Origin: Candidatus Dojkabacteria bacterium
GTDB lineage: Bacteria; Patescibacteriota; Dojkabacteria; B142; OLB20
DNA length: 64,000 nucleotides
Direction: 5' to 3'
NCBI GenBank assembly: GCA_030583785.1
Contig: CP129475.1
Coordinates: 768,845-832,844 of the forward strand
Shown here: piece after piece, positions 1 to 64,000 of the stretch
Position numbering within the stretch: the first letter of the stretch is position 1
How the letters are laid out: each line of letters starts with the position of its first letter
The notes under the pieces: generated by a model
The model's database searches: none
The model's input: the letters and a program-made list of their open reading frames with translations, nothing else
Told to the model about the DNA's origin: nothing
Translations under genes and position numbers: made by a program

Positions 1-585
1 TCTTGAGTGGTTGTAGATTTTGTGAAGAAATATGTTTCAGGGTAAAGGAATCCTTCAAGTGAGACTCCATTAGGTTTGTGTTCATCTAAAAATGTGGCAA
101 CTGTGCTTGTGAAATTTATTTTGTCTGGGTTTTCGGCAATCTTTACATAATCTGCCTCAGAGAAGTTTGTTGCCCCTGCATTTTCAAAGCTTATAGCAAC
201 TATTTTTGCAATCTCATCAAGTCGAAGACCTTCTGGAATTGTTACCTTAAATTCGTCTGCTCGCCTTGAAGACTGCAGTGCCGCAACAATTTCTGGTATA
301 GTTTGCGATGGTGATAAGTCGAATAGCCCTGCTTGAATGCCGGACGAAAGGGAAGTGTTCAAACGCAGATAAATTAATAGAACAGTTTTATCGTTAATCA
401 GGCCTTGTTGAAGTAACTTCTCTGCGATTACATCTGATGATTCTCCGGGCAGCACTTCGAATACGATTCGAGAGTCGCCGCCTACAGAGTTGTTGAGCTG
501 TGTTTCATACCAACGATAAGCTACGAATACCACAAGTCCGAAAATTACTAAAAGCCAGACAATAATTTTTATGAGTTTAACCATG
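1..585 (-). CDS. mltG: Endolytic murein transglycosylase MltG/YceG family, partial (C-terminus runs off the window start). Absent from the ORF track because it is edge-truncated.
   Basis: Minus-strand ATG at 585-583. Translation MVKLIKIIVWLLVIFGLVVFVAYRWYETQLNN... has an N-terminal TM anchor followed by a YceG-like fold (…VTIPEGLRLDEIAKIV…EGFLYPETYFF). Sits just upstream of ruvX, as is common. Confidence 0.7.
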
Positions 586-633
586 TTTGTAGTTTATGAA
601 AGCATATAATTGTATGTATTCTAATTGTTTCGG

Positions 634-1029
634 TCAATTCTTGTCTGTACTGTCAAGGTACTCTTGTAGAATGATTCTTGCGGCTTCGCTGTCAGAATTT
701 TCTCTTTTTCTGCTTCTGGCTCCCAATTCAGCTTTTTTACTGGAATAGGATTCGTCCCAAAGAATTACTTTTAAACCAGTTTCTTTGCTTAGTTCTTCGG
801 CAAAACCTCTGGTGAGCGTTGTCTGTTCTGTATCTCCGTAGTAACCGACCGGCAGGCCCAGAACAATCACCTCGATCTTGTATTTGGAAATTAATTCTTT
901 AAGTGTTCGTAGAAGCTTGGATTTGTCTTTTGCCTTGATTGTTTCAAGAGCCTTTGCAACGATCCCATATTCGTCAGAAACTGCAATGCCAGTTTTGCTT
1001 AATCCGTAGTCAATAGATAGATAAGTCAT
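634..1029 (-). CDS. ruvX: Holliday-junction resolvase-like RuvX/YqgF. The track ORF extends to 1050; the probable start is the internal Met at 1029.
   Basis: MTYLSIDYGLSKTGIAVSD… is the classic YqgF N-terminal RNase H-like motif, and the length fits at about 130 aa. Confidence 0.85.
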   Translation of the reverse strand: MTYLSIDYGLSKTGIAVSDEYGIVAKALETIKAKDKSKLLRTLKELISKYKIEVIVLGLPVGYYGDTEQTTLTRGFAEELSKETGLKVILWDESYSSKKAELGARSRKRENSDSEAARIILQEYLDSTDKN

Positions 1030-1065
1030 AAGCAATTGTAGCAACTTCATCTGCTAATACCAAAA

Positions 1066-1074
1066 AAGTGTTAT
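1066..1074 (+). promoter_or_regulatory. Candidate extended -10 promoter element (TGTTATAAT) for pnp, implying a leader of about 130 nt.
   Basis: tgttataat at 1066-1074 in the ruvX/pnp divergent intergenic region. No convincing -35 was seen. Confidence 0.3.
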
Positions 1075-1204
1075 AATCGGGATGTTTATTTTATCTTGTA
1101 AATAAGTAAATCAGCGTGAAGGAATTTAAAGAGAGTTTAATTAGATTTGAGCGCTCTTCCGAATTTCTCCACCAGTACTTGTTTACAGCAAGAAAGTTAT
1201 TTAT

Positions 1205-3334
1205 ATGAGTACTAAGAATTCAGAGTACAAAAAAATGCTACCTTTTAACGGTGGCGAGTTAGTTTTATCTACTGGCAGACTTGCTCCTAGAGCAGAATCA
1301 TCTGTATTGCTACAGATTGGCGGCACTGTTGTGCTTACAATAGTTTCGATCAGCAAAGAAGATACAGATCTTGATTACTTCCCGCTAACAATAGAATATC
1401 TCGAAAGATTCTATGCCGGAGGCATTATTTCTGGTTCAAGATTTCAAAAACGCGAAGGAAGACCATCAGACGATGCAACACTCGTTGCCAGACAAGTAGA
1501 CCATTCAATTAGATCCTTATTCCCAAAAAGTTTTAAGAAGGATGTAAATGTAATTATTAATGTCATGACCTATGATCAGGAGCATGACCCAGAGACCCTT
1601 GCCGTAACATCGGCGTCCATGGCTTTAATGATTTCCTCTATCCCTTTCAACGGACCAAGCGCCAGCGTAAAGGTTGGTATTAAAGACGGATCATTCATTC
1701 TTAATCCAACTTCATCCGCGCAAGAAGGGCTTGATTCAGAATTCATTGTTTCTGTTCGTGAAGATAGAGTTCTAAATATTGAAGGTTATGGAAACGAAGT
1801 CCCAGAAGAAATGATGGGCGAATTGCTCGATTTCGCGGTTAAGTCCTGCCAACCTTTGTTGGATTTTCAAAAGCAGATTGCCAAAGAAATCGGTAAAGAG
1901 AAATTAGAAGTGCTAGATCTTCCGGTTCCTGAAGAATTAATTGTTGATGCTAAAGAGCTTTTCAGCGAAGACATAACCAAGGGACTTTACGATCAAGAAA
2001 AAAGAAATGTTATCTTTGCAGAAGTCGCAGCTGCACTTCAAAAGAAGCATAACCCAGATAACTTAACAGATGGAATTACTAAAGGACAGGCATTAGAAGC
2101 CGTCGAATATGTCGCAAGAAAACTAATGCGAGAAGGTGTATTAACTTCAGAAAAGCGAACTAGCGGTAGAAAGATAGACGAAATCAGAGAATTAGATATT
2201 GAGGTCGGAGTTCTTCCAAGGGTACATGGTTCGGCTTTGTTCCAAAGAGGACAGACTCAGTGTCTATCTGTTGTTACCTTAGGTAATATGCGCCTTGCTC
2301 AGTTGTCAGAAAGTTTTGAAGGTGAGCACGAAAAAACATTTATACATCACTATAATGGCCCAAGATACTCTCTTGGCGAAGCGGGAAGATTCAATTACTA
2401 TCCCGGAAGGAGAGAAGTAGGCCATGGACACATTACAGAAAACGCACTTAAAGCAGTGCTTCCCTCTAGTGAAGACTTTGCTTATACAATCAGAGTTGTA
2501 TCCGAAATCCTTGCCCAAAGAGGGTCAAGCTCTATGGCGGCGGCATGCGGAACGACCCTTGCACTTATGGATGCGGGAGTCCCAATTCGAAAACCAGTTG
2601 CAGGTATTTCGGTTGGTCTTGTTACCGATGATACAGATTTAAGCAAGTTTAAGTTGCTCACAGATATTGAAGATGTCGAAGACTTTTATGGGGACATGGA
2701 CTTCAAAGTTACAGGAACAGATTTAGGTGTAACTGCGATTCAGTTGGACAACAAACTTATGGGTGTTCCAGTCGCAATTCTTAAAGAAGCTTTTATACGA
2801 GCAAAAGAAGCAAGAACTTATCTTCTGTCCGAAATGACAAAGATAATATCAGCTCCTAGAGGTTCACTTAGTGAATTCGCTCCTAAGGTACAGTCGGTAA
2901 GAATTAACCCTGCAAAGATTGGCGAACTTATCGGTCCCGGTGGAAAAGTCATTAAAGGTATCCTTGAAGCTGTTGGAGAAGATATTGATATCAATATCCA
3001 AGACGATGGAAGAGTCGACATAAGTTCTGTTAAACAAGAACTTATCGACATGGCTAAAGAAAAGGTGCTGTCACTTATGGAAGAGCCAGAAGTTGGAAAA
3101 ATCTACACCGGTGTTGTTGACAAAATTATGGAATACGGAGCTTTTGTTGATGTAAACAGCAATATTTCGGGGTTATTGCATATTTCAGAGATGTCCGATC
3201 AGTTTGTAAAGGATCCAAGACAAGTTGTTAAAGAAGGAGATCGTGTCACAGTTAAACTTCTCAAGATGGAAAACGGCAGGATTAACTTCACAATGAAAGG
3301 TCTAAACAAGCAGAATCCTGAGTCCGAAAGTTAA
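1205..3334 (+). CDS. pnp: Polyribonucleotide nucleotidyltransferase (PNPase)
   Basis: 709 aa with two RNase PH-like domains (GGIISGSRFQKREGRPSD; …GSSSMAAACG…) followed by C-terminal KH and S1 domains (GKIYTGVVDKIMEYGAFVDV). Confidence 0.95.
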   Translation: MSTKNSEYKKMLPFNGGELVLSTGRLAPRAESSVLLQIGGTVVLTIVSISKEDTDLDYFPLTIEYLERFYAGGIISGSRFQKREGRPSDDATLVARQVDHSIRSLFPKSFKKDVNVIINVMTYDQEHDPETLAVTSASMALMISSIPFNGPSASVKVGIKDGSFILNPTSSAQEGLDSEFIVSVREDRVLNIEGYGNEVPEEMMGELLDFAVKSCQPLLDFQKQIAKEIGKEKLEVLDLPVPEELIVDAKELFSEDITKGLYDQEKRNVIFAEVAAALQKKHNPDNLTDGITKGQALEAVEYVARKLMREGVLTSEKRTSGRKIDEIRELDIEVGVLPRVHGSALFQRGQTQCLSVVTLGNMRLAQLSESFEGEHEKTFIHHYNGPRYSLGEAGRFNYYPGRREVGHGHITENALKAVLPSSEDFAYTIRVVSEILAQRGSSSMAAACGTTLALMDAGVPIRKPVAGISVGLVTDDTDLSKFKLLTDIEDVEDFYGDMDFKVTGTDLGVTAIQLDNKLMGVPVAILKEAFIRAKEARTYLLSEMTKIISAPRGSLSEFAPKVQSVRINPAKIGELIGPGGKVIKGILEAVGEDIDINIQDDGRVDISSVKQELIDMAKEKVLSLMEEPEVGKIYTGVVDKIMEYGAFVDVNSNISGLLHISEMSDQFVKDPRQVVKEGDRVTVKLLKMENGRINFTMKGLNKQNPESES

Positions 3335-3354
3335 GCATATATAAATAAGGGCAA

Positions 3355-5073
3355 ATGGTTCGCCGCACTTTTAGTTCACTTAAAAACCTGCTTCTTAAAG
3401 AGCAAAATGAAATCATTTCGGCCGTAGCAGTGCTGATGGTGCTTTCACTGGTGACCAAGTTGACTGGAATGGTCTTCCTAACCTTGGTTGCCAGACAATT
3501 CGGAGCCTCCCTGGAAACAGATAAGTTTTACTTGGCTTCGGTAATCCCAGAAATGATTACAAACATCATCTTGCTGGGTGCTGTCTCTGGTGCGATTATC
3601 CCAATATTCGTAAAACTGCGTGAAGACAAAGGAGAACAAATGTTCTTGCGAAGTTTTAGTTCCACCATGAACACGGCAATGCTTTCCTTTGTGGTGCTTT
3701 CTGTTATCGCAGCTTTGTTTTCCAGAGAACTGGTTCCGTTTGCTATAAACTTATCGGGTGGTAGTCCCCTTAATGATCCTCAAGTTATAAACGATGTTGT
3801 CTGGATGATGCGTATAATGCTCATCCCTCAAATTGTTCTCGGACTAAGTGCCTTTGTTTCAACAAGTCTAAATATCTATAGCAGATTCATTATTCCGCAA
3901 CTTGCTCCGTTATTTTTTAATATTGGTAAGATCATCGGAGTCTTGCTAATTGTTCCGTTAATGGGTGGTAGCATCTGGGGATTAATCTGGGGAACTCTGC
4001 TAGGATCGCTGCTACATTTATTGATTCAGCTACCTTTGCTTTGGCATCTGCGCTTAAAGTTTAACTTACTTCTGTTTGATTTCCGTGATAAATATTTCCG
4101 TCAGGCAGTAAGGTTAGGTGCTCCTAGGGTGGCAAGTCTAAGTGTGGAGCAGTTTGCAAGCGTTATTGATAGTATCATTGCGATAGGTCTAGCAAAAGGA
4201 TCTTTGACTGTTTACCAGCTTGGAGTCAGATTGATATCAATTCCACTTAATCTCTTTGGAACAACATATTCAATTGCAGCATTCCCCACTTTGGCTAGGC
4301 TTCATGCCAATGGAAATCGTGAAGAATTTGGGATGCTCATTAATAAACTAATACAGCAAGTGTTTTTTTTAGCAATTCCGGTAACCGTTCTTCTGCTTGT
4401 ATTAAGAATACCTATTGTGCGTTTAGTTTACGGTATTTTAGGAGGTAATTTTACTTGGGAGGACACACTACAGGTTGCTTGGGTTGTTATGTTCTTTTCT
4501 CTAGGTTTGGTTTTTGAAACTCTCCGCAGTGCTTTGTTCAGGGTTTACTATGCTATGCATAATTCGATAATCCCCTTGATATCTAGTGTGATAGTTGTAG
4601 TAACCGGCATAACTACCGGAATATTATTAACAAATTACTTCAGTCACTTTACTTCTTTCTCTTTGCAAAACATAACCTGGGATATTAATTATTTCTTTAC
4701 AAAATCTGATGGACCTGCTGGAGTTGGAGGTCTGGCATTAAGTTCAAGTATCGTGTTTACGCTCGAGTTCTTTTTCTTGGTTTTTGTTTTATATAAGAAG
4801 AAGGTAATTAAACTAAGACCAATTGTTAAATCTGCGGCAAAAAAATTCTTGGCAGGTCTGATCATGTTTGTTATCTCTTACGCAATGCTCAAACTCTGGG
4901 ATGAAGTGTTAAATACTGCCAGGACTCTTCAACTAACTGTTCTGACTATCACAACAATAATCTCTTCTTTCATGCTTTATCTTTGGACAAGTTTTGTACT
5001 CGGTGTGCCAGAGGTTGAGCTCTTCATGAACTATATAGGTAGACTTCTTCGAAAGCTCAAGAAAAGCATTTGA
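3355..5073 (+). CDS. murJ: Lipid II flippase MurJ/MviN
   Basis: The N-terminus LKNLLLKEQNEIISAVAVLMVLSLVTKLTGMVFLTLVARQFGAS…DKFYLASVIPEMI is a MurJ signature, with 12+ TM helices. It ends with a TGA stop. Confidence 0.9.
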   Translation: MVRRTFSSLKNLLLKEQNEIISAVAVLMVLSLVTKLTGMVFLTLVARQFGASLETDKFYLASVIPEMITNIILLGAVSGAIIPIFVKLREDKGEQMFLRSFSSTMNTAMLSFVVLSVIAALFSRELVPFAINLSGGSPLNDPQVINDVVWMMRIMLIPQIVLGLSAFVSTSLNIYSRFIIPQLAPLFFNIGKIIGVLLIVPLMGGSIWGLIWGTLLGSLLHLLIQLPLLWHLRLKFNLLLFDFRDKYFRQAVRLGAPRVASLSVEQFASVIDSIIAIGLAKGSLTVYQLGVRLISIPLNLFGTTYSIAAFPTLARLHANGNREEFGMLINKLIQQVFFLAIPVTVLLLVLRIPIVRLVYGILGGNFTWEDTLQVAWVVMFFSLGLVFETLRSALFRVYYAMHNSIIPLISSVIVVVTGITTGILLTNYFSHFTSFSLQNITWDINYFFTKSDGPAGVGGLALSSSIVFTLEFFFLVFVLYKKKVIKLRPIVKSAAKKFLAGLIMFVISYAMLKLWDEVLNTARTLQLTVLTITTIISSFMLYLWTSFVLGVPEVELFMNYIGRLLRKLKKSI

Positions 5074-5144
5074 GTCACAGGTGTGCGGTGTTATAAACTG
5101 TAATTGTTTAAGCAGGTTCTTATAACTGAAGAAAAGGAAAAATC

Positions 5145-5966
5145 ATGAATAAAAACAAAGAAATAAGCCCTCTTAAGCAAGTCGGGCCAGAAACAACACG
5201 AGAAAAGATTCCTGCATCAATTCAACAGTTCAATCAATATAACTATTATCAACAGCAAACTACTACAGATAAACCTAAGTCTAGAAAATTCAATCTACTA
5301 TCGCCATTTAAGCTTCTACTTATGCCTTTTAAGTTATTAGGGTTGATTCGAAAGGCTATTACCACAGGTTGTTTTTTTATTGTTTTAGGAATAATACTAT
5401 TCGTTCTTTTCATAGTATTTAGACCAGTGTTTTTGTGGAATCCGTTTAAAGATTTTCTCAACGAAGGTTTGCAGCCATATCCAATGGAAATTGATATGCA
5501 AGGTTTTTATGAAGCAGCAAGTATTTCAGCCAGTTCAACCAGAAGGCTTGAAATCACAGAGGAAGAACTTGCTGCATTGTTCAAGCAACATCTTACAGAT
5601 GAAACCGATTTAAGGACACAAATAAGTCCGGACAGAGTACGAGTAATGGTTAATGTTGAAGAGTCCGACCACCCACTTTGGTTAGTTGCAGATATCAGCA
5701 AAAATGAAGCAGACACTTTTTCTCTAACCAATGCCGGATTTGTCCGCTTCGGGTTCCCCGGAGGAATCAATTCGGTAATTGGAGATAGAATTTTTTCTGT
5801 GCTGGATTTAAAAAAACAACAAGTCGCCGGAAATTCCAATACCAGATTTTTCAACTTTCTACTTGATCATGCTAGATTTACCAAGAATGTTGTCTTAAAA
5901 GATGTTGAACTTGAAGAAGGTCGAATTACTCTAAACTTCGAATCTAAGAAACCGGAGGGCTTTTGA
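5145..5966 (+). CDS. Hypothetical membrane-anchored protein with a single TM near residue 70
   Basis: ORF with a Q/T-rich N-terminus and the TM segment ITTGCFFIVLGIILFVLFIVF. It overlaps the holA start by 4 nt, which suggests translational coupling. Confidence 0.4.
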   Translation: MNKNKEISPLKQVGPETTREKIPASIQQFNQYNYYQQQTTTDKPKSRKFNLLSPFKLLLMPFKLLGLIRKAITTGCFFIVLGIILFVLFIVFRPVFLWNPFKDFLNEGLQPYPMEIDMQGFYEAASISASSTRRLEITEEELAALFKQHLTDETDLRTQISPDRVRVMVNVEESDHPLWLVADISKNEADTFSLTNAGFVRFGFPGGINSVIGDRIFSVLDLKKQQVAGNSNTRFFNFLLDHARFTKNVVLKDVELEEGRITLNFESKKPEGF

Positions 5967-6880
5967 TGATCTATCTACTGCACGGAGAGAATACATTTGC
6001 CAGTAGTCAGCAGATGAATGGACTATTAAATGGTGAATACTCGCTTATTGACGGTTCTGTCCTAGACAGCATTGATCCAATATTTCAGCAGAGCGATTCA
6101 ATTTCTATGTTCGCTGGGTTAACTCAGAAAAAAACACTTGTAAAAAGGTTCTTTTCAAATCGTAAGAAAACCTTGCAAGAAAAATTGTTAACTGAACTCG
6201 AAACTAGAACCGAACTTCCCGAGATTATCTTCTGGGAATCCGGGAAGGTTGATGCCAGACTAAAGTTATACAAATACATAAGCAAGCATGGCAAAGTTGT
6301 CGAATCTACAATCTTGAATGAATCAAATGTGATCAATTGGCTAGTTAAGTATGCGGATGAAAAGGATGTGAATTTGAGTTCTAGTATTGCACGAACAATT
6401 GTAAATCATGTGGGAACAAACCAACATATATTAGCGGGTGAGGTAGATAAGCTTATTCTGCTTGCGAAATCTCACGAAAGGAATTTTTTGGTAGAGGAAG
6501 ATATCTCGATTCTAGCAGGTTCAACCCTAGAGGCAAGCAGGTGGGATCTACTCGAGGCTATAAATAGCGGAAACAAGAAGCTATCGCTACAGCTTGTTAA
6601 TCAGATTCTCCAGAACCCGAACGAATTCCAGCCACTAGTGGGACTCTTGGCTTGGCAATTCAGAACCTTATATTTGGTTTCTAGAAAAGACCTGACAACA
6701 GTAGATCTGGCAGAATTAGGAATTAAGGGATATGTCCTTCAGAAAGCAAGGTCTTACCTGCATAAAACAAATTCGCAAAAGATACTTGTCTTGCATCATA
6801 AGTTGGCCAATCTAGATTTAGCTGTGAAAGAGGGTCGGATTGATGCTAGAATAGGTATCAATATGTTGCTTACTATTTGA
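5963..6880 (+). CDS. holA: DNA polymerase III delta subunit
   Basis: MIYLLHGENTF… N-terminus and a C-terminal helical domain with …LLAWQFRTLYLV…, typical of HolA. Confidence 0.75.
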   Translation: MMIYLLHGENTFASSQQMNGLLNGEYSLIDGSVLDSIDPIFQQSDSISMFAGLTQKKTLVKRFFSNRKKTLQEKLLTELETRTELPEIIFWESGKVDARLKLYKYISKHGKVVESTILNESNVINWLVKYADEKDVNLSSSIARTIVNHVGTNQHILAGEVDKLILLAKSHERNFLVEEDISILAGSTLEASRWDLLEAINSGNKKLSLQLVNQILQNPNEFQPLVGLLAWQFRTLYLVSRKDLTTVDLAELGIKGYVLQKARSYLHKTNSQKILVLHHKLANLDLAVKEGRIDARIGINMLLTI

Positions 6881-8091
6881 TGAGATCCTTTGCAAGAATA
6901 CTATTAGTTATTGTGATAATTGCTTCCAATCTATTTCTTGGTGGTAATACTGTAGATTCTCAACAGGTGATTAGCAGATCAAGTTTTTCTTTAGAAGAGA
7001 ATTCTATACCTACAGATGACTCTTTCTCACCTGCAAAATCAATCTATATTTCTCCGGTTAGCATAGAATCGGCCAGATTTATCAGTGATGAAAAGTGGTA
7101 TGAAGGTATCTATTACTACCAAGCCTTTCGTCTCAATCAGGGTGATTTTCTTTATCATTATGTTGTTACGAGAAATGGATTAATCTATCAGGGCAACTTA
7201 AAGGGAGAAGATCATCGTTTCTTGTTTGAAGACGAGAGTGAGAAGCCAATTGTTATTGCCTATCTTACTCCCGAAGGGGAATCAGACTTCTCGGTAGAAG
7301 CACTAGAAAGAATAAAAGATTTGGCCTCCACAATTGCCAATAGAAACTCTGTTGATCCTTCGTTAATTGAAGCTAGAGATGTGCAGTTCGTGGCAAAGCA
7401 AGGAGAGGCAATTAAATTGCGCAGTCGCAAATTAACTGGCAGATGGGAAAGATCCGTTACTGCAATTTCTGATTTTGTAAAAGATAACTACAATCCAGTC
7501 CCGAAACAGATTAGTTTCGCAGTCGATTCGGTATCACTACCTTCAGAAGCCGTTAATTATGGCGACAATGTTCTAATGAATATTACCATCAGAAACACAG
7601 GTCAAGATATTTATTATCAGGGTCAAGAAGCGGATCCAATTATTTCTAAGGTCTCGTCAGAACCAAGTAAATTCTTTCTAAACCAGATCTGGCTAAGCCA
7701 AACTCAAGCAGCAATTGGTTTAGATAATGCCATAATTAGACCTGGTGAAACCGGCACTTATCAAGTCAGAATAGGTGTGCCATTGTTCTTTGGAGAGATT
7801 GTTGAGACATTCGAGCTAGCTGATTCTTTGGGTAGAACATACCCAGATAGTAGGTTTGATCTTAAATTGCAAGTTAATCGACCCGACCGTGAAGTTGTCG
7901 AAATTACACAAACAGAAACAGGACAGTTAAATGTTAGAGAAAACCCTAACGGATCTGCACCAATTAGTGGAAGAGTCACTCCAGGACAGCGATTCTTTGT
8001 TATTGAAAGAACTACCAATGGCTGGATTAAACTTGACTTAGGAGATAATAAAACAGGGTGGGTGGTGGCTTCGTATACTCGTGTTGTATAG
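6877..8091 (+). CDS. Secreted cell-wall-associated protein: PGRP/amidase_2-like N-terminal domain, Ig-like middle region, C-terminal bacterial SH3 (SH3b) domain
   Basis: Signal peptide MMRSFARILLVIVIIASNLFLG. FLYHYVVTRNGLIYQGN resembles the amidase_2 core. The C-terminus GQLNVRENPNGSAPISGRVTPGQRFFVIERTTNGWIKLDLGDNKTGWV is SH3b-like. Confidence 0.45.
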   Translation: MMRSFARILLVIVIIASNLFLGGNTVDSQQVISRSSFSLEENSIPTDDSFSPAKSIYISPVSIESARFISDEKWYEGIYYYQAFRLNQGDFLYHYVVTRNGLIYQGNLKGEDHRFLFEDESEKPIVIAYLTPEGESDFSVEALERIKDLASTIANRNSVDPSLIEARDVQFVAKQGEAIKLRSRKLTGRWERSVTAISDFVKDNYNPVPKQISFAVDSVSLPSEAVNYGDNVLMNITIRNTGQDIYYQGQEADPIISKVSSEPSKFFLNQIWLSQTQAAIGLDNAIIRPGETGTYQVRIGVPLFFGEIVETFELADSLGRTYPDSRFDLKLQVNRPDREVVEITQTETGQLNVRENPNGSAPISGRVTPGQRFFVIERTTNGWIKLDLGDNKTGWVVASYTRVV

Positions 8092-8113
8092 TGGCGGCAG
8101 TAAACTGCCGCCA
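8092..8113. terminator. Bidirectional intrinsic terminator hairpin shared by the convergent genes at 6877..8091 and 8122..8823
   Basis: Perfect inverted repeat TGGCGGCAG-TAAA-CTGCCGCCA, starting immediately after the TAG stop at 8089-8091. Confidence 0.6.
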
Positions 8114-8121
8114 CAACATCG

Positions 8122-8823
8122 TTAACAACTACTACCAATACATATGTCTCCGTTATGATAGAGTTGCATAAGGTTTCTTTGCCATGATGTTCCGTTGTCG
8201 CCCATCGCCTGGAAATTGACTTTACCTTGATGAACATCTATACGGAAAGTTCTTGTTCCAGAGGCTGCCTGTTCGTCTTCTAACAGTATTGAGGGAATAT
8301 CTCCTTCTTTAAGGTGAAGTCGTGCTTTGGGGATATCGTTTCCAGATGTACTTCCGACAAATTGACCGAGTCCTGTTGCTCTATTGGGGCCATAGAATAA
8401 AAAACCGTTTGTTTCTGACCTTAGGGGACCAGAATATAATTCTAAGTTTGCATAGTCGTTGCTGCCTCTAATCAATGCTCTGGTAGTTTGTCTGTTTTGA
8501 GCATCGGCAGTAGTAAGTTCTAATGTGCTTGGTCCGCCAAGTAATTCTTGTGTAAGTCCGAAAGAGCCACCAACACCATTGGTAATATTCAATAGAGTTT
8601 CTGGGGTTGCTGTGCCAACGCCGACTTTGCCACCACTATAATGGATACCTGTCAGATTGGTTTGCCAACCAGTTGGTTCGTTAGCGAAAGCAGGATTGAA
8701 AACATACGCAAGTGCCAATATAACAGATGCAGACATGGCAAGTCGAAGCATTTTTGCTAGGTGCATATTAAGATAGATAATAAGTAATGTTGTAATTATC
8801 AAAGTTGGAAATAAAAATATCAT
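8122..8823 (-). CDS. Secreted protein with a tail-fibre-like G-V-G-I/V-G-T-x-x-P motif. An alternative start at the second Met (8766) gives a cleaner signal peptide.
   Basis: Signal peptide MHLAKMLRLAMSASVILALAYVFNPAFA. GKVGVGTATPETLLNI matches the motif common in phage tail-fibre and adhesin C-terminal regions. Confidence 0.5.
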   Translation of the reverse strand: MIFLFPTLIITTLLIIYLNMHLAKMLRLAMSASVILALAYVFNPAFANEPTGWQTNLTGIHYSGGKVGVGTATPETLLNITNGVGGSFGLTQELLGGPSTLELTTADAQNRQTTRALIRGSNDYANLELYSGPLRSETNGFLFYGPNRATGLGQFVGSTSGNDIPKARLHLKEGDIPSILLEDEQAASGTRTFRIDVHQGKVNFQAMGDNGTSWQRNLMQLYHNGDICIGSSC

Positions 8824-8973
8824 TAATTTTTTTACTTTCTAGAAAGCTCCAAAGTTAATAAAAAGTTAGATTGACAGCGATAAACTACATCTGTTATTTT
8901 GAGTAAATACTTAGTTCATTTTCACTGCCGATCTACTCGAAATAGCATTATCTTAGCTATTAATATTTAGACT

Positions 8974-9999
8974 ATGGCCAAAGACAAAACAGAAAAAGCA
9001 GTTGTACAAGAGACCGACGGCAAGAAAAAGGCTCTGACAATGGCAGTCGAGCAAATTGAAAAACAGTTCGGCAAAGGCTCAATCATGCGCTTGGGCGAAA
9101 ATGTAAAAAGAACAGATGTAGATGCAATCTCTACAGGTGCTCTATCCTTAGATATTGCATTAGGAGTGGGTGGTGTTCCCAAGGGCAGAATTATTGAGAT
9201 ATACGGACCAGAATCGTCCGGTAAAACAACGCTCGCCCTTCATATTATTGCCGAAGCCCAAGCTCAAGGCGGGGTTGCAGCTTTTATTGATGCCGAACAT
9301 GCACTCGATCCGCTCTATGCTCAACATATCGGAATTAATCTTGACGACCTTCTGATTTCCCAGCCAGACTACGGAGAACAAGCTCTAGAGATACTCGAAA
9401 CTCTGATCCGTTCTGGTGCAGTTGATGTCGTCGTTGTTGACTCTGTTGCTGCCCTGACTCCTAGAGCAGAAATAGAAGGTGATATGGGGGATTCCCATAT
9501 GGGTCTTCAAGCAAGGCTTATGAGTCAGGCACTTAGAAAAATCACTGCTGTTGCTGCAAAAATGGGGACAACAATAATCTTTATAAATCAGTTGCGTATG
9601 AAAATCGGTGTTATGTTCGGAAACCCCGAAACTACAACTGGTGGTAATGCCTTAAAATTCTATTCTTCTGTCAGAATGGAAATTCGAAAAAAAGAGAAGA
9701 TTGGAACTCTAGAAAATGTTGAAGGGCATAAAGTGAAAGTTAAAGTTGTAAAAAATAAAGTGGCGCCACCATTTAAAGAGGCAACCTTTGATATTATATA
9801 TCCAAACGGCATAGATAAACTGAGCTCTTTGCTCGATGCAGCACTTATGTTTAAGATTATCGAAAAAGCCGGATCTTGGTTCAAGATGGGTAATAATCAG
9901 CTCGGACAAGGTGGAGAAGCCGTTAAAGAACTATTAAGAACAGATAAGAATCTGCGCAAAGAAGTATATGCAGCTGTTAAAAAGGCTGCCGCAGTTTAA
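8974..9999 (+). CDS. recA: Recombinase RecA
   Basis: [24 protein letters not shown]…, Walker [10 protein letters not shown], and the conserved RecA L1/L2 regions. Confidence 0.95.
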
Positions 10000-10026
10000 G
10001 AAATTCTATTTAATTTTTAAATTCGA

Positions 10027-10626
10027 ATGGCAATCTCATCAGCTACAAAGAGTTTAAACTACTTGTTTATATCAAAGGTTAGAATTAAATGTGTTAAATA
10101 TTTTCTGTTTAACCCAGATGTCCCCATTCATCTCCGTGGTGCCGTTCGAGACTTTAAAGAAGAGATAAATGCAGTAAGAAGAGAGCTCACCCGACTGGAA
10201 GAAATCAAGCTAATAAAAAGCGAAAGCAGAGGCAATCGTCGTTACTTTGTTCTCAACACAGAATACGAATTTCTTCCAGAGTTAAAGGGAATGTTCCATA
10301 AAACCTTTGGTCTTGGGGGAGCCCTCCGCAGTAATGCAGACAAGCTTGGAGAACTTCAATATGCCATACTCACAGATGCTTTTGTTAATGGAAACAAGCT
10401 CGGCTCACAAGATGTCGACCTTGTAATAATTGGCAATATTGATCTTCAAACACTTGCAGATATTATTTCCGATGCTGAAAAGAAACTTGGTAGAGAAATA
10501 AATTATACAGTTCTTAAAGGAAGTGAATTCATTCTTAGAAAAAAGAGAAGAGACGCCTTTGTTACAGAACTGCTCATGAGAGAAAAGATAGTAGTTTTTG
10601 GAAACCCGTCCGATTTGATTCATTAA
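10027..10626 (+). CDS. Winged-HTH domain fused to a nucleotidyltransferase-like domain
   Basis: The N-terminal wHTH (…VRIKCVKYFLFNPDVPIHLRGAVRDF…GNRRYFVLN) is followed by …LGSQDVDLVIIGN…, a DxD-containing pol-beta NTase-like segment with atypical spacing. Confidence 0.4.
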   Translation: MAISSATKSLNYLFISKVRIKCVKYFLFNPDVPIHLRGAVRDFKEEINAVRRELTRLEEIKLIKSESRGNRRYFVLNTEYEFLPELKGMFHKTFGLGGALRSNADKLGELQYAILTDAFVNGNKLGSQDVDLVIIGNIDLQTLADIISDAEKKLGREINYTVLKGSEFILRKKRRDAFVTELLMREKIVVFGNPSDLIH

Positions 10627-10635
10627 TAGCAAGAA

Positions 10636-11466
10636 TTGCAGAATCCTTTACAACCGCTCAGACAAAAATCATCGAGAAGCCGTTTTCAGGTTTGGTTTAA
10701 ACAGGCAAGATTTGATCTGCAGGCAGCTCATATGAGTTTCGACCACGGTTATTACGAGTGGGCAGTGTATCAGGCAGAACAATCTGTAGAGAAGGCGATA
10801 AAAGCTGTACTGGTTCATGCTGGATGGAAGCCACCAAGAGTTCATAAACTGCAAGTATTAATGGGACTTGCAAACGAAGCTAACGACGAATTTAAAAATA
10901 CCAAGTTCTCTTTTCGACATCTTGAATCGTTCACATTTATATCTAGGTATCCTTTTCTGCTTCCTAATCGCAACGATACACCGCACGAAATAATTAAAAA
11001 AGCAGATGCAAAAAAGGCTCTAGGGCAAGCACAGGAGTTTGTCGATAAAATCGCTACCATCCTGAAGCACGATGTTGTCCTTCCGCAAAAGCCACTACAT
11101 CCGATGAGTGAAATGTACCTTAAAGACAGAGTCTCAGAGAGAATTGATAAAATAAAAGAAGAGCTTGTCAGAGAATTTAATCCAGAAGCGGTTATTCTTT
11201 TTGGTAGTTTTGCAAAAAACCTAGAACCAGCAGAGCCTTCTACTATTGATATCCTCGTTGTCGCAGATTGCGAAGAGAGCTTCGTCGATAGAATTGTTAG
11301 AGCAAGAAAAGCAACTAAGGGTGGGCTACCTGTTGTTGAACCTCTGGTCTATACCAAAGAAGAATTCGAAACAATGCTCAGTGGTGCAGAAGACAGTTTC
11401 ATAGAGTCAGCGTTGCAAGAAGGTAAAGTACTATACGAAAAAACACCTGGAGCAATTACTATTTGA
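10636..11466 (+). CDS. HEPN domain (N-terminal) fused to a minimal nucleotidyltransferase (MNT) domain (C-terminal)
   Basis: The HEPN signature FKQARFDLQAAHMSFDHGYYEWAVYQAEQSVEKAIKAVLV…RVHKL carries the R-x4-6-H-like motif. The C-terminal GSFAKNLEPAEPSTIDILVV matches the GSxAxG…SDIDLLV MNT motif but has Thr in place of the first Asp. Confidence 0.6.
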   Translation: MQNPLQPLRQKSSRSRFQVWFKQARFDLQAAHMSFDHGYYEWAVYQAEQSVEKAIKAVLVHAGWKPPRVHKLQVLMGLANEANDEFKNTKFSFRHLESFTFISRYPFLLPNRNDTPHEIIKKADAKKALGQAQEFVDKIATILKHDVVLPQKPLHPMSEMYLKDRVSERIDKIKEELVREFNPEAVILFGSFAKNLEPAEPSTIDILVVADCEESFVDRIVRARKATKGGLPVVEPLVYTKEEFETMLSGAEDSFIESALQEGKVLYEKTPGAITI

Positions 11467-12136
11467 TATCCACTGAGGCAAGAATCTTGGCAATAACATC
11501 TCCAAAGCTTAAAGAGGGATTGTCTCCATCTACGGTTGAGTTGGTAAATAAAAAGCCAATTTCAGTTTCTTTGGCTTTAACAACATATAATTCGGCCCCT
11601 TTAAAAGTATCTTCATTCTTGTAAAGATTAGTACTCAGTTTATCAACATTGATTTCTGCTGCAAGCTTCCAATCCTTGGAGTTTACCGTGGCTTGTTCTT
11701 TTGATTCTGCGTTAAAAAGTGTGAATGTATAGTATGTTTTGTCAGTTCCATCGTTAAAATTGTAGCTCACATACGAATTGCTTAATCTATTTGACTCTGG
11801 TATTTCTTGTGAATTCTTTACGAAGCCTGCAGGAAGACGAAAACTTAATCCTGTTTGCTCAAAGCTGACAATCAATTGGTTCCCGGCCTGTTTATTTATG
11901 GTTTCTGCCTCTTCGTAGTCTTTTATTGGCGTAAGATCACCAGTAAGTATGTAGTTATTGACTTGATGCAACTGGTTACCTAGGCTTGCCTGAGCTAATG
12001 TAAGATCTTGCACCTGTTTTTGAAGTTGATAGTTTGACCATGCAAGACCGATTAAAACAAACAGAAGTATGACAGTCAAAGGAAATAAAACTCCCGGATA
12101 GGTTTTTGGAGCAGGCATTGCTATGGTGTCAGACAT
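11459..12136 (-). CDS. Hypothetical membrane-anchored protein
   Basis: N-terminal TM segment GVLFPLTVILLFVLIGLAW, with no other recognisable motif. Its 3' end overlaps the convergent upstream gene by 8 nt. Confidence 0.4.
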   Translation of the reverse strand: MSDTIAMPAPKTYPGVLFPLTVILLFVLIGLAWSNYQLQKQVQDLTLAQASLGNQLHQVNNYILTGDLTPIKDYEEAETINKQAGNQLIVSFEQTGLSFRLPAGFVKNSQEIPESNRLSNSYVSYNFNDGTDKTYYTFTLFNAESKEQATVNSKDWKLAAEINVDKLSTNLYKNEDTFKGAELYVVKAKETEIGFLFTNSTVDGDNPSLSFGDVIAKILASVDIK

Positions 12137-12140
12137 TCTA

Positions 12141-13154
12141 CTATTTTTCTGACAATTTAACTTTCTGAAGTTCTGATATTTTAGAGCTTCCTACAGAAAA
12201 CATAGCAATTCTAAATTCATTCTGCAACTTTTCTAATACAGATACACAGGCTTCGGTGCTTTCTAAAGCAGGAGCGAGCAGGGGCTTTGCTGCCGTTGCT
12301 AGTTTGGCTCCAAGCGCGACTGCCTTGGCTATATGAATACCATTTCGTATTCCGCCACCGGCAATAAGATTCAAACCTTTTATACTCCTATTAATCATTA
12401 GTGCTTCTGCGGTAGGTATCCCTTCTGCCTTGAAAAGATCTCCAAGGTCGTCTGTTCTTCTGTATCCTTCAACCCAAGACCATGAAGTTCCGCCCGTTCC
12501 AGAAACATCAATCCATTTAACACCTATCTCGGCAAGTCTTCGAGCTGTTTCATGATCGATTCCTGTTCCGACCTCTTTTATAACGATTGGTTTATGGACT
12601 TTAGGAATGATTTTTTCAAGCTTTGGAATTAGTTCCTTGAAATTCGTATCTCCTTCTGGTTGAACAGCTTCCTGAAGCGGATTAACATGAAGAAATATTC
12701 CATCAGCATTGACCGAGTCAATGATTCTGTTGATCTCATCTGCTCCATATCCGTAGTTAATCTGCACCAGCCCCATGTTGGCCAATAAAGGTACGCTGGG
12801 GCAGTATTTTTTGACATCAAAACTTTTGACTGATTCTGGTTTTCTAAGAATAACTCTCATGGAACCAAGGCCAAGAGCAACGCCCACCTCTTCTGCCGCT
12901 TCTGCAAGACGGCTATTGATTGAGTAACCTTTTTCTGGACCTCCCGTCATCGAAGAAATTATGAAGGGGAAAGATAGTTTGGCTCCAAGAAATGAAGCCG
13001 TTGTATCAATATCCTGCATATCGATTTCAGGTAAAGCCTTAAAAGGCAATCTATATTTATCAAACGATGACGGCAAAGGCTCAACATTTTTTTTGAGTAC
13101 AATGTTGATATGGTCTAGTTTTCGCTCATTTATGTTGTCGTCAAATTCTGCCAT
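12141..13154 (-). CDS. fni: Isopentenyl-diphosphate delta-isomerase, type 2 (FMN-dependent)
   Basis: ERKLDHINI…, FIISSMTGG, and the glycine-rich GTGGTSW / AGGGIRNG motifs of the IDI-2 TIM barrel. Confidence 0.85.
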   Translation of the reverse strand: MAEFDDNINERKLDHINIVLKKNVEPLPSSFDKYRLPFKALPEIDMQDIDTTASFLGAKLSFPFIISSMTGGPEKGYSINSRLAEAAEEVGVALGLGSMRVILRKPESVKSFDVKKYCPSVPLLANMGLVQINYGYGADEINRIIDSVNADGIFLHVNPLQEAVQPEGDTNFKELIPKLEKIIPKVHKPIVIKEVGTGIDHETARRLAEIGVKWIDVSGTGGTSWSWVEGYRRTDDLGDLFKAEGIPTAEALMINRSIKGLNLIAGGGIRNGIHIAKAVALGAKLATAAKPLLAPALESTEACVSVLEKLQNEFRIAMFSVGSSKISELQKVKLSEK

Positions 13155-13156
13155 GG

Positions 13157-14701
13157 CTATTTTGCCTCCTCTGTAACTCTATATTCTCTGATCCCTGTAA
13201 CTTTAACCGATCCGGGATAGCTTTGTGTCTCTTCTATTTCTTTGGCAATCTTATGGCTAAGAAGAGTTACATCCTCGTCGCTAGCGACATCTGGTTTAAA
13301 GATTACGCGAACTTCTCGACCGGCGTGTATAGCGTAGGCCTCTTTAACCGATTCGTATTGCTTGGCAATGTCTTCGAGAGCTTTAACTCTTTTTACATAG
13401 TCTTCGTAGTTATCTCTTCTGGCGCCGGGTCTTGCTCCAGATATTGCATCTGCTATTTGAACAAGAATAGCTTCGGTTGTTTTTGGTTCGATGTCACCGT
13501 GGTGTGATTCTACTGCGTTAGCGAGCACCTCGTCTTTTAGATACTTTCTTACAATATCGCCCGAGATATGATGATGAGGCTTGCCTTCGATCTCATGGGT
13601 AAGCACTTTGCCTATATCGTGAAGCAGGCAAGCTTTTTTAGTTAGTTCGACATTGGCTCCGACCTCAGAGGCAAGTTGTGCACCAAGGTTGACCATTTCC
13701 ATGCTGTGCTTAACCAGGTTTTGTCCATAACTGTATCGGTATTTAAATCTACCTAGCAGTTTGATAACTTCTTGAGGAAGATCGCTGAAGCCTGCATCGT
13801 AGGCCATTTTTTCTCCGGTTCGTTTAATTTCTTTGGCAAGTTCGTTCTTAATGTTTTTGATAGTGTCTTCGATGCTACCAGGATGAACTCTGCCGTCCTT
13901 GAGAAGTTTTTGTAAGGCTAAAGCAGCAACCTCTCTTCTGATTGGATCAAAACAAGATAGAGTGACTTGATTTGGAGCTTCGTCAACAATGATATCGACT
14001 CCTGTAAGTCTTTCGAAGGTTCTAATGTTGCGACCTTCTTTACCTATGATTTTTCCTTTAACTTCTTCGCTTTCAATATCGATAGTGGTTGCTGTACTTT
14101 CAGAAACATAATCGGTTGCACTTTTTTGCATGACATCGATTAATATTTCGCGGGTCATATCTTCGGACTTGGAATTGATTTGAAATTCTGCCTCTTTAAT
14201 TTTTTTGGCGATCCAAGAGGTGAGCTCTTCTTCGGTTTCTTTTATGAGAGCTTCTTTTGCTTCTTCTCGACTAAGTCCGGCAATTTTTTCGAGTTCAACG
14301 GCTAACTGATCTCGTACTTTGCGAACATCTTTTTTGGCCTGTTCAAGAGCTCGTTCTCGTTTTTCGATTGCCCCGAATCTTTCATCCAGTTCTTTGGAGC
14401 GATTAAGAACTTGTTTTTCACGATCATCGAGTCGTTTTTCTTCTTTTTCAAGTTCTAGCCGAGCCTCTCGACTTTTATTGATTGATGCCTGCTTTAATTG
14501 AGACACTTCTTTTTCTGCTTCTAGCAGAATAACTTTTGCTTTTTCACTTGCTTTCGCAATTGCCTCGTCTTCGCTAAGGTCGACATATTTTTTATCTTTT
14601 AGCTGGGTTTCAAGAGCATTTTTTTGCTTTGATAACAAATATGTTCCGCCGACTCCTCCTGTGGCAACTATGGAAAGTACGATTAATGCTATGACTTCCA
14701 T
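13157..14701 (-). CDS. rny: Ribonuclease Y
   Basis: N-terminal TM, coiled-coil region, KH domain (GKIIGKEGRNIRTFERLTGVDIIVD) and HD domain (LLHDIGK). Confidence 0.95.
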   Translation of the reverse strand: MEVIALIVLSIVATGGVGGTYLLSKQKNALETQLKDKKYVDLSEDEAIAKASEKAKVILLEAEKEVSQLKQASINKSREARLELEKEEKRLDDREKQVLNRSKELDERFGAIEKRERALEQAKKDVRKVRDQLAVELEKIAGLSREEAKEALIKETEEELTSWIAKKIKEAEFQINSKSEDMTREILIDVMQKSATDYVSESTATTIDIESEEVKGKIIGKEGRNIRTFERLTGVDIIVDEAPNQVTLSCFDPIRREVAALALQKLLKDGRVHPGSIEDTIKNIKNELAKEIKRTGEKMAYDAGFSDLPQEVIKLLGRFKYRYSYGQNLVKHSMEMVNLGAQLASEVGANVELTKKACLLHDIGKVLTHEIEGKPHHHISGDIVRKYLKDEVLANAVESHHGDIEPKTTEAILVQIADAISGARPGARRDNYEDYVKRVKALEDIAKQYESVKEAYAIHAGREVRVIFKPDVASDEDVTLLSHKIAKEIEETQSYPGSVKVTGIREYRVTEEAK

Positions 14702-14999
14702 GTTATTAACTAATAATAAACGAAAATAAAACTACAAATTTGGCAATGTATATTTATGCCGTCTTGGATGTGAGGGGTGAGTTGCCACAAATAAGATTAT
14801 TGCAGCAGATGCCTGTCTAACAATTGCTTTCTTAGACTAAGATTGTTCGAAGATTCCGTTAAAATAAAAGTATTTTTCAGCATTTGTTTTAAAAAATTCA
14901 GGTCTATTAACCCTTTGTAAACATTCCAAAGACTACCCTGATGATACTTTGTATGACAGTGATAGTCAAGATGGTAGATTCACGCAGGATACGCGGGTA

Positions 15000-16247
15000 T
15001 TATTCAAAGAGGTCGCTAAATGCTCTAAACAGTCTGTCCAGAAAAGTACCTTTATAATTTGGATTAACTCCGTCGTGTTGTTTAACTATTGTTTTGTCTG
15101 AATTTATTTTTTGATATTCGGTAATTTTTTGCTGCATTTCTGCAAGCGAGAGGTTCTTTTCGTTAATTGACTGTTGCATATTATCGAGTATTCTTTGTTG
15201 ATCAGCAGTTTGATTTCGCAGTCTAATAAGCTCTGTCTGTTGATCGTTAAACTTCTTCTTCGTTTTTAGAATTTCTTGCCTGGCTTTAACTAAGTCTGCA
15301 TGCTCTTGAGAGTCAATCATCTTCTTGATTAATTGATCTTCTGTTATTCCAATATTCAGAAAGTAATTCAAATCGTTCTGGTTAGGCTCTCTTCCTAGTA
15401 TTTTAATGTAGTGCTTAGTAATCATGTCTTTTCGTTCATCTCTAGTCATCATCGGCTTCATCCCTCCGCCAGCAGGAGAGGATAGGGGTCGATTTGCGAA
15501 CGGATCTGTGTTAGATATAGTTGATGGTGGTGTGTAAGTAGTAGTTGGTCTTGGGGCTGGAGTAACAGAGCCGTGGTCAGAGATGTTTGTAATTGGTGCA
15601 GGGGTAGGAGTTACACTTGCTGGAGAGGGTGGTGTTGGGATGGTATTTGATCCAGCAGGCAATGAATCCTTGAACTCGATACCGAAATATTTAAGTATTC
15701 CTTTGGCAATTCCGCGTCCTACTTTTTCGATGTTTTCAGGTTTCTTGAGGAATTCTGCATCATCGTTATTATCAATGAATCCGCATTCAATTAATGCTGC
15801 AACAGGTAAGGTTTCATGCAGGAAGGCAAGTGATCCGTATTCGTGATCGTATTCGCTATGTGCACCATTGTTTTTGAGTCCGGTTTCTTCGGCAGTCTTT
15901 TGTAAGATATCTTCAGCAAGCGCTTCTGATTTGTTTTGACCTTCATCTTCGTACCATCCTTCTAGGCCACTGTCGCCGCCACTATTCAAATGCAGTTCGA
16001 TACAAACATCATTATTTTCTTCAGCATAGCCGGATTTGTTAATCCATTCAATTCTTTGTGAGACATCAAGATCGGGGGGTACAGAAAGAGAAATTATGCC
16101 GTTAGCCCTTAAATGAGGCAGAGTGGCCTTAGCAATTTGTCTAATCACATCGACTTCTCTGAGACCATTAGCAATAGTGCCCGGATTCGAGCTAGAGTGA
16201 CCTGTCGATATAATTACTCGTGGCATGATCTTTGCTGATACAGGCAC
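15000..16247 (-). CDS. N-acetylmuramoyl-L-alanine amidase (amidase_3) with a Pro/Thr-rich linker and a C-terminal DUF4214-like, coiled-coil region
   Basis: RVIISTGHSSSNPG…DVCIELHLNSGG…EGWY matches the amidase_3 pattern. The PTPPSPASVTPTPAP linker follows, and …DLNYFLNIGITEDQLIKKMIDSQEH is DUF4214-like. Confidence 0.7.
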   Translation of the reverse strand: MPVSAKIMPRVIISTGHSSSNPGTIANGLREVDVIRQIAKATLPHLRANGIISLSVPPDLDVSQRIEWINKSGYAEENNDVCIELHLNSGGDSGLEGWYEDEGQNKSEALAEDILQKTAEETGLKNNGAHSEYDHEYGSLAFLHETLPVAALIECGFIDNNDDAEFLKKPENIEKVGRGIAKGILKYFGIEFKDSLPAGSNTIPTPPSPASVTPTPAPITNISDHGSVTPAPRPTTTYTPPSTISNTDPFANRPLSSPAGGGMKPMMTRDERKDMITKHYIKILGREPNQNDLNYFLNIGITEDQLIKKMIDSQEHADLVKARQEILKTKKKFNDQQTELIRLRNQTADQQRILDNMQQSINEKNLSLAEMQQKITEYQKINSDKTIVKQHDGVNPNYKGTFLDRLFRAFSDLFE

Positions 16248-16260
16248 ATTATAGCAGAAG

Positions 16261-17109
16261 CTAGTCTGTTAATTGTTTGTATATCTTTTTTAATTCGTCG
16301 TCGTTCTTGAATGGAATAACGATTTTTCCACCTCTCGCAGATCTTTGCAAGGATACTTTTTCGCCATATGATTTTCGGAGGCGAGATTCAATTGTTTGGG
16401 TATATTCATCCAGAATTCTCTCGTTTCTTTTCTTTGGCTTTGTTTTATGACCTTGGTTCAGTCTGCGAACGAGTTCCTCTACAGCTCTAACGCTGAGCTT
16501 GTCACGAACGGTAATCTTAGCAGCCTCGACCATTGTTTCTTTTGATACTAGACCTAAAATTGCTCGAGCATGGCCTTCGCTGATTTTTTCGTCTATAAGT
16601 AGCTTTTTTACTTGTTCAGGAAGAGTTAATAAACGCATCTTGTTAGCAATCGCAGGACGACTGTATCCAACTTTTACAGCGATGTCGCCTTGACCAAGCT
16701 TGAACATTTTTATCAACTGTTCAAAGGCAAGTGCTTCTTCGAGCGGATTAAGATCTTTTCTTTGAATGTTTTCAACTATCGCCAGTTCTAGCATTTGTTG
16801 TGGCGAAGCCTCTTTTACTACGACTGGAACAGTTGGCATTTTAGCGAGTTTTGCCGCTCTCCATCTTCTTTCTCCGGCAATCAATTCGTATTTGCCTTCG
16901 CTTTTTTTTGTAACAATAAGGGGTTCAATGACGCCGTGTTCTCGCAGTGAGTCTGCTAACTCTACAAGTGTTTCTGGTTTGATTTCTGTTCTTGGCTGAT
17001 AGGGGTTTGGCAAGATTTGTTCAATAGGCAGATTAGCTATGTACGCCTGATTGATCTGAGACATAGTGTCTTCAGCGATTAAAGATGATAACCCTTTTCC
17101 TAATGCCAT
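16261..17109 (-). CDS. parB: Chromosome partitioning protein ParB/Spo0J
   Basis: ParB box ELIAGERRWRAAKLA, the N-terminal LPIEQILPNPYQPR motif, and a helix-turn-helix. Confidence 0.9.
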   Translation of the reverse strand: MALGKGLSSLIAEDTMSQINQAYIANLPIEQILPNPYQPRTEIKPETLVELADSLREHGVIEPLIVTKKSEGKYELIAGERRWRAAKLAKMPTVPVVVKEASPQQMLELAIVENIQRKDLNPLEEALAFEQLIKMFKLGQGDIAVKVGYSRPAIANKMRLLTLPEQVKKLLIDEKISEGHARAILGLVSKETMVEAAKITVRDKLSVRAVEELVRRLNQGHKTKPKKRNERILDEYTQTIESRLRKSYGEKVSLQRSARGGKIVIPFKNDDELKKIYKQLTD

Positions 17110-17156
17110 TTTATTGATTTAAACTAAATTAACTATATCTAAGAAATGATCAACTC

Positions 17157-17738
17157 TCAAGACGGAATTTCTTGGCCGATTACAGAGAAATGATTATCTT
17201 GGTCAAGTCTCATCTCTAGGATCTTAAAGGTATCTTGTAAGGCAAGTTTAAGAGCTTCTTCGTTAAAATGGAACTGCTTGAAGTATTCTTGTTTTGGTGC
17301 AAGCTTTGAAGGAACAACTAAAAACAATAATCCACCCGTTCTAAGTAAGCGATTTATTTGTGACAATGTCTCGATAAATTCGGTTGTCGATTGGTAGCTG
17401 AGTGAATCCACAGCAAAGACTCCATCAAAAGATGCATCTGAGAATGCTTTAATCTCTTGATGAATATCAGCAATACTTGCTCTCCCGGGAAGGTTCTTTT
17501 CTTGAAGCCATTTTTGAGCAGTATCAACTGCAGCTGGAGAAAAATCCAGCCCCTGAACATCGAAGCCGTTTTCGGCTAAAGGTATAAGGTGTCTACCGCT
17601 ACCACAACCAAGATCAAGAACACTGACCACGCCGTGAGCTTTGAATACATTGACCACAGATGGAAAGAATGGATGAGGTTCGAGGTGGAATCTGTTGTTT
17701 TTGGTATAAAAATCCTCCCAGTTTTTTTGTCCATTCAT
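17157..17738 (-). CDS. Class I SAM-dependent methyltransferase
   Basis: Motif I VLDLGCGSGRH and the post-I acidic residue (…GFDVQGLDFS). Confidence 0.7.
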   Translation of the reverse strand: MNGQKNWEDFYTKNNRFHLEPHPFFPSVVNVFKAHGVVSVLDLGCGSGRHLIPLAENGFDVQGLDFSPAAVDTAQKWLQEKNLPGRASIADIHQEIKAFSDASFDGVFAVDSLSYQSTTEFIETLSQINRLLRTGGLLFLVVPSKLAPKQEYFKQFHFNEEALKLALQDTFKILEMRLDQDNHFSVIGQEIPS

Positions 17739-17821
17739 TGGTATATAGGGAATAATAAGCTTTTTTTATTCTACAATATACAGATCTTTATTCCCAGACG
17801 CTTAGGTATTATCATGTAGAC

Positions 17822-18982
17822 ATGCAAATAATAATTACTGTCTCAATCATTTTTGGAATTGTTTCTGTTCTGATGTTGCTTATGGCTCGTGTCTGGTACC
17901 ATCGAAGAATCTATCCAGAATCATTACACAAAAAAAAGGTTTTACATATCAAAATACCCCCGGCACAGGCATTGAATCTTGCAAAAGTTAAGAACTTCTT
18001 CGACTTGTTGTATGAAGAATTAGATGAAAACTCTCTTGTAAGTGCAGAACTTATTGCAGGTGTTTACGGTATGCATTTTTTATTTAGCTGTGAAGACTCC
18101 TTTTCGACTCAACTAAAAAGGCTGCTTGAGAAGTCATTCTTGGGTGTAAAAGTCACAGAAGTAACAGATTATGCTTCTGGTCTTGCGCATACGACAAAGA
18201 TTATCAGTGCTGCTGAATATGCAAACATAGGAAACATCCTTCCAATCAGATTGTTTACAGACAAAACAAATGATCCATTGCAGAAGCTGTTTGCCGTTCT
18301 GCAGAGTGTCGATTCTCCTGAAGAAGTATGGATGGAGTTCGTTTTCAGAAAGGCTGATCTATCAAAAGTAAATATCGAAGATATCTGGAAAGAACTTCCC
18401 CCCTTACAGCAAAGATTATTAGTAAACAAGCGCTCACAGAGATGCTTCCAGATAATTATCAGGGTGCTTGTAAAGACGCAGAATAGAAATAATGCACAGC
18501 TACTCTTTAATGAAATTAATTCTGTCTTTTCAAGATTCGGGTATCATCAGTTCGCAGAAATAAAAATGCAAATTGAAACTGAGGATGACATTTATCAACA
18601 TATAAGAAAATTCCTGATTGGTAAAACAAGAGGTGAACGCTTAAATCAGATTGAAAAATATGAATTACGATTTCTGCCGGAAAATCAAATAGGTTATTTC
18701 TCGTCGCAAGAGTTGGCTGCCTTATATCATTTCCCGGATATGGAATTAAAAAGTGTTGTTCCAGAGGAGAAGGAAGTCGAGGTGCCAAGAACTGAGATGA
18801 AACAAGAATCTGCAACAACGCAACAGCAAGTTCAAGTTGAAGCATTAGCTGGCGTTTCAACAGATCTGTCCGATATAAAGCCTGTTGAACCCACAACTAG
18901 AGAAGGCGATCCCTTGGCTCCTGCAGAATCATCTCCGAGCGCACTCAATCCAAATGATTACGACACCTTCGAGGACAGTTAA
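17822..18982 (+). CDS. Hypothetical membrane-anchored protein (386 aa)
   Basis: N-terminal TM segment IIITVSIIFGIVSVLMLLMA, with no recognised catalytic motif. Confidence 0.4.
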   Translation: MQIIITVSIIFGIVSVLMLLMARVWYHRRIYPESLHKKKVLHIKIPPAQALNLAKVKNFFDLLYEELDENSLVSAELIAGVYGMHFLFSCEDSFSTQLKRLLEKSFLGVKVTEVTDYASGLAHTTKIISAAEYANIGNILPIRLFTDKTNDPLQKLFAVLQSVDSPEEVWMEFVFRKADLSKVNIEDIWKELPPLQQRLLVNKRSQRCFQIIIRVLVKTQNRNNAQLLFNEINSVFSRFGYHQFAEIKMQIETEDDIYQHIRKFLIGKTRGERLNQIEKYELRFLPENQIGYFSSQELAALYHFPDMELKSVVPEEKEVEVPRTEMKQESATTQQQVQVEALAGVSTDLSDIKPVEPTTREGDPLAPAESSPSALNPNDYDTFEDS

Positions 18983-19590
18983 TTCTGAGGGAGATAGGTA
19001 AACGAAGAGAATACTTGATCGCATCCATTGACATTACTTTCGTCTGCAAGACATTGAATCTCGATCCAGACTCCATTTAATTCAACTGTCTTAATGAAAC
19101 AATTTTCTTTGTTTGCTGATTCGTCTGCACTGCATCCTAGATTATCGACTTCAGGATTGGCAAATCGACCATATAAATACATATTGTCTTGTTTAATGCG
19201 TCCTAATTCTGGTGAGAAGTTATTGGACAAGTTTACAAAGCTACTATTATCTTCAAAATACTCAAAGTCGATAGCAGACAATGCTTCAATTTCTATTGAG
19301 AAATCACTTCCTTTAATAATACTTTTTTCATAAGAGGGGGTTTGTATTGTGATCGGACTGGATGTTGAGAAAATTAATTCGCCCTTAAGTTTTTGTGGTG
19401 TTGATTCTTCAGTGCCTCGAATGGCTATTGAGTAATGCTTGGTTTCTGTTGTTGTGTCATCTGTGGGTAAAGGTTTTATATCTGGATCTTGAGACGGACT
19501 ACTACAGGAACTTAGCACAAATAAGCATAAGATCATCAAGATCAGATACTGTCGAAATAAGTTTTTATTGGTATTTTTGAGCGACCTCAT
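18979..19590 (-). CDS. Putative lipoprotein. The track ORF extends to 19635; the likely start is Met at 19590.
   Basis: Lipobox-like LFVLSSC after a basic n-region (MRSLKNTNKNLFRQYLILMILC). Confidence 0.45.
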   Translation of the reverse strand: MRSLKNTNKNLFRQYLILMILCLFVLSSCSSPSQDPDIKPLPTDDTTTETKHYSIAIRGTEESTPQKLKGELIFSTSSPITIQTPSYEKSIIKGSDFSIEIEALSAIDFEYFEDNSSFVNLSNNFSPELGRIKQDNMYLYGRFANPEVDNLGCSADESANKENCFIKTVELNGVWIEIQCLADESNVNGCDQVFSSFTYLPQN

Positions 19591-20344
19591 TGGCCAAAGA
19601 TTTATAAGCTTGTGCACCTTGTGATAATGGATCATAATCCGAGATTGCTTTTCCGTGAGAAGGAGCTTCTGATAATCTTACATTTCTGGGAATTATTGTT
19701 CTAAATACTTTGTCTCCGAAAAACTTTTGTACTTCTTCTGTAACCTGTTTTGCCAGATTTGTTCTTGAATCGTACATGGTAAGAATAACGCCTCCTATCT
19801 CTAAGCGAGAGTTAAGTCTGTTCTTTACAATTTTGATCGTGTTAATGAGTTGACCAAGCCCTTCTAGAGCAAAGTATTCTGCTTGTACCGGTATGTAAGC
19901 CTGATCGCTTGCGGTTAGAGCGTTAATTGTAAGTATCCCAAGTGAAGGCGGACAGTCGATAAAGATAAAGTCAAAGCTGTCTTTTACTTTTGCCAAAGCA
20001 CCCTTTAGAATAGATTCTCTGGATAGCGCTGATACGAGCTCAACTTCTGCCCCAGCCAATTCTATTCCCGCAGGTGCCAAGAATAGATTGTTATAAGGGG
20101 TCGCTAGAAAAATCTGGGATATGTCCATATCTCCGGTAAGAACATCGTAAACAGTGTTACTTATCTTTTTTTCTGCTCCATTTTGAACTGTCATCCCAAA
20201 ACCTAAGCCTGATGTTAGGTTAGATTGTGGGTCAAGATCGACAAGGAGAACTTTTTTACCCTTTTCGGCCATGAACACACCTAGATTAATAGTTGTGGTC
20301 GTTTTTCCGACTCCTCCTTTTTGGTTGATTATTGAGATTATCAT
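19565..20344 (-). CDS. parA: Chromosome partitioning ATPase ParA/Soj
   Basis: Deviant Walker A IINQKGGVGKTTTTINLG. Its start overlaps the lepB stop (ATGA). Confidence 0.9.
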   Translation of the reverse strand: MIISIINQKGGVGKTTTTINLGVFMAEKGKKVLLVDLDPQSNLTSGLGFGMTVQNGAEKKISNTVYDVLTGDMDISQIFLATPYNNLFLAPAGIELAGAEVELVSALSRESILKGALAKVKDSFDFIFIDCPPSLGILTINALTASDQAYIPVQAEYFALEGLGQLINTIKIVKNRLNSRLEIGGVILTMYDSRTNLAKQVTEEVQKFFGDKVFRTIIPRNVRLSEAPSHGKAISDYDPLSQGAQAYKSLANEVAQKYQ

Positions 20345-21003
20345 TGATTACTGTTTTGTTCTGTAAACTCACCTTGTCTAATAATACCAAATTTGTTTAC
20401 GGGCCAGTATCTGAAGAATACCCGTCCTTTTAGATTAGATCTTGAAACAAATCCAACCTCGATAAATCTTGAATCTTTTGAGTTCTCTCGATTGTCTCCC
20501 ATAAGAAAGTAATGACCGGAAGGAACAACAAGTTCTTCACCTTCGCTAAGAAATGCCTGTGACCTGAAGGGGACACGGGTTCTAGTCGTTGTGGGAATAT
20601 ATCGTTCGTCGATCTTTTGTCCGTTTATGAAAACCTTGTCATCCTCAATTTTAATTCTGTCACCTGGAGTAGCGATTACTCTTTTAATAAGATCTGTGCC
20701 TTTGTTGTCGAATATAACGACATCCCCACGCTTGTAGTTGTAGTCAATGTTTAATGCCTTGGCAATATCGCTGTCACCAAACCACTGAACAACCTTGTTT
20801 GTAAGAAGTAATTCAGTATTTTTAAAATTAGGTTCCATTGATTGACCTTCAACCTGATTGGGGATTGCAATAAACATATAGACAACTACGCTTATTGCCA
20901 AGGCGATAATAACGGTTTGTAATATGTCTACAAAGAAAGCCCTGGCTTTATTAGCGGGCTTGTATTCTATCGGAGTTGCTATTGGTCCTGTTGTTAGTGC
21001 CAT
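20341..21003 (-). CDS. lepB: Signal peptidase I (paralogue 1)
   Basis: Catalytic Ser box GQSMEPNF, a Lys box, and GDNRENSKDSR. Confidence 0.85.
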   Translation of the reverse strand: MALTTGPIATPIEYKPANKARAFFVDILQTVIIALAISVVVYMFIAIPNQVEGQSMEPNFKNTELLLTNKVVQWFGDSDIAKALNIDYNYKRGDVVIFDNKGTDLIKRVIATPGDRIKIEDDKVFINGQKIDERYIPTTTRTRVPFRSQAFLSEGEELVVPSGHYFLMGDNRENSKDSRFIEVGFVSRSNLKGRVFFRYWPVNKFGIIRQGEFTEQNSNQ

Positions 21004-21039
21004 CTTGCTTGCTTAGTATAACTTTAAAACCAAGTGGGA

Positions 21040-21687
21040 TCAATCAAGATTAGTTGTGCCTCTTCCAATGATTCCGAAAGCGTTGAGTGGCCAGTATCTA
21101 AGAAATACCCTTCCAGAAAGATTTTCTGCAGGGACAAAGCCGACATCTGAAAACCTTGAATCTTTGCTGTTCGGTCTATTGTCTCCAAGTATGAAAAAGT
21201 GATCATCTGGAACCACAACTGTTTCTCCTTCGCGAAAAGTCGCTTGTGATCCGAAAGGCATAAAAGTCGGTTTATCTAGTGGATCTATGTAATCTTCGTC
21301 TAGCAGTGTGTCGTTTACATAAACTCTGCCGTTTTCGACCTTAACAAAATCTCCAGATTTAGCAATTATCCTTTTAATAAGAAGAATATCTTCGAAGGGA
21401 AATACAACGACATCGCCTCTATCATAGTCGTAATTTAAGCTTGCCCCGATTGGAGTATTTCTAAACAGGTTTATAGTTTTATCTGTGAACAGTTGTTCTT
21501 TATCGCGGAAGTTTGGTTCCATAGATACTCCGTCAACCTGGTTTGGAAGGAGAATTACTAAATAGAGGAGTACGACAACAACAAGACCAATTGCCAAGAA
21601 TTGAAGTAAATTGACAAATTTGCCACATTTACTGCTTTGTTTTGTTTCGTTGTAAAAAAACTCATTTGTTTTAATATCGGCAGCCAT
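21040..21687 (-). CDS. lepB: Signal peptidase I (paralogue 2)
   Basis: GVSMEPNF and GDNRPNSKDSR, with the same architecture as the adjacent paralogue. Confidence 0.85.
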   Translation of the reverse strand: MAADIKTNEFFYNETKQSSKCGKFVNLLQFLAIGLVVVVLLYLVILLPNQVDGVSMEPNFRDKEQLFTDKTINLFRNTPIGASLNYDYDRGDVVVFPFEDILLIKRIIAKSGDFVKVENGRVYVNDTLLDEDYIDPLDKPTFMPFGSQATFREGETVVVPDDHFFILGDNRPNSKDSRFSDVGFVPAENLSGRVFLRYWPLNAFGIIGRGTTNLD

Positions 21688-21693
21688 TGTTGT

Positions 21694-24600
21694 TTATTCC
21701 TTATTAATTTTCACCATCAGTTTAATTCCATCGAGCACGATTTGTTTCCAATCTTCTGAAACCTCTTTTGATCTGGTAAGTGCTTTTGCACCTGTACCTT
21801 CTTTAAGGGTGTCTTCTAGCAGATTGAACACATTGGCAATATCTGCGTCTTCACAGTAATAATGGAGATTGATCTTGTCACTCAATTGTAGACCAGTTTG
21901 TTTTCGCAAGTCTTGGACATGCCTGATTATTTCGCGAGCTATTCCTTCGCGTTTTAGCTCTGCGCTAATGTTAAAATCGACTGCTATCTTAATGTTCGCC
22001 TGCTCGTCTTCGGCGAGAACCCAGCCTTCTGATGTAGTAATTTCTTTTTCCTCGTCCACGGTTTTAATGTTTAGCTCTTCACTTATCAGATTCTTCATCC
22101 ATTCCTCTATCTCGAAATTTCTTGAAGGTTCTGAGTCAGACTTAATCTCTATCTCTGACAGAGGCTGTCGAACTTTAACGCCATGTTTTACTCGAAGAGC
22201 TTGACCAAGAGCAACTATGCTTCTGACTTTTTCCATTTGCATAAGTATCAAGTCTGACTTCTCAAGAAAGTCCTTGTCTGTTTCGGGATAATCACACAAA
22301 TGAACAGATTGCGGGATGTTCTGCAATCTTTTTGCACTTAGGTTTAAATAGATCGCCTCTGAAAGGAATGGTGTGAATGGCGCTAGCAATTGAATGTACT
22401 CGTTAAGGACATAATACAAAACATCCATTGCCTGCTGATCTCCGGATGCAAAGCGATCTCGAGATCTTCTTATGTACCATTTTGACAAATCCTCAAGAAA
22501 CATTGGAAGCTCTCTGAGGGCTGCAGGCAGATTGTATTCATTCATGCGTATTCTTACCTCGCGGATGATCATCTGCAACTTTGCTATTATCCATTGATCG
22601 AGTTTGTTGTCAATATTGCTAAATGGTACTTTGTCCCATATCTCGTTTGGATTGTCTGTTTGAGCCTGAACAAGTTCTGCTGATGGTTGCCAATTATGCA
22701 TATTTGCATAGGTAACGAAGAACGAGTAACTGTTCCATAATGGCAGTATAAAGTTCCTAACTTGTTCGCTAATATTTTTTTCGTCGATATTCATGTCGTC
22801 TCCAACCATTAATGGAGAGGCCATTAGATATAATCTCAGGGCTTCTGCTCCGTAGGTTTCGAGGACGCCTTTGGGGTCGGGATAGTTGCCGTAGCTTTTA
22901 CTCATCTTTCTTCCGTCGTTTCCAAAGATGATTCCTGTCGTAACGACATTTTTAAAAGAGGGTTTTTTCATTAATGCTGTTGAAAGAACATGCATAACAT
23001 AAAACCAAGCTCGGGTTTGTCCGATATATTCAACGATGTAATCCGCCGGGTAGCTGGCTTCATACTTTTCTTTATTCTCGAAAGGGTAGTGAACTTGAGC
23101 GTTAGGCATAGAAGCACTGTCCATCCATACATCAAGTACTTCTGGGACGCGGGTAAGCTCTCCATGTTCTCCTTTTAACTTGATGCTGTCGATTTTGGGT
23201 CTATGGAGATCAAGCATCTCGTCTCCTGTAAAGAAGTAGGTTATAAATTCTCCTTTTTTGACCTGCATCATAAGAACCTCGTTTAGGTTTCTTCCTTCAA
23301 CAAAATGTCTGATTAGTGAAATCATTAACTCTGAAGTTGAAGCCAAGATGTACTTACCTTTATTGTTGTCCAGAAAGATCTCGAATTCTTTTCTGAGTTC
23401 GTACAAATGCTCTTTTAGGCTTTGTTGAATATCTGCCTCTGAAAGTGAGCTGACTTCTTCTACACCTTTGCTTTGTAGCAGTTCTTTTAGGGCGTTCTGG
23501 ATTTCGTTTGCTAGAGAAGGGGATCCAAGAAACTGTACTTCTTGAGGTTCGAGTTTATTTCGTTGTGCAAGTTCGGTTAAAGACTGCACGGCATTGCTTC
23601 CCGCAGAAGTTATTATCAGGTCAAACTTCTCGTTTTCAAGTCTATTATTCGTTGTTGCTGCGATTTTTTCGTCATCTGCCAGATTAAGGAACAGAACCTT
23701 AGTTATAGGCTCAATAGATTTTTCGCGAAGTTCATCTCTTGAACCGATAACTATCCTTTCTACAACAGTGCCAGCTTCTTCTCGTTGCCAGACAGGTAAA
23801 GGTGTGCCCCAGAATCTGGTTCTTGAGATGCCCCAATCGGGAGCCATTTCTATTCCTTTCTTAAAGCGTCCGTGTTTTAGATGCGCAGGAACCCAATTAA
23901 TCTTTTCGTTATTTGCCAGAAGCTCTGGCTTCATTTTCTGAATGTTTATGAACCACGAGTGTTGAGCTCTTTGGATGAGAGCTACTCCTGATCTTGGCGA
24001 GAATGGGAACCGATGAATAATCCTTTCGCTTTTGAATAGAATATTCTTATTCTTTAGGTCTCTTGTTATGATGCTGTCTGCATCTTTTATGTACATGCCT
24101 GCGTAATCCACAACATAGCTGTTGTATTTGCCTTCGTCATCGATTACATCAACGGCAATGTCTATACCGTTGTCTTTACCCATTTCTGTGTCAATCTCTC
24201 CGAAACCTGGGGCTGAGTGAACAATTCCCGTTCCGTCTTCCATATGTACCATGCCTTCGTACGCATAGACTTTATGGTCATTTTCTTTTGAAGGGATGAA
24301 ATCGAATGGTGGCTGATAAGAAAGCCCAAGTAATATTTCTCCTTTGAAGGTATCTAGCTTTTCGAAATCCATTCTATCAAGAACAGCTTCAATTCTTTTT
24401 TCTGCCAAAATCACCTCTTCGTAAACAACGGCTTTTTCATAGTCGTGAGCTTCTTGAACAAAAGCGTCGTTTATGGCTTGAACTTGAGAGATATCGAGTC
24501 CGGCAATTTTGGGTGGATAGATACCTTCGCTGTCTGTAACTTCTTTACCAAACCAGCTAGGCGGAACAAATTGATTTGCAGCTTTTGCACTTGGAAATTC

Positions 24601-25746
24601 GACTTCAACAACAGTTAAGCCGGATAAGTTGTTTTGATAAACATCAATCTCTGCGGTCAGCTTTTCGTCTAACGGATAATAGTATCTAACTTTTACAACT
24701 TTGTTTTGCGCCTTTTTAATAAGCTCAACATATTTATCTTTACTGATTTCTTCTGTGTTCTCAAGAAGACTACCTGTTGTATCTGATCCCCTTGCAAATG
24801 ACTTTTTTGTAAGTTCATATTTGTTGTCGATTTTTCTAATTCGGACATCTTTATAAACTACACCATCAGTTTCGTCGTAACTTTCGAGATATGCCTGCGT
24901 TATTTGTGATTGTTTAGCTTTTTTAATGTCTGCCGGAAGCTCATTGAGCAACCAAGCTCGTTCGATTTCGCTATCAAGTCTCGCAACTTTAACTAGACAA
25001 TAGTTTTCTTGTGGATCGACGACAAGTGCCTTGTTGGCAGGTAATGTCCAGGGAGTGGTCGTCCAGGCAAGAATAGACTTGCCTTGCAAGTTACCCTCTG
25101 AAGTTATTGGGAATTTGATCGTAACAGCTGGATCTTCGACATCTCCATAAGAATTATCCATAGCTATTTCGAAGTTCGAGATAGGCGTCCCAAGAATCGT
25201 GTCATACAACGATGTCCTAACTCCTTCGTATATGTAGCCATTTTCGTATAGCTGTTTAAAGTTCCACATAACGGATTCCATGTAGTCTTGATCCATTGTT
25301 TTATAGCTGTTGTTGAAATCAACCCAGCGTCCAATTTTTTCAATGTAGAATCTCCATTCTGCAGAGGTTTCTCTGGTGTATGTGTAGCAGCGGTCGATAA
25401 ATTTTTGTACTCCGTAAGCTTCGATATCTTTTCTGGTCTTAAGTCCTAGTTCTTTTTCTACCTTTGACTCTATTGGCAATCCATGACAATCCCAGCCCCA
25501 GACTCTTTCAACTTTTTTGCCAAGCATTGTCTGGTATCTTGGAACAACATCTTTGGCAATGCTTCCAAGCAGGTGTCCGTAATGTGGAAGTCCGGTAATA
25601 AAAGGTGGTCCATCATAAAAAACATAACTTTCAGAATCGTCGCGATTGGAAATTGATTTTTCGAAGATCGAATTTTCTTTCCAAAAATTATTTATCTTAG
25701 ATTCGAGGTCTGGAAGGTTAAGTTTGGGATTTACCGGATCAAACAT
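21694..25746 (-). CDS. ileS: Isoleucyl-tRNA synthetase (type-2-like), unusually long at 1350 aa with two large insertions
   Basis: HIGH-type motif PHYGHLLGS, KMSKS present, and a CP1 editing region. There are insertions of about 230 aa and about 150 aa relative to typical IleS. Confidence 0.95.
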   Translation of the reverse strand: MFDPVNPKLNLPDLESKINNFWKENSIFEKSISNRDDSESYVFYDGPPFITGLPHYGHLLGSIAKDVVPRYQTMLGKKVERVWGWDCHGLPIESKVEKELGLKTRKDIEAYGVQKFIDRCYTYTRETSAEWRFYIEKIGRWVDFNNSYKTMDQDYMESVMWNFKQLYENGYIYEGVRTSLYDTILGTPISNFEIAMDNSYGDVEDPAVTIKFPITSEGNLQGKSILAWTTTPWTLPANKALVVDPQENYCLVKVARLDSEIERAWLLNELPADIKKAKQSQITQAYLESYDETDGVVYKDVRIRKIDNKYELTKKSFARGSDTTGSLLENTEEISKDKYVELIKKAQNKVVKVRYYYPLDEKLTAEIDVYQNNLSGLTVVEVEFPSAKAANQFVPPSWFGKEVTDSEGIYPPKIAGLDISQVQAINDAFVQEAHDYEKAVVYEEVILAEKRIEAVLDRMDFEKLDTFKGEILLGLSYQPPFDFIPSKENDHKVYAYEGMVHMEDGTGIVHSAPGFGEIDTEMGKDNGIDIAVDVIDDEGKYNSYVVDYAGMYIKDADSIITRDLKNKNILFKSERIIHRFPFSPRSGVALIQRAQHSWFINIQKMKPELLANNEKINWVPAHLKHGRFKKGIEMAPDWGISRTRFWGTPLPVWQREEAGTVVERIVIGSRDELREKSIEPITKVLFLNLADDEKIAATTNNRLENEKFDLIITSAGSNAVQSLTELAQRNKLEPQEVQFLGSPSLANEIQNALKELLQSKGVEEVSSLSEADIQQSLKEHLYELRKEFEIFLDNNKGKYILASTSELMISLIRHFVEGRNLNEVLMMQVKKGEFITYFFTGDEMLDLHRPKIDSIKLKGEHGELTRVPEVLDVWMDSASMPNAQVHYPFENKEKYEASYPADYIVEYIGQTRAWFYVMHVLSTALMKKPSFKNVVTTGIIFGNDGRKMSKSYGNYPDPKGVLETYGAEALRLYLMASPLMVGDDMNIDEKNISEQVRNFILPLWNSYSFFVTYANMHNWQPSAELVQAQTDNPNEIWDKVPFSNIDNKLDQWIIAKLQMIIREVRIRMNEYNLPAALRELPMFLEDLSKWYIRRSRDRFASGDQQAMDVLYYVLNEYIQLLAPFTPFLSEAIYLNLSAKRLQNIPQSVHLCDYPETDKDFLEKSDLILMQMEKVRSIVALGQALRVKHGVKVRQPLSEIEIKSDSEPSRNFEIEEWMKNLISEELNIKTVDEEKEITTSEGWVLAEDEQANIKIAVDFNISAELKREGIAREIIRHVQDLRKQTGLQLSDKINLHYYCEDADIANVFNLLEDTLKEGTGAKALTRSKEVSEDWKQIVLDGIKLMVKINKE

Positions 25747-25788
25747 GAAATCATTTTTGATAAGTTATTTTTTGAATGGCTCATTATA

Positions 25789-25983
25789 TCACTCCGCTGA
25801 TTCTCCTGCAGTCCCACCTTCTTTGCTGGCTCTATAAAGTCTTTCTAGGATAGCCAGAAGGAGGAGTACGAAATCGTCTGCTACTCCGAGTGGTATAAGA
25901 ACATCGGGGATAAAGTCTATCGGCCAGATAAAATAAAGCAACACTAAAATCAAAAGAATATTTCTTTTTAAGAAGTTTTTCAT
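25789..25983 (-). CDS. Small DUF1232 (YkvA-like) membrane protein
   Basis: WPIDFIPDVLIPLGVADDF matches the DUF1232 consensus. It is 42 nt upstream of ileS on the same strand. Confidence 0.5.
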   Translation of the reverse strand: MKNFLKRNILLILVLLYFIWPIDFIPDVLIPLGVADDFVLLLLAILERLYRASKEGGTAGESAE

Positions 25984-26073
25984 AATGCTCTATAATCGCT
26001 TACTGACAGTATGATAACATTTGCACAGAGAGATATGATACTCTGAAGAGTAATTAAATGTTAATAATAATCA

Positions 26074-26337
26074 ATGGCAAACGATGACAGCTCACTTGTA
26101 GATGATTTTAATCAATTGAAAGCAGATGATCCCTCAGCTCAGACAGATGGATTCTATGCAGATGATGTTCAGGCTGCAGCTTTAGCAGACAATCAAATGG
26201 AAGCAGATCTTCTAGTTGAAGACGATGATGTTCCTGTTACTAGCGGAGAAATGGAAATTGGGGATCTTGATTTAGAAAGCGATGAAGTAAGCGAAGACGA
26301 AGAAGCCGTCCCCGGAAGCGATAATGTTATTGGATAA
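26074..26337 (+). CDS. Hypothetical, highly acidic 87-aa protein
   Basis: ORF enriched in D/E and lacking hydrophobic segments. It lies 6 nt upstream of the next gene, so it probably belongs to the same operon. Confidence 0.3.
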   Translation: MANDDSSLVDDFNQLKADDPSAQTDGFYADDVQAAALADNQMEADLLVEDDDVPVTSGEMEIGDLDLESDEVSEDEEAVPGSDNVIG

Positions 26338-26342
26338 AGACC

Positions 26343-27038
26343 ATGGCAGTAAAAAACTATCAAGCAACAGTTTCGATAAAAGAAGAGGTAGCCAAGTCGA
26401 CTTACCTGGTTAGGTTCTCTCTACCAGAAAACGAAACGATGGACTTTCTTCCCGGACAGTTTGTTACAATTGCGGTTGCTCCGAACGCTCGTCGTAGTTA
26501 CTCAATTGCTTCGTCGCCAAGTCATAATACATATGTTGAAACATTCGCAGACACTTTTGCTGGCGGTCCTGGCTCTCAGTTCTTCGAGAATGTAAAAGTT
26601 GGCGATCAGGTATCTTTTCTTGCTCCACTTGGCAAGTTCGTCTATAAGTCTGATAACAAACCAGTCTACTTCTATGCTACGGGAACAGGACTTACGCCAT
26701 TTCTATCCATGATAAGCTATGCGCTCGAAACCGAAGGAACAAAGAGAGACATTTTTCTGAAACAGGGATTTAGAAACGAAGAAAATGTTTTTGCCGAAAA
26801 AATATTAAGCGATCTTTCCGCTCGTTTTCCGAATTTCCATTATGAGATATGCCTATCGCAACCAACCGATGAATGGCATGGTACTAAAGGAAGGATAACA
26901 ACTACAATAGATGCGATTACAGATACTGATATTGATGTATACATCTGTGGAGCAAAGCAAATGATTACCGATGTTGAAACTGCCTTTAAAGAAAAAGGCG
27001 TTCCTCCACAACAAATTTACTATGAGCAGTTCTATTAA
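26343..27038 (+). CDS. FNR-like FAD/NAD(P)-binding oxidoreductase
   Basis: RRSYSIASSP (the RxYS FAD-binding motif) and ATGTGLTPFLSMI (the NAD(P)-binding GTG motif). Confidence 0.65.
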   Translation: MAVKNYQATVSIKEEVAKSTYLVRFSLPENETMDFLPGQFVTIAVAPNARRSYSIASSPSHNTYVETFADTFAGGPGSQFFENVKVGDQVSFLAPLGKFVYKSDNKPVYFYATGTGLTPFLSMISYALETEGTKRDIFLKQGFRNEENVFAEKILSDLSARFPNFHYEICLSQPTDEWHGTKGRITTTIDAITDTDIDVYICGAKQMITDVETAFKEKGVPPQQIYYEQFY

Positions 27039-27867
27039 GGTTTCTTTGCTATTAACTTGTTTGCTGGCTTTCATATTTGGTCTGTTCGTGTTTGTGCGTT
27101 CGTCTTTGGCAATACCTTCGGCCTTTACGATTGGTCCATTGACTATTAGGTATTATGCACTAGCAATAATGGCTGGAGTACTTCTTGCTTTGTACCTTTT
27201 TCATGAGGAGAAAAAAAAGTACAAGCAGTTTTCGTCTTTTCAAACAGAAGACGCTTTGCTGTGGGCGTTTGTACCGGCAATAGTTCTAGCAAGGATCTGG
27301 CACTTCATTGCAGAATATCCCGCATACAGTTCTGATCCGTTGCAAATATTCTTTGTTTGGCAGGGTGGTTTAACAATCATGGGCGCTGTGCTTGGAGGAA
27401 TAATCGGAGCAAGTATATATGCTCGAAAAGTGAATGTGAAACCTCTCGAAATAATTGATTTGGCAATTATATTTGTGCCACTCGCGCAACTGGTAGGCAG
27501 ATTCGGAAACTTTTTCAATCAGGAGTTATATGGCCCGGTAACAAATCTCCCTTGGGGTATGTATATTGACGAAACCAAGCAATTTCATCATCCTGCATTT
27601 TTATATGAGCAGGTACTTAATCTGCTCCTTTTTCAGTTGCTATATCAACTGTATCGCAAGAAAAAATCTCTGGGTAAAGGCATTTATCTAACTGTATATA
27701 TTCTTGGTTATTCGGTGATTCGTTTTAGTCTAGATTTTTTCAGAATGGATAGAAAAATACTTTTTGATTTGACAAGTCCGCAATTGATTGCAATACCTAC
27801 TGCTATTATGGCAATGGTAATTTTATTCAGAATTTGGAATCAGAGTTATGTCTCAAAACAAGCTTAA
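27022..27867 (+). CDS. lgt: Prolipoprotein diacylglyceryl transferase. The track ORF begins at 26971; the likely start is MSSSIKV at 27022.
   Basis: Lgt signature GRFGNFFNQELYG, multiple TM helices, and the LYQLYRKKK basic loop. Confidence 0.85.
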   Translation: MSSSIKVSLLLTCLLAFIFGLFVFVRSSLAIPSAFTIGPLTIRYYALAIMAGVLLALYLFHEEKKKYKQFSSFQTEDALLWAFVPAIVLARIWHFIAEYPAYSSDPLQIFFVWQGGLTIMGAVLGGIIGASIYARKVNVKPLEIIDLAIIFVPLAQLVGRFGNFFNQELYGPVTNLPWGMYIDETKQFHHPAFLYEQVLNLLLFQLLYQLYRKKKSLGKGIYLTVYILGYSVIRFSLDFFRMDRKILFDLTSPQLIAIPTAIMAMVILFRIWNQSYVSKQA

Positions 27868-28825
27868 AATTCTTTTTTTTGGATCGGGTACATTTGCTGC
27901 GCCGATTCTGAGAAAGTTGTTAACGATTGATAATTATGACATTTGCGGTGTTGTAACGCAGCCCGATAGGCCTTCCGGCAGAAGGAAAGAAATGACTGCG
28001 GTGCCAGTGAAAAAATTATTGGATGAAAATGGTTTTGCCTCTGAAAAGATATTCCAGCCAGACAAAATTAAAGATGAGTATGTTCAAATACTAAATAAGG
28101 CAAAGCCGGATTTGATTCTTGTTGCAGATTACGGACAAATTCTTCCGGAGTCGCTACTTGATTTTCCACAATACAAAAGTATTAATGTCCATGCATCACT
28201 CCTTCCTAAATGGAGAGGTGCTGTTCCGATTAATGCTGCCATTCTTGCCGGAGAAAGGACAACTGGAATTACCTTTATGCGGATGACAGCCGGTCTTGAT
28301 GAAGGACCAATGTTATCTAGAAGAGAAGTTCCGATTTCTGAGCAGGATAATAGAGCCACCTTAGAACTGAACCTTGCCCTGCAGGCAAGTGATATGCTCG
28401 AAGATGTAATTGACGGCTGGGTGAACGGCTTACTTGTTGAGCAACCGCAAGACGACTCGTTGGCAACATATGCTCCTGCTTCCTTGATCTCAAAAGACAA
28501 GGCAAGGTTTTCAGTTGATGTGACCCCAGAAGAGCTTCAGAGATTAGTCAGAGGAATGTACCCATGGCCCGTTGCCTGGTGTAACATCTCTTTAGAAGGA
28601 AAGCAGAAGAGGTTAAAAGTTTACCGAGCAGATATTGATAAGGATTTGAATAATGCAGATTCTTCAGAAAAACCCGGAAACATATTTAAAAATTCAGGCA
28701 GATTGTTTCTGAAATTAAATGAAGGGAATATAGAGTTACTGGAATTGCAACTCGAAGGTTTAAAACGAATGCAGGCATCTTCATATCTATACCTGTCTTC
28801 TCTTGAAGAAACATATATACTTTAA
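27848..28825 (+). CDS. fmt: Methionyl-tRNA formyltransferase
   Basis: LKILFFGSGTFAAPIL, the SLLPKWRGAVPI formyltransferase motif, and a C-terminal beta-barrel domain. Confidence 0.9.
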   Translation: MSQNKLKILFFGSGTFAAPILRKLLTIDNYDICGVVTQPDRPSGRRKEMTAVPVKKLLDENGFASEKIFQPDKIKDEYVQILNKAKPDLILVADYGQILPESLLDFPQYKSINVHASLLPKWRGAVPINAAILAGERTTGITFMRMTAGLDEGPMLSRREVPISEQDNRATLELNLALQASDMLEDVIDGWVNGLLVEQPQDDSLATYAPASLISKDKARFSVDVTPEELQRLVRGMYPWPVAWCNISLEGKQKRLKVYRADIDKDLNNADSSEKPGNIFKNSGRLFLKLNEGNIELLELQLEGLKRMQASSYLYLSSLEETYIL

Positions 28826-28827
28826 GA

Positions 28828-29526
28828 ATGTACGAATACGAATTATTTCGATTTCTTGCTAAATGGCGAAAGGCGGGTAAATACCCACCGGCTTCAGCCT
28901 GGCCGGGTTATTTGCAATTCGGCAGTTCCATCTGGGCGACTATTAACAAACTTCACAGCTTTACGGCAACAGATATGCATGAGTACGAGGCAAGTTTTTT
29001 TGCAGAAGGAGAAAAAATCATTACGACAAAACCGATCCGTGGAAGTGAGGCAAGTGTAACAGCGAGCCATTCTTTCCAAGTAAAATATATTCCGGATAAT
29101 GGCAGGGGTGTATATCAAAAACAGGTGATACTTGATGGGTCCGTGATAAATCGCGAGACAGTTTTACCTAACAATGTTCCTCAAGAAATTGTTGCTGGAT
29201 TTTTGTTCAATGTACATACTCACCCTAAGCACTTCAATTCCAATAACGAAGAAACCTATGGATTTTTTTCTCCTGTTGATGTAGGTAGTCTTCTGAAATC
29301 AAAGGCCTACTTAATGGGTCTAGTTACAAGTGAGTTCTGGCTTTGTTGTAAAACGGATAGAGTTATTTCTGAAGTCGGAACCGTTGGTGAAGAAATGTTA
29401 ATGCGTATCACAGAAGAGGCATACTCAGGCAACTCATTTTTAAATGATGTTATTCGCACCGAAATGAAGAACTGGGGACTAATTTTTTATCGGGGTGAGT
29501 TTAACGGCAAACTAATCAGAATCTAA
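28828..29526 (+). CDS. Hypothetical protein with a possible JAB/MPN-like HxH…SxxD metal-binding arrangement
   Basis: NVHTHPKHF…FFSPVD has atypical spacing, so the assignment is weak. Confidence 0.35.
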   Translation: MYEYELFRFLAKWRKAGKYPPASAWPGYLQFGSSIWATINKLHSFTATDMHEYEASFFAEGEKIITTKPIRGSEASVTASHSFQVKYIPDNGRGVYQKQVILDGSVINRETVLPNNVPQEIVAGFLFNVHTHPKHFNSNNEETYGFFSPVDVGSLLKSKAYLMGLVTSEFWLCCKTDRVISEVGTVGEEMLMRITEEAYSGNSFLNDVIRTEMKNWGLIFYRGEFNGKLIRI

Positions 29527-29535
29527 TTCATTTTA

Positions 29536-30342
29536 TTGTCTCGTATGAGCTATAATGCTTACGACATGAAATTACGCAAACAAAAAAATAGCATTGATCT
29601 TCTTAGAGAGCTTATCAAGACAAATCTTAAGCTTAGATACAACGATTCTTTGCTCGGTGTTCTTTGGGTAATGATGAAGCCACTACTCAATTTCTTGGTT
29701 CTGTTTTTTGTCTTTAGCGCATTTAGAGGTGGCGTTGATAAAGAAAATTATGCGGCAAGTCTACTGATTGGATTAATTGTCTATACCTTTATTCAAGAGG
29801 GAATCACTTTTGGTATGAACTCTTTGCTTAGTATGCAGGGAATCATTTTAAAAGTTAACTTTCCAAGAAATCTGGCCGTGCTCAGTGCCGTGCTAGTTTC
29901 TATGATCAACTTCTTTATTAATTTGTTTATCATTTTGCTACTGACTTTGTTTGTCAATTTTGTCCCAAATCCGCTAGGCGTATTGTATTTCTTCCTGATT
30001 ATGCTTGTTATTCTTGTGATCATCTATAGTGCTTCTTTGATTCTTAGCATATTAGTCATTCGCATTCGTGATCTTGAAAACATAGTGCCGATCTTTTTTC
30101 AATTACTCTTTTGGGGATCGGCAATTTTCTACGATATAAATAGCTTGTCCGGCACTGTTGGAGATATAGTTAGACATAATCCAGTTGCCATTTTAATCGA
30201 TGCCTCTAGGCAGGCTCTAATTAACGGTAGCTTTAATTATCTGCACGAGATGGCTTTTCTTGTAGTTGTAGCATTGGTAATGTTTGTAGTTTCTCGTTTG
30301 TTCTTCAATGTAGAAGTTAAAAAAATAGCAGAACATATATAA
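29536..30342 (+). CDS. wzm: ABC-2 type polysaccharide exporter permease (Wzm/TagG-like)
   Basis: Six TM helices with ABC-2 architecture. It is immediately followed by a Wzt-like ATPase with a 1-nt gap. Confidence 0.8.
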   Translation: MSRMSYNAYDMKLRKQKNSIDLLRELIKTNLKLRYNDSLLGVLWVMMKPLLNFLVLFFVFSAFRGGVDKENYAASLLIGLIVYTFIQEGITFGMNSLLSMQGIILKVNFPRNLAVLSAVLVSMINFFINLFIILLLTLFVNFVPNPLGVLYFFLIMLVILVIIYSASLILSILVIRIRDLENIVPIFFQLLFWGSAIFYDINSLSGTVGDIVRHNPVAILIDASRQALINGSFNYLHEMAFLVVVALVMFVVSRLFFNVEVKKIAEHI

Positions 30343-31638
30343 ATGGATAAACCAATAATCGAAGTAAAGAATTTAGACAAGAATTTTGTAATCCCCAGAG
30401 AGAAAAGGGACACATTAAAAAGTTATGTGATTAACCCGTTTAGAAAGATTCCAAAAGAAACATTTCGTGCTCTAAACGATGTTTCGTTTTCTATCAATGC
30501 CGGAGAATTTGTCGGGCTGATTGGCAGAAACGGTAGTGGTAAAAGTACTCTTTTGCAGCTTATTGCAGGAATATATGCACCTACCTCAGGTAGCGTCACG
30601 GTAAGAGGAAGTATTGTTCCTTTTCTACAATTAGGAGTTGGCTTTAACGATAATTTATCCGGAAGAGAGAATGTTTTTCTAAACGGTGCAATACTTGGAA
30701 TGAGTAGAAAATACCTTGAGAAGAAATACGAAGAAATTGTAGATTTTGCAGAGATTGAAGACTTTATGGATCTACAACTGAAAAACTATTCCAGTGGCAT
30801 GCGTGTTAGGTTGGCACTTGCGATTGCTGTCCAAGCAAAAGCTGACATCTATCTGTTAGACGAAGTATTGTCGGTTGGCGATGAATCCTTCCGTCAAAAG
30901 AGTTTAAAGAAGATGCAGGAAATGCTGACCAATGGAGCAACCGTTATGTATGTCAGCCATGGGTTGGAGTCAATCGAGCAAATTTGTTCTAGGGTTATTT
31001 ATCTTGAAGATGGCAAGCTGGCATACGATGGTAATGTTACAGAAGGGTTGTCGAGGTATCGGTTCTCTCTGCTGAACAAAGCTACTAGCAATAATGAGTC
31101 TCGATTCGGAAACGAAAAGAAATCCGAAGAGAAGCCATTAATGGCTGATGTCAATACAGAAAGGATCGAGATTGAAAGCATAATGATTGACGAGAGAGAA
31201 GATGGTTACGAAGTTGAAAGCAATAAGGATTTCTTGTTTAAAGTTAATATTAAGATCCTTGAAGATATTGATGATGATTTCTGGATTGGAGCTATGTTTT
31301 CTAGTGTAGATATACCAACTTCTGATGTTTACGGTTTCAGATATGACAACCTAGAAAAAAAGATACACCCAAAGGCCGGAGATCGATATTCATTTGAAAT
31401 TAAGTCACCTTTTCCTTTTAATCCTGGTAGTTATGTATGTAAATTTAAAATTGGATCACATGTTAAAGTTAAAAGGGCCGCTCATCTGAAAGACATTGAT
31501 TACTATCGTAAGGTGCACACAGAAGAACAGGGATACCTTCTAGCCAAGAGATCCTTCATTATTAACTGCTGTGGTGAAGATCGTAGATACTATTCCTTAA
31601 TTACATCTAAGAGTAGTATTTCCGTTGATAAAAAATAA
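30343..31638 (+). CDS. wzt: ABC transporter ATP-binding protein (Wzt/TagH-like) with a C-terminal extra domain of about 180 aa (putative glycan-terminus-binding domain)
   Basis: Walker A GRNGSGKST, signature YSSGMRVRLALA, and Walker B IYLLDEVLSVGD. The beta-rich C-terminal extension spans residues 250-431. Confidence 0.85.
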   Translation: MDKPIIEVKNLDKNFVIPREKRDTLKSYVINPFRKIPKETFRALNDVSFSINAGEFVGLIGRNGSGKSTLLQLIAGIYAPTSGSVTVRGSIVPFLQLGVGFNDNLSGRENVFLNGAILGMSRKYLEKKYEEIVDFAEIEDFMDLQLKNYSSGMRVRLALAIAVQAKADIYLLDEVLSVGDESFRQKSLKKMQEMLTNGATVMYVSHGLESIEQICSRVIYLEDGKLAYDGNVTEGLSRYRFSLLNKATSNNESRFGNEKKSEEKPLMADVNTERIEIESIMIDEREDGYEVESNKDFLFKVNIKILEDIDDDFWIGAMFSSVDIPTSDVYGFRYDNLEKKIHPKAGDRYSFEIKSPFPFNPGSYVCKFKIGSHVKVKRAAHLKDIDYYRKVHTEEQGYLLAKRSFIINCCGEDRRYYSLITSKSSISVDKK

Positions 31639-31762
31639 TGCTGGAAAACGAAGCCTATATGCATTATAATAACGGCTCAGCACTTTCTGATTGAGAATCT
31701 GTTTACAAAAATCTGCCAACAAGGTTAAAATCCTTATTAATTCTATATGATATCTAGGTAAT

Positions 31763-32899
31763 ATGAATCAGCCTCATGGTGGTGTTCTCATAAATCGCTT
31801 TGCAAATAAAGATAAACTTTCTTTTGATAATATAGCTCTGTCTATCGAGCTCGATGACGATCAGCTTAGTGAGGTTAAAAATATTGCAGTCGGAACATAT
31901 AGTCCATTAAACGGCTACATGAATAAAGATGACTTTGAAAGTGTTCTTGAGAAAGCTAGGTTAACAAACGGAGTACCATGGAGTGTTCCTGTATTTCTGC
32001 CTGTTTCCAAGGTAGATTATCGATGCATAAAAGTTGGTGGTCAGGTATCCTTGCGTTACAAAGGCAAAGATATTGCGCTTATGGAGGTCTCTGATAAATT
32101 TACCTTCGATGCAGAAAAGTATGTAAAAAGTGTTTATGGCACAACAGACCCCAATCACCCTGGAGTGGCGATGATTAATTCGCTAAGTACTTATGTCATC
32201 GGAGGAGAAATCTGGGTGTATGAAGAACTTCCATCCAAGTATCTTGAATTTGATTTACCTCCACAAAAAACGAGAGAGCTATTCGCCGAAAAAGGCTGGA
32301 ATACAGTCGTAGGTTTTCAGACTCGTAATGCAGCCCACCGTGCTCATGAATTCATTCAAAAGATGTGTCTTGAATTTGTTGATGGGTTATTCATTAATCC
32401 AATCATAGGCAAAAAGAAGAGCGGGGATTTTACAGACGAGGTCATCTTAGCTGTCTATAAAATGCTGGTAAGAGATTTTTATCCTGCCAACTCTACTGCT
32501 ATCGGTGTTTATAGTTCGAGAATGCACTATGCTGGTCCCAAAGAGGCAATCTTTCATGCGATAGTTCGAAAAAACTTCGGTTGTACACATTTTATTGTGG
32601 GTAGAGACCATGCCGGCGTGGGCGACTATTACGACAAATTTGCAGCACACAGAATATTCGATGAGTTTGAAGATATCGGAATTGTACCTATGCGAGTAAG
32701 TAATGCCTTCTTTGATAAAAAATCCGATATGTATACGACTCAAAAGGCGTCACCATTCGGACCAGAACATTGGATTTCTCCTAGTGGGACAGAAGTGCGC
32801 AGACTAATCAAAGAAAAAAATTATAAAGACTTGAAGTATATTCTTCGACCAGAAGTTTTGGAAGAAATTCTTAAGTTCAAAGAGCCCTTCGTGTTATAG
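31763..32899 (+). CDS. sat: Sulfate adenylyltransferase (ATP sulfurylase)
   Basis: N-terminal PHGGVLINR and the ATP-sulfurylase motifs QTRNAAHRAHE and GRDHAGVGDYY. Confidence 0.85.
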   Translation: MNQPHGGVLINRFANKDKLSFDNIALSIELDDDQLSEVKNIAVGTYSPLNGYMNKDDFESVLEKARLTNGVPWSVPVFLPVSKVDYRCIKVGGQVSLRYKGKDIALMEVSDKFTFDAEKYVKSVYGTTDPNHPGVAMINSLSTYVIGGEIWVYEELPSKYLEFDLPPQKTRELFAEKGWNTVVGFQTRNAAHRAHEFIQKMCLEFVDGLFINPIIGKKKSGDFTDEVILAVYKMLVRDFYPANSTAIGVYSSRMHYAGPKEAIFHAIVRKNFGCTHFIVGRDHAGVGDYYDKFAAHRIFDEFEDIGIVPMRVSNAFFDKKSDMYTTQKASPFGPEHWISPSGTEVRRLIKEKNYKDLKYILRPEVLEEILKFKEPFVL

Positions 32900-32919
32900 T
32901 AGATTTTTAATGCTTTAAT

Positions 32920-33453
32920 ATGAAGATAAGCAAGCCTTTCTGTCTTTGGTTTACAGGACTTCCTTCATCCGGAAAGACAACAACAGCATTAGCATTGAAA
33001 GATAAATTTACAGAGTCTGGAATAAATATCGTACATCTAGATGGAGATGTGGTTAGAAAGGGATTAAATTCTGACCTCGGTCTTTCTAAAGAAGATAGAG
33101 AAGAAAACAACAGAAGGGTTATTCATGTCTCCGAAATTGTTGTTGGTAGCGGCATTCCTGTAATAAGCTCTTTCATCTCTCCATATAAATCTACTCGAGA
33201 TTTTGCCAAATTAACAATTCCAAATTATATTGAGGTGTTTGTAAATACACCTTTAAAAGAATGTGAGAGACGCGATGTAAAGGGCCTTTACGCAAAAGCT
33301 AGAGCAGGTGAAATAAAAGGGTTAACCGGATACGACGACCCCTACGAAGAGCCTCTTGCTGCAGATATTATTCTGGATACTGTTGACCACGATCTAGAAG
33401 AAAATATGATTCAAATAATTTCCTTTCTAAGACAGCAGAATTTCATTAATTAA
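32920..33453 (+). CDS. cysC: Adenylylsulfate (APS) kinase
   Basis: P-loop FCLWFTGLPSSGKTT and the LDGDVVRKGLNSDLGLSKEDREENNRR motif typical of APS kinase. Confidence 0.85.
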   Translation: MKISKPFCLWFTGLPSSGKTTTALALKDKFTESGINIVHLDGDVVRKGLNSDLGLSKEDREENNRRVIHVSEIVVGSGIPVISSFISPYKSTRDFAKLTIPNYIEVFVNTPLKECERRDVKGLYAKARAGEIKGLTGYDDPYEEPLAADIILDTVDHDLEENMIQIISFLRQQNFIN

Positions 33454-33464
33454 TATCTTAACTA

Positions 33465-34364
33465 TTGAAAATGCAAAAACACATATACCACAAATATGTT
33501 TCAACGGATTACTTCAATATTGCTGTCAATATCTCTCTTCAAAACAATTACTTGTACGTAGAAACCCCAAAGGTCGCTTGTTCAAAGATTAAATCGATTA
33601 TTGAATGTATAGAACTGGGCAGAAACGATGTTTATGAACATAAAAGTCGGGATTTGATCCATCACAGGTCACATGCGCCTCTTCTGTCACCAAGACAAGT
33701 CTTTGACCTTGAGAAATTAATAACTGAAAGGAAAATGTATAAGTTCTGTTTCGTTAGAAATCCATATACAAGGATACTCTCTGCCTATTTGAACAAGATT
33801 GAAGCAAACGAACCTGAGAAATATCAAATACTTTATCAACTGGGTCACCCTGCTGACCTGAACATAAAACTGACATTTCATGAATTCGTAAGCGCCATAT
33901 ATGAGACACCGCTTGCACACCTAGATCCACATTGGAAGCATCAGTATTATTTAACTTATCAAGATGATATTGATTATGATTATGTTGGAAAAATTGAGAA
34001 TTTCCAAAAAGATTTCACTAACATCCTAAAAGTGATAAATAAGCGCAAGCTAGTATTTGACTTAGGTAGCAAGATCAATTCTACAGATACTGATAAGATG
34101 ATGAAGAAGCTCTATACTCGAGAAATTCGAGACATGGTATATAATAAATATCGGATCGATTTTGATTATTTTGAATATTCTCCAGAGCTAAGCGTTTTTC
34201 CCGGTGAGAAGCCAAAAACCTGCGAAATGTTTGTAGATAAAAAAGTTAACGAAGATTATATTGGAGAGAGATATGCAGCACTTAAGGAGGAGATGGAAAC
34301 GATTAATAGTACAAGACCTTGGAAAATGTATAAGAAAGTTAGAAAGACAATATTAAAGCGATAA
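33465..34364 (+). CDS. PAPS-dependent sulfotransferase, carbohydrate-sulfotransferase-like family
   Basis: 5'-PSB-like ETPKVACSKIKS and 3'-PB-like FVRNPYTRILSAY (RxPxxRxxSxY), immediately downstream of sat and cysC. Confidence 0.65.
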   Translation: MKMQKHIYHKYVSTDYFNIAVNISLQNNYLYVETPKVACSKIKSIIECIELGRNDVYEHKSRDLIHHRSHAPLLSPRQVFDLEKLITERKMYKFCFVRNPYTRILSAYLNKIEANEPEKYQILYQLGHPADLNIKLTFHEFVSAIYETPLAHLDPHWKHQYYLTYQDDIDYDYVGKIENFQKDFTNILKVINKRKLVFDLGSKINSTDTDKMMKKLYTREIRDMVYNKYRIDFDYFEYSPELSVFPGEKPKTCEMFVDKKVNEDYIGERYAALKEEMETINSTRPWKMYKKVRKTILKR

Positions 34365-34408
34365 GGGTTGTGTACAATAGCTGTCCAGCTACTTTATAAA
34401 CTTAAGAT

Positions 34409-37400
34409 ATGGAAAAAACAAAAAAAGCAGCATGGCTGATTGATTATCCCATCAAGGGGTCTGGAGGACATAAAACATTCTTCTACTACATTAATCATCT
34501 GATAGAAATTGGTTACGAAGTCGATGTATATGTCTATGATTTTCTTGGAGTAAATGCTTCACCAGCAACTGACCCGTCTTCACTTGCTGCAGTTGTAGCC
34601 GACTATCTTATCCCTAGTCGGGCAAACTTTTATTATGGTTGGAAACCTAAAGGAGTCTACGATTTCATGTTTGCAACTTGGTTCCCGAATGCACCTGTTG
34701 TAGCTGATTATCCCTACGCAAAGCACAAAATCTTTTTTGAGCAGGAGTACGAACCATTCTTCACCATGATGGGTGATCAAACTATCAAAGCTCAAAATGC
34801 ATATCATCTTGGGCTTACAGGTATAACTATGGGAGGATGGCTAGCAAAAGAGCTGACTGCAAAACATAACATGGAGGCATATCCACTCTATCTGGGAGCC
34901 GACTTAGACTCGTATTACGATAAAGGTCGATTTAGAGATAATGCTGTGTGTTTTATCTATCAGTCTAATAAGCCACGCCGTTGTCCGCAACTTACGATAG
35001 AAACGATAGATGTTTTGCACGCAGTTGATCCAAGCATTCGCATCTATACTTTTGGTGGTGAAGATGTGCCACCTGTTGCCGGAGCTACGCATCAAGGGTT
35101 ATTGCGCATCAAAGACTTGAATAAACTTTATAATCAATGCAAGGTAGGCGTTGCTTACAGCACCACTAATCCTTCAAGAATTCCTTTTGAAATGATGGCT
35201 GCCGGATTACCTGTTGTTGAGCTTTATGCAGATAATAATCTCTACGATATACCTACAAAAGCTGCTTTGCTAGCAAAACCAGATCCATTTGCCGCAGCTA
35301 CTGCTATCTTAAAACTACTCAAAGACGAAAAATTGTGGGCAGAAAAGAGCCGAGGCGGCTTGGAATTTATGCGAACTAAGTCCTTAGACAAATCTGTAAA
35401 AGACTTCGCGAAGATTCTTTCTGATATTACTATCAGCAAGCAGAATCCGAATACCAAGATTGAAAAGCTTTATCTTGATAAACAGATTGATGCAGATCCG
35501 AGGTTGGTAAAGAAATATAATTATGTTAAAGCTACTCATTCAGACTTTCTAAAAACAGGAGATAAGCTCTCCTTTAACGGAAGCCTTACCAGATTCGCAA
35601 AGTATCAGGTCAAAAGAGCAGTAAGCCCGGTGCGTAGTTTCAAATCATTTGTCCTAAATCTTATTCAAAGTACTGTTTCTGTATCTAAGAACCTGATTTC
35701 CAGAGTTAAGCTGGAGCTGTTTATTCTGGGAAATACGAAACTATTCTCAAGCGACATCTTTGATACTTTAGTACGCAGAGAAGTACATCCAGATGAAATT
35801 AAGTTACGCTCAAGCTGGATGATGAAGCTAAAGTTTAACAATTATGCCAAGAGACTCTCAGTTTTAGAGCTCTTTGAACTCCGTAGATCAGTTGAATCAA
35901 AAATCGGGGCAGAGAATGTTGCTCAAGGAAAAGATCATGAATACGAACTTGAACAAGTATTTGAACAAGTATTACGAATAATTACACCAGACAGATCAAA
36001 GTTGTTCTACCAAGATAATGCTCGTCAGCTTGCTGAATGGGAAATGCAACACGAAATGAAGGTACTTTATCCAGATCGATTTGGGCAATCCGTATTTAAA
36101 CGGATTAAGGCCGAAACAAAAATTCTTTTGTCAGATTTCTATATGACTAAAGAGGCGCTGAATAAGATTCTGCCGCTTAAAGATATTCGTAGTGAAATCA
36201 AGCAGATCGTAAGTTCGGCAGACACAAGATTAAATAAAATCAGCGGTAGAGCTTATGATCACCTCCATAGAAGATTTAAGGTTAACCCTTCAGAGCATAA
36301 ACATCTCGGAGACAACAAATGGTCTGATTTCGAGAAACCAGCCAGTATCGGAATTAAATCAGCATTGTTTATAAATCCAAAGGAGGAAGAAAAACGGGCA
36401 GCTCTCAATGAGGCATTTTCTCAAAGACTAAACAAAGAGGGCTTTCCATACAAAGAAGAAATGGAATCTTTACTAAATGAGATCAAAGTCCCAGAAGGAT
36501 ATTCCAAAGAAGAGTCTGAGTTATTCAAGTTGGGTACAAAATATTCCCCGATTTACTTTTTCTATGTTCTTCAGCTTTGGGAAACAGCTTATAAGCTTGG
36601 AATCGAAACAATCCACTACTTCACTCGTGAGGGCATATTCTTTAAAAAGATTCACGATCAGTTCGCCAAACAGTCATTCTTTCCTTTTAAAGAAATTAAG
36701 TCAGATTTAATAGAAGTCAGCAGAATGTCTACTTTTGCAGCCTCTGTAGGTTCTGTTGAATTTTACGAACTTAAAAGAATTTGGAATCAGTACAAATATC
36801 AGTCAATTAATTCTTTTCTCGTTACACTTGGAATTGATCCAGCTCTATTTGCAGAAGATATTCAGAAGTTCAAGATTGATCCCGAAAAAGAGGTTGAAAT
36901 TTGGAAGGTTGCCAAGTATCAGGACTTGTTTGCAGATAAAAATTTCGTCGAAAAATTGCAAGGTATGCTCAATAAGAAAAGAGAGCTTCTTGTTGGATAC
37001 CTACAGCAGAAAGGGATAAGTCAGCAATCCAAGCAGGTACTGGTAAGCGATATAGGTTGGAGAGGCACTATACAAGATAACATTGCCAGAATATTCAATC
37101 AGGTGGACTTTTACGGAGTTTATCTAGGCTATATTCACCCACTAAATAATCAAGAATTTAATACATTCAAACATGCATACGGACCTTACTTTGTGAGTGA
37201 TGCTCCGTACTTTATGCAAATGCTTCATGGTGGAGCAACTTTTGTTGAGATGCTTTCCACTTCCCCTGGCGGAAGCACAATAGGCTATGAACATGCGGAT
37301 AAAAACAAAATTGTTGCCATAAAAGAAATCTCAAAAGTTGAAGACGAGTACATTCACAACAAATATGTTCGATTCTTCCAGGAAGGTGTAATTGCCTCGG

Positions 37401-37834
37401 TGGCAGCCCTTGCAAATTTTACAGACAAACATGCGCTACAGAGTTCCGAGGTGAGGCCTTATGTACTAAGGCTTATGGACGATTTAATCAAAAAGCCGAA
37501 TTACTTGTTTAGTAAGATATTCTTTAATCTTACCTACAGTGAAACATTTGGGGTGGGTGAGTATTTCGACATGAAGAAGAGATCAACCCTGAAAAAACGA
37601 AATCTTGTTCTTGCCGTAATCTCCAAATCAAGAAGAGAAAATATCGAAGAAGCAGTAAATAAATCGCAATGGAAACAGGGGTTCTGGAGATACCAAGATA
37701 GGCTTGGCATATTCAGCGTAGCCAGTAAGGTTTATTATGATTTGCAAAACGCCAGAAATGCTCTTGCTCCAAAAAGAAGGATATTGCAACTATTATCTAA
37801 AGTTGGGAAACTAAAAAAGAAAATACTTGGTTAA
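34409..37834 (+). CDS. Multidomain 1141-aa protein: N-terminal GT-B (GT4-like) glycosyltransferase domain plus about 800 aa of unassigned C-terminal region
   Basis: GT4-type E-x7-E motif IPFEMMAAGLPVVE around residue 255. The rest (…LVSDIGWRGTIQDN…) has no motif I can assign. Confidence 0.5.
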   Translation: MEKTKKAAWLIDYPIKGSGGHKTFFYYINHLIEIGYEVDVYVYDFLGVNASPATDPSSLAAVVADYLIPSRANFYYGWKPKGVYDFMFATWFPNAPVVADYPYAKHKIFFEQEYEPFFTMMGDQTIKAQNAYHLGLTGITMGGWLAKELTAKHNMEAYPLYLGADLDSYYDKGRFRDNAVCFIYQSNKPRRCPQLTIETIDVLHAVDPSIRIYTFGGEDVPPVAGATHQGLLRIKDLNKLYNQCKVGVAYSTTNPSRIPFEMMAAGLPVVELYADNNLYDIPTKAALLAKPDPFAAATAILKLLKDEKLWAEKSRGGLEFMRTKSLDKSVKDFAKILSDITISKQNPNTKIEKLYLDKQIDADPRLVKKYNYVKATHSDFLKTGDKLSFNGSLTRFAKYQVKRAVSPVRSFKSFVLNLIQSTVSVSKNLISRVKLELFILGNTKLFSSDIFDTLVRREVHPDEIKLRSSWMMKLKFNNYAKRLSVLELFELRRSVESKIGAENVAQGKDHEYELEQVFEQVLRIITPDRSKLFYQDNARQLAEWEMQHEMKVLYPDRFGQSVFKRIKAETKILLSDFYMTKEALNKILPLKDIRSEIKQIVSSADTRLNKISGRAYDHLHRRFKVNPSEHKHLGDNKWSDFEKPASIGIKSALFINPKEEEKRAALNEAFSQRLNKEGFPYKEEMESLLNEIKVPEGYSKEESELFKLGTKYSPIYFFYVLQLWETAYKLGIETIHYFTREGIFFKKIHDQFAKQSFFPFKEIKSDLIEVSRMSTFAASVGSVEFYELKRIWNQYKYQSINSFLVTLGIDPALFAEDIQKFKIDPEKEVEIWKVAKYQDLFADKNFVEKLQGMLNKKRELLVGYLQQKGISQQSKQVLVSDIGWRGTIQDNIARIFNQVDFYGVYLGYIHPLNNQEFNTFKHAYGPYFVSDAPYFMQMLHGGATFVEMLSTSPGGSTIGYEHADKNKIVAIKEISKVEDEYIHNKYVRFFQEGVIASVAALANFTDKHALQSSEVRPYVLRLMDDLIKKPNYLFSKIFFNLTYSETFGVGEYFDMKKRSTLKKRNLVLAVISKSRRENIEEAVNKSQWKQGFWRYQDRLGIFSVASKVYYDLQNARNALAPKRRILQLLSKVGKLKKKILG

Positions 37835-37843
37835 ATTAATACC

Positions 37844-38821
37844 TTGAAAATATCAGTCGTCATCAACACCCTAAATAGACCTGAACAGGTTTCCTTGTGC
37901 CTAGAGTCACTTAGACTCCAGACTTATAAGGATTTCGAGGTGATAGTAGTAGATCAGTCACGCAACAGGAGAACAAAAGAAGTCTGTAAGCCTTACAATC
38001 TTAAATACTACCGCATTAAAAAGCGCAATAACCTTTCAATATCCAGAAATTTTGGAATCAACATGGCAGCAGGCGAGATCGTTGCCTTTATCGATGACGA
38101 TGCACAGGCAAAAGAGGACTGGATCGAACGAATTTCAAATCATTTTTTGCAAGATGATAAACCTGGATTCATTGCAGGTAGAGTTATTGATGTCTCAGAC
38201 AGTGAGAATCCCGTTACCCAGTTTCAAAACGGAATTGTTTCTGCCTTCGGCTACAGTGAAGATATCCGCCCCACAGATGAAAAAAGATATCAAAGGGGGC
38301 ATGCAGGGTGGTATGTTCGACCGATGGGTGCAAATATGGTTTTTCAAAAAAAATCTCTAGAAAAAATCGGCGGATTCGATGAATTCTATGAATATATTCA
38401 CGACGAAACAGATGTCGCAGTTCGGGTTATTAAGTCAGGGGATTATGGTTTGTATGATGATTCATTAATTGTTTATCACAACCCAGCTCTTGGTAGAAAC
38501 CGTAAACGCAAAAGATTCAGTACAAATTGGTATGCACTTACAAAAAATAACATATATTTTGCTCTTAAAAATGGATCTGGAATTTTGCCATTAAGGGTTT
38601 TAAGGTCTTTCTGGAGAGTACTTGGAGCTCGCGGACCATTCATTGCTTTGTTCAAGCTATTTTTGCACCGAAAAATTTCAATATTTAGTTACATGTTTGG
38701 AAACATTCGAAGCGGTTTAGGGCTTCTTAAAGGGTTCTTCTGGGGAACGAGAAAAAAGAGGAAGCTTATGAAAGTTACTGAACCATCTGCATATTTATTG
38801 TTTGCAAAAAGACATGGATAA
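37844..38821 (+). CDS. Family 2 glycosyltransferase
   Basis: MKISVVINTLNRPEQV…FEVIVVDQS and the DXD motif FIDDDA. Confidence 0.8.
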   Translation: MKISVVINTLNRPEQVSLCLESLRLQTYKDFEVIVVDQSRNRRTKEVCKPYNLKYYRIKKRNNLSISRNFGINMAAGEIVAFIDDDAQAKEDWIERISNHFLQDDKPGFIAGRVIDVSDSENPVTQFQNGIVSAFGYSEDIRPTDEKRYQRGHAGWYVRPMGANMVFQKKSLEKIGGFDEFYEYIHDETDVAVRVIKSGDYGLYDDSLIVYHNPALGRNRKRKRFSTNWYALTKNNIYFALKNGSGILPLRVLRSFWRVLGARGPFIALFKLFLHRKISIFSYMFGNIRSGLGLLKGFFWGTRKKRKLMKVTEPSAYLLFAKRHG

Positions 38822-39173
38822 ACAAAGTGAAAATGCCAAAATGTTTGTATCTAGAATGAGAGAACTACTAAATGAAGAGGAACTGGGTGGCATGAGAAGA
38901 GAAGATGATCCAGATGTACTAATTCGCGAGTATGTATTGCCCGCTCTTGAATCAAGTAAGAATGTGCTTGCAGATTTGTACCATGACATTCATGGAGGTA
39001 GCGGACCGTTTGCTAAAATCAAACGCATAATAATAACCAAGGTTGCCAACATCTCCAGAAATACTATGGAACGGAGTATGATATCCCAACAGAGATACAA
39101 CGACATGGTTTATACTCTGCTTAAATATTTGTACGAAAAAAACAGTACATCTTCACCCAATAAGAAAAAATGA
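38802..39173 (+). CDS. Hypothetical small cytoplasmic protein, translationally coupled to both flanking GT genes
   Basis: 123-aa ORF that overlaps the GT2 end by 20 nt and overlaps the next start by ATGA. No motif recognised. Confidence 0.35.
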   Translation: MQKDMDKQSENAKMFVSRMRELLNEEELGGMRREDDPDVLIREYVLPALESSKNVLADLYHDIHGGSGPFAKIKRIIITKVANISRNTMERSMISQQRYNDMVYTLLKYLYEKNSTSSPNKKK

Positions 39174-41347
39174 GAATCCAAATTATTGGTCCCTTTGTTT
39201 CCGAATATTCTTTGGCCAGGGTAAATAGGGCAATAGCAGAAAAACTAAGACACGATCATAAAAATATAAAGCTTTCATTCTTCTCTCCAAAATATCTGTC
39301 AGGCAGTGCCGTAACCAAGTCCGATATAAAGAAGTATCCAATCCTGGAGACCCTTGTCGATGATATAGATCAAGAAGCAGATGTTCATCTTTATAGCGCT
39401 TTCCCAAAAAGCACTGCAGACAATTTAGGATTAGAGATGTTGTGTGGAAAAATTAATGCTGCCTTAATTGCATGGGAAGAAAGCGTTTTTCCAGAAAAAT
39501 GGGTGCAAGAAATCAATATGCATCTTGATGCGGTTTTTGCAATTAGTAGCCATGTGGCAAGGATTCTTGAAAGATGCGGGGTAAGAGTGCCAATCAGCAT
39601 ATTAAGCTTAGGCGTTAGCAAAGTTGAAGCCGATAATAATTATAAACTTGACTTACAGACAAGCTTCAATTTCTTGCATATTAGCTCAGGCCATATGCGT
39701 AAGGGCTTAGACTTATTGTTGCAGGCTTTCGTAGAAGAGTTCTCGCAATCTGATGAAGCTGGGCTAATTATCAAAGCACTTCCGAATCCGAATTTTAATG
39801 CCAAAAATTTCATTAAGAGTGCCAAAGGTGTCGAAGGTAGAGTTGTTCTAATTGAGGACAGTAATTTGTCAGATGCTCAAATTGCCAGTCTATATGAATA
39901 TTCTGATTGTGTGGTGCTTCCTGCTCGTGTTGAGGGGTTTAATCTGCCTGCAGCAGAGGCGATGCTCTATGAACGACCTTTAATTACAACTGCCTATAGT
40001 GGTCATTTAGATTTTTGCAATGAAACCAATTCAAGATTACTACCATACACAATTGTGCCTGCAACAGGGTCCCACTTGGCACTACCGGGTTCAAAATGGG
40101 CTGAACCAGATATCTCGGCATTAAAAACCGAGATGAGAAATATTTATAAGAATCGAGAAGTTTTTAATCGTATGGTAGCTAAGGCTAGATCGGATATTAG
40201 CAATTTCACTTGGGATAATACTGCAAGTCGCTTGCTAGAACAACTTCGGCTTTACTTGGCTATCAAAAATGCCGGTTCAATAAAGCTAGACCTAGTAAGT
40301 CCTTTTTATTCTCAAGGTGGGGTTTCGGAGTATTCTGCTGATTTATATCGTTCTTTGCCGAAGAATATTGAAGTCGAGATTCACGCTGATAAAACCAGTT
40401 CACCTACAAATACTTCTGAACCAGTAAAGCGAGATTGGTCTTCAGGGCGTGGCAAACAGCAAGAACTCATGTCGGCCTTGACTGGAAGGGACATAGTTCA
40501 TATTCAATACCATACAGATTTCTTTCCGGTGTCAATTCTAAGAGATTTGATCGCAGTTCCAAGCAAGTGCATATTGACTCTGCATATCTTAACCGCTGAA
40601 ATGACTAACACCGAAACAATTGAAGCCTTTAAAAAGTGCTCAAAGATTTATGTTCATAACCAAAGGGATTTTAATACTCTAGAATCAAAAGGGCTAAAGA
40701 ATATTCAGTTGTTCACGCATGGAATAATAGATTTTCCAGATCACTTAAGGTCAATGCTTAGATCCAGAATCGGGATCTCTGCAACAAAAGTCATTGCCAC
40801 ACATGGGCTTCTTCACGATAGAAAAGGGGTACTTGAGCTGATAGAGGCATTGGCGCTAATAAAATCGCAGATTCCGGATATTTTACTGTTATGTTTGACA
40901 GCGGTCAGCAGTCAATCTCTAAGCTCGCAGAGTATTTTCAAGAAATGTTTGAATCTTATCAGAGAAAGGAATCTTGAAGAAAATGTCATTTTTATTCCAG
41001 ACTATCTTGCTAGAGAAGAAGTATTATTTGGATTACAGATGGCAGATTTAATTGTTCTTCCGTATGCAGAACTACCAGAAGGGTCGAGTGGCGCGATTCG
41101 TACATGCGCTGCTGCCAAGAGACCAATCCTCTGCACAGAGTCAACAATATTTACGGACTTTCCTGCTGCAGAGAGAATTTCTGATAATAATCCAAAAACA
41201 ATTGCGGATGAAGTTATTGCGATGTTAAACGATGAGGGGCCCTTGCACTCGGCTGAAAGCAAGGTAAGACAATTCGTTGCTTCAAACCAATGGAGGAATC
41301 TTTCGTTGGAGTATTTTCGAGACTTAGCTCAAATAAGTGCATCCTGA
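39170..41347 (+). CDS. Tandem double-GT4 glycosyltransferase (two GT-B modules in one polypeptide)
   Basis: Two E-x7-E motifs, EGFNLPAAEAMLYERPLITT and EGSSGAIRTCAAAKRPILCT. This architecture resembles serotype-specifying mannosyltransferase-type polymerases. Confidence 0.75.
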   Translation: MRIQIIGPFVSEYSLARVNRAIAEKLRHDHKNIKLSFFSPKYLSGSAVTKSDIKKYPILETLVDDIDQEADVHLYSAFPKSTADNLGLEMLCGKINAALIAWEESVFPEKWVQEINMHLDAVFAISSHVARILERCGVRVPISILSLGVSKVEADNNYKLDLQTSFNFLHISSGHMRKGLDLLLQAFVEEFSQSDEAGLIIKALPNPNFNAKNFIKSAKGVEGRVVLIEDSNLSDAQIASLYEYSDCVVLPARVEGFNLPAAEAMLYERPLITTAYSGHLDFCNETNSRLLPYTIVPATGSHLALPGSKWAEPDISALKTEMRNIYKNREVFNRMVAKARSDISNFTWDNTASRLLEQLRLYLAIKNAGSIKLDLVSPFYSQGGVSEYSADLYRSLPKNIEVEIHADKTSSPTNTSEPVKRDWSSGRGKQQELMSALTGRDIVHIQYHTDFFPVSILRDLIAVPSKCILTLHILTAEMTNTETIEAFKKCSKIYVHNQRDFNTLESKGLKNIQLFTHGIIDFPDHLRSMLRSRIGISATKVIATHGLLHDRKGVLELIEALALIKSQIPDILLLCLTAVSSQSLSSQSIFKKCLNLIRERNLEENVIFIPDYLAREEVLFGLQMADLIVLPYAELPEGSSGAIRTCAAAKRPILCTESTIFTDFPAAERISDNNPKTIADEVIAMLNDEGPLHSAESKVRQFVASNQWRNLSLEYFRDLAQISAS

Positions 41348-41796
41348 ATTGCTTCTGCATCTTGTTTTTCTGGAGTCTTAAACACCCAAAGTTTGTAAAC
41401 CAAAAAGGTCCAAGATACCTGAAGCCCAGTGACGACGATTTTTGCCGGAACAGGATTAAGAAACACCACATATAGAAGAAATCCAAGGATTGCATTATTC
41501 GTTACATAGTTGAATGAAGCAATACTTACATATCTAAAGAGCTTCTGCTTCTTCTTTTTCCCACCTGCCTTGAATGTCCAGTAATTTGAGGCAAGGAAGT
41601 TAAACACAAGTGATAGAAGCAAAGAGATTACATTTGCAGAAAGCGGGGCGACAGAGAATACAAAAATTAGTGTATTAAAGATTAGAAAATCCAGTCCAAA
41701 CGAAGAAAAACCGACTATCAAATAGCGAACAAAGTTGATTCCCAAGGTTTTTCTTGCTCTGTTAACGAGTCTGGTTATCATAGTTTGCCGAATCAA
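41329..41796 (-). CDS. gtrA: GtrA-family small membrane protein
   Basis: INFVRYLIVGFSSFGLDFLIFNTLIFV and 4 TM helices, adjacent to a GtrB-like GT2. Confidence 0.65.
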   Translation of the reverse strand: MIRQTMITRLVNRARKTLGINFVRYLIVGFSSFGLDFLIFNTLIFVFSVAPLSANVISLLLSLVFNFLASNYWTFKAGGKKKKQKLFRYVSIASFNYVTNNAILGFLLYVVFLNPVPAKIVVTGLQVSWTFLVYKLWVFKTPEKQDAEAIQDALI

Positions 41797-42859
41797 TTAT
41801 TTTGGAAAGCTTGTCTGCGCTTTTTTCCCAGCTGTAGTTGTCAGATAGATAATCCGGGCTGGATTTTGATTTTTTTTCCTTAACCAAAGAAACCAAACCC
41901 GTGCCAATGCTTTCTACACTTTGCTGATTGCAATAACGAACTTTGTCGCCTAAGGTTTCATGAAAGATTGGAATATCTGAAACGAGTAGGGGAAGACCAT
42001 GATAAAGCGCTTCAATCGGAGGAATCCCGAAACCTTCGTAATGGCTAATGTATACAAACGCTTTGGCCTGACTGTAGAGCATTGAAAGATCTTCGTCAGC
42101 AATGTATCCGGCAAGTATAACTTTCTTTTCTAGATTGTTTTCGATTATTGTTTTGTATATCTCCTCAAAATACCAACCTTTTTTGCCAACAATGACTAAT
42201 GGAATATTTAATTGATCCTTGTATTTCGCATATGCTGTAATAAGATTAATGTAGTTTTTTCTGGGTTCTAATGTGCCAACGCTGAGAATGAATTCGGCCG
42301 GCAGGCTTTGAATTAACTCAGATGCAAGGACATCTTTGGAAGACTTGGTTATCCAGGGATTTAGACCTGGGTAGAGGACCTCAATATCATTTCGTTTTTG
42401 TTTTGAATATTCTTCAAGCTCCTTTTTAATTGTATTTGAGACTGTAACGATCTTCCAGGCTTTTTTCATAGCCTTTGACAGAGATCTTTTATACTTAAAT
42501 GCTGCTAAAGCAGGGAAGTAGTTCGGGAATTTCAGGGGCGCGATATCATGCACAAACTGTATTGTTTTTGGGAAATACCAACTAAATGAATGATTTGATG
42601 GAGAAATAAAAATATCTACCGAGTGTTTTTTTGCATGTTTTGCCACGGCTTTAATCCAGCGTTTTCCTGAAAAGGGAAGACTTCTGTTTACTTTTATGAC
42701 AACATTTTTTGTATGTGGGAGAAGCCGAGGAGTTCGTGTATAAACAATGTACTCATTTTTCTTGTCGTGTTCTACGAGTTCGGAGACTAAATTTATAGTG
42801 TATTGACCTATACCTGCAGGAGAGTCTTCGACAGGTGATAAATCTATAGCAATTTTCAT
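41762..42859 (-). CDS. Family 4 glycosyltransferase
   Basis: EGFGIPPIEALYHGLPLLVSD, a GT4 E-x7-E motif. Confidence 0.8.
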   Translation of the reverse strand: MKIAIDLSPVEDSPAGIGQYTINLVSELVEHDKKNEYIVYTRTPRLLPHTKNVVIKVNRSLPFSGKRWIKAVAKHAKKHSVDIFISPSNHSFSWYFPKTIQFVHDIAPLKFPNYFPALAAFKYKRSLSKAMKKAWKIVTVSNTIKKELEEYSKQKRNDIEVLYPGLNPWITKSSKDVLASELIQSLPAEFILSVGTLEPRKNYINLITAYAKYKDQLNIPLVIVGKKGWYFEEIYKTIIENNLEKKVILAGYIADEDLSMLYSQAKAFVYISHYEGFGIPPIEALYHGLPLLVSDIPIFHETLGDKVRYCNQQSVESIGTGLVSLVKEKKSKSSPDYLSDNYSWEKSADKLSKIIDSANYDNQTR

Positions 42860-43548
42860 TTATTAAATCTTAATCTAAGTATCTGACTCATTATATCGAT
42901 TCCATCTTTCAAATTGATTTTCTTTCCGTCTTTTTTGCCTCTGGGGAAATATTCAATATCTAGTTCTTTAATTTTCCATTTCTTTTTTAGGGCTTTTACT
43001 ACCCATTCAATTTCTAGGCCAAATCTTTCAGATTCAATATGCAGAGACTTGAAGCTGTTTAACTTGCAGAGTTTGTATGCGCATAAAGGGTCTTTAATGC
43101 TCCTGCCAAAGCAAATAAACAGCATTATTCTTGTGATAAATCTGGCTAGTTTCGTAACGAAATTCACCTTATCTCTTAGTAGTCTGCTACCTGCAACCAT
43201 ATCCACCTTATCTGTATTTATGATATGAAGCATTCGCAGAATGTCCTGCGGGTCGAGTTCGGAGTCGGCATCTTCAACGATCATGTATTTACCTTTGGCA
43301 TGGGCTGCACCATTAAGAACAGCAGCGCCTTTACCTTTATTTTTGGCATGAAGTATTAGTTTTAGCCTAAGTTCGGGCTGCAGTTTTTTTAATAATTCCC
43401 TACTTCCGTCTGTGGAATAATCATCGATAACGATGATTTCTTTGTCGACATCAAGTTCGTGTATCGTTCTTACAACATGCTCGACCGTCTTTATCTCGTT
43501 CCAGACAGGGATAATGATACTGATTTCAGGTTGTCGAATTTTAAGCAT
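42856..43548 (-). CDS. gtrB: Polyprenyl-phosphate sugar synthase, GT2 (GtrB/DPM1/ArnC-like). The track ORF extends to 43629; an internal start at 43548 avoids overlap with galE.
   Basis: ISIIIPVWNE…IVIDDYSTDGS, the DXD motif VEDADS, and a C-terminal hydrophobic region. Confidence 0.7.
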   Translation of the reverse strand: MLKIRQPEISIIIPVWNEIKTVEHVVRTIHELDVDKEIIVIDDYSTDGSRELLKKLQPELRLKLILHAKNKGKGAAVLNGAAHAKGKYMIVEDADSELDPQDILRMLHIINTDKVDMVAGSRLLRDKVNFVTKLARFITRIMLFICFGRSIKDPLCAYKLCKLNSFKSLHIESERFGLEIEWVVKALKKKWKIKELDIEYFPRGKKDGKKINLKDGIDIMSQILRLRFNK

Positions 43549-44542
43549 AATCGGTTTTTGGTCTTTTTTGTTCCCATTCCCAAGCACTGCTAATGATGTC
43601 TTCGAGATCGTATTTTGCTTTCCAGCCAATCATTTTTTCAATTTTGCTTGGATCTGCAATTAAACTTGCTGAATCCCCTATTCTTCTTGGGGCAACTTCA
43701 TAATTGATTTTTTTGCCTGTAATGGCTTCTGCTGATTGGATTACTTCAAGAATACTTGTTCCTTTGCCTGTACCAATATTGAATACTTCGAAACCCTTGT
43801 TGGCCATGACATAATCTATGCAGGTGGCGTGTGCTTCTGCTAGATCAACGATATGAATATAATCCCTAACGGCTGTTCCGTCAGGAGTATCATAATCGTT
43901 TCCGAAAACCTTCATGACAAAATCGTCTGTAGTTAAGCCATGAAGTAGTCTTGGTATGAGGTGGGTTTCTGGGTTGTGTCGTTCTCCGATAAGGCCGTTA
44001 TAGGAGCCTGCAGGATTGAAGTATCTAAGTGCAACAACATTTACATCGGCAAAATTCGCATAACTTCTAAGAATCTCTTCTGTGACATATTTAGTCATGG
44101 CATAAGGGTTCTCTAAGCTGATTTTGTCAGTTTCTTTAATGGGGACAGATTCAGGTGTGCCGTAAACTGCAGCAGATGACGAGAAGATGAAGTTTTTGTT
44201 CCCGTTAGCGATCAAGGCATCAAATAGAAATTGGCTACCAACAACATTATTATTAACAAAGGCCACTGGTTTTTCAGTTGAAATGCCAACTTCGATAGAT
44301 GCTGCAAAGTGTATAACTGCATCAAAGGTTCGGTTTTCAAGAGCATGTTGCAGTTCTTGCTGGTTTTGAAGTTCGAGCTTTAAAAGTTCAAAATCCCCTG
44401 CTTCAGATCTTAGGGTCTCGAGTATGTCTTCTTTGTGTTTTTGCAGATGATCGAGAATTGTGACTTTATGACCTGCCTTGATTAGTGTCAGTGCAGTATG
44501 TGAGCCTATATAACCCGCTCCTCCTGTGATAAGAATGTTCAT
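43541..44542 (-). CDS. galE: UDP-glucose 4-epimerase
   Basis: MNILITGGAGYIGSH Rossmann motif, YAMTKYVTE (YxxxK), and the SDR extended family. Confidence 0.85.
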   Translation of the reverse strand: MNILITGGAGYIGSHTALTLIKAGHKVTILDHLQKHKEDILETLRSEAGDFELLKLELQNQQELQHALENRTFDAVIHFAASIEVGISTEKPVAFVNNNVVGSQFLFDALIANGNKNFIFSSSAAVYGTPESVPIKETDKISLENPYAMTKYVTEEILRSYANFADVNVVALRYFNPAGSYNGLIGERHNPETHLIPRLLHGLTTDDFVMKVFGNDYDTPDGTAVRDYIHIVDLAEAHATCIDYVMANKGFEVFNIGTGKGTSILEVIQSAEAITGKKINYEVAPRRIGDSASLIADPSKIEKMIGWKAKYDLEDIISSAWEWEQKRPKTDYA

Positions 44543-44553
44543 AGATGTTTGAA

Positions 44554-46335
44554 TTACATGTAAAGTATATCATCCCAGGCATGTCGGTACAGCCCTTGTT
44601 TTAGTCGTTTTTGATCTAGTGCATGTCCGATTATTCCGATTGATCTGCTTAGCGCAAACAAACCGTTAAGCATTCCTGCATCTACAATTTCTTCTATCTC
44701 GGTTTGTGTGAATCGACTTGATTTTAGAATATCAAGAAAGATTGCAGCAGTTGCACCATCGACATTCAGAATCAAGTTATTCTTCTTTTTTAGTGTTTCC
44801 TGTTCAACAGCCAGTGCGTAGTTTAAATACCTTGTGGCTTTTAGATTCTGTTTAGCAAATTTTCTAAGTAATAATACCCGCTTGTCAGGATTAAGAGAGG
44901 TTCGAATCTTGTGACCAATCCCAAGTATAAGCTCACCTTTATTTTTCATTTCGTCGATAAATTCACGAGGCGAGATTTTTCTTTGGTCGCAGGAAAGCAT
45001 CCATTTAGCAGCTCCATCAAGAGCTCCTCCATGTCTTGGCCCGATAGTAGTAAGACCAGCTATTAAGCTGTCGATGACATCTTTCCCTGCTCGTGCAGTA
45101 ACAATCGCGTTATGTGCAGTTGCAACCGCAGGTCCGTGATCGGCCATAAGTTTAACTGCGAGTTCAAGAAAATCTTCCCCGACTTTGTTTAATTTTCCCT
45201 TAAACCACAGTTGATTGAGTAAGAAACCAATTGATCTTGATACAAAAGAGCTTATCTCTTTTTTATTGTATAAAGGTTCAGCGCCTCGGTCGTCTGATAT
45301 TGAGCTGACGATGCTTGTAGGTCTTCGAAAACTTGTTGATAATTGTGGACTGATTTGACTCGGCTCTTTGTATTCTTTGTCGCTAAGCACAAATTTTGTG
45401 AAGACATCGTTAATTGTCTTCCCAAGTTCGTTAAAAGATTTTGGAATATATGCGCCTGCATTTTTCAAGGCAGTATTTTTTGCTTGTGCCGATTCTTGAT
45501 CATTCCCCGATCTTGCGTTGGCGTGACCAAATTGGACTTCGGAGTTGAATTGGCTAGCAACAGTTCCGCTTACCCATGCCACAATTGGTTTTGTAATCTT
45601 ACCAGAAGTTATTGCCTCGGCCACTTCAATTTCTGCTTTGCCTCCGATTTCGCCAAGCATGACAAGCATCTTTGTTTGTGGATAACTATGTAGTCGCAGA
45701 AGATTTTCTAATAAGGTCGTCCCAGGATAAGTATCACCACCAACTGCTATGCCTTCGCTCACCCCATCGCTGTTTTGGCTGATAATATGATACATCTCAA
45801 GTGACATTCCTCCAGACACTGTAACTACACCAACGCTTCCGGGGCGATATAGTTTTGCACTTACAATGCTTTCTATAGAACCTGCTGTGTTTCCTATTCT
45901 GAATGATCCTGGTTTGATTCCCCCAACTGTTGCCGGTCCGATAAACCAAACATTATTCAGTTTCGCAAGCCTGATTAATTCTCTGGTTTGGTTTTCTGGC
46001 ATTCCTTCTGCAGTAACTGCTACAGTGCGAATGCTATCTTGCAGAATTGCTTCTTTTGTCGAGACAAACGCAGAACGCATCGAAGCGAAGCTTACAAACA
46101 CATCTGCCCGTGCATGGTTCTTACATGCTTCGGCAATCGAATCATAAACCGGTATTAGTATTTCGGAACTTCCGAAAAATGCTTTGTGCAATCCAGATGA
46201 TCCTTTGTGCACAATTGCTACAATGCTAGGGTTCTCTCTTCTGCAAAGCCAGTCATAATCGAGCATATGTTGGATAGGTTCAGGGTGAAGATTGTAAAAA
46301 ATTGCCTGTGTTTGTTTACTGAATAGTTCTTTCAT
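44554..46335 (-). CDS. aclA: ATP-citrate lyase large subunit (CoA-binding, phosphohistidine and citrate-synthase-like/citryl-CoA lyase domains)
   Basis: Succinyl-CoA synthetase alpha-like region with active-site His (QFGHANA), plus a C-terminal citrate-synthase-like GIIGHALDQ. Its start overlaps the aclB stop (TAATG). Confidence 0.85.
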   Translation of the reverse strand: MKELFSKQTQAIFYNLHPEPIQHMLDYDWLCRRENPSIVAIVHKGSSGLHKAFFGSSEILIPVYDSIAEACKNHARADVFVSFASMRSAFVSTKEAILQDSIRTVAVTAEGMPENQTRELIRLAKLNNVWFIGPATVGGIKPGSFRIGNTAGSIESIVSAKLYRPGSVGVVTVSGGMSLEMYHIISQNSDGVSEGIAVGGDTYPGTTLLENLLRLHSYPQTKMLVMLGEIGGKAEIEVAEAITSGKITKPIVAWVSGTVASQFNSEVQFGHANARSGNDQESAQAKNTALKNAGAYIPKSFNELGKTINDVFTKFVLSDKEYKEPSQISPQLSTSFRRPTSIVSSISDDRGAEPLYNKKEISSFVSRSIGFLLNQLWFKGKLNKVGEDFLELAVKLMADHGPAVATAHNAIVTARAGKDVIDSLIAGLTTIGPRHGGALDGAAKWMLSCDQRKISPREFIDEMKNKGELILGIGHKIRTSLNPDKRVLLLRKFAKQNLKATRYLNYALAVEQETLKKKNNLILNVDGATAAIFLDILKSSRFTQTEIEEIVDAGMLNGLFALSRSIGIIGHALDQKRLKQGLYRHAWDDILYM

Positions 46336-47612
46336 TATAGTTTGTTAACTGCTAATTCAATTATGTGTGTCATATAAGTTTCTGGTCCAAACACATGAGC
46401 TTCTATGTCTAGATTTTGCATTTCGGTCTTCATCAATTGAAGTCCTTCTTCGTAATTAGGTCCACCTCGTCGAACAAAAATTACGATCCCTTGTCTCTTG
46501 ATCTGTTGAGAGTTCTGTTTTATTGCAGATATAAGTCCAATAAATGTTTTCTTGATATCTGTGAAATTGGCTATCCCCCCTCCAATAATTAAAACTTTCT
46601 TCTTGGCTTTGCTATTGAGCATCAGTTTAATCACAATGTCGGCATATTCCTCTGTTTCATCTGTGCTTGGGTTTCCGCTATATTCCCCATAATTTGCTAA
46701 CTGATTTGCAAAACCCAGGTCTCCAACTGTATCTGCAAAGATAACGCTTCCTCCTCCCCCCGATGTCAGCATCCAGATACTACCGTTTCTATTTAGAACT
46801 TTAAGTTTTAACGAGGCTCCCGATTTTGAGTCAATCTGTTCTACAACAAGCTCCTCTGGAAGTGCTTCTCCTCCGAAGGGTTTAGGGAAAGTTATCCCCG
46901 CTCGACCCCAAATCAGCGAGTTTTTGTAGTACGCTGTATCATCAAGTCTGGCGACGCAATCAAGCATTTGTATGCCTTGGTCGGTTAGTACAAACGGATT
47001 AATTTCTAGGTATGTAAAATCTAGTTCGCAATATAATTGATAGAGTGCATCAATGAATGTGAGGACTATATCTTTCTCGTTCTCTGAAAGTTGAGCCGAT
47101 ATTTTGTCTAAGACAAGTTTTGGTAAAGGAGTAGGCTCGATTGTAAATGGAATCTTCAACTCAATTGTGTCATTCCAATTCTCTTCAATATCTACTCCGC
47201 CCTTATTTGAGAAATAAATCACATTGTGATCTCTTTGGCTACTAATAGACAGGTAGAATTCCTTCTCGTGAGGGATTTTGGGCTCAACCAGAAAAGTGAA
47301 AAGCTTTCCTTGTATTGTCCTGACACTTGAAACTTGTAGTTTTATTGTTTGAGAAGACTTCTGTTTAATCCACTGAATTATTTCAGTTTTGTTATTACTC
47401 ATAAAGATTAAGTTGTTCTTGCCCCTTTTGCCGAATAACTCGTCGGGCTTTGCTACATAGCCGTTATCGAAATCCGGAAGACTGATGCTATCGACATTGT
47501 CCGGTGTAATCTGAACTCCTTGGTACTCTTGGAAAAAATGATCTGTATATTTGCTAATATTCTGGTGAATAAGTTTCTTGGCAGAGAATTCTTGTATTGC
47601 TTTTTGTGCCAT
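46335..47612 (-). CDS. aclB: ATP-citrate lyase small subunit (ATP-grasp, succinyl-CoA synthetase beta-like)
   Basis: Near-colinear match to the eukaryotic ACLY N-terminus: VAKPDELFGKRGK; YLEINPFVL; KSGASLKLKVLNRNGSIWMLTSGGGGSV…ANYGEYSGNPS; FVRRGGPNYEEGL. Confidence 0.85.
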   Translation of the reverse strand: MAQKAIQEFSAKKLIHQNISKYTDHFFQEYQGVQITPDNVDSISLPDFDNGYVAKPDELFGKRGKNNLIFMSNNKTEIIQWIKQKSSQTIKLQVSSVRTIQGKLFTFLVEPKIPHEKEFYLSISSQRDHNVIYFSNKGGVDIEENWNDTIELKIPFTIEPTPLPKLVLDKISAQLSENEKDIVLTFIDALYQLYCELDFTYLEINPFVLTDQGIQMLDCVARLDDTAYYKNSLIWGRAGITFPKPFGGEALPEELVVEQIDSKSGASLKLKVLNRNGSIWMLTSGGGGSVIFADTVGDLGFANQLANYGEYSGNPSTDETEEYADIVIKLMLNSKAKKKVLIIGGGIANFTDIKKTFIGLISAIKQNSQQIKRQGIVIFVRRGGPNYEEGLQLMKTEMQNLDIEAHVFGPETYMTHIIELAVNKL

Positions 47613-47614
47613 TA

Positions 47615-48535
47615 TTATTTCAGGACTGATATTAATTCCGACTTCGCTTTCTTGAAGCGAGCGTCAGGCAATAAACCATATTCTATACTGTCTGGATCAG
47701 TTTCGTGATGCGTTAGTTTGAAAAAATCTTCAATATTTTCTGCGAATGTCTGATTGTATTGAGCAGCAATGCAGGCTCCTTCTCGAAGGTAGAGATAATT
47801 TAGTCCCTTCCAGTCGTTTATATTTTTAATTATTTCAATAGCGTCTGTATTTGATTTCAGACGATAAAAAGGAGATTCTTCGATGAAGCTGAATAGTTCT
47901 CGTTTATCTATGCTATTTAGGAATTGTTCGATCAAGCTTGCAATTACTCTTCTTTTAGAAGGATATCTGCGAGCTAGGTTAATGTACAGCATATAGACAA
48001 CGCCGAATCTGTTGTTGTGGCTTAGGATTCTAATATTATAAAACTCACCTTCAATTTCCGGAACTTCTTGAGTCAAGTGTCCACGATAATTAACCTTTGG
48101 TGGCATAAAATCAACATAGCAGAAATCCCCTTCGTGAATCCTAAATACGCAGTTGCGGATTGCCGTGTCTATTCCTACAGGAAGAATCTCATTATTTGTT
48201 GAAGAAAGTAGTGGTTTGTAGATGTCGTTAAGCATTCGTTCTAGGTACATTTCGAAGTTGCTTTCGTCAACGACATCGACAAAATCTAGTCCTTCAAATT
48301 TCTCGATGACTACAAGTTGAAAAAGATTATCCTCTTTCTGAATCTCGATATTCTCTAATCTTGAAATTGGGATATGAAGATCTTCAAAGGCAGATCTTTG
48401 CAGTACGATTCTTTGCATCAGGTCCTCTAGGTCTTGTCTGTTTAGTGTGGGTAGAGTGTATCTCTTTTCGATATACTTACTTCCAGACTTATCAAATATC
48501 CTTAGGTTTGAATAGTATTTTATTTCTTTCGACAT
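47615..48535 (-). CDS. Hypothetical protein with a possible divergent kinase-like fold
   Basis: …AIRNCVFRIHEGDFCYVDFMPPK… loosely resembles a kinase catalytic/DFG region, which is weak evidence. Sits between aclB and manC. Confidence 0.3.
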   Translation of the reverse strand: MSKEIKYYSNLRIFDKSGSKYIEKRYTLPTLNRQDLEDLMQRIVLQRSAFEDLHIPISRLENIEIQKEDNLFQLVVIEKFEGLDFVDVVDESNFEMYLERMLNDIYKPLLSSTNNEILPVGIDTAIRNCVFRIHEGDFCYVDFMPPKVNYRGHLTQEVPEIEGEFYNIRILSHNNRFGVVYMLYINLARRYPSKRRVIASLIEQFLNSIDKRELFSFIEESPFYRLKSNTDAIEIIKNINDWKGLNYLYLREGACIAAQYNQTFAENIEDFFKLTHHETDPDSIEYGLLPDARFKKAKSELISVLK

Positions 48536-48540
48536 TATCT

Positions 48541-49629
48541 TTAGAGAAACTTTTCCAGCTCTGTGTTTTCAAATTCCTTAAGCATGGCCTTTATAGTCGG
48601 GATCTGATTTTTATGGCAGACAAGAACAGCATCTGGTGTATTGACTACGATATAACCATCTAGACCGATTGTTGTTACGATTTGCTTTTTTACGAAATTG
48701 TATACTAGCGAATCTTTGGTCTGGAAGTTGTAAACAAGCCCTTTTGTTACATTGTCGTCTTCGTTCTCCTGCAGAAATTGTTTTAAGGCATATAGAGTAC
48801 CGGGGTCAGCCCAATTATACTCTCCGCCAAGAACTAGGCTAAGGTCGTCGTCCATCTTTTCTAGGATAGCATCATCAAAAGAAATTGATTCCATTGATGG
48901 GTATATTTTTGCTAGAACTTCACTCTCTTGATCTGTGTCGAGAGCTTTTTGTATCGTCATTAACTGCTGATACATTTCTGGCTGATGTGTTTTGTACTGA
49001 TCAATAATAAAGTTGGGAGTGGTTACAAAATACCCAGGATTCCAAAGGTGGGTGTCTTTTTCAAACCACTGTTTGGCATCTTCTAATTTTGGTCGGTAAA
49101 CAAATCCTGCCTTTTCGTAAATGATAAGTCCGTTATCTTTGTTTATAATCTTGCCCTTTTTAATCCAGCCAAGGTTTTCGTTAGGGTAGGCAGGTTTCTC
49201 TCCAAGAAACAATAGTTTGTTTGGATCCTTTTTGATAAAGGATTCAGCGACAGAAAGAGCCTTTTTAAAATTCGATTTGTTGCCAATGTAGCCGTCGCTC
49301 CACAGAATTGTTGTGGGTTCTGATCCTGCGCCGTGTTTTGCCAGGGTAATCATCGCCAGTCCTACAGCCGGAGCCAGATCTCTTCTAACCGGTTCGGTAA
49401 TAATATGATTGAGGGGAAGCGATGGAAAGTTATTTTTAACAAGTGCGGCTAGAAGTTCGGTTGTCGGTACATATATTTGATTCCAACCGTACCATTCAGA
49501 AAGGTCATCTAGCAGTCGAGCTATTGTGGATTTATTGTTTATTAAGGGTATAAATTGTTTGGGGTACTTGTTTCTGCTGATTGGCCAGAATCTCGTCCCT
49601 GAACCTCCAGCGAATAGAATAATTTTCAT
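48541..49629 (-). CDS. manC: Mannose-1-phosphate guanylyltransferase (nucleotidyltransferase domain only)
   Basis: MKIILFAGGSGTRFWPISRNKYPKQF is the ManC/CpsB N-terminal signature. No cupin PMI domain follows. Confidence 0.7.
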   Translation of the reverse strand: MKIILFAGGSGTRFWPISRNKYPKQFIPLINNKSTIARLLDDLSEWYGWNQIYVPTTELLAALVKNNFPSLPLNHIITEPVRRDLAPAVGLAMITLAKHGAGSEPTTILWSDGYIGNKSNFKKALSVAESFIKKDPNKLLFLGEKPAYPNENLGWIKKGKIINKDNGLIIYEKAGFVYRPKLEDAKQWFEKDTHLWNPGYFVTTPNFIIDQYKTHQPEMYQQLMTIQKALDTDQESEVLAKIYPSMESISFDDAILEKMDDDLSLVLGGEYNWADPGTLYALKQFLQENEDDNVTKGLVYNFQTKDSLVYNFVKKQIVTTIGLDGYIVVNTPDAVLVCHKNQIPTIKAMLKEFENTELEKFL

Positions 49630-49697
49630 TAATTTATAATGATTAAGTATGAGATTCTAGCACATTGGCACCGATTCAGTCGAAATTGACAAGCCAA

Positions 49698-50678
49698 TTA
49701 TAGCTTGGAAATGATTTCTGCAATCTTTGCTGGATCATGCCTGATAAAGCTTCTTGGAACAACATCACTTGATACTCTTTTGAATTCGTGACCTTCTAGC
49801 CATAATTTGTCACGAATGACATTGTAGGCATCTGTGTCAGCCAGATCGTCTAATACCATTTCCCACTTTTCATCTTGATACTTTTGGTTAATATCTTGAG
49901 GAAGTGGAGAATTATTTACAATAACATGATCGATTTCTGTTCCTAAATACTTCTGAACTTCATTGACAAAATTAGAGGCTCGCCAGCCGTGAGTTTGGTT
50001 AAATTTTGTCATCAAATTACATACATAAATGATTTCTGCATTTGATTCTTTTATTGCATCTGTAATCCCCTCTACCAGTAAATTCGCCACGATATTGGAA
50101 TAGATATCGCCAGGTCCAAGCACGATTTTGTCTGCACTTCGAAGTGCAGCAAGGGCTTTGTCGTATGCCTTGGGTGTAGGCTTTAGATAAGCTCTAGTAA
50201 CTTTATGTCCGTTCATTAATGGTAGGTTATCAATTTCGTGCTGGCTTTCTAGTATCGTTCCGTCATCGTATTCGCAACCTAGGGTAATGCTTTCTGTGGT
50301 AGATGGGTAAACTTCGCCTCGTACACGCAGTATTTGATGTGCAATACGCAATGCTTCTGGAATATCTCCTTTCGTAGCTTCGAATAAGCCAAGTAATATA
50401 ATGTTTCCCACACTATGACCTTTTAAATCTTTACCTTTTTCGAAACGGTGCATGAAGACTTTTGCCAGAGCTTCGTTTTCTGCAAGACCAACTAAGGCAT
50501 CTCTAAAGTCGCCTCCAAAAGAAGGCATTCCATACTCTTCACGCATTCTGCCAGTGCTGCCTCCATCGTCGGCCATAGCCAAAACAGTAGCTACATCAAT
50601 ATCTGAATAATCTCTAAGTCCGGTAAGTATCATTAATGATCCTGTACCTCCACCAAGGGTGACAATTTTTTGTTTCAT
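49698..50678 (-). CDS. YvcK/CofD family (UPF0052) protein. The track ORF extends to 50756; the likely start is MKQKIV at 50678.
   Basis: KIVTLGGGTGSLMILTGL…VLAMADDGGSTGRMR…GGDFRDALVGL matches the family consensus. Confidence 0.75.
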   Translation of the reverse strand: MKQKIVTLGGGTGSLMILTGLRDYSDIDVATVLAMADDGGSTGRMREEYGMPSFGGDFRDALVGLAENEALAKVFMHRFEKGKDLKGHSVGNIILLGLFEATKGDIPEALRIAHQILRVRGEVYPSTTESITLGCEYDDGTILESQHEIDNLPLMNGHKVTRAYLKPTPKAYDKALAALRSADKIVLGPGDIYSNIVANLLVEGITDAIKESNAEIIYVCNLMTKFNQTHGWRASNFVNEVQKYLGTEIDHVIVNNSPLPQDINQKYQDEKWEMVLDDLADTDAYNVIRDKLWLEGHEFKRVSSDVVPRSFIRHDPAKIAEIISKL

Positions 50679-50712
50679 AATTTTATATATACCTGTTCGA
50701 GATTGTACATCT

Positions 50713-51612
50713 TTACGAAATGAAACTGAACCCCCTGCTGCAATATGTAGATCCATCTGCGAATACGATCATTCCTTCTATCTCTTCGGTCGTATCCAGA
50801 AGATCTGGGCCTTGTTTTCCGGAGGCAAATAAGATTGTCGCCCAAACATCGGCTGTTTGCGCATCGTTTGCCAAAGTAAATGTCTGGCTAACCTCGTTGA
50901 TAGGCATGCCTGTTTTTGGATTTAAAAGGTGATGAAAGAAACGAACTCTTCTTCCCCAGCCACCAGATGCAGCTAAACTTTGGTTGATAATATTTATGTG
51001 GCCAAAGTAGCCACCGCCAACACCTTTGTTTGGAAGCTCGTGCTGAGCCAAGCCGACAGTCCAAGGGCCATCGGGTTTGCTACCATGAGCTCTAATATCT
51101 CCGCCTGCATTGATAATAAAATTATTGACAGGTTCTAATACAGATGCTGCCAGATCGATAGCCAATCCTTTACCGATGCTGCCCAGGTCGATCCGTTGTC
51201 CTGCTTGCAACTTGATTGCCGAGTTGGTTTTGTCAAATTTTATGTCTCGAAACGAGGGACGAGTTTTCAGATAGGTTTGAATATTCTTCAATAGGTTCTC
51301 GTCTTTGAGCTCTTCATAGTTCGAATCTTTTTTAAAACCATACATCTCAAGTAAATCAATAATTGTAGGATCAAAGGCGCCTTCGGTCAGGGTTGAGTAT
51401 TGTATTAGTTTTTCTATCAGCGTAAAAAGTTCAGGATTTACTTTATGAAAATGACCGCTGTTTCTATTAAGTGATGAAAGCTCGCTAGTTTGATTAAACC
51501 TTGTGTATTTTTCGGTTACATAATCAAACTTAGAGAAGGCCTCTTTGATTAAGTCGCGTGAAGACACCGTTCCCAGGTCAGAGAAAATACGGATTCTAAC
51601 TTTTGTGTTCAT
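50713..51612 (-). CDS. apbE: FAD:protein FMN transferase ApbE family. The track ORF extends to 51651; the likely start is MNTKV at 51612.
   Basis: SELSSLN, GAFDPTI and IDLGSIGKGLAID, which are ApbE family motifs. Confidence 0.75.
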   Translation of the reverse strand: MNTKVRIRIFSDLGTVSSRDLIKEAFSKFDYVTEKYTRFNQTSELSSLNRNSGHFHKVNPELFTLIEKLIQYSTLTEGAFDPTIIDLLEMYGFKKDSNYEELKDENLLKNIQTYLKTRPSFRDIKFDKTNSAIKLQAGQRIDLGSIGKGLAIDLAASVLEPVNNFIINAGGDIRAHGSKPDGPWTVGLAQHELPNKGVGGGYFGHINIINQSLAASGGWGRRVRFFHHLLNPKTGMPINEVSQTFTLANDAQTADVWATILFASGKQGPDLLDTTEEIEGMIVFADGSTYCSRGFSFIS

Positions 51613-51625
51613 ATATATTCTCTCT

Positions 51626-52348
51626 TCAGAGAACTCTCTTGTTTCTGGCATCGGAGATTTTGCGAAGAGTTAATGCCCCAAGGCTTATTAGGAGTAGCCC
51701 TAAAACGAGTCCGGCTGGACCGCCAATATCGCCCGTGATGCTGTTGTTGGGAAGCCTTGTTGGGAATGCTGTGCCACTTGTAATTATTGTTGGTGTAACT
51801 GTTACTGAACTATCTGAAACAGTAATACTTAAACTATTTGTATATTGAAGAATATCTGTAGAGTTAAGCGTTTGGAGCGAACTATTATTCTTGTTAACTT
51901 CTACCTGACCTAGCCCAAGCTGCTTTCCTTTAAAGGTTATTCTTGCAACGCTTCTGTTGCTAAAACTTGCCCCTCCTTGTGGACTGGAAGCCTTAAGGTT
52001 GATTACTCCATTTGCTTGGTTTACAGAGTTTTCATCGACTTCAAAAAAATTATCTAGGTATGCAATTTGTGTATTTGAAACAGCTGGTTGTGCGTCGACG
52101 ACTTCAAGCAGATTGGGATTATAAACAATTTGCACATTGTAACTACTTATTTCTTGAGATTTCGAGTCAATAACAATATCTACGGTCATATTCTGCCCAA
52201 TACCAATTCCGAACTGATCTGTTGTCATGGTAATGCTTGGACCTGTAACTGTTGTTGGCGTAACTGCTCCTCCGGGAGGATCGAAAGGAATAGTTGGACT
52301 AGCGATTTCGTCCAAAGTTTGAGCTTGTGCCGATTGTATAATATTCAT
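51626..52348 (-). CDS. Hypothetical Thr/Ser-rich protein with a C-terminal TM anchor and basic tail (sorting-signal-like), but no N-terminal signal peptide
   Basis: The C-terminus …ITGDIGGPAGLVLGLLLISLGALTLRKISDARNKRVL. An in-frame small ORF (52352..52552) lies upstream, separated by a single TAA codon. Confidence 0.4.
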   Translation of the reverse strand: MNIIQSAQAQTLDEIASPTIPFDPPGGAVTPTTVTGPSITMTTDQFGIGIGQNMTVDIVIDSKSQEISSYNVQIVYNPNLLEVVDAQPAVSNTQIAYLDNFFEVDENSVNQANGVINLKASSPQGGASFSNRSVARITFKGKQLGLGQVEVNKNNSSLQTLNSTDILQYTNSLSITVSDSSVTVTPTIITSGTAFPTRLPNNSITGDIGGPAGLVLGLLLISLGALTLRKISDARNKRVL

Positions 52349-52603
52349 TCCTTAAGTTTTGCACGAAGCCTTGTCTTTGTAAAGAATATCACTGCTTGTA
52401 TGCTCTGAAGATTTTACAGATTGTGTCTGCTTGCAAAGCAAATCGACCTGCTGTTTGAGAAGCAGGATGTCACACCTGATTCTGCTTTCAATTTCTCCTA
52501 GCCTTTTATAAATAGCTGTATTATCTGTATTGTTACTGCTGAGTTTAAACATTTGTGATAGTATCCTTAAGAAGATTACCTTGAAATTCTTAATAAATTA
52601 TCA

Positions 52604-53314
52604 ATGGCAAACATTTTTGTAATAAAGCTCGGCGGATCAATGCTATCTAAGGGAGAAAACAATATTTTTGATTTTGAATATCTGCGAGATCTTCGAAGTA
52701 CACTCGATCCTTTCATTCAAAGAGGCGATAAGTTTTTCATTGTTTTGGGTGGAGGTTACACAATGCGCAAGTATCGGGATCTTGCGATGGCTGCAGGTCT
52801 GCAAGAGAAGGAGCAACTTCATTGGATCGGAACAACTGTCAATGTGCTTCATGCAGAAATTGTAAGAGCTTATTATCATGATATCAGCGATGAAGGTGTG
52901 TTTAAGTACGAAGATTATTATCAGGATGCTAATCTGACAATCACAAAATCAATTAAAGTTGGGGGAGGTGGAAGGCCAGGTCATAGTGGTGATGTTGATG
53001 CAGTTCTTGCTGCCAACAAGGTTTCATCTAAGACAATCATTAGCTTGAAGAATGTTGATGGCGTCTACGACAAAGACCCGTCCAAAAATCCCGATGCAGT
53101 GCGTCAAGAAAAACTATCCTGGGATGAATACCTAGACATTATTGGTAATAAAGACGAACATGAACCCGGAGGAAACTATCCGATTGATCCTATAGCTTCC
53201 CGTATGTCCAAAGACAGCGACATTAGTTTTAATGTGCTTCATGGAAATGATTTGCAGAGTTTGTCTTCGGCTTTGAAGGGAGAAGAATTTACAGGTACAA
53301 TAGTAGGTAATTAA
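52604..53314 (+). CDS. pyrH: Archaeal-type UMP kinase (amino-acid-kinase fold)
   Basis: IKLGGS…, VLGGGYTMRKYRDLA, GGGRPGHSGDVDAVLAA, NVDGVYDKDPSKNPDA, and a YPIDPIAS block colinear with archaeal PyrH. Isopentenyl-phosphate kinase is the alternative call. Confidence 0.55.
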   Translation: MANIFVIKLGGSMLSKGENNIFDFEYLRDLRSTLDPFIQRGDKFFIVLGGGYTMRKYRDLAMAAGLQEKEQLHWIGTTVNVLHAEIVRAYYHDISDEGVFKYEDYYQDANLTITKSIKVGGGGRPGHSGDVDAVLAANKVSSKTIISLKNVDGVYDKDPSKNPDAVRQEKLSWDEYLDIIGNKDEHEPGGNYPIDPIASRMSKDSDISFNVLHGNDLQSLSSALKGEEFTGTIVGN

Positions 53315-53324
53315 AATAATAATT

Positions 53325-53735
53325 ATGAAGAATATTTTTAGGTTGGTTTTATATACTTTGTTATTCTTTACTTTTGTAGGTCTAATGCCAGGTATCGATG
53401 CCAAGAATGGACCTGTCGCGGTTATCTTGGCAGGCTTGGGGTTTTCTCTGATAATGGTATTCATCGGTGCAATTTTGGGTTTCTTCAAGTTTCCAAAAAA
53501 CTTTTGGGGAAAGTTTCTAATTGGTTCACTTATGTCGTTGTTGTATTTTGCTTTCCTTCATTTTGTACTTGTTGGATTTATTCAGTTTGGACCGGGCTAT
53601 ATCGGGGGTAGCGACTTTATCATCTTTACCTTACCTAAGCTTGTCGTTCTTGCCGATCCTATCGCGGTGTTAATTTTTAGTGCTATAACCCTTGTACTCT
53701 GTAGTATAATACTCGGGAACCTGTCCGAAGAATAA
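53325..53735 (+). CDS. DUF360 (YvlD / phage-holin-4-like) membrane protein
   Basis: 4 TM helices, with …LMPGIDAKNG… matching the LPGI…G loop of DUF360. Confidence 0.5.
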   Translation: MKNIFRLVLYTLLFFTFVGLMPGIDAKNGPVAVILAGLGFSLIMVFIGAILGFFKFPKNFWGKFLIGSLMSLLYFAFLHFVLVGFIQFGPGYIGGSDFIIFTLPKLVVLADPIAVLIFSAITLVLCSIILGNLSEE

Positions 53736-53752
53736 TTTATTTTTATAGAACA

Positions 53753-53995
53753 ATGGAATTATTAACTGTATTAAGTGTAGTTGAAATAATTATTAGCATA
53801 TTGCTAATAATCGCTATTGTTATGCAACAAAGAGGTTCCGGTCTGGGTACAATGTTTGGCGGATCCGGTGGCGAAAGTTACAGGTCAAAAAGAGGTGCAG
53901 AAGCAGTACTATTTAACGCTACAGTTTTTCTAATCTCACTATTTATAGTTGTCGGCTTGGCAATAGCAATCGTATCGGCCCAGTCCGGCGCATAA
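53753..53995 (+). CDS. secG: Preprotein translocase subunit SecG
   Basis: Two TM helices flanking the Gly-rich QQRGSGLGTMFGGSGG loop. Confidence 0.7.
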   Translation: MELLTVLSVVEIIISILLIIAIVMQQRGSGLGTMFGGSGGESYRSKRGAEAVLFNATVFLISLFIVVGLAIAIVSAQSGA

Positions 53996-54000
53996 GCTGA

Positions 54001-55824
54001 ATGTTTTTATTAAGACACATAGAACAGCTACTGTATTCAATTCGTGATTTTCTTTGGTCGTATCCAGAGAGGTTATTTATTGACAAACATTCGCTCTACA
54101 ATCAATTTCGTTCCACTTATCATGCACTGCGACCCTTAAGTCATTACCTGATGGTTGCTTTTATTACTTTTCTTGTAGTTACAATCACAGGAAGCAATGT
54201 TTCTGCCATGTTAAGGATCAACTCGGACACATTAATAGAAGGAGTTATTGTTGGTTTGGATGAGCAAGGAGATGTGCAAGAAATCAGTCGAATTAACCCT
54301 TTAATCAACTCAAATATTCAACTTGAACGAGATATTATTGAACTCATTTACGAAAGTCTTATCAGTGTTAACCAAAGTGGTGAAAGCACTGCTGCTCTTG
54401 CAGATTACGGTGAACTTGATAAAGGCAGGCTATACAGATTCAAATTAAGAGAGGGCATGCTCTGGTCAGATGGTCAACCAATTACTACTGCCGATGTAGA
54501 AGCTACTTTTAATCTATTGCAGCAGTTAGAAGGAGACCCAACAACGAGTACCTTGTATTCAAGGGCTGCAACTAAAATGGAGATCATTATTCTAGATGAC
54601 CTTACTTTCGAATTCAAATTGAACTCGGTAATTCCGGGTTTCTTTGAGGCTATAAGCTATAAAATTCTGCCTGCACACCTACTTTCCGATGTTAACACTG
54701 ACAACATTGTTACTTCAGATCCTCTAATTAATAGAAATCCGGTCGGAAGTGGCAGGTACAAAATCAATAGTGTTTCCGACGATACGATCACACTTTCGCA
54801 GAATCCAAATTACCATGGAGAGCACGGAAGTATTAAAAAAATTGTATTTAGAATGTATCCCGATGAATCCTCTGCCGTTGAAGCGCTTCGCGGTGGGCAG
54901 ATTCATACTTTGTCTGGAATCTCTACAGATTCGGTTCGCAATCTTCAGTCACAACAAAACATAGAGTTAATCGGAAGCAATATTATTTATAGTCAGTATT
55001 GGGCGTTGTTTTTCAACCTAAATGAAGAAGGACCTGCTGCTTTTGACGATGTAGCTGTGCGAAGGGCAATTTCTTCTGCCGTCAATCGTGATTTTGTCAT
55101 AGATAATCTTTTGGGCTATGCAACCGAAGCAATCGGGCCAATTCCAGAAAGCTCTTGGGCATATACTGCAGTTCCCACTTATCGTTTTGATAAAAGTAAA
55201 GCGTCAGAAATTCTTGAAGATGCTGGTTGGAGAAGGCCGGCTGGTTCAGAGATAAGAGAGAAAGACGGAAAGAAACTGGAATTTACGCTACTCTTAATAG
55301 AGAATTCCGACAGAGTAAAGATTGCTCAATCCATTCAAAAAGATTTGCTTGATGTTGGCATCAGAGTCAATGTCGTTTCTAAAGAAAAAAACAGACTTGT
55401 TTCAGAAAATCTGGTTCCCAGAGTTTTCGATATGATTTTATATGGAGTTCAAACATTCATCGATCCAGATAGATACGAGCTGTTTCATAGTTCGCAAATC
55501 GATCACCCAGGTTTGAATATTTCTTCCTATGCATCAAAAAATACTGTGTTAACGGTACAAGGTGGAGAACAAATCAGAATCCCTGAGGTCGATGACTTGC
55601 TAGATGACGCTCGAAGACTTGTCGACGAGAGTGATCGTAAGAAAAAATACGAGTTGTTTCAGCGAACTATCGGGTCAGAAGTGCCTGCAGTCTTCCTCTT
55701 TCACCCTGCCGAGGTGTATGCTGTTAACAAAAGGGTGCGAGGTGTATCTTTAGAGAGATTAAACTCCCTTGAGAACAGATTCGATAGTATTCGCGACTGG
55801 TTTATTTCGACAGAATCGTCTTGA
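54001..55824 (+). CDS. ABC transporter substrate-binding protein, family 5 (peptide/nickel type), membrane-anchored
   Basis: N-terminal TM LMVAFITFLVVTITG. The size and …ESSAVEALRGGQIH… fit SBP_bac_5. Confidence 0.55.
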   Translation: MFLLRHIEQLLYSIRDFLWSYPERLFIDKHSLYNQFRSTYHALRPLSHYLMVAFITFLVVTITGSNVSAMLRINSDTLIEGVIVGLDEQGDVQEISRINPLINSNIQLERDIIELIYESLISVNQSGESTAALADYGELDKGRLYRFKLREGMLWSDGQPITTADVEATFNLLQQLEGDPTTSTLYSRAATKMEIIILDDLTFEFKLNSVIPGFFEAISYKILPAHLLSDVNTDNIVTSDPLINRNPVGSGRYKINSVSDDTITLSQNPNYHGEHGSIKKIVFRMYPDESSAVEALRGGQIHTLSGISTDSVRNLQSQQNIELIGSNIIYSQYWALFFNLNEEGPAAFDDVAVRRAISSAVNRDFVIDNLLGYATEAIGPIPESSWAYTAVPTYRFDKSKASEILEDAGWRRPAGSEIREKDGKKLEFTLLLIENSDRVKIAQSIQKDLLDVGIRVNVVSKEKNRLVSENLVPRVFDMILYGVQTFIDPDRYELFHSSQIDHPGLNISSYASKNTVLTVQGGEQIRIPEVDDLLDDARRLVDESDRKKKYELFQRTIGSEVPAVFLFHPAEVYAVNKRVRGVSLERLNSLENRFDSIRDWFISTESS

Positions 55825-55870
55825 TTTGTTAATCTATATATCTAAGTATTTTAATTCTTAATTTGTAAAA

Positions 55871-56455
55871 ATGCCGATACTCATATTATTTTGCTTTGCA
55901 GCGCCAATCACTCTAGTTGTCGGCGCACTTGTCTTTGCTGTTGGTCTCTATAACGGCTTAGTAAGAGCCAAAGTTATTGTAGACGAGGCTTGGAGTGGTA
56001 TTGATGTTCAGCTTAAGCGAAGGTACGATCTTATCCCAAATATTGTTGAAACAATTAAAGGGTATGCCAAACACGAAAAGGAGACTTTCGAGAAAGTAAC
56101 CATGCTCAGAAGTCAGGCAATGCAGACATCTGATGTTGCAGAAAAGGGCAAACTAGAAAACCAACTTACACAAACATTAAAGTCCTTATTTGCAGTTGCA
56201 GAAAACTATCCAGAGCTTAAAGCTAACGAAAACTTTCTTAATCTGCAGGGTACTCTTAACGAGATTGAGAACGAAATTCAAGGGGCAAGAAGATATTACA
56301 ACGGTGCAGTTAGAGACTATAATACAAAAATAATGGTATTTCCAAACAATCTTATTGCCGGATTGTTAGGCTTTAAGTCTCGTGAATTCTTCGAAGCTGA
56401 TGAAGCCGAAAAAGAGAATGTAAAAGTTAGCTTCAGCGAAGAAGAAAAAGCTTAA
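55871..56455 (+). CDS. lemA: LemA family protein
   Basis: N-terminal TM and GLYNGLVRAKVIVDEAWSGIDVQLKRRYDLIPNIVETIKGYAKHE, the LemA consensus. Confidence 0.8.
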   Translation: MPILILFCFAAPITLVVGALVFAVGLYNGLVRAKVIVDEAWSGIDVQLKRRYDLIPNIVETIKGYAKHEKETFEKVTMLRSQAMQTSDVAEKGKLENQLTQTLKSLFAVAENYPELKANENFLNLQGTLNEIENEIQGARRYYNGAVRDYNTKIMVFPNNLIAGLLGFKSREFFEADEAEKENVKVSFSEEEKA

Positions 56456-56471
56456 CGCATTTTGTAATTTC

Positions 56472-58496
56472 ATGTTAGCCAATAAGGTAAAGCAGCTAAT
56501 AATTATCTTGGGTCTGGTTGCGACAATATTCTTTCTGCCGCAATCAGTCCAGGCCCAAGATCGTTCCTATGTATACGATTCAATCGATGTCCAATTAGAT
56601 GTCAATAAAGACTCTTCTGTAGTAGTTACAGAAAAAATTACTCAACGCTTCGATGGAGTATTTAGAGGCGTATTTAGAGAAATAACTCTTTCGGATTCTG
56701 TTGCTCTAGGCAAATGCAGAGTTAATCCTTCGCTTCAATGCGGTGGGTTCTCATTCATGGAACTACTTGGAGTATATGACAATAACAATCAGTTAATCTC
56801 TCCAAATAAGTACACTACCGAAACAATAACGAAATCCGGCGAACAGAGATTGAAGATCACTTGGGTATTTTCCGATTCAGGTAAAGATTTTGACAACGAA
56901 CTTTTCTCTTACACAATTAAATATAAGGTCTATGGAAGTCTCGGTTATTTCACTGATTATGACATGCTTTATTGGGATGCAATATTCCCTGATAGAGAGG
57001 TGATTGTTGAGAATGCAAGCGTTAGAATCACTTTTCCAGAGGACATAAGCTATAGCCAAGATAATCTGAGAATTCCAGACAGAGGATACAACTATACTGC
57101 CAGTTATAACGACTCAAATAATCAGTTAATTATTGAAACCCAAAGAATCTCGCCGTTTGAAGATTTTACAGTTATGCTAAGGTTTCCAAAGGGGATTATT
57201 GATGAATATGCCACCCTTCAGTTAGATATTAATCCTAAGCCTGATTTCATAACAATAAACGGAACAACTCTAAATGAACCATCTTCAGAGGTCAGTGGCA
57301 TAATTCCAGGACAAACAAATGTTCTTATAGGAGCTTCTGGCTATCAAGACTTCGAAACAAGTTTTCCTCTGCAGGCAAGTGAAACTAAATTGATAACTGC
57401 TAGCTTGCAACCTTCGCTTGCCACGATATTATTCTTCGCAAGTCTTGTAATTTGTAATCTACTGGGTTTGATTTTACTTCCTTTGATTTTGCTTCTTATT
57501 TACAGAGAGTATCGAACTAAAGGAAGAGATGTGGGCAGAAGTCCTGTAGTTGTTCCAGAATATTCTCCACCAGATAAGATACGACCCTATCTTCTTGGCT
57601 CGCTCAAAGATGAATCTGTCGATACGGTAGATATATCATCAACAATAATTGATGTTGCCTATAGAGGTTACATAAAAATTCGCGAATTTGATTCTGTATC
57701 TATACTTGGCATCAAGATTACAGCCAGAGAATATGAATTTCTTAAGTTAAAAGATTTTACAGACCTTACTCCGGTAGAACAAAAAATACTGACGGCAATA
57801 TTTGACGGAAAAGACAGGGTTACCACCAGCGATCTAAAAAACAGATTCTATTCAAAGATACCTGGAATAAATGATGCTATTTACGCAGAAATGGTCAATC
57901 GAACCTATTTCCCTAAAAGACCAGATAAAGTTAGGAGCAAATACAGAACTATCGGAATCACTATGGCAGTATTTGGATCAATTCTCGCCTCTGTCTTGGT
58001 CTTTTTGCCTTTTGCGGTCACAACAGCCTTTACTCTTGTTATTACGGGTATAGTTCTTATAGTTGTTTCCGGTAGCATGCCCGCAAAAACTAAACTCGGA
58101 TCCAAAATCTTCGACAAAGTTTTGGGCTTTAAGATGTACATGGAAACAGCAGAAAGATTTAGAGTACAGGATTTGACTCCCGAGACTTTTGAAAAGTATC
58201 TGCCATATGCAATGGTGTTTGGTATAGAAAATCAGTGGGCAGAAAGATTTAAGGACATATATACCGAAGCTCCGGAATGGTTTGAGGCCAGTTCTCAAGA
58301 AAGAATGCTCAATACAATTTATCTGGTTAATTCCCTTTCCAACTTTAGCAGAGTAACAAATACTTCTCTGACTTCGACCCCGGCAAGCTCATCTTCCGGA
58401 AGTGGTTGGAGTGGTGGGGGTTGGAGTGGAGGTGGCGGTTTTTCTGGAGGGTTCTCCGGCGGTGGAGGTGGCGGTGGCGGCGGCGGAGCATTTTAG
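56472..58496 (+). CDS. DUF2207 membrane protein (LemA partner) with a Gly-rich C-terminal tail
   Basis: Signal peptide, extracellular domain, TM helices, and a C-terminal SGWSGGGWSGGGGFSGGFSGGGGGGGGGG. Confidence 0.7.
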   Translation: MLANKVKQLIIILGLVATIFFLPQSVQAQDRSYVYDSIDVQLDVNKDSSVVVTEKITQRFDGVFRGVFREITLSDSVALGKCRVNPSLQCGGFSFMELLGVYDNNNQLISPNKYTTETITKSGEQRLKITWVFSDSGKDFDNELFSYTIKYKVYGSLGYFTDYDMLYWDAIFPDREVIVENASVRITFPEDISYSQDNLRIPDRGYNYTASYNDSNNQLIIETQRISPFEDFTVMLRFPKGIIDEYATLQLDINPKPDFITINGTTLNEPSSEVSGIIPGQTNVLIGASGYQDFETSFPLQASETKLITASLQPSLATILFFASLVICNLLGLILLPLILLLIYREYRTKGRDVGRSPVVVPEYSPPDKIRPYLLGSLKDESVDTVDISSTIIDVAYRGYIKIREFDSVSILGIKITAREYEFLKLKDFTDLTPVEQKILTAIFDGKDRVTTSDLKNRFYSKIPGINDAIYAEMVNRTYFPKRPDKVRSKYRTIGITMAVFGSILASVLVFLPFAVTTAFTLVITGIVLIVVSGSMPAKTKLGSKIFDKVLGFKMYMETAERFRVQDLTPETFEKYLPYAMVFGIENQWAERFKDIYTEAPEWFEASSQERMLNTIYLVNSLSNFSRVTNTSLTSTPASSSSGSGWSGGGWSGGGGFSGGFSGGGGGGGGGGAF

Positions 58497-58566
58497 CTTG
58501 CATGTCGATAAAAATCTGCTGTATGATACGATTGCCCCGTGATATTAATTAATATGGATTAATGGT

Positions 58567-59961
58567 TTGAAACGCTCAAGATTCCGATTATTCATTGCTG
58601 CGCTGGTGTTAATCCTTGCTGCAGTTATTGCTCTTCCTTCAATTGTTATTAAGGTCGGAGATGACAATATCCGTATTAGAGGATTTGATCCGTTAGATCT
58701 TAACTCTGCATTCGTAACACAAAGATTTGAATTACAACCATCATTAGATTTTCAAGAAGGTCAGGTGTCTGTATTTGATGTAAATCTTGCACCTATTCCC
58801 AGAAGTCAAAGACTTGAATATTTAACCAGGATTCGAAATATTGTTTTTACTCGAATTCAAAGATCCGGGCTTTCAGATTTTGAGCTTGATTCGCTTCATA
58901 ATCACGATATTGATTCTTATCAATTAATCTTACATTCTGCAACAAAAATTGATTCATCACTGTTGGCACTCCTCACCCGAACAGGCGAATTATCCGCCTG
59001 GATAAACGATCCAAATATCGATAGAAATCTTGCAACAGATGAAGATCTACAAGATCCGTTTTATGGGAGAAATCAAACTGGAATAAGCAACGAAGATATT
59101 GAATCTGCAACAGTAATTTCTGATTCCAGGATATATTTGTTCGATCCATCTAGGCCAAGTAACTATGGTATCAGACTTAATTACAGAGAAGAGTCTGCTC
59201 CAATGTATGTTGCTGCAGCTCAGCAAAGCTCAAACTCAACTTCTCCGATTCTTTATGCGATAGATAATGAACCAATTGCTTTTCAGTCACCAGGTCAAAT
59301 ATATGACTTCCTAAATCCTGGAAGGACATCTCTTCTGGTTACACTTGCAGATGACAGTTATCGAGTAAATGCAATCATAGCTTCTGTATTAAGTACGCCT
59401 AAACTTGATTTTTCCGTTTCATTAATTAGTTCAGAAACAGTTGCTCCCAGGTATGGAAGCATAACCCTGCAGATATTGCAGGTGTCAGGGTTAGTACTAC
59501 TTACCCTAATGATTGCGCTGTTATCTTTCTGGTATAAAAAACACGCCAGGTTTATTGCTGTAGCTTTAATCAGTTTATCGATTATCAATTTGGCGCTAGC
59601 CAAGGTATTCGGTTTAACTCTAAGTCTGTCTATGATATTAGGTCTCTTGGTGGGCTATTTTGCCTTTGTACTGTTTCTAGTTAATGCAATTAGGTATATC
59701 CAAGACAAGACAGCTAATGGCATCACAAAAGAGGAGCTTCAACAAGTTTACAGTGACTCGCTTGGATCAATTAGAAATTCATCGATAATAATCATTTTCC
59801 TTATTCTTGTCAGCCAAACCTATGGCATTATAAGTGTTGTCCATTTTGGAAACGGACTAGGATTTACACTCGTCAGTGCAATTCTAACCTTAATGATAAT
59901 AATAAGACCTCTACTGCCGGAACTTTATCTGAGACCAAGCAAGAAAAATGAAAAGAATTAA
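58567..59961 (+). CDS. secD: SecD-like protein-export membrane protein
   Basis: N-terminal TM, a large extracytoplasmic domain, and a C-terminal 6-TM bundle, followed by a SecF-like gene whose start overlaps. Confidence 0.5.
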   Translation: MKRSRFRLFIAALVLILAAVIALPSIVIKVGDDNIRIRGFDPLDLNSAFVTQRFELQPSLDFQEGQVSVFDVNLAPIPRSQRLEYLTRIRNIVFTRIQRSGLSDFELDSLHNHDIDSYQLILHSATKIDSSLLALLTRTGELSAWINDPNIDRNLATDEDLQDPFYGRNQTGISNEDIESATVISDSRIYLFDPSRPSNYGIRLNYREESAPMYVAAAQQSSNSTSPILYAIDNEPIAFQSPGQIYDFLNPGRTSLLVTLADDSYRVNAIIASVLSTPKLDFSVSLISSETVAPRYGSITLQILQVSGLVLLTLMIALLSFWYKKHARFIAVALISLSIINLALAKVFGLTLSLSMILGLLVGYFAFVLFLVNAIRYIQDKTANGITKEELQQVYSDSLGSIRNSSIIIIFLILVSQTYGIISVVHFGNGLGFTLVSAILTLMIIIRPLLPELYLRPSKKNEKN

Positions 59962-60862
59962 TAAAACACTGGTAATAATTATTGTTCATCTAACTGTCCT
60001 GATAGCTGCTGTATTTGCAGTTTACAATTACGACTTTAAGCAGGGAATTGACTTTGATAATTCCCGAGCTGTCCAAATTTCGTTCGAGTCAGAAGTAAAC
60101 AGAACTGAACTGGCAGATTTTGTAAACACAACTCTTCCCTACGAAAGATTTGATAATAGCGGGAATAGAGTTTTCAGAGTTTACTATCAAAACGCTGAAG
60201 ATGGAAAAGTCGACGACCTTATTGAAAGAATACAAGAAAGGTTCGGAACGATAACCGAGACTGTTAAATACAACAGTAATCCCGGGAACCTATTCATCTT
60301 CGCCCAACAAAGAATCGAGGCTTCCGTTTGGATATACTTACTTGGAGTTGTAATCTTTGTGTTGTTTACATTCCGTAAAAAAGGATTCTTAATAATTGAT
60401 TTGCTTGAATACATGTTGGCCCAGCTGGCCGGGTTCATGTGGTTCGCTGCAATCTTGGTTCTACTTACTGTTGTATTGAACGAGCTGGGTGTTGCAATTT
60501 CTTATTGGTATCTAAGCGGACTTATCGCTGCCTCAGCTATAGCTTTCCTGTTTATGCTTATAGTTATTACCAGACTTCTTTCTCGGCAACAGACAGAAAA
60601 ACCTAATTCACTTTTTGAAGAATACACGCTTTTACTAAAAGAAGAGAATAACGATTTCTTTAAATCGGGATTACTAGCTTCTACAATATTTCTTGGGTTA
60701 GTAATACTGCCATATCCTCAGTTGACAACTCTATTCGTTGTCTTATTATCGGTTCTGCTTGCTTTAGTTATGCAGACTACGGTTGTTCAATCCTTGTTGA
60801 TGTCGATTCATCTGCTTTCAACAAAGATTAAATTGAACAAAAGAATTAGAGGGAGATGGTAA
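59948..60862 (+). CDS. secF: SecF-like protein-export membrane protein
   Basis: N-terminal TM, then …KQGIDFDNSRAVQISF (the SecF GxDFxGG-like start of the periplasmic domain), then a 6-TM bundle. Confidence 0.5.
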   Translation: MKRINKTLVIIIVHLTVLIAAVFAVYNYDFKQGIDFDNSRAVQISFESEVNRTELADFVNTTLPYERFDNSGNRVFRVYYQNAEDGKVDDLIERIQERFGTITETVKYNSNPGNLFIFAQQRIEASVWIYLLGVVIFVLFTFRKKGFLIIDLLEYMLAQLAGFMWFAAILVLLTVVLNELGVAISYWYLSGLIAASAIAFLFMLIVITRLLSRQQTEKPNSLFEEYTLLLKEENNDFFKSGLLASTIFLGLVILPYPQLTTLFVVLLSVLLALVMQTTVVQSLLMSIHLLSTKIKLNKRIRGRW

Positions 60863-61359
60863 TCGAAGTATTAAGGCCTCAAGATTTTGAGGATTTTTAT
60901 CAGCTCTTTTCTAAGTTGATGTTAGAAGCCTTCCCCACATTCTCTCCAAGGCTAAAAAAGCACTTTCTGGATAAAGATTACAATCCTCAAGTACTTCGTT
61001 ACTGGATAGATAATAACATGCGAAAAGTTCTAATCGCACGAGATTCAGGAAAATCTATAGGTTTCATTATCGGAGATAATTCATACGGAGGAGTATCTTT
61101 TATCAGTTGGTTGGGAGTTGTCGAGCATTACCGAGGCTTAGGGATTGGATCAAAACTTTTAAATACTTATGAAGATTTTGCAATATCCTGTGGGTCGCAT
61201 CTTCTCGAACTGTTTACTTTCGAAAAAGTAAAGCCATTTTACCAAAGACATGGGTTCTCAGAAATAGGTAGAAGAGAAGAAGGTTACTATGGACAGAAGA
61301 ACCTAATTATGAACAAAACTATTGGTAAATGGAACGAGAATTATCTTGATAGAAGATAA
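60856..61359 (+). CDS. GNAT family N-acetyltransferase
   Basis: Acetyl-CoA-binding motif VVEHYRGLGIGSKLL (R/QxxGxG/A). Confidence 0.75.
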   Translation: MVIEVLRPQDFEDFYQLFSKLMLEAFPTFSPRLKKHFLDKDYNPQVLRYWIDNNMRKVLIARDSGKSIGFIIGDNSYGGVSFISWLGVVEHYRGLGIGSKLLNTYEDFAISCGSHLLELFTFEKVKPFYQRHGFSEIGRREEGYYGQKNLIMNKTIGKWNENYLDRR

Positions 61360-61836
61360 TTAATTAGCCTCGATAAGCTCACTGTAGAAACGGGATATTA
61401 TTTTAACCCTTGAGTCTAAGACATCAATTCTTAATCGATAGTTGGTACCAAGAAATAGTTCTGACGGAAGACTAAACTTACCTTCTTCTGAAGCTATTAT
61501 GTTTATCTCTTTTCCTTCTAGAGGAATGAATCCAAGTTCTGTTTCAAGTTCGATCGTACCAATACAAGTATATTCTTGGCAGATATCTGCAGTTTCATCT
61601 TCGATTGATGTTGTGATAATCAATTCTTCTGAATTAATGCTAATTGTTTCTGTTTGGATTGTTATTTGATCTGTTGGAGGTTGCTTGATTTCGACTGCTT
61701 CGCTAAGCTCTTCTTGTTCGGTGTTACCTGTTTTTTGTAAATTTCTGGCTTCAATGCCGGCCAGTGCAAATACTGCGATAATAATTACCAGAACAATGAG
61801 CAAACGAGTTCTTTTTATTTTGGATTCTTCCTGCAT
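61360..61836 (-). CDS. Hypothetical membrane-anchored acidic protein
   Basis: N-terminal TM RLLIVLVIIIAVFALAGI. Its stop and the GNAT stop share the palindrome TAATTAATTA. Confidence 0.35.
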   Translation of the reverse strand: MQEESKIKRTRLLIVLVIIIAVFALAGIEARNLQKTGNTEQEELSEAVEIKQPPTDQITIQTETISINSEELIITTSIEDETADICQEYTCIGTIELETELGFIPLEGKEINIIASEEGKFSLPSELFLGTNYRLRIDVLDSRVKIISRFYSELIEAN

Positions 61837-61858
61837 TTTTTAATTATATTCTAGGCAA

Positions 61859-62569
61859 TCAAACTGAGGCAATAATGTAATAATTACTGTCTCCTGATCT
61901 ACCATCAGCTTTGTAGGTTTTCTCAATCTTCAATTCTGCCTGAGTCATTAACTGCTCAGCTTCTTCTTGCGTAAAGCTATGAACATAGCGCACCAGCTTT
62001 TCGTCGTTATTCCAGGTTAATAGATAATCTCCTGTCTCGCATTCTTCTTCTTTTATGCCAACGGTGCTGAAGGGAAGTCTACGATCTAATAGCTCCGGCT
62101 GAGTATCAAGGTTCCAGAAAGTGGCAAGCATTTTCCCTTTATTGGTTAGAAGTTGCGCAGATTTAGTAATTAGCTCCGCTCTTTTTTCTGATCCTGGAAT
62201 ATGATGAAGTACTGCAATAAGAGCTACAAAATCGAATTTCTTATTTAGTTTCAGATCTAAGGTTAAATCTTTCTGAAGGAATTCTGTGTTTGGATTTTTT
62301 TCTTCGGCAATTTTCAGCAGTTGCTTTGAACTATCGACTCCTGTAGCTGTTAAATCGGGATAATACTTTCGTACATACTCAATGAATCTGCCGTTACCAC
62401 AGCCAAGATCAATTAACGCCTTAGGGTCGAAAGGCAAATCCTTGAAATATTCAATTACCCTTTGCCATCCAGCCCACGGAATTCCCCTAGATTTTGAGAA
62501 ATCGTCAGCCGTGTCTATATAGAACTTTTTGTTCAGATCAAGTAAGACTTTTCTTGTATTTGCATTCAT
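61859..62569 (-). CDS. Class I SAM-dependent methyltransferase. The track ORF extends to 62617; the internal start at 62569 avoids overlap with elp3.
   Basis: Motif I LIDLGCGNGRF and motif II FDFVALIAVLHH. Confidence 0.7.
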   Translation of the reverse strand: MNANTRKVLLDLNKKFYIDTADDFSKSRGIPWAGWQRVIEYFKDLPFDPKALIDLGCGNGRFIEYVRKYYPDLTATGVDSSKQLLKIAEEKNPNTEFLQKDLTLDLKLNKKFDFVALIAVLHHIPGSEKRAELITKSAQLLTNKGKMLATFWNLDTQPELLDRRLPFSTVGIKEEECETGDYLLTWNNDEKLVRYVHSFTQEEAEQLMTQAELKIEKTYKADGRSGDSNYYIIASV

Positions 62570-62590
62570 GATGATACAATTATACAGCTT

Positions 62591-64000
62591 ATGAGCAAAT
62601 ACAAATTCGATCCACAACCATATCTAAAAGAAATTCAATCTATTTGCGAATTAGTTGAAAGCAAAGATAAATGGAGACATAACAGTCTGCAAAGAATTCT
62701 TACAAAATACCCCCGAGACGGAAAAGCGATCTTCAGTAGAGATCAATTAGTTATCGGTTATCGCCAATTGATCTCTGCCGGAGTAATGGCAGAGAACAAA
62801 CTTGTGATGGATCGAATTCGTATGAAGCCTACAAGAACCTTGTCAGGTTTAGCAACAGTAACGGTTCTAACTAAGCCTTTTCCTTGTCCTGGTAAATGCA
62901 TTTTTTGCCCGAACGATGTACGCATGCCGAAAAGCTATTTAGCAAGCGAACCAGGGGCGCAAAGGGCCGAAAGAAACAGTTTCGATCCATATCTACAAAC
63001 TTATAATCGATTACTTGCACTTCACAATACGGGTCATAATGTGGAGAAGGTTGAGTTAATAATTCTTGGTGGAACTTGGTCGTTCTATCCAAGGTCTTAC
63101 CAGATCTGGTTTGTGAAGAGGTGCTTTGACGCACTTAATGACTTTTTAAAGGTTGATAATCGTGAACTCGTTAAGGCACAAAACTCATTTGTTGAAGCCG
63201 ATCGGATTCCAAGAATAGATGAGAAAGGCCGAGCCAGATCCTATAACGAAATTGTTCATGCAGTTAGCAGAGGAGACTCAGCAAAACTTCTTTCAGAAGG
63301 TGAGAGTGCAGATATTAGAGAATTATCTAAGGCACACAAGATAAACGAAACAGCTATTTGTAGATGCGTGGGCCTTGTTATCGAAACAAGACCCGATTTC
63401 CTTGACGAAGAAGAGGTAACATTTACTCGTAGTTTAGGAGCAACTAAAATACAAATTGGAATCCAGAGTTTGAACGATAAGGTATTAGGATTAAATAAAC
63501 GCGGCCACAACGCTGAATCTACAAAGAAAGCGATCTCGCTTCTCAGAAGAGCCGGATTTAAAATTCATGCCCACTGGATGCCTAACCTTTATGGCGCAAC
63601 GCCAAAAATCGATATTGAGGATTTTAAAAAATTGTGGGAGAGCGATGTGGCTCCGGACGAGCTCAAGCTTTATCCAACCTCAATTATTGCCAATACCGAA
63701 CTCTTCAATCTTTATAAACAAGGATCTTATAAACCATATACTCAAGATGAGTTGCTCCATATCTTAAAAGAAACTATGGCCATGACTCCTAGATACTGCA
63801 GGCTAACCAGGGTGATTAGAGATATTCCTTCTACAGATATAGTTGCAGGAAATAAAAAAACTAATTTCAGACAAATTGCCGAAAGGGTTCTGGAAGAGGA
63901 AGGTAGGGCCTGTAAGTGCATCAGGTGTCGTGAGGTTAAGTCGGGCATGATTTATCCTGAAAACGAACTTAGCTTCAAGGAGCTGAAGTATATGACAACA
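62591..64000 (+). CDS. elp3: ELP3-family radical-SAM enzyme (tRNA wobble-uridine modification), partial. It runs off the 3' edge and is absent from the ORF track.
   Basis: CPGKCIFCPND cysteine cluster. …DPYLQTYNRLLALHNTGHNVEKVELIILGGTW… and …GLVIETRPDF…IQIGIQS…GFKIHAHWMPNL…DELKLYPT… are colinear with eukaryotic and archaeal Elp3 radical-SAM domains. Confidence 0.8.
   Translation, partial: MSKYKFDPQPYLKEIQSICELVESKDKWRHNSLQRILTKYPRDGKAIFSRDQLVIGYRQLISAGVMAENKLVMDRIRMKPTRTLSGLATVTVLTKPFPCPGKCIFCPNDVRMPKSYLASEPGAQRAERNSFDPYLQTYNRLLALHNTGHNVEKVELIILGGTWSFYPRSYQIWFVKRCFDALNDFLKVDNRELVKAQNSFVEADRIPRIDEKGRARSYNEIVHAVSRGDSAKLLSEGESADIRELSKAHKINETAICRCVGLVIETRPDFLDEEEVTFTRSLGATKIQIGIQSLNDKVLGLNKRGHNAESTKKAISLLRRAGFKIHAHWMPNLYGATPKIDIEDFKKLWESDVAPDELKLYPTSIIANTELFNLYKQGSYKPYTQDELLHILKETMAMTPRYCRLTRVIRDIPSTDIVAGNKKTNFRQIAERVLEEEGRACKCIRCREVKSGMIYPENELSFKELKYMTT

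Follow-up and report, generated by a model that had tools for sequence, protein, structure and literature searches.

Two Dojkabacteria genes, a recA-linked winged helix-NTase gene and a HEPN-MNT fusion gene, as likely domesticated relatives of MNT/HEPN modules

A 64-kb stretch of a Dojkabacteria (CPR) genome, called here the window and used for all coordinates and residue numbers, carries two genes behind recA whose products are built from domains of the MNT/HEPN kind. The first, P1, encodes a winged-helix protein with an NTase-like tail, and the second, P2, a single chain in which a HEPN domain precedes an MNT domain. Both are genes of the lineage, their catalytic sites are altered and they are not always neighbours, so that they are most likely former toxin-antitoxin (TA) parts that now have a job in the host. 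We lean towards regarding them as vertically inherited, domesticated descendants of MNT/HEPN modules, rather than as an addiction or defence cassette or an obligate pair, the word domesticated being read solely from the evolutionary pattern.

Results

Layout of the locus

The recA gene (8974..9999, forward strand; Pfam RecA E 1e-138, RecA_C E 3e-14) opens a probable operon. P1 (10027..10626, forward strand, 199 aa) starts 27 nt after the end of recA, and P2 (10636..11466, forward strand, 276 aa, TTG start) 9 nt after the end of P1; both open reading frames were found where the first-pass annotation had placed them. From recA through to the last base of P2 no terminator-like site was detected, and P1 is probably co-transcribed with recA in Dojkabacteria. 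GC content was flat (0.35-0.42), and no paralogue of either gene was present within the 64-kb window.

P2 is a HEPN-then-MNT chain with an altered NTase centre

The proposal that P2 joins HEPN and MNT in one polypeptide, made at first pass, was borne out: the Pfam models HEPN, Polbeta and NTP_transf_2 all scored over cut-off, and the AF2 model was confident (pLDDT 90.4, pTM 0.85). The HEPN domain (10687..11049, forward strand, residues 18-138) is of the PF05168 "HEPN-T" type (E 5.7e-24, 85 bits against a cut-off of 22). The MNT domain lies at 11143..11442 (forward strand, residues 170-269), with Pfam scores of 32.3 against 26.9 for Polbeta and 31.8 against 21 for NTP_transf_2. Each half matched solved structures in a Foldseek search of the PDB, namely TT1696, ST0689, sacsin HEPN and TM0613 for HEPN, and 2rff, HI0073 and MntA for MNT. 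TM-scores of the HEPN half to TT1696, sacsin HEPN and ST0689, normalised by target length, were 0.7-0.8, and a sequence search of the PDB with P2 returned TM0613, ST0689 and TT1696.

Within the HEPN domain, H70 (10843-10845), R104-Y105 (10945-10950) and H117 (10984-10986) were invariant in the 59-60 loci compared. The Rx4-6H RNase motif is absent from P2, R104 being followed by YPFLLP and the next His, H117, lying 13 residues on; the Arg of "RNDTPH" in the window protein is not conserved among orthologues. Tyr105, invariant beside R104, would be a candidate AMPylation site if the MNT domain modifies a Tyr.

The MNT motif reads G190-S191 (11203-11208) followed by S202-T203-I204-D205 (T203-I-D205 at 11242-11250) and E235. 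Replacement of the first catalytic Asp by Thr, which the first-pass annotation had pointed out, was confirmed and extends to the family: Thr203 (codon ACT, 11242-11244) occupies this position in 55 of 58 orthologous loci, and it is therefore not a sign of decay in this genome. D205 and G190 are invariant and E235 is conserved, while S191 is swapped for R, G, T or A in 24 of the 58 loci. Two of the three carboxylates are always retained, as T/D/E in most loci and as E/D/N in two of them (L047 and L048). Compared with a catalytically competent set (G-S, [DE]x[DE] and a third carboxylate), the P2 family thus has G-[S/R/G/T/A], T-x-D and E. Judging from these residues, transferase activity has probably been lost or weakened. 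P2 has 24 invariant columns overall, its HEPN half being more tightly constrained than its NTase half.

Alternatively, P2 could be an active nucleotidyltransferase with KNTase-like logic in a permuted order, the HEPN domain binding the substrate and the MNT domain moving a nucleotide to a small molecule, a protein or an RNA end by means of Thr203, Asp205, Glu235 and a single metal ion. In structure, HEPN is akin to the domain with which KNTase-type enzymes bind their substrate (Anantharaman et al. 2013, PMC3710099), and these enzymes likewise combine an NTase fold and a HEPN-clan helical domain in one polypeptide; the pTM value implies a fixed arrangement of the two domains; and with G190, D205 and E235 conserved, the Thr plus two carboxylates, always kept, might support catalysis. 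We nevertheless hold this unlikely. The first carboxylate is gone in nearly all loci, in 24 of 58 another residue stands for the G-S serine that holds the NTP phosphates in place, and it is the HEPN side that is under the stronger constraint. Unlike KNTase-type enzymes, P2 has the opposite domain order and an incomplete catalytic triad; it matches them only weakly in sequence and in fold (AAD(9) and ANT(4'') at E ~0.07-0.3), and Foldseek found no enzyme with the P2 domain order in the PDB.

P1 is a winged-helix protein with a degenerate NTase-like tail

P1 consists of an ArsR/SmtB-type winged helix (residues ~13-80), whose fold was confirmed, and of a degenerate NTase-fold C-terminal domain (residues ~104-190). 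Winged-helix matches filled both lists of the structure searches, so that the NTase fold of the C-terminal half is read from alignment: hhalign pairs residues 104-190 with the P2 MNT domain at E 1.6e-4 and 50% probability. The score of P1 for Pfam NTP_transf_2 is below gathering (12.5 against 21). A sequence search of the PDB gave no meaningful match. The first-pass annotation was right about the winged helix and the NTase-like tail, but the "GS" of the "GSQDVDLVIIG" that it had quoted for this tail is not the NTase G-S motif, the aligned position being T116-D117. D131, the second Asp of "DVD", is the only one of that pair conserved in the family. From its NTase centre both G-S and two carboxylates out of three are missing, with Asn or His at the third site. 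P1 nonetheless has a confident AF2 model and 23 invariant columns.

Over residues 8-197 of its 199, P1 matches the PADLOC family PDC-M05A (PDLC04368) at E 3.6e-32. The P1 family is a large one in Patescibacteria and of broad housekeeping context, with 1,910 matches when the window protein was the query and 5,218 with a Curtissbacteria-type relative. For relatives of the latter type, all 21 loci compared have P1 in a DUF4446-DUF3048-P1-SecD/F context, without a HEPN neighbour. In one locus (L052), a 122-aa open reading frame after P1 was considered as a stand-alone HEPN, which would have made a classic MNT-HEPN pair; it had no HEPN or PADLOC match and was rejected.

Conserved and altered residues of this kind bear on the proposal, also made at first pass, that the genes could be a decayed module, in other words functionless remnants of a dead TA system. 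Both NTase centres are indeed non-canonical. However, over 100 homologues (40-97% identity) have intact open reading frames, the substitutions themselves are conserved, as are the many invariant residues of both proteins, and the two AF2 models are confident. Decay is thus extremely improbable, and effectively refuted by the conservation data.

Distribution, synteny and descent

P2 belongs to a narrow, lineage-specific family. We found 112 full-length homologues (40-97% identity), the named ones being from Dojkabacteria/WS6, and an exhaustive HMMER search gave 14 representatives at E <= 1e-30. Among the 51 species-level P2 loci recovered, three of which are complete or chromosome-level records, the order recA-P1-P2 was observed in 28 and ftsZ-sortase-rpoD-P2 in 21, and rny lay within 6 kb of P2 in 39. 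P2 identity tracks that of RNase Y (Rny; Pearson 0.91, Spearman 0.75, n = 32). P2 is single-copy, syntenic and vertically inherited in Dojkabacteria. For P1, identity was not significantly correlated with that of RecA (Spearman 0.27, p = 0.17), so that its vertical descent is read from synteny only; nor was there a significant correlation between P1 and P2. Most species carry the orthologue of P2 as a single fused gene; in one clade it is divided between two overlapping genes, with HEPN 5'.

The pairing of P1 and P2 is not obligate. Both genes are conserved, syntenic and vertically inherited in Dojkabacteria, which by the test named at first pass goes most of the way to refuting the module proposed there; the order recA-P1-P2 was seen in 28 of 51 loci. 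In the one rpoD-P2 genome checked, chromosome OY969472.1, P1 lies behind recA at ~444 kb and P2 at ~589 kb, ~145 kb apart. Of the Dojkabacteria-type metagenome loci centred on P1 that extend far enough downstream, 7 had P2 after P1 and 6 did not. Where the two genes are adjacent they are tightly coupled, with overlaps of 1 or 4 nt in many loci.

These overlaps have the look of a functional pair, and they are among the observations that would suit an active TA or abortive-infection module of the PDC-M05 or type VII kind, close to the defence module with a built-in regulator imagined at first pass. P1 would then be an antitoxin and autorepressor, and P2 a HEPN RNase toxin with its MNT domain as an antitoxin in cis, as in FhepTA. 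P1 matches the A subunit of PDC-M05, a system that by definition combines an HTH-NTase with a HEPN protein and is protective according to one preprint, and fused MNT-HEPN TA proteins exist; moreover H70, R104, Y105 and H117 are invariant in P2, and R104, H70 and H117 could form an active RNase site, hence toxicity. Against this stand the vertical inheritance and synteny of the genes, the linkage recA-P1-P2 broken in 21 of 51 P2 loci, and the ~145 kb between the two genes in one chromosome. P2 has no Rx4-6H motif and its MNT domain lacks the first carboxylate; P1 lacks the residues required for AMPylation. PDC-M05B was not matched by full-length P2 (E <= 1), nor by the HEPN half or the split HEPN reading frame, even at E <= 10, and the NCBIfam MntA equivalog NF047752 gave P2 18.3 bits, below its cut-off of 60. 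Finally, P1 and the P2 family were absent from viral contigs (IMG/VR), where the sole P2-related match was an unrelated canonical MNT plus HEPN pair. We consider an active module quite improbable, and vertical, domesticated genes the better description.

The recA promoter region

Upstream of recA, a promoter-like site at 8871..8907 on the forward strand scored highest between 8700 and 12300, agreeing at 10 of 12 positions and carrying TG. It is made of a -35 box TTGACA (8871-8876), an extended -10 ending at 8900, and the element TTGAGTAAA (8899-8907). Across 11 aligned species, TTGACA, TG.TA..TT and TTGAGTAAA were invariant upstream of recA amid diverged flanks. The element is dyad-like and overlaps the -10/+1 region, and we propose it from its sequence as a candidate operator governing the transcription of recA-P1-P2 as one unit. 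It was also considered as the sign of a regulon within the window and rejected as such, one copy being observed for 1.27 expected, no more than by chance; only its invariance across species therefore counts.

A third reading makes P1 a RecA-specific accessory factor, either a RecX replacement or a LexA-like SOS repressor in the recA operon, with P2 as a mere neighbour. The gene directly upstream of P1 was recA in 28 P2-centred loci, in two further loci (L052 and L053) and in 10 of 10 P1-centred loci of Dojkabacteria type; the gaps are short and without terminator, and the dyad-like element over recA -10/+1 is conserved. This link is not CPR-wide, a generalisation that we rejected, and is confined to P1 relatives of at least 49% identity. 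Curtissbacteria-type orthologues (40-44% identity) lie by SecDF, and none of the 48 loci that extend far enough upstream has them next to recA, so that a recA-specific role is not what the family has at its core. Neither P1 nor P2 matched any RecX model (Pfam, E <= 1), so that the remark made at first pass, that recX usually takes this place behind recA, is unsupported as a functional clue, and P1 has no LexA/S24 domain match. In addition, TTGAGTAAA occurs in the window at chance level and was not seen in the same form upstream of recA in L052. A RecA-specific role is very unlikely in our opinion.

Discussion

Comparison with known systems

Fused MNT/HEPN proteins are common, and P2/P1 are a lineage-specific domesticated variant of this known kind; an ancestry in MNT/HEPN TA modules is plausible. 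The closest relatives of P2 are the HEPN-T/MNT proteins, with solved examples TT1696 (1ufb), ST0689 (1wol), TM0613 (1o3u) and AF0298 (2hsb). When fused to MNT, HEPN domains are as a rule without the RNase residues, and these fusions have been seen as domesticated TA systems; an alternative conserved His was reported in some HEPN-T proteins (PMC3710099). P2 shares with this group the subfamily PF05168, the "[ST]RYP" signature, the "EKALKA" helix, the alternative His (H70) and the association with a minimal NTase, fusion to MNT being a listed architecture (PMC3710099). It differs in having Phe107 where relatives have Asp or His after RYP, in the T-x-D of its MNT domain, and in its gene, which in a CPR class is kept in synteny across the lineage and is not a patchy thermophile or archaeal TA gene. 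It also has HEPN first, while most fused relatives found here have MNT first. The reversed order, taken as unusual at first pass, is thus a minority arrangement, MNT-first fusions being dominant, but it is not peculiar to P2, as a HEPN-first fusion with a canonical DxD occurs elsewhere (P0254).

FhepTA (Yao et al. 2026, PMC13000451) is a fused TA protein with an N-terminal MNT and a C-terminal HEPN carrying R-phi-xxxH, encoded by prophages and on genomic islands. P2 has in common with FhepTA and type VII HepT/MntA the combination of HEPN and MNT, the existence of fused and split orthologues, and a Tyr beside a conserved Arg (R104-Y105). Unlike FhepTA, it has the reversed order and a chromosomal core context and lacks the R-phi-xxxH motif; unlike the HepT/MntA two-gene operon, which is patchy and mobile with MNT 5' and HEPN 3', it is a HEPN-MNT fusion whose split forms have HEPN 5'. 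PDC-M05 (PADLOC), an archaea-enriched defence candidate, pairs an "A" subunit made of an ArsR-like HTH and a KNTase-like NTase with a HEPN "B" subunit, and one preprint states that it protected E. coli. P1 resembles the A subunit over its full length and is followed in the window by a HEPN-containing gene. In contrast to PDC-M05, the NTase centre of P1 is degenerate, Curtissbacteria-type P1 has no HEPN neighbour, and P2 is found apart, at rpoD, in 21 Dojkabacteria loci. We found no papers on HEPN in Dojkabacteria or on a recA-linked winged helix-NTase in Patescibacteria.

Possible roles of the domesticated genes

If P1 and P2 are domesticated, P1 would act as a DNA-binding regulator through its ArsR-like winged helix. 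Its NTase-fold domain, being without the catalytic set, would most likely serve in dimerisation and/or in sensing a ligand, possibly a nucleotide. P2 would be a self-contained HEPN:MNT unit whose working surface is the HEPN domain, presumably binding RNA or a nucleotide and possibly forming an RNA-cleaving cleft upon dimerisation. The MNT domain may be an intramolecular nucleotide-binding regulator or lid rather than an efficient AMP-transferase. A bolder version, which we offer as a long shot, is that P1 represents a Patescibacteria-wide class of transcription factors not characterised before, an ArsR-like winged helix with a dead NTase as nucleotide sensor, acting in Dojkabacteria as an SOS-like regulator of the recA operon at the TTGAGTAAA dyad, and that P2 is a HEPN RNase gated by a pseudo-NTase, taking part in RNA turnover with RNase Y.

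By itself, the case reveals no new mechanism. It shows building blocks of TA type (HEPN, MNT, HTH-NTase) fixed as vertical single-copy genes in the very small genomes of a CPR class, with catalytic centres that are altered yet conserved, and with one and the same orthologue, P2, found in fused and in split form. As a practical consequence, the PADLOC PDC-M05A profile and domain-based TA calls will mislabel genes of the P1 and P2 types in Patescibacteria. The linkage with recA in Dojkabacteria and the conserved element of the recA promoter make the regulatory hypothesis for P1 directly testable. With ~1,900 or ~5,200 database matches, depending on whether the window protein or the Curtissbacteria-type relative is the query, P1 is a candidate for a very widespread CPR regulator.

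The recA-P1-P2 locus

P1, a winged-helix protein of 199 aa with a nucleotidyltransferase (NTase)-like tail, is encoded at 10027..10626 (+) and starts 27 nt past recA (8974..9999, +; Pfam RecA, E 1e-138). P2, a single-chain HEPN-then-MNT protein of 276 aa, follows 9 nt past P1 with a TTG start (10636..11466, +). Because the top promoter-like site of the 8700-12300 interval lies 5′ of recA (8871-8900), and no terminator-like site was found throughout that interval, the three genes probably share one transcription unit. The promoter region (window 8871-8925) is kept in 11 species, compared upstream of recA in the window and in the retrieved loci L002, L003, L005-L007, L009, L010 and L012-L014. 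TTGACA is invariant and is followed by an extended −10 element, then by an invariant TTGAGTAAA overlapping the recA −10/+1. In many loci TTGAGTAAA is followed by TTACTTCAAT, forming an imperfect dyad at the recA promoter, a candidate operator at which P1 or a LexA-like factor could act as repressor. In L052, the sequence preceding recA did not show the dyad element in that form.

In the window, P1 and P2 share a reading frame, with just TAA-TAG-CAA-GAA between them ahead of the TTG start (10621-10640); in many related loci they instead occupy different frames, with a 4-nt overlap. Two reverse-strand ORFs without domain match flank the locus. One of 225 aa (11459-12136) shares 8 nt with the 3′ end of P2, and a homologue could be recognised in L001 only (36% identity); the other, of 233 aa (8122-8823), lies upstream of recA and has no counterpart across related loci.

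Distribution and genomic context

For P1 and P2 alike, the named homologues belong to the CPR lineage Candidatus Dojkabacteria / candidate division WS6. A word-indexed search returned 112 P2 homologues (40-97% identity, nearly all of 250-285 aa). An exhaustive HMMER scan with the P2 family profile, covering 1.84 billion cluster representatives, gave 10,800 matches at E ≤ 1e-3 and just 14 at E ≤ 1e-30, hence the orthologous family is narrow. The P1 search gave 1,910 matches, and a 44%-identical metagenome relative used as query added 5,218, named Candidatus Curtissbacteria or Patescibacteria group; these numbers place P1 in a large, highly conserved Patescibacteria family. Few of the more than 5,000 members of the Curtissbacteria-type family bear a source name, and those names are "hypothetical protein", "ArsR family" or "winged helix-turn-helix" regulators.

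Scanning one genome per GTDB species yielded 51 P2-encoding loci, whose contexts were assigned by tblastn with the neighbours in the window and in L029 as queries; two were too short to assign. In 28 the order is 6877-like gene-recA-P1-P2, usually with rny convergent downstream. In 21 it is ftsZ-sortase (reverse)-rpoD-P2, again with rny convergent downstream, and neither recA nor P1 lies within 6 kb, so the P1-P2 module proposed in the first-pass annotation is not an obligate pairing. The chromosome-level record OY969472.1 carries a P1 homologue directly behind recA (~444 kb) and P2 adjoining rpoD and rny (~589 kb). Overall, rny was present within the fetched flank of 39 of the 51 loci, and P2 identity to the window protein follows RNase Y identity (Pearson 0.91, Spearman 0.75, n = 32), as expected under vertical descent.

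P1-centred metagenome loci served as an independent check. Where upstream sequence sufficed, recA was directly upstream in 10/10 loci with P1 of at least 49% identity, and nearby in 0/48 with P1 of 40-44% identity. A recA-specific accessory role of P1, which the first count would suit, is made quite improbable by the second. Dojkabacteria-type loci with sufficient downstream sequence had P2 downstream in 7 cases and lacked it in 6. All 21 distant loci with full flanks (L071 and 20 within L078-L133) read DUF4446-DUF3048-P1-SecD/SecF, with P1 at about 4001-4580 and no HEPN neighbour. From these counts, two links are stable, P2-rny and, within Dojkabacteria only, recA-P1; adjacency of P1 and P2 characterises one sub-lineage.

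Fold and motifs of P2

P2 residues 18-138 match HEPN (PF05168, 85 bits) and residues 170-269 both Polbeta and NTP_transf_2, all above Pfam cut-offs. The AF2 model is confident (pLDDT 90.4, pTM 0.85). By Foldseek, the N-terminal half resembles the solved HEPN proteins TT1696, ST0689, sacsin HEPN, TM0613 and AF0298, and the C-terminal half the minimal NTase structures 2rff, HI0073 and MntA; none of the PDB chains spanned both halves. Pfam, AF2 and Foldseek thus bear out the HEPN-then-MNT chain with G190-S191 ... S-T203-I-D205 read earlier.

A 105-sequence alignment shows invariance at Q23, E41, W42, Q46, Q49, E52, K53, K56, P67, H70, L75, N80, R104, Y105, P106, P116, H117, G190, T203, F216, R219, Y239, T240 and E243. 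Read directly off 58-60 genomic loci, H70, R104, Y105, H117, G190 and D205 show zero variation. The G-S motif keeps its Ser in 34 loci and has R in 15, G in 7, T in 1 and A in 1 instead; residue 235 is mostly Glu (54 loci), with Asn in 2 and Asp in 1. Position 203, the first carboxylate, is Thr in 55 loci versus Glu in 3. Thr203 is therefore a family trait, and decay, raised earlier as one possibility, is the one alternative that is effectively excluded. The Rx4-6H motif is absent from P2, as YPFLLP follows R104 and the nearest downstream His lies 13 residues away; the Arg of "RNDTPH" in the window protein is not conserved. H70 is the counterpart of an alternative conserved His reported for some HEPN-T proteins (Anantharaman et al., PMC3710099). 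Judged from these residues, the NTase centre is non-canonical family-wide and the HEPN side more tightly constrained.

In one clade (L043-L049 and the metagenome loci L062, L063 and L088), P2 is split into two ORFs in different frames, HEPN (142-153 aa) as the 5′ gene and MNT (117 aa) as the 3′ gene, overlapping by about 60-75 nt (about 5980-6722 in L043-L049). Recurrence in several independent assemblies makes sequencing error unlikely, and P0239 and P0244 are stand-alone representatives corresponding to these ORFs. The split MNTs of L047 (6369-6722), L048 and L049 are those with Glu203; their third carboxylate position, 235, is Asn in L047 and L048 and Asp in L049. Most of the family thus retains two of three carboxylates in differing combinations, which may be compensatory. 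An active KNTase-like enzyme would accord with this retention and with an NTase fold and a HEPN domain in one chain; as the first carboxylate is missing in 55 loci, we consider it unlikely.

Domain architecture among relatives

Among the best 150 representatives of the HMMER scan, fused relatives are mostly MNT then HEPN with a canonical S-D-x-D (e.g. P0243, P0246). The HEPN-first order, flagged as unusual, is indeed the less common, but it is not peculiar to P2: P0254 (245 aa; canonical S-D-I-D-L-L) is HEPN-first and colinear with P2 (28% identity over 250 aa, E 4e-20). Anantharaman et al. 2013 (PMC3710099) had already recorded HEPN-T fused to MNT; they noted that fused HEPN usually lacks RNase residues and took this as domestication of toxin-antitoxins. 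FhepTA, fused MNT-HEPN toxin-antitoxins of Shewanella mobile elements, differ from P2 in their opposite domain order, active MNT (GS...DxD) and R-phi-xxxH HEPN (PMC13000451).

Tandem proteins occur among distant relatives (P0264, P0332, P0370, P0323), MNT-MNT with one HEPN-HEPN, so domain shuffling in this module family extends well beyond the two MNT/HEPN orders. P0240 (391 aa) joins, by eye, a PNPase/RNase PH-like N-terminal region to a P2-type MNT (GTMDILIIA...IIEPLVYTP), and could be either a genuine fusion or the product of a frameshift or a chimeric assembly.

Residues of P1

The winged helix of P1 is nearly invariant (ISKVRIK, HLRGAVRE..EEINAVRREL, GNRKY). In the tail, the residues kept are limited to D131, Y160, V162, K172, R174 and D176; the first Asp varies, Asn or His stands at the third carboxylate position, and there is no G-S, the "GS" of GSQDVDLVIIG not being that NTase motif. 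Curtissbacteria-type relatives retain SGSF.RG and [DE]-V-D-L, also with Asn at the third site.

Mobility, defence and proposed roles

An active toxin-antitoxin or defence module would fit the close packing of adjacent P1 and P2 genes, which overlap by 1 or 4 nt at many loci, and the description of PDC-M05 as an archaea-enriched HTH-NTase plus HEPN protein, for which one preprint reports protection of E. coli and whose antiviral role is yet to be confirmed. We regard it as improbable: PDC-M05B gave no match for the P2 HEPN half or a split HEPN ORF, even at E ≤ 10, and NCBIfam MntA scores P2 far under its cut-off (18.3 against 60). IMG/VR scans found no P1 relatives, and their sole P2-related match lay on a high-GC viral contig and was an unrelated two-gene pair of canonical type, MNT then HEPN. 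GC content is level across the recA-P1-P2 region, and the 64-kb window contains no paralogues. A literature search for P1/P2-type genes of CPR bacteria found no papers.

The best-supported reading is that P1 and P2 descend from MNT/HEPN-type modules and are now ordinary vertically inherited lineage genes. The analysis establishes folds, motifs, conservation and synteny, and that P1 and P2 are separable; the activities proposed next are inferred. P1 would most likely be a regulator that binds DNA and uses a dead NTase-like fold for dimerisation or ligand sensing, and in Dojkabacteria it is probably co-transcribed with recA. P2 would most likely be a self-contained HEPN:MNT unit whose working surface, the invariant HEPN residues H70, R104, Y105 and H117, may bind, and possibly cleave, RNA or bind nucleotides; its impaired MNT would act as a nucleotide-binding regulator rather than an efficient AMP-transferase.

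Many GTDB-representative assemblies with Dojkabacteria-type synteny and RecA 67-79% identical to that of the window (L007-L009, L012-L014, L019, L021, L023, L027, L028, L031, L032, L038-L040, L043, L049) carry the record title "uncultured Candidatus Saccharibacteria bacterium", which the submitters probably used generically or by mistake.

Follow-up and report, generated by a model that had tools for sequence, protein, structure and literature searches.

Rhizobia have a second set of PAPS-synthesis genes that lies outside the cys regulon and is dedicated to a glycoconjugate sulfotransferase encoded with it (NodP/NodQ-NodH for sulfated Nod factor, LpsS for sulfated LPS), and the locus described here, which lies in a 64-kb stretch of DNA (the window), is alike in this respect. 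The rhizobial NodPQ is, however, an ATP sulfurylase of the CysD/CysN-CysC type whereas the window encodes one of the homo-oligomeric Sat type, and in rhizobia the sulfate goes onto a lipochitooligosaccharide or LPS instead of onto a polymer that leaves through Wzm/Wzt with a cap-reading domain.

Cap-reading exporters and ribofuranosyltransferases have a framework in the literature (PMC11231755, PMC9445017), the known caps being methyl, methyl-phosphate, Kdo and pyruvate, with sulfate unreported (PMC9445017). The systems of E. coli O8/O9a (= Klebsiella O5/O3), Klebsiella O12/O4/O7 and Aquifex aeolicus WzmWzt have in common with the window a Wzm and a Wzt with a C-terminal carbohydrate-binding domain, and in the cap-dependent O-antigen systems polymerisation is cytoplasmic and carried out by multi-module glycosyltransferases, as we propose here; Klebsiella O4 and O7 also use a PRPP-dependent ribofuranosyltransferase with a HAD phosphatase (PMC11231755). 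Unlike them, the window comes from a host for which neither an outer membrane nor LPS is known, its locus gave no coiled-coil ruler protein, and in place of a methyltransferase, kinase or Kdo transferase there is a sulfotransferase with its own PAPS synthesis.

ABC transporters that export lipid-linked polymers in a Gram-positive-type envelope, as proposed here, are known from the S-layer glycan (slg) cluster of Geobacillus stearothermophilus (WsaF) and from wall teichoic acid export by TagGH. A WsaF-like GT4 module in the window polymerase recalls the former, a near-equal score of the window Wzt ATPase domain against TagH/TarH the latter, and one related locus (L088) has an LCP ligase near the homologous polymerase, but the window has no rml genes, O-oligosaccharyltransferase or TagF-type polymerase. 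Bcs3 of Haemophilus influenzae type b is a multienzyme polypeptide with the same pairing of ribofuranosyltransferase and phosphatase, but it also contains a ribitol-phosphate transferase and its capsule product is uncapped, whereas the partner module in the window is a GT4. Gene order is similar in the O-antigen cluster of Aeromonas salmonicida A450, where a long Wzt, a sulfotransferase-like ORF and a polymerase of ~1100 aa follow one another, but sat and cysC are absent from that cluster, and its polymer gave no sign of sulfate (PMC4483657).

Gene content of the locus

The host is bin WS6-2, a member of the Dojkabacteria (WS6, CPR) from wastewater anammox granules, with a genome of ~1.0-1.17 Mb, and the guess of a small-genome, low-GC lineage made from the letters was right. 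The features of the locus are as follows.

29536..30342 (gene callers start at 29566, 258 aa), plus strand: wzm, ABC-2 permease of the glycan exporter (Pfam ABC2_membrane, E 6.9e-12)
30343..31638, plus strand: wzt, exporter ATPase (ABC_tran, E 4.7e-24), with a nucleotide-binding domain at ~aa 1-250 and a C-terminal carbohydrate-binding domain at ~aa 261-431 (nt 31123-31635)
31639..31762, plus strand: wzt-sat spacer of 124 bp; most related loci have the two genes overlapping or abutting
31763..32899, plus strand: sat, homo-oligomeric ATP sulfurylase, sulfate + ATP to APS (PUA_2 and ATP-sulfurylase, E 4e-74)
32920..33453, plus strand: cysC, APS kinase, APS + ATP to PAPS (APS_kinase, E 2.5e-55)
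33465-34364 (ORF; callers' ATG at 33471, 297 aa), plus strand: PAPS-dependent sulfotransferase, Sulfotransfer_2 (carbohydrate-type)
34409..37834, plus strand: 1141-aa multidomain polymerase candidate (WsaF_C, E 1.3e-9; weak HAD_2 match)
37844..38821, plus strand: GT2 glycosyltransferase (Glycos_transf_2, E 7e-27; 61% identity to the L086 orthologue)
38802-39173 (ORF; callers 38814..39173, 119 aa), plus strand: small conserved ORF, not a glycosyltransferase; position kept in L086 and L095
39170..41347, plus strand: tandem double GT4 glycosyltransferase, 725 aa (two stretches each of Glycos_transf_1 and Glyco_trans_1_4)
41329..41781 (ORF to 41796), minus strand: gtrA, GtrA-family small membrane protein, convergent with the plus-strand operon (GtrA_DPMS_TM, E 3.7e-21)
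41762..42859, minus strand: GT4 glycosyltransferase (Glycos_transf_1, E 1.2e-29; Glyco_transf_4, E 8e-13)
42856..43548 (ORF to 43629), minus strand: GtrB-like GT2 of the polyprenyl-phosphate sugar synthase type (Glycos_transf_2, E 8e-32)
43541..44542, minus strand: galE, UDP-glucose 4-epimerase, precursor supply (TIGR01179, 379.5 against a cutoff of 262.3)
48541..49629, minus strand: ManC-like mannose-1-phosphate guanylyltransferase (NTP_transferase and ManC_GMP_beta-helix)

Significant profile matches were obtained for wzm, wzt, sat, cysC, the sulfotransferase and galE where the original prediction had placed them, but its count of six glycosyltransferase genes has to be lowered to five. Of the four genes it had read as glycosyltransferases on the plus strand, the GT2, the double GT4 (NCBIfam matches place the second module at aa 526-710; L095 and, at 37% identity, L086 have orthologues) and the 1141-aa protein stood, while the small ORF, 46% identical to its L086 counterpart, had no match in Pfam and NCBIfam searches and was ruled out. 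The gtrA-GT4-gtrB-galE set predicted on the minus strand is present, but gtrA encodes a small membrane protein of the GtrA family and was likewise ruled out as a glycosyltransferase. The GtrB-like gene ends at 43548 according to the gene callers, giving an 8-nt overlap with galE, and its best NCBIfam matches (AglJ, ArnC, PpgS) were all below cutoffs. This convergent set is putatively part of the same polymer's pathway, and for gtrA itself we infer a share in the pathway of the plus-strand operon; in L089, too, a GtrA gene paired with a short GT2 is found with the homologous polymerase. Further out, the expected ManC and ATP-citrate lyase genes were found, with the two-subunit lyase standing between the ManC-like gene and the glycan locus; the ManC-like protein scored 199.8 against TIGR01479 (below the cutoff of 373), and it is possibly a precursor supplier for the locus, its membership being uncertain.

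The 1141-aa protein had been taken for a glycosyltransferase, which holds for its GT4 module, but a fused PRPP-dependent ribofuranosyltransferase had been overlooked. Its N-terminal part comprises a GT4/WsaF-like GT-B domain (aa 1-345) and a flexible helical linker (346-440), and is followed by a HAD-type phosphoribosyl phosphatase (~442-690), a PRPP-dependent phosphoribosyltransferase (~700-1058) and basic C-terminal helices. A phmmer search matched aa 448-1058 to 7shg, a 'ribofuranosyl transferase' (E 2.4e-41), and also matched Bcs3, while Foldseek with the AF2 model (pLDDT 87.5) matched 7shg (E 3e-30, TM 0.68 on target) and, for the N-terminal domain, GT4 structures with WsaF among them. 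Residues D449, D452, T453, K610 and D640 are invariant, and PRPP synthetase genes adjoin the polymerase orthologues in L087 and L088. The protein is thus confidently predicted, from homology and the model, to combine a GT4 hexosyltransferase-like module with a PRPP-dependent ribofuranosyltransferase and its HAD phosphatase.

PAPS synthesis and proposed sulfation

Sat scored 449 bits against NCBIfam NF003166 (cutoff 387) and CysC 201.6 against TIGR00455 (cutoff 138.7), and from these assignments the two enzymes are clearly predicted to turn sulfate into APS and then PAPS. The adjoining gene, proposed as a sulfotransferase, matched Sulfotransfer_2 in the Pfam check with 87.7 bits (gathering score 22), identifying its predicted product as a PAPS-type sulfotransferase of a carbohydrate family; its tail (aa 263-298 in ORF numbering, ~36 residues) is basic and helical, and distant homologues (27-28% identity) occur in Mesorhizobium genomes. 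At the same position in related loci it is replaced by members of the Sulfotransfer_1/3 families, with four copies in L086, suggesting that sulfation persists although the enzyme itself changes. Its substrate could in principle be a lipid, an S-layer or other protein or a small molecule, leaving the Wzm/Wzt glycan unsulfated, but we regard this as improbable, since Sulfotransfer_2 is a carbohydrate sulfotransferase family, all homologue contexts examined were glycan or teichoic-acid-type loci, and the gene is flanked by the PAPS-synthesis genes on one side and the polymerase gene on the other, all in one same-strand run with intergenic gaps of 9-44 bp.

Sat and CysC are also the standard opening steps of PAPS-dependent assimilation, and could have come to lie beside glycan genes by accident while serving cysteine and methionine synthesis. 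Against this, cysH, cysI/J, cysK and a sulfate permease were found neither in the 64-kb window nor in any Pfam-annotated related locus, and a genome of ~1 Mb in WS6 goes with limited biosynthetic capacity (PMC4821891). The window and L086, L087, L093 and L106 each have at least one sulfotransferase. The comparison across related genomes called for by the original prediction also argues against accident. The window Sat matches a protein named 'Candidatus Dojkabacteria bacterium' at 100% identity and falls in a clade of ~19 clusters (52-64% identity), outside which identity is at most 49% and the named matches are archaeal. In 12 of the 15 Dojkabacteria loci of this clade (the window, L086, L087, L093, L094, L095, L106, L108, L111, L112, L113 and L114) the gene immediately upstream of sat is a wzt with a binding domain, and the two overlap by 4-8 nt in L086, L093 and L095; in L107 the pair is divergent and 2 kb away, and L109 and L110 have no Wzm/Wzt beside sat. 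Such coupling was seen in 0 of 60 control loci with a more distant Sat (at most 47% identity), so the arrangement is clade-specific and beyond chance, and we consider assimilation very improbable. The proposal that sat and cysC feed the adjacent carbohydrate-type sulfotransferase from within a Wzm/Wzt glycan operon is supported by this gene context. No sulfate importer or PAP phosphatase was found within the window.

A run of Lgt-Fmt-ORF232-Wzm-Wzt-Sat-CysC-sulfotransferase(s)-polymerase is kept in two other Dojkabacteria (L086 and L087, polymerases of 1126/1143 aa), and in L086 goes on with the GT2, small ORF and double GT4. Sat and CysC, the most conserved products of the locus, are 61-66% identical across loci (CysC, at 62-66% to its L086/L087 orthologues, is the best-conserved gene), GT2a 61%, and the exporter, polymerase and double GT4 37-54% (wzm 47-54%, the polymerases only 42-43%). 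Independent loci of similar composition were found in L006, where a wzt with a binding domain is followed by cysC, a CysQ-like PAP phosphatase, an ORF, a sulfotransferase and three GT2 genes, and in L090, with a sulfotransferase, cysC and a 672-aa HAD protein weakly similar to the ribofuranosyltransferase part. In a 19-kb promoter scan, which as a whole gave no excess over shuffles, the two best plus-strand promoter-like matches lay inside the wzt-sat spacer.

Synthesis of activated sulfate beside an exporter, a sulfotransferase and sugar-adding enzymes makes a sulfated, ribofuranose-containing polysaccharide coating the cell the most likely product, and on this gene content the locus is probably a Dojkabacteria cell-surface glycan operon making an ABC-transporter-dependent polymer, sulfated with PAPS from the operon itself.

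Export and the proposed place of the sulfate

The best NCBIfam match of Wzm is the Wzm/RfbD galactan exporter permease (below cutoff), and a phmmer alignment of Wzt with the Aquifex aeolicus Wzt 8dku (E 7e-56) reaches into the binding domain of the latter. Pfam Wzt_C gave 21.6 bits, under the gathering score of 30.4, and the binding-domain assignment rests instead on PDB matches and on a profile of Wzt C-terminal domains, which matched isolated A. aeolicus domains (8dky and 6o14, E ~3e-15), K. pneumoniae O12 (5hno, 4e-5) and E. coli O9a (2r5o, 7e-5). Wzm/Wzt can thus be firmly predicted to be an exporter of the O-antigen/teichoic-acid type whose ATPase carries a carbohydrate-binding domain, and this domain, an addition to the original prediction, is by homology of the kind that reads a chain-end cap.

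Our default reading is that sulfate would decorate the chain. It is possible, though we hold it only tentatively, that each chain is instead sulfated once, at its non-reducing terminus, which would halt elongation and create the epitope that the Wzt binding domain requires for export, as methyl, methyl-phosphate or Kdo do in E. coli O8/O9a and Klebsiella O12/O4/O7. Such a domain marks cap-dependent export in all characterised systems (PMC11231755, PMC9445017), and the sulfotransferase is the sole non-glycosyltransferase modifying enzyme of the window locus. The tightest conserved unit is wzm-wzt-sat-cysC, with glycosyltransferases and sulfotransferases varying, and the polymerase gene is immediately preceded by one for a sulfotransferase in the window, L086 and L087, but by one for a methyltransferase in L088. 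While the Wzt ATPase domain is conserved between species, the C-terminal domain retains only 13-20% identity, a divergence that a variable terminal epitope would lead one to expect, and in Aeromonas salmonicida, where wzt (438 aa), an ORF with a sulfotransferase domain and WbbB follow in order, the bulk O-antigen showed no sulfate (PMC4483657). Four sulfotransferases in L086 and three in L091, however, fit decoration at several sites better, and a search for a coiled-coil molecular ruler gave none (at 34 residues, the longest helix predicted in the polymerase is about the length of the sulfotransferase tail). A test for a conserved basic residue in the binding pocket failed on wider sampling: at the position aligned to Aquifex Thr346, the first six loci have Lys or Arg, but another five sat-linked Wzt domains have Gln, Trp, Trp, Glu and Trp. 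The cap could instead be a terminal sugar added by a glycosyltransferase module.

With sulfate as a decoration, the pathway would run as follows. The GT2 and double GT4 would build a primer on a polyprenyl-phosphate carrier at the cytoplasmic face, after an initiating enzyme encoded elsewhere, and the 1141-aa protein would polymerise a hexose-ribofuranose repeat with ribose from PRPP and UDP-Gal or GDP-Man from GalE and possibly the ManC-like enzyme. The sulfotransferase, which its basic helical C-terminus would keep at the membrane, would sulfate the lipid-linked chain in the cytoplasm before export, the Wzt binding domain would recognise the chain end, and Wzm/Wzt would then export the finished chain, which outside the cell a ligase encoded elsewhere would attach to the Gram-positive-like envelope. 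The window contains no initiating phosphoglycosyltransferase, LCP ligase or O-antigen-ligase-like enzyme, and so we infer the carrier and the final attachment.

As the original prediction had supposed for this lineage, a literature search gave no paper that connects sulfotransferases with Dojkabacteria, sulfation goes unmentioned in a 2026 review of the phylum, and a sulfated-glycan pathway of this kind is previously undescribed for Dojkabacteria. Teichoic acids owe their charge to phosphodiesters, whereas that of the window polymer would come from sulfate esters; if the proposed pathway is true, the polymer would provide a phosphate-free negative charge and be functionally teichoic-acid-like.

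The gene run and the organism that carries it

Six-frame ORFs and profile searches bore out the gene run as it had originally been predicted, with the genes from wzm through the double GT4 gene all on the plus strand and separated by gaps of 0-124 bp, and with a further set lying convergently on the minus strand:

29536-30342, plus strand, wzm
30343-31638, plus strand, wzt
31763-32899, plus strand, sat
32920-33453, plus strand, cysC
33471-34364, plus strand, Sulfotransfer_2 enzyme
34409-37834, plus strand, 1141-aa protein
37844-38821, plus strand, GT2
38814-39173, plus strand, small conserved ORF
39170-41347, plus strand, double GT4
41329-44542, minus strand, gtrA, GT4, GtrB-like GT2 and galE

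Six glycosyltransferase genes had been proposed; there are five, with at least seven catalytic modules between them, and neither the small conserved ORF nor gtrA encodes a glycosyltransferase. Rfam and tRNA scans of the 64-kb window were empty, and a promoter and terminator scan gave no matches in excess of those in shuffled sequence. Three ORFs (28828-29526, 38802-39173 and 47615-48535) had no sequence match in Pfam, NCBIfam or the PDB. The first of these, a plus-strand ORF of 232 aa, is kept directly 5' of wzm in four compared loci (L086, L087, L106 and L111; 38-41% identity in L086 and L087) and contains an HTHPKH...SPVD stretch resembling the JAB/MPN metalloprotease motif; in L094, another of the compared loci, a RadC gene occupies this position upstream of wzm.

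A CysC identical to that of the window is encoded on JYPD01000025.1 (GCA_001567305.1) and in many public read-set assemblies, and the Sat is 100% identical to a protein named "Candidatus Dojkabacteria bacterium". The expectation of a small-genome, low-GC lineage was correct, the organism being a member of the CPR/Patescibacteria. JYPD00000000 is the 1.0-Mb bin WS6-2 of candidate phylum WS6, recovered from the partial-nitritation/anammox granules at Olburgen that were studied by Speth et al. 2016, who placed WS6 organisms in the anaerobic granule core and made no mention of sulfur or polysaccharide genes in them (PMC4821891). In that 2016 draft (L003) several genes are fragmented, among them wzm, Lgt, the minus-strand GT4 and the gene for the 1141-aa protein. 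The window and other assemblies have all of them whole, and the splits are probably sequencing errors rather than pseudogenisation.

Several other genes of the window are of note in their own right. Beyond galE, and before a ManC-like gene, lie a two-subunit ATP-citrate lyase (44554-47612, minus strand; Citrate_bind, Citrate_synth_N, CoA-ligase and citrate-synthase domains) and the 306-aa ORF without family match (47615-48535, minus strand). The lyase is unexpected in a CPR genome of about 1 Mb from a presumed simple fermenter, and may supply acetyl-CoA from citrate. The isoleucyl-tRNA synthetase (21694-25746, minus strand; 1350 aa) matches Pfam tRNA-synt_1 over residues 18-672 but reaches no further than positions 2-265 of the profile, so that an insertion several hundred residues long is implied. 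A single plus-strand ORF (10636-11466) fuses a HEPN domain to a nucleotidyltransferase (Polbeta/NTP_transf_2), domains which usually form a two-gene toxin-antitoxin pair. Also on the minus strand are tandem signal peptidase I paralogues (20341-21003 and 21040-21687) and a 240-aa cohesin-domain protein (51626-52348), a possible surface-assembly component.

The sulfotransferase and its genomic link, through PAPS synthesis, to the exporter

The predicted sulfotransferase withstood the profile searches and fold prediction that had been proposed as its check, matching Sulfotransfer_2 (PF03567) from position 6 to the end of the 252-position profile (87.7 bits, gathering score 22, E 1.8e-24) and giving a confident AlphaFold model of the sulfotransferase fold (pLDDT 87). 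PAPS-type binding motifs are present: the 5'-phosphosulfate-binding loop T34-P-K36-V-A-C-S40 fits PKxxxS/T with its catalytic lysine, and F-V-R98-N-P-Y-T-R103-I-L-S106 supplies the 3'-phosphate-binding R...S motif. In an alignment of 36 homologues (28-44% identity) K36, R98, N99, P100, R103 and S106 are invariant. The last 36 residues are modelled as two basic helices, which look like a membrane-association tail. Homologues among the matches listed come mainly from Proteobacteria, Bacteroidota and Cyanobacteria, and every homologue context inspected was a glycan or teichoic-acid-type locus; from this context and the Sulfotransfer_2 family, sulfuryl transfer to a carbohydrate acceptor is predicted.

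The alternative that sat and cysC form part of an assimilatory cys operon is very unlikely, since linkage to PAPS/APS reductase and sulfite reductase was absent from the 64-kb window and from the annotated related loci (including L006 and L090, described below); within that range the original claim that the two genes stand apart from cysH/cysI held.

Comparison with related genomes, the other check proposed at the outset, found the linkage of wzt to sat kept throughout much of a Sat clade, and this is the strongest part of the evidence. Two other Dojkabacteria loci (L086 and L087) share the order Lgt-Fmt-ORF232-Wzm-Wzt-Sat-CysC-sulfotransferase(s)-polymerase, continuing in L086 with GT2, the small ORF and the double GT4, despite a polymerase only 42-43% identical to the 1141-aa protein of the window. 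Their sulfotransferases (four copies in L086 and two in L087) belong to other families, Sulfotransfer_1/3, and so the sulfation function is kept while the enzyme is swapped.

Identity to the window's proteins in the Dojkabacteria loci L086 and L087
Sat: 61-62%
CysC: 62-66%
GT2a: 61% (L086 only)
Wzm: 47-54%
Wzt: 49-50%
Polymerase: 42-43%
Double GT4: 37% (L086 only)

The Sat clade comprises about 19 clusters at 52-64% identity; outside it identity is at most 49% and the named matches are archaeal. Another three members of the clade have wzm, wzt and sat in this order, and in two of these wzt and sat share 8 nt. Nine further informative loci of the clade came from a metagenome scan, and wzt with its binding domain lies directly upstream of sat in six; in one it is divergent from sat, 2 kb away and beside GT4 genes, and two are without wzt. 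The same coupling was found in none of 60 control loci, which have a more distant Sat and enough upstream sequence to judge.

Outside the clade, locus L006 has the order wzt (with binding domain)-cysC-CysQ-like PAP phosphatase-ORF-sulfotransferase (46% identical)-three GT2 genes, and in locus L090 a sulfotransferase and cysC are accompanied by a 672-aa HAD protein whose similarity to the ribofuranosyltransferase part of the 1141-aa protein is weak (BLASTP E 1e-10, 21% identity). When a genome collection was scanned with the sulfotransferase alignment, L006 alone among the 80 matches listed joined wzm/wzt, cysC and sulfotransferase (three others had cysC and three others a Wzt-like ATPase within 10 kb), and thus the full combination is rare outside the Dojkabacteria lineage among the matches listed, which included neither CPR loci nor the window's own genome.

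Two other arrangements were seen in metagenomes. Three loci (L142, L148 and L149; Sat 39-43% identical) carry a sulfotransferase-like gene between sat and cysC, a compact PAPS-plus-sulfotransferase cassette in unrelated lineages and without Wzm/Wzt. In L110, whose Sat (58% identical) falls within the clade, the genes around sat-cysC encode two WaaP/Kdo-family kinases, a methyltransferase and two proteins of the type I phosphodiesterase family, and no exporter is close by, a context of another kind for this Sat clade.

The exporter, the polymerase and the chain end

The ABC-2 permease and Wzt ATPase genes adjoin (30342/30343), and the ATPase domain is like those of both O-antigen Wzt and teichoic-acid TagH. 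Beyond it Wzt has approximately 170 extra C-terminal residues, which score below threshold against Pfam Wzt_C in the window protein (21.6 against a gathering score of 30.4); orthologues in related loci give unmarked Wzt_C matches. A profile built from this region of seven related loci matches the isolated carbohydrate-binding domains of Aquifex aeolicus Wzt (8dky and 6o14, E about 3e-15), as well as the Wzt structures of Klebsiella O12 (5hno, E 4e-5) and E. coli O9a (2r5o, E 7e-5), and by these profile matches Wzt is assigned a C-terminal carbohydrate-binding domain. In all characterised systems such a domain binds a cap at the non-reducing end and so licenses export, the known caps being methyl, methyl-phosphate and Kdo (PMC11231755; PMC9445017). 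In assemblies of the same species as the window (L101-L105) contigs end 324-705 nt upstream of sat, and several of these independent read-set assemblies break within wzt, in or near the carbohydrate-binding domain, which hints at strain-level variation in the exporter region.

The 1141-aa protein matches, over aa 448-1058, the Thermobacillus composti polysaccharide ribofuranosyltransferase 7shg (E 2.4e-41) and the Hib capsule polymerase Bcs3, and a Foldseek search with its model also found 7shg (E 3.4e-30, TM 0.68 on target). The AlphaFold model (pLDDT 87.5) has five regions: an N-terminal GT-B domain (aa 1-345) matching GT4 enzymes including WsaF, a flexible helical linker, a HAD domain, a phosphoribosyltransferase domain and basic C-terminal helices. 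The HAD catalytic residues D449, D452, T453, S575, D576, K610, G634 and D640 are invariant in 26 homologues. Enzymes of this class move ribofuranose-5-phosphate from PRPP and the phosphate is then removed (PMC11231755). PRPP is the predicted donor here as well, PRPP synthetase genes adjoining the polymerase orthologues in L087 and in a further compared locus, L088. Given the ribofuranosyltransferase and GT4 modules and these adjacent synthetases, it is therefore plausible that the protein is a two-module polymerase for a hexose-ribofuranose repeat, which would make it comparable to Klebsiella O4.

We consider it quite probable that the locus makes a cytoplasmically sulfated glycan exported by Wzm/Wzt. 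The chain would be built and sulfated on a polyprenyl carrier at the cytoplasmic face, exported once the binding domain recognises the chain end, and then fixed in place on the Gram-positive-like envelope. A sulfated neutral backbone would, by analogy, serve as a phosphate-free polyanion in the manner of a teichoic acid. No ligase, initiating transferase, sulfate importer or PAP phosphatase was found in the 64-kb window, so these four functions must lie elsewhere or be absent; an LCP ligase gene does lie near the homologous polymerase in L088, and the initiating polyprenyl-phosphate glycosyl-1-phosphate transferase (WecA/TagO/WbaP type), absent among the window ORFs, may be encoded elsewhere in the genome.

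A more specific and distinctly tentative proposal is that the sulfate ester is itself the export cap, of a previously unreported class, read by the Wzt binding domain. The conserved core joins a cap-reading exporter with PAPS synthesis, and the sulfotransferase is the only non-glycosyltransferase modifying enzyme in the locus. Its gene follows those for PAPS synthesis and precedes that of the polymerase, a position taken by a methyltransferase in L088; the binding domain also evolves fast. However, several relatives have multiple sulfotransferases, which suggests decoration along the chain, and a crude heptad scan together with two AF2 models (polymerase and sulfotransferase) found no coiled-coil that could act as a length-setting ruler in any locus protein, the longest modelled helix of the polymerase having 34 residues and those of the sulfotransferase tail about 21 and 14. 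Were sulfate the cap, the four-gene cassette of wzm, wzt with binding domain, sat and cysC would couple PAPS synthesis to the exporter while interchangeable sulfotransferases and glycosyltransferases would diversify the polymer. The product would then be an anionic wall glycopolymer, free of phosphate, made by a CPR bacterium, and the sulfated glycoconjugates known chemically from the anammox granule matrix would have in it a genetically defined source.

A conserved basic pocket residue was also considered as support for an anionic cap. In the Aquifex domain Thr346 and Ala348 line the methyl pocket (PMC9445017), and K367 and K369 of the window Wzt align with them, anchored on the conserved PGxY motif. 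The K367 column, the only class-conserved polar one, reads KRKRRK in the first six Dojkabacteria domains, against a K/R background of 18% in 57 diverse Wzt domains, but the residue is Q, W, W, E and W in another five sat-linked domains, and K367 was dropped as support for this reason.

Relation to known systems and significance

All parts of the locus are known families, and its working would resemble that of O-antigen pathways of the polymerase/terminator type and that of the export of wall teichoic acid and of the Geobacillus S-layer glycan; the logic of a dedicated PAPS supply is similar to that of rhizobial NodPQ-NodH. The novelty lies in how these parts are put together: PAPS synthesis has a translational link to an exporter that carries a cap-reading domain, sulfotransferases stand in the place usual for methyl, phosphate or Kdo terminators, and all this occurs in a CPR lineage. 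A literature search found no publication linking Dojkabacteria with sulfotransferases and none joining sulfotransferase, coiled-coil, chain termination and ABC transporter. Two papers that touch on CPR, sulfate adenylyltransferase and PAPS together had, by their abstracts, no bearing on the subject, and in a 2026 review of Dojkabacteria neither sulfation nor teichoic acids nor polysaccharides come up.

Measurements have shown sulfated glycoconjugates in the matrix of granular sludges of the anammox, aerobic and anaerobic kinds. Which organisms make them, and by what genes and pathways, is a recognised gap, and homology searches that started from reference sulfotransferases were largely unsuccessful (PMC10483923). 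The organism of the window inhabits anammox granules (PMC4821891), and the locus offers marker genes for producers of these compounds in granules. The tight wzt-sat-cysC linkage provides a simple genomic signature by which metagenomes can be searched for sulfated glycans of bacteria. Should sulfate prove to be the export cap, the small set of known caps would grow and the co-evolution of exporter and cap chemistry would be shown.

The lifestyle of CPR/Patescibacteria relies on attachment to other cells, and to our knowledge almost nothing is known of their surface chemistry. The operon gives a concrete, testable prediction of a sulfated, ribofuranose-containing polymer, and it has been kept across a Dojkabacteria clade although genome reduction strips most biosynthesis.

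What the first reader, a model, noticed from the sequence alone, without database searches (positions are those of the whole stretch)
31090..31638. Wzt carries a C-terminal cap-recognition-type domain, and sulfate may be the chain-terminating signal
In ABC-transporter-dependent O-antigen systems (E. coli O9a, K. pneumoniae O12), a C-terminal beta-sandwich on Wzt binds a non-reducing-end modification that couples chain termination to export. This Wzt has an extension of about 180 aa of that kind (…FLFKVNIKILEDIDDDFWIGAMFSS…FEIKSPFPFNPGSYVCKFKIG…). The only obvious terminal modifier encoded nearby is the sulfotransferase, with no WbdD-like kinase or methyltransferase in the operon. A sulfate cap read by Wzt-C would be a new variant of this quality-control mechanism.
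Basis: inference. Interest (0 to 1): 0.6.

Follow-up and report, generated by a model that had tools for sequence, protein, structure and literature searches.

The report
Wzt cap-reader domain tied to sulfation genes
A glycan-export ATPase from an uncultured Dojkabacteria (candidate phylum) bacterium carries a genuine cap-reading domain, and across relatives that domain always sits next to sulfate-activation genes, so a sulfated glycan end is a plausible but unproven new export signal.

Summary

The sulfate idea gains real comparative support. In all 9 related Dojkabacteria-type loci examined, a CBD-bearing Wzt is followed directly by ATP sulfurylase, and in 7 of the 8 that can be read past it, by APS kinase. 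Sulfotransferases there vary from 0 to 4 and come from different families. Four loci at the same site with a CBD-less Wzt have none of these genes. Two loci with canonical CBDs have methyltransferases instead. None of 116 broadly sampled Wzt loci has sulfate-activation genes nearby.

The two residues lining the methyl pocket in Aquifex (T346, A348) are K367 and K369 here. The first is Lys or Arg in 7 of 7 clade members and in 0 of 31 other CBDs.

Not shown: that sulfate is terminal or stops chain growth, or that the CBD binds it. No coiled-coil ruler terminator was found, and relatives with several sulfotransferases suggest in-chain sulfation. Verdict: a new variant of a known mechanism, partly supported.

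The parts
29536..30342 (+). Wzm, the ABC-2 type permease of the glycan exporter
   Evidence: PF01061 ABC2_membrane E=6.9e-12. It abuts wzt, whose start follows the wzm stop directly. It is conserved upstream of wzt in all related loci.
30343..31062 (+). Wzt nucleotide-binding domain (residues 1-240)
   Evidence: PF00005 E=4.7e-24. The best PDB relatives are Aquifex Wzt 8dku/7k2t at E=7e-56, followed by TarH/TagH.
31063..31143 (+). Hinge and linker (about residues 241-267), low complexity and variable in length among relatives
   Evidence: Alignment A1 shows a gap-rich, non-conserved stretch here. Model residues 1-8 have low pLDDT.
31144..31638 (+). Wzt C-terminal carbohydrate-binding domain (about residues 268-431, plus the stop codon)
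31441..31449 (+). K367-F368-K369 on the beta-strand that lines the cap pocket. K367 and K369 align to Aquifex T346 and A348, the walls of the methyl pocket
   Evidence: The register is anchored by the ungapped PG-x-Y motif, both in MAFFT and in the HMM alignment to 8dky. Aquifex pocket residues are taken from PMC9445017. Lys or Arg at the first position in 7 of 7 clade members and 0 of 31 other CBDs.
31462..31521 (+). Insertion of about 20 residues rich in K, R and H (residues ~374-393), in place of the Aquifex 'trap loop'. Predicted helical with low confidence
   Evidence: Model helices 115-122 and 126-134 have pLDDT 58-72. The insertion is shared only with P0002 and P0003.
31763..32899 (+). 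ATP sulfurylase (sat)
   Evidence: PF01747 E=4e-74 and PUA_2 E=2e-44. This gene lies directly downstream of wzt in 9 of 9 related CBD-bearing loci.
32920..33453 (+). APS kinase (cysC). Together with sat it makes the sulfate donor PAPS
   Evidence: PF01583 E=2.5e-55.
33465..34364 (+). PAPS-dependent sulfotransferase of the Sulfotransfer_2 family, the candidate capping enzyme
   Evidence: PF03567 E=1.8e-24. The stretches I take, from my own knowledge of sulfotransferases, to be the PAPS-binding motifs (PKVACS, residues 35-40, and RNPYTRILS, residues 98-106) hold the invariant residues K36, C39, R98, N99, P100 and R103, with S40 and S106 nearly invariant. The AF2 core is confident and is followed by a low-confidence helical tail of about 40 aa. 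All top fold hits are sulfotransferases, but they are weak.
34409..37834 (+). 1141-aa fusion of a WsaF-like glycosyltransferase with a PRPP-dependent ribofuranosyltransferase and its HAD-type phosphatase; a polymerase component, not a terminator
   Evidence: WsaF_C E=1.3e-9. The C-terminal 700 aa match PDB 7shg 'Ribofuranosyl transferase' at E=1e-41 and Bcs3 at E=3e-9. The two-domain enzyme is described in PMC11231755.
37844..38821 (+). GT2 glycosyltransferase
   Evidence: PF00535 E=7e-27.
39170..41347 (+). Glycosyltransferase with two GT4 modules (WbdA-like architecture)
   Evidence: Two matched stretches each for Glycos_transf_1 and Glyco_trans_1_4. Conserved in L007 and L047.

Best explanation
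The cluster encodes an ABC-transporter-dependent pathway for a cytoplasmically assembled, sulfated cell-surface glycan, probably one containing ribofuranose. Wzm/Wzt export the finished lipid-linked chain. Wzt carries a bona fide C-terminal carbohydrate-binding domain. By analogy with the E. coli O9a, K. pneumoniae O12 and Aquifex systems, that domain checks the non-reducing end before export is licensed. In this Dojkabacteria lineage the feature it reads is most likely a sulfated terminal residue. That residue would be made by the adjacent sulfotransferase using PAPS supplied by the sat and cysC genes, which are linked to wzt in the relatives. Sulfation of the hydroxyl needed for the next glycosyl transfer would stop elongation, in the way methylation or phosphorylation does in known systems. 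The sulfate would sit in a pocket where the hydrophobic methyl-binding residues of Aquifex are replaced by lysines (K367, K369).

Shown here: the CBD fold and homology; the conserved wzm-wzt(CBD)-sat(-cysC) module; its absence from CBD-less loci and from methyltransferase-linked loci; and the Lys/Arg substitution pattern.

Inferred: that the CBD binds sulfate, that the sulfate is terminal, and that it terminates polymerisation.
For: 1. The CBD is real.

2. Conserved module. The window with its identical contigs, plus L007, L008, L045, L046, L047, L048, L049 and L050, all have a CBD-bearing Wzt followed at once by sat. In L008, L046, L047, L048 and L050 the wzt stop overlaps the sat start by 4 or 8 bp. 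cysC follows in every locus except L049; in L046 the contig ends inside sat, so cysC cannot be seen there. L048 keeps wzm-wzt-sat-cysC with no glycosyltransferase or sulfotransferase within 10 kb, so the exporter and PAPS genes form the constant core.

3. Contrast classes at the same lgt-fmt-wzm-wzt site. Four loci with a 249-aa CBD-less Wzt (L009-L012) lack sat, cysC and sulfotransferases. Two loci with canonical CBDs (L051, L052) have methyltransferases, one of them a 914-aa methyltransferase-GT fusion directly after wzt, and have no sulfation genes.

4. Rarity. None of 36 GTDB loci and none of 80 metagenome Wzt loci has sat or cysC nearby, although more than 40 of the 80 metagenome loci have a Wzt of CBD length.

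5. An independent lineage. L133 holds the closest homologue of the window's sulfotransferase and reads wzt (435 aa, CBD-like C-terminus), APS kinase, CysQ-like phosphatase, Sulfotransfer_2.

6. Pocket chemistry. K367 and K369 align to Aquifex T346 and A348. The first position is Lys or Arg in 7 of 7 clade members plus P0053 and P0091, and in 0 of 31 other CBDs. The CBDs of P0098, P0101 and P0113 keep the Aquifex T/A/H/W set, and the P0098 locus is methyltransferase-linked.

7. No other non-glycosyl modifier is present in the cluster. The HAD-like domain is accounted for as the phosphatase half of a ribofuranosyltransferase.
Against: Nothing here shows binding, and nothing shows where the sulfate sits. 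Relatives carry 0, 1, 2 or 4 sulfotransferases from different Pfam families. That pattern fits in-chain decoration better than a single cap.

The hallmark terminator with a long coiled-coil ruler was not found. The sulfotransferase has only a low-confidence helical tail of about 40 residues.

Sat-linked CBDs of the P0012/P0013/P0023 group and of L133 do not have basic residues at the two pocket positions. Overall CBD charge is not shifted.

The associations are not phylogenetically independent. On the NBD tree they may reduce to about three events. With CBDs present in roughly 40-55% of background Wzt proteins, that gives only modest statistical weight (about 0.06-0.17 by chance).

The pocket mapping rests on an alignment at 15-20% identity and on a model whose coordinates I could not inspect.
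Confidence: 0.45

Rival explanations
1. Sulfation is a decoration along the chain, giving a polyanionic wall or S-layer glycan. The CBD reads something else: a terminal sugar added by one of the glycosyltransferases (as beta-Kdo is in O12), or a backbone epitope. On this view sat and cysC sit beside wzt only because the whole pathway forms one operon.
For: Relatives have two to four sulfotransferases of different families. Several glycosyltransferase modules remain unassigned. No ruler-type terminator is evident. Some sat-linked CBDs lack basic pocket residues.
Against: This view does not explain why the CBD and the PAPS genes appear and disappear together at one syntenic site. It does not explain why wzt-sat stays adjacent, often with overlapping stop and start codons, while the sulfotransferases and glycosyltransferases vary or lie elsewhere. 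It does not explain the Lys/Arg replacement exactly at the methyl-pocket positions.
Confidence: 0.3
2. The CBD recognises sulfate groups on the polymer wherever they occur, not specifically at the end. It acts as a check that the chain has been sulfated before export, or simply recruits the anionic polymer to the transporter. Chain length would be set in some other way.
For: The same co-occurrence and pocket evidence as for the main explanation. The multiple sulfotransferases in relatives also fit this view.
Against: Every characterised Wzt CBD binds a non-reducing terminal structure (PMC9445017). The Aquifex pocket is a closed end-on site that accepts a chain end, not an internal residue.
Confidence: 0.15
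3. The C-terminal domain has lost ligand binding and serves only as a dimerisation or ATPase-regulating module. Its link with sulfation genes would then reflect shared ancestry alone.
For: The sequence is very divergent. The CBD alone finds only one relative, at E=9e-4, among 1.84 billion representative proteins. The Pfam score is below the gathering threshold.
Against: Rapid divergence is typical of cap-specific CBDs. The fold is retained with good model confidence. The domain persists across loci whose NBDs have diverged to about 60% identity, and Wzt proteins lacking it exist at the same site, so losing the domain is evidently possible.
Confidence: 0.07

Closest known systems
E. coli O9a / K. 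pneumoniae O3 system: WbdD terminator (kinase-methyltransferase with coiled-coil ruler) plus Wzt with a C-terminal CBD (PDB 2r5o)
   Different: No kinase or methyltransferase is present, and no long coiled-coil protein was found. The candidate modifier is a PAPS-dependent sulfotransferase, with dedicated sat and cysC genes next to wzt. The host is a candidate-phylum bacterium, so the product is not an LPS O-antigen.
Aquifex aeolicus WzmWzt with a CBD that binds the 3-O-methyl-mannose/rhamnose cap (PDB 8dky, 6o14, 8dku; PMC9445017)
   Same: The closest solved relative by sequence: the full-length proteins align across the NBD and into the CBD, and the clade profile hits it at E=7e-12. Same fold, and the PG-x-Y strand carries the pocket residues.
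   Different: The methyl-pocket residues T346 and A348 are Lys here, H350 is Gly, and W362 is not conserved. The short trap loop is replaced by a basic insertion of about 20 residues. The loci of the canonical CBDs P0098 and P0106 carry methyltransferases instead of sat and cysC, and P0098 keeps T/A/H/W.
K. pneumoniae O12 / Raoultella terrigena: WbbB (GT99 beta-Kdo terminator, ruler and polymerase in one protein) plus a Wzt CBD (PDB 5hno)
   Different: That cap is a sugar (Kdo) added by a glycosyltransferase. No GT99 or Kdo-pathway family was among the Pfam or NCBIfam hits to the cluster's proteins.
K. pneumoniae O4 and O7 O-polysaccharide systems containing ribofuranose (PMC11231755)
   Same: A PRPP-dependent two-domain ribofuranosyltransferase takes part in an ABC-transporter-dependent, capped polymer.
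   Different: There the terminators are a Kdo transferase (O4) and a methyltransferase-kinase on a coiled-coil protein (O7). Here the ribofuranosyltransferase is fused to a WsaF-like glycosyltransferase, and the only non-glycosyl modifier is a sulfotransferase.
[quoted passage not shown]
   Same: A long Wzt lies directly beside a sulfotransferase-domain gene in an ABC-transporter-dependent cluster.
   Different: The authors report no sulfate in the published O-antigen structure and assign the gene no function. No sat or cysC genes are described, and that system also has a WbbB-type protein.
Geobacillus stearothermophilus NRS 2004/3a S-layer glycan pathway (WsaE/WsaF, 2-O-methyl-capped poly-rhamnan). 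This comparison rests on my own knowledge and was not checked here
   Same: A capped glycan exported by Wzm/Wzt in a bacterium without an outer membrane. A WsaF-type glycosyltransferase domain is present.
   Different: The cap there is a methyl group. No sulfation genes are involved.

Membership tests
Wzt C-terminal carbohydrate-binding domain (Pfam PF14524 Wzt_C; solved examples 2r5o, 5hno, 6o14/8dky) | Fused to the C-terminus of the NBD of a Wzm/Wzt-type ABC-2 exporter | tested here: met
   ABC_tran covers residues 44-175, the domain starts at about residue 268, and Wzm lies directly upstream.
Wzt C-terminal carbohydrate-binding domain (Pfam PF14524 Wzt_C; solved examples 2r5o, 5hno, 6o14/8dky) | Detectable sequence homology to known Wzt CBDs | tested here: met
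   The single sequence is weak: Pfam 21.6 bits against a gathering score of 30.4 (E=2.4e-4), and phmmer gives E=0.05 to 8dky. The profile of the 7 clade CBDs gives E=7e-12 to the Aquifex CBD, 5e-4 to O12 and 2e-3 to O9a. The wider profile A2 gives 2.6e-24, 4.9e-10 (O9a) and 1.8e-9 (O12). The orthologues P0002, P0005, P0006 and P0008 carry a precomputed PF14524 hit.
Wzt C-terminal carbohydrate-binding domain (Pfam PF14524 Wzt_C; solved examples 2r5o, 5hno, 6o14/8dky) | Jelly-roll / beta-sandwich fold superimposable on solved CBDs | tested here: met
Wzt C-terminal carbohydrate-binding domain (Pfam PF14524 Wzt_C; solved examples 2r5o, 5hno, 6o14/8dky) | Dimer stabilised by exchange of the C-terminal beta-strands | not tested
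   Only a monomer was modelled. A final strand at model residues 166-171 is present.
Wzt C-terminal carbohydrate-binding domain (Pfam PF14524 Wzt_C; solved examples 2r5o, 5hno, 6o14/8dky) | Binds the non-reducing terminal cap and is required for export | not testable with these tools
   This needs binding and export assays.
Capped-glycan (polymerase-terminator) ABC-transporter-dependent assembly systems (WbdD / WbbB type) | ABC transporter with a CBD | tested here: met
   See the rows above.
Capped-glycan (polymerase-terminator) ABC-transporter-dependent assembly systems (WbdD / WbbB type) | Dedicated chain-terminating enzyme in the cluster | tested here: inconclusive
   A sulfotransferase is the only non-glycosyl modifier present. 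Whether it terminates chains was not shown.
Capped-glycan (polymerase-terminator) ABC-transporter-dependent assembly systems (WbdD / WbbB type) | Terminator, or a partner protein, carries a coiled-coil molecular ruler | tested here: inconclusive
   The sulfotransferase model ends in two helices (259-283 and 286-298) with pLDDT 44-69, far shorter than the WbdD/WbbB rulers as I recall them. The 123-aa ORF and the inter-domain region of the 1141-aa protein were not modelled. No coiled-coil predictor was run.
Capped-glycan (polymerase-terminator) ABC-transporter-dependent assembly systems (WbdD / WbbB type) | Cytoplasmic polymerase made of glycosyltransferase modules encoded with the transporter | tested here: met
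   A WsaF-like GT fused to a ribofuranosyltransferase, a GT2 and a double GT4.
PAPS-dependent sulfation pathway | ATP sulfurylase and APS kinase scoring above Pfam gathering thresholds | tested here: met
   PF01747 at 249 bits and PF01583 at 187 bits.
PAPS-dependent sulfation pathway | Sulfotransferase with conserved 5'-phosphosulfate and 3'-phosphate binding motifs | tested here: met
   PF03567 at 87.7 bits against a cut-off of 22. K36, C39, R98, N99, P100 and R103 are invariant and S40 and S106 nearly invariant across 30 homologues. Naming these stretches as the 5'-PSB and 3'-PB motifs rests on my own knowledge of sulfotransferases. All top fold hits are sulfotransferases.

The most novel reading that the evidence does not exclude
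In a lineage of Dojkabacteria, a sulfate ester on the non-reducing terminal sugar is the chain-terminating cap of a glycan exported by an ABC transporter. It is read by a lysine-lined pocket in the Wzt CBD. The exporter and the PAPS-synthesis genes form a conserved four-gene module, wzm-wzt(CBD)-sat-cysC. That would add a fourth cap chemistry to methyl, (methyl)phosphate and Kdo, and would be an early mechanistic handle on envelope glycan assembly in these uncultured candidate-phylum bacteria.
Probability: 0.35. Interest if true: 0.7.

Novelty: new variant of a known kind. Interest (0 to 1): 0.6.

Why it matters
Coupling export to recognition of a terminal cap is the mechanism by which many bacteria set the length of surface glycans. 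The cap chemistries listed in the structural literature read here are methyl, (methyl)phosphate and Kdo (PMC9445017). A sulfate cap would be a new chemistry with a new recognition pocket. It can be tested directly with a small soluble domain and sulfated sugars. It would also give a first experimentally approachable hypothesis about the surface glycans of Dojkabacteria, organisms that have not been cultured. The conserved wzm-wzt(CBD)-sat-cysC module is a simple genomic marker that could be searched for more widely. If sulfate proves to be only an in-chain decoration, the result is still useful: a conserved sulfated, ribofuranose-containing wall glycan pathway. It would be less surprising.

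Tried and rejected
1. Searching with the CBD alone led almost nowhere. The word-indexed search found no hit, and exhaustive HMMER over 1.84 billion representatives found only P0002 at E=9e-4. The domain evolves too fast for single-sequence searches, so contexts had to be reached through full-length Wzt hits.

2. The HAD-like domain of the 1141-aa protein was considered as an alternative terminator. It was rejected because the C-terminal 700 aa are a PRPP-dependent ribofuranosyltransferase with its phosphatase (7shg, E=1e-41).

3. A global excess of positive charge on sat-linked CBDs was tested and not found. Only the local pocket positions differ.

4. Sulfotransferase-like genes near Wzt in two Verrucomicrobiota loci (L019, L023) were examined. 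In L019 the Wzt C-terminus is unrelated to this CBD and several apparent methyltransferases are present, so these loci are uninformative.

5. The metagenome scan with the Wzt alignment returned only distant Wzt/TagH loci, at most 52% identical. It served as a background sample (0 of 80 with sat or cysC) and not as a source of further members.

6. The fold search with the sulfotransferase model gave only weak matches, all to sulfotransferases, and says nothing about the acceptor.

7. Nine literature searches found no report of a sulfate cap read by a Wzt CBD. The key census of terminator chemistries, Mann, Kimber and Whitfield, Glycobiology 2019, could not be opened. I therefore cannot exclude that sulfotransferase terminators were already predicted there.

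8. No terminator-like site lies between wzt and sat. The promoter-like matches in the 124-bp gap are no more frequent than chance.
Full report
**Observation**

The finding spans residues 250-431 of a 431-aa ORF (30343-31638, + strand). Both quoted peptides are in its translation. The N-terminal 240 residues are an ABC ATPase (PF00005, E=4.7e-24). The ORF immediately upstream (29536-30342) is an ABC-2 permease. Together they form a Wzm/Wzt-type glycan exporter. The closest solved relatives are Aquifex aeolicus Wzt (8dku/7k2t, E=7e-56), aligned from residue 13 to residue 367 and therefore well into the C-terminal extension, followed by TarH/TagH.

**Is the extension a Wzt carbohydrate-binding domain (CBD)?**

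As a single sequence the signal is weak.
- Pfam Wzt_C scores 21.6 bits, below the 30.4-bit gathering score.
- phmmer of the domain against the PDB gives E=0.05 to the Aquifex CBD.
- A word-indexed search with the domain found nothing.
- An exhaustive HMMER search of 1.84 billion representative proteins found only one relative, P0002, at E=9e-4.

With relatives included the case becomes firm.
- A profile of the seven CBDs of the window's own clade hits the Aquifex CBD at E=7e-12, the O12 CBD at 5e-4 and the O9a CBD at 2e-3.
- A broader CBD profile gives 2.6e-24 (Aquifex), 4.9e-10 (O9a) and 1.8e-9 (O12).
- An AlphaFold2 model of residues 260-431 (pLDDT 82, pTM 0.77) is a beta-sandwich with one low-confidence helical insertion.
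- Foldseek ranks the E. coli O9a (2r5o), Aquifex (8dky) and O12 (5hno) Wzt CBDs first, second and third.

**Context**

The best Wzt homologues are named Candidatus Dojkabacteria / candidate division WS6. Such candidate-phylum bacteria are thought to lack an outer membrane (my own knowledge), so the product is a wall or S-layer type glycan and not an LPS O-antigen.

Downstream on the same strand, with no terminator-like site between wzt and the next gene, lie:
- ATP sulfurylase (31763-32899);
- APS kinase (32920-33453);
- a Sulfotransfer_2 enzyme (33465-34364);
- a 1141-aa protein, a GT2, a 123-aa ORF and a double-GT4 protein.

The 1141-aa protein is a WsaF-like glycosyltransferase fused to a PRPP-dependent ribofuranosyltransferase with its HAD-type phosphatase. 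Its C-terminal 700 aa match PDB 7shg at E=1e-41 and Bcs3 at E=3e-9. This two-domain enzyme is described for K. pneumoniae O4 and O7 in PMC11231755. That accounts for the only other domain that looked like a modifier. No methyltransferase, and no kinase other than APS kinase, was found in the cluster with Pfam or NCBIfam.

**Comparative test of the sulfate idea**

I retrieved the genomic context of nine further CBD-bearing Wzt homologues, plus loci from GTDB genomes and from metagenomes. Three classes occur at the same syntenic site (lgt, fmt, usually a conserved 232-aa ORF, wzm, wzt).

- **Class 3: CBD with sulfate-activation genes.** This class comprises the window with its identical contigs, and L007, L008, L045, L046, L047, L048, L049 and L050. 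All have a CBD-bearing Wzt followed at once by ATP sulfurylase. In five loci the wzt stop and the sat start overlap by 4 or 8 bp. APS kinase follows in every locus except L049; the L046 contig ends inside sat, so cysC cannot be seen there. No methyltransferase appears among the listed Pfam hits. The rest of these loci varies. The listed stretch (up to 10 kb on each side) holds 0, 1, 2 or 4 sulfotransferases of the Sulfotransfer_1/3 or Sulfotransfer_2 families, with different glycosyltransferase sets. L048 has only wzm-wzt-sat-cysC. The constant unit is therefore the exporter with its CBD plus PAPS synthesis.
- **Class 1: no CBD.** L009-L012 have a 249-aa CBD-less Wzt at the same site, with an NBD 61-67% identical to the window's. 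They have no sat, cysC or sulfotransferase within the flanks. A methyltransferase or a pyruvyltransferase lies nearby in the two loci I scanned.
- **Class 2: canonical CBD with methyltransferases.** L051 (P0098, named Dojkabacteria) and L052 (P0106) have canonical CBDs, methyltransferases and no sulfation genes. In L052 a 914-aa methyltransferase-GT2 fusion sits directly after wzt.

As background, none of 36 GTDB Wzt loci and none of 80 metagenome Wzt loci has sat or cysC nearby, although more than 40 of the 80 metagenome loci have a Wzt of CBD length.

One further lineage adds to the picture. The closest homologue of the window's sulfotransferase (46% identity) lies in L133. That locus reads wzt (435 aa, with a CBD-like C-terminus), APS kinase, a CysQ-like phosphatase, and Sulfotransfer_2.

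For the sulfation pathway as a whole this is not met. It is only loosely met for the sulfotransferase gene itself, which is not always within 10 kb.

**Pocket chemistry**

The strand carrying T346, A348 and H350 follows a conserved PG-x-Y motif with no gap, so the alignment register is well anchored both in MAFFT and in the HMM alignment. Three patterns emerge.
- P0098, P0101 and P0113 keep T/A/H/W; the locus of P0098 was retrieved and carries a methyltransferase.
- The window has K367 and K369 at the T346 and A348 positions, Gly at the H350 position, and a basic insertion of about 20 residues in place of the trap loop.
- Lys or Arg occupies the first position in 7 of 7 members of the window's clade, and also in P0053 and P0091, but in 0 of 31 other CBDs. 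The second position is Lys or Arg in 5 of those 7.

This is what one would expect if a pocket for a methyl group had been converted into a pocket for an anion. There are limits. The P0012/P0013/P0023 group and L133 are sat- or cysC-linked yet lack these basic residues. Overall domain charge does not differ between classes. I could not inspect the model coordinates.

**What remains inference**

Nothing here shows that the CBD binds sulfate, that the sulfate is on the terminal residue, or that it stops polymerisation. Three points weigh against a strict cap.
- Relatives carry several sulfotransferases (two in L007, four in L008), which suggests sulfation along the chain.
- The hallmark terminator with a coiled-coil ruler was not found. 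The sulfotransferase model has a confident catalytic core, with the residues I take to be the PAPS-binding motifs conserved, but only a low-confidence helical tail of about 40 residues.
- The associations are not independent. On a neighbour-joining tree of the NBDs the sat-linked Wzt proteins fall into two or three groups, and L133 adds one more. Counted conservatively as about three events, against a background CBD frequency of 40-55%, chance alone would give this pattern with probability of roughly 0.06-0.17.

**Mechanism proposed**

Glycosyltransferases build the chain on a lipid carrier in the cytoplasm. The sulfotransferase, fed by the linked sat and cysC genes, sulfates the non-reducing terminal sugar at the hydroxyl needed for the next transfer, and this ends elongation. 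The Wzt CBD, with K367 and K369 in the pocket, recognises the sulfated end. As in Aquifex, that positions the chain at the CBD-NBD interface and stimulates ATP-driven export through Wzm.

I put about 0.45 on sulfate-dependent recognition of the chain end. About 0.15 more goes to sulfate-dependent recognition that is not restricted to the end. I put about 0.3 on the rival that sulfate is only a decoration and the CBD reads something else.

**Comparison and novelty**

The system works like the O9a, O12 and Aquifex capped-glycan exporters, and the domain is a member of the Wzt CBD family by profile and by fold. It differs in three ways: the candidate cap chemistry, the tight linkage of wzt to PAPS synthesis, and the lack of a recognisable ruler protein.

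The nearest literature hint is the Aeromonas salmonicida A450 cluster. There a 438-aa Wzt is followed by an unexplained sulfotransferase-domain gene and a WbbB homologue, and no sulfate is reported in the O-antigen (PMC4483657). Nine searches of the paper library found no report of a sulfate cap read by Wzt. The 2019 census of terminator chemistries by Mann, Kimber and Whitfield could not be opened, so prior prediction cannot be excluded.

I rate this a new variant of a known kind, with interest 0.6.

Noticed in passing
window 34409-37834 (+): The 1141-aa ORF fuses a WsaF-like glycosyltransferase to a PRPP-dependent ribofuranosyltransferase with its HAD-type phosphatase (7shg, E=1e-41; Bcs3, E=3e-9). 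The glycan therefore probably contains ribofuranose. In L007 the two halves are separate genes, and in L045 a PRPP synthetase gene sits next to the orthologue.
   Followed up: partly
window 28828-29526 (+): A 232-aa ORF directly upstream of wzm has no Pfam or NCBIfam hit but carries a JAMM/MPN-like motif (HTHPKH...SPVD). It is conserved next to wzm in most CBD-bearing and all four CBD-less loci (28-66% identity), so it belongs to the site and not to the sulfation module.
   Followed up: partly
window 33465-34364 (+), compared with L007, L008, L045, L050: The window's sulfotransferase belongs to Sulfotransfer_2, whereas syntenic relatives use Sulfotransfer_1/3 enzymes. Its closest homologues (35-48% identity, about 250 aa) include proteins named from Methylococcaceae-type, alphaproteobacterial and cyanobacterial genomes. 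This suggests the sulfotransferase was replaced by horizontal transfer while wzt-sat-cysC stayed in place.
   Followed up: partly
L133 5011-12108 (GCA_021789395.1, contig JAJYJP010000006.1): A second kind of sulfation-linked exporter: wzt (435 aa, K/E-rich linker and a CBD-like end), APS kinase, an Inositol_P (CysQ-like) phosphatase, a 217-aa ORF, Sulfotransfer_2, and a 981-aa double-GT2 protein with a weak hit to CRWN_N, which I take to be a coiled-coil region. It has no ATP sulfurylase in the stretch retrieved, and its pocket positions are not basic.
   Followed up: partly
L052 11196-13940 and L051 13566-14573: Relatives with canonical CBDs carry methyltransferases. One is a 914-aa methyltransferase-GT2 fusion directly after wzt, a classic terminator-polymerase arrangement. 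P0098 (L051) also conserves the Aquifex T/A/H/W methyl pocket, and is named Dojkabacteria.
   Followed up: partly
window 44554-47612 (-): Two adjacent ORFs (593 and 425 aa) carry ATP-citrate lyase-type domains: Citrate_bind, the ATP-citrate synthase ATP-grasp domain, CoA-ligase and the citrate synthase C-terminal domain. This seemed unexpected for a small candidate-phylum genome.
   Followed up: no
window 41329-44542 (-): Convergent with the cluster are a GtrA-family membrane protein, a GT4, a GT2 and an NAD-dependent sugar epimerase/dehydratase. A mannose-1-phosphate guanylyltransferase-like gene lies at 48541-49629. These may supply or prime the same glycan.
   Followed up: no
window 38802-39173 (+): A 123-aa ORF with no family hit precedes the double-GT4 gene. 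A small ORF holds the same position in L007 (92 aa) and L047 (121 aa). From its sequence I would guess it is helical, which makes it a candidate scaffold or ruler partner, but neither its structure nor its similarity to those ORFs was tested.
   Followed up: no
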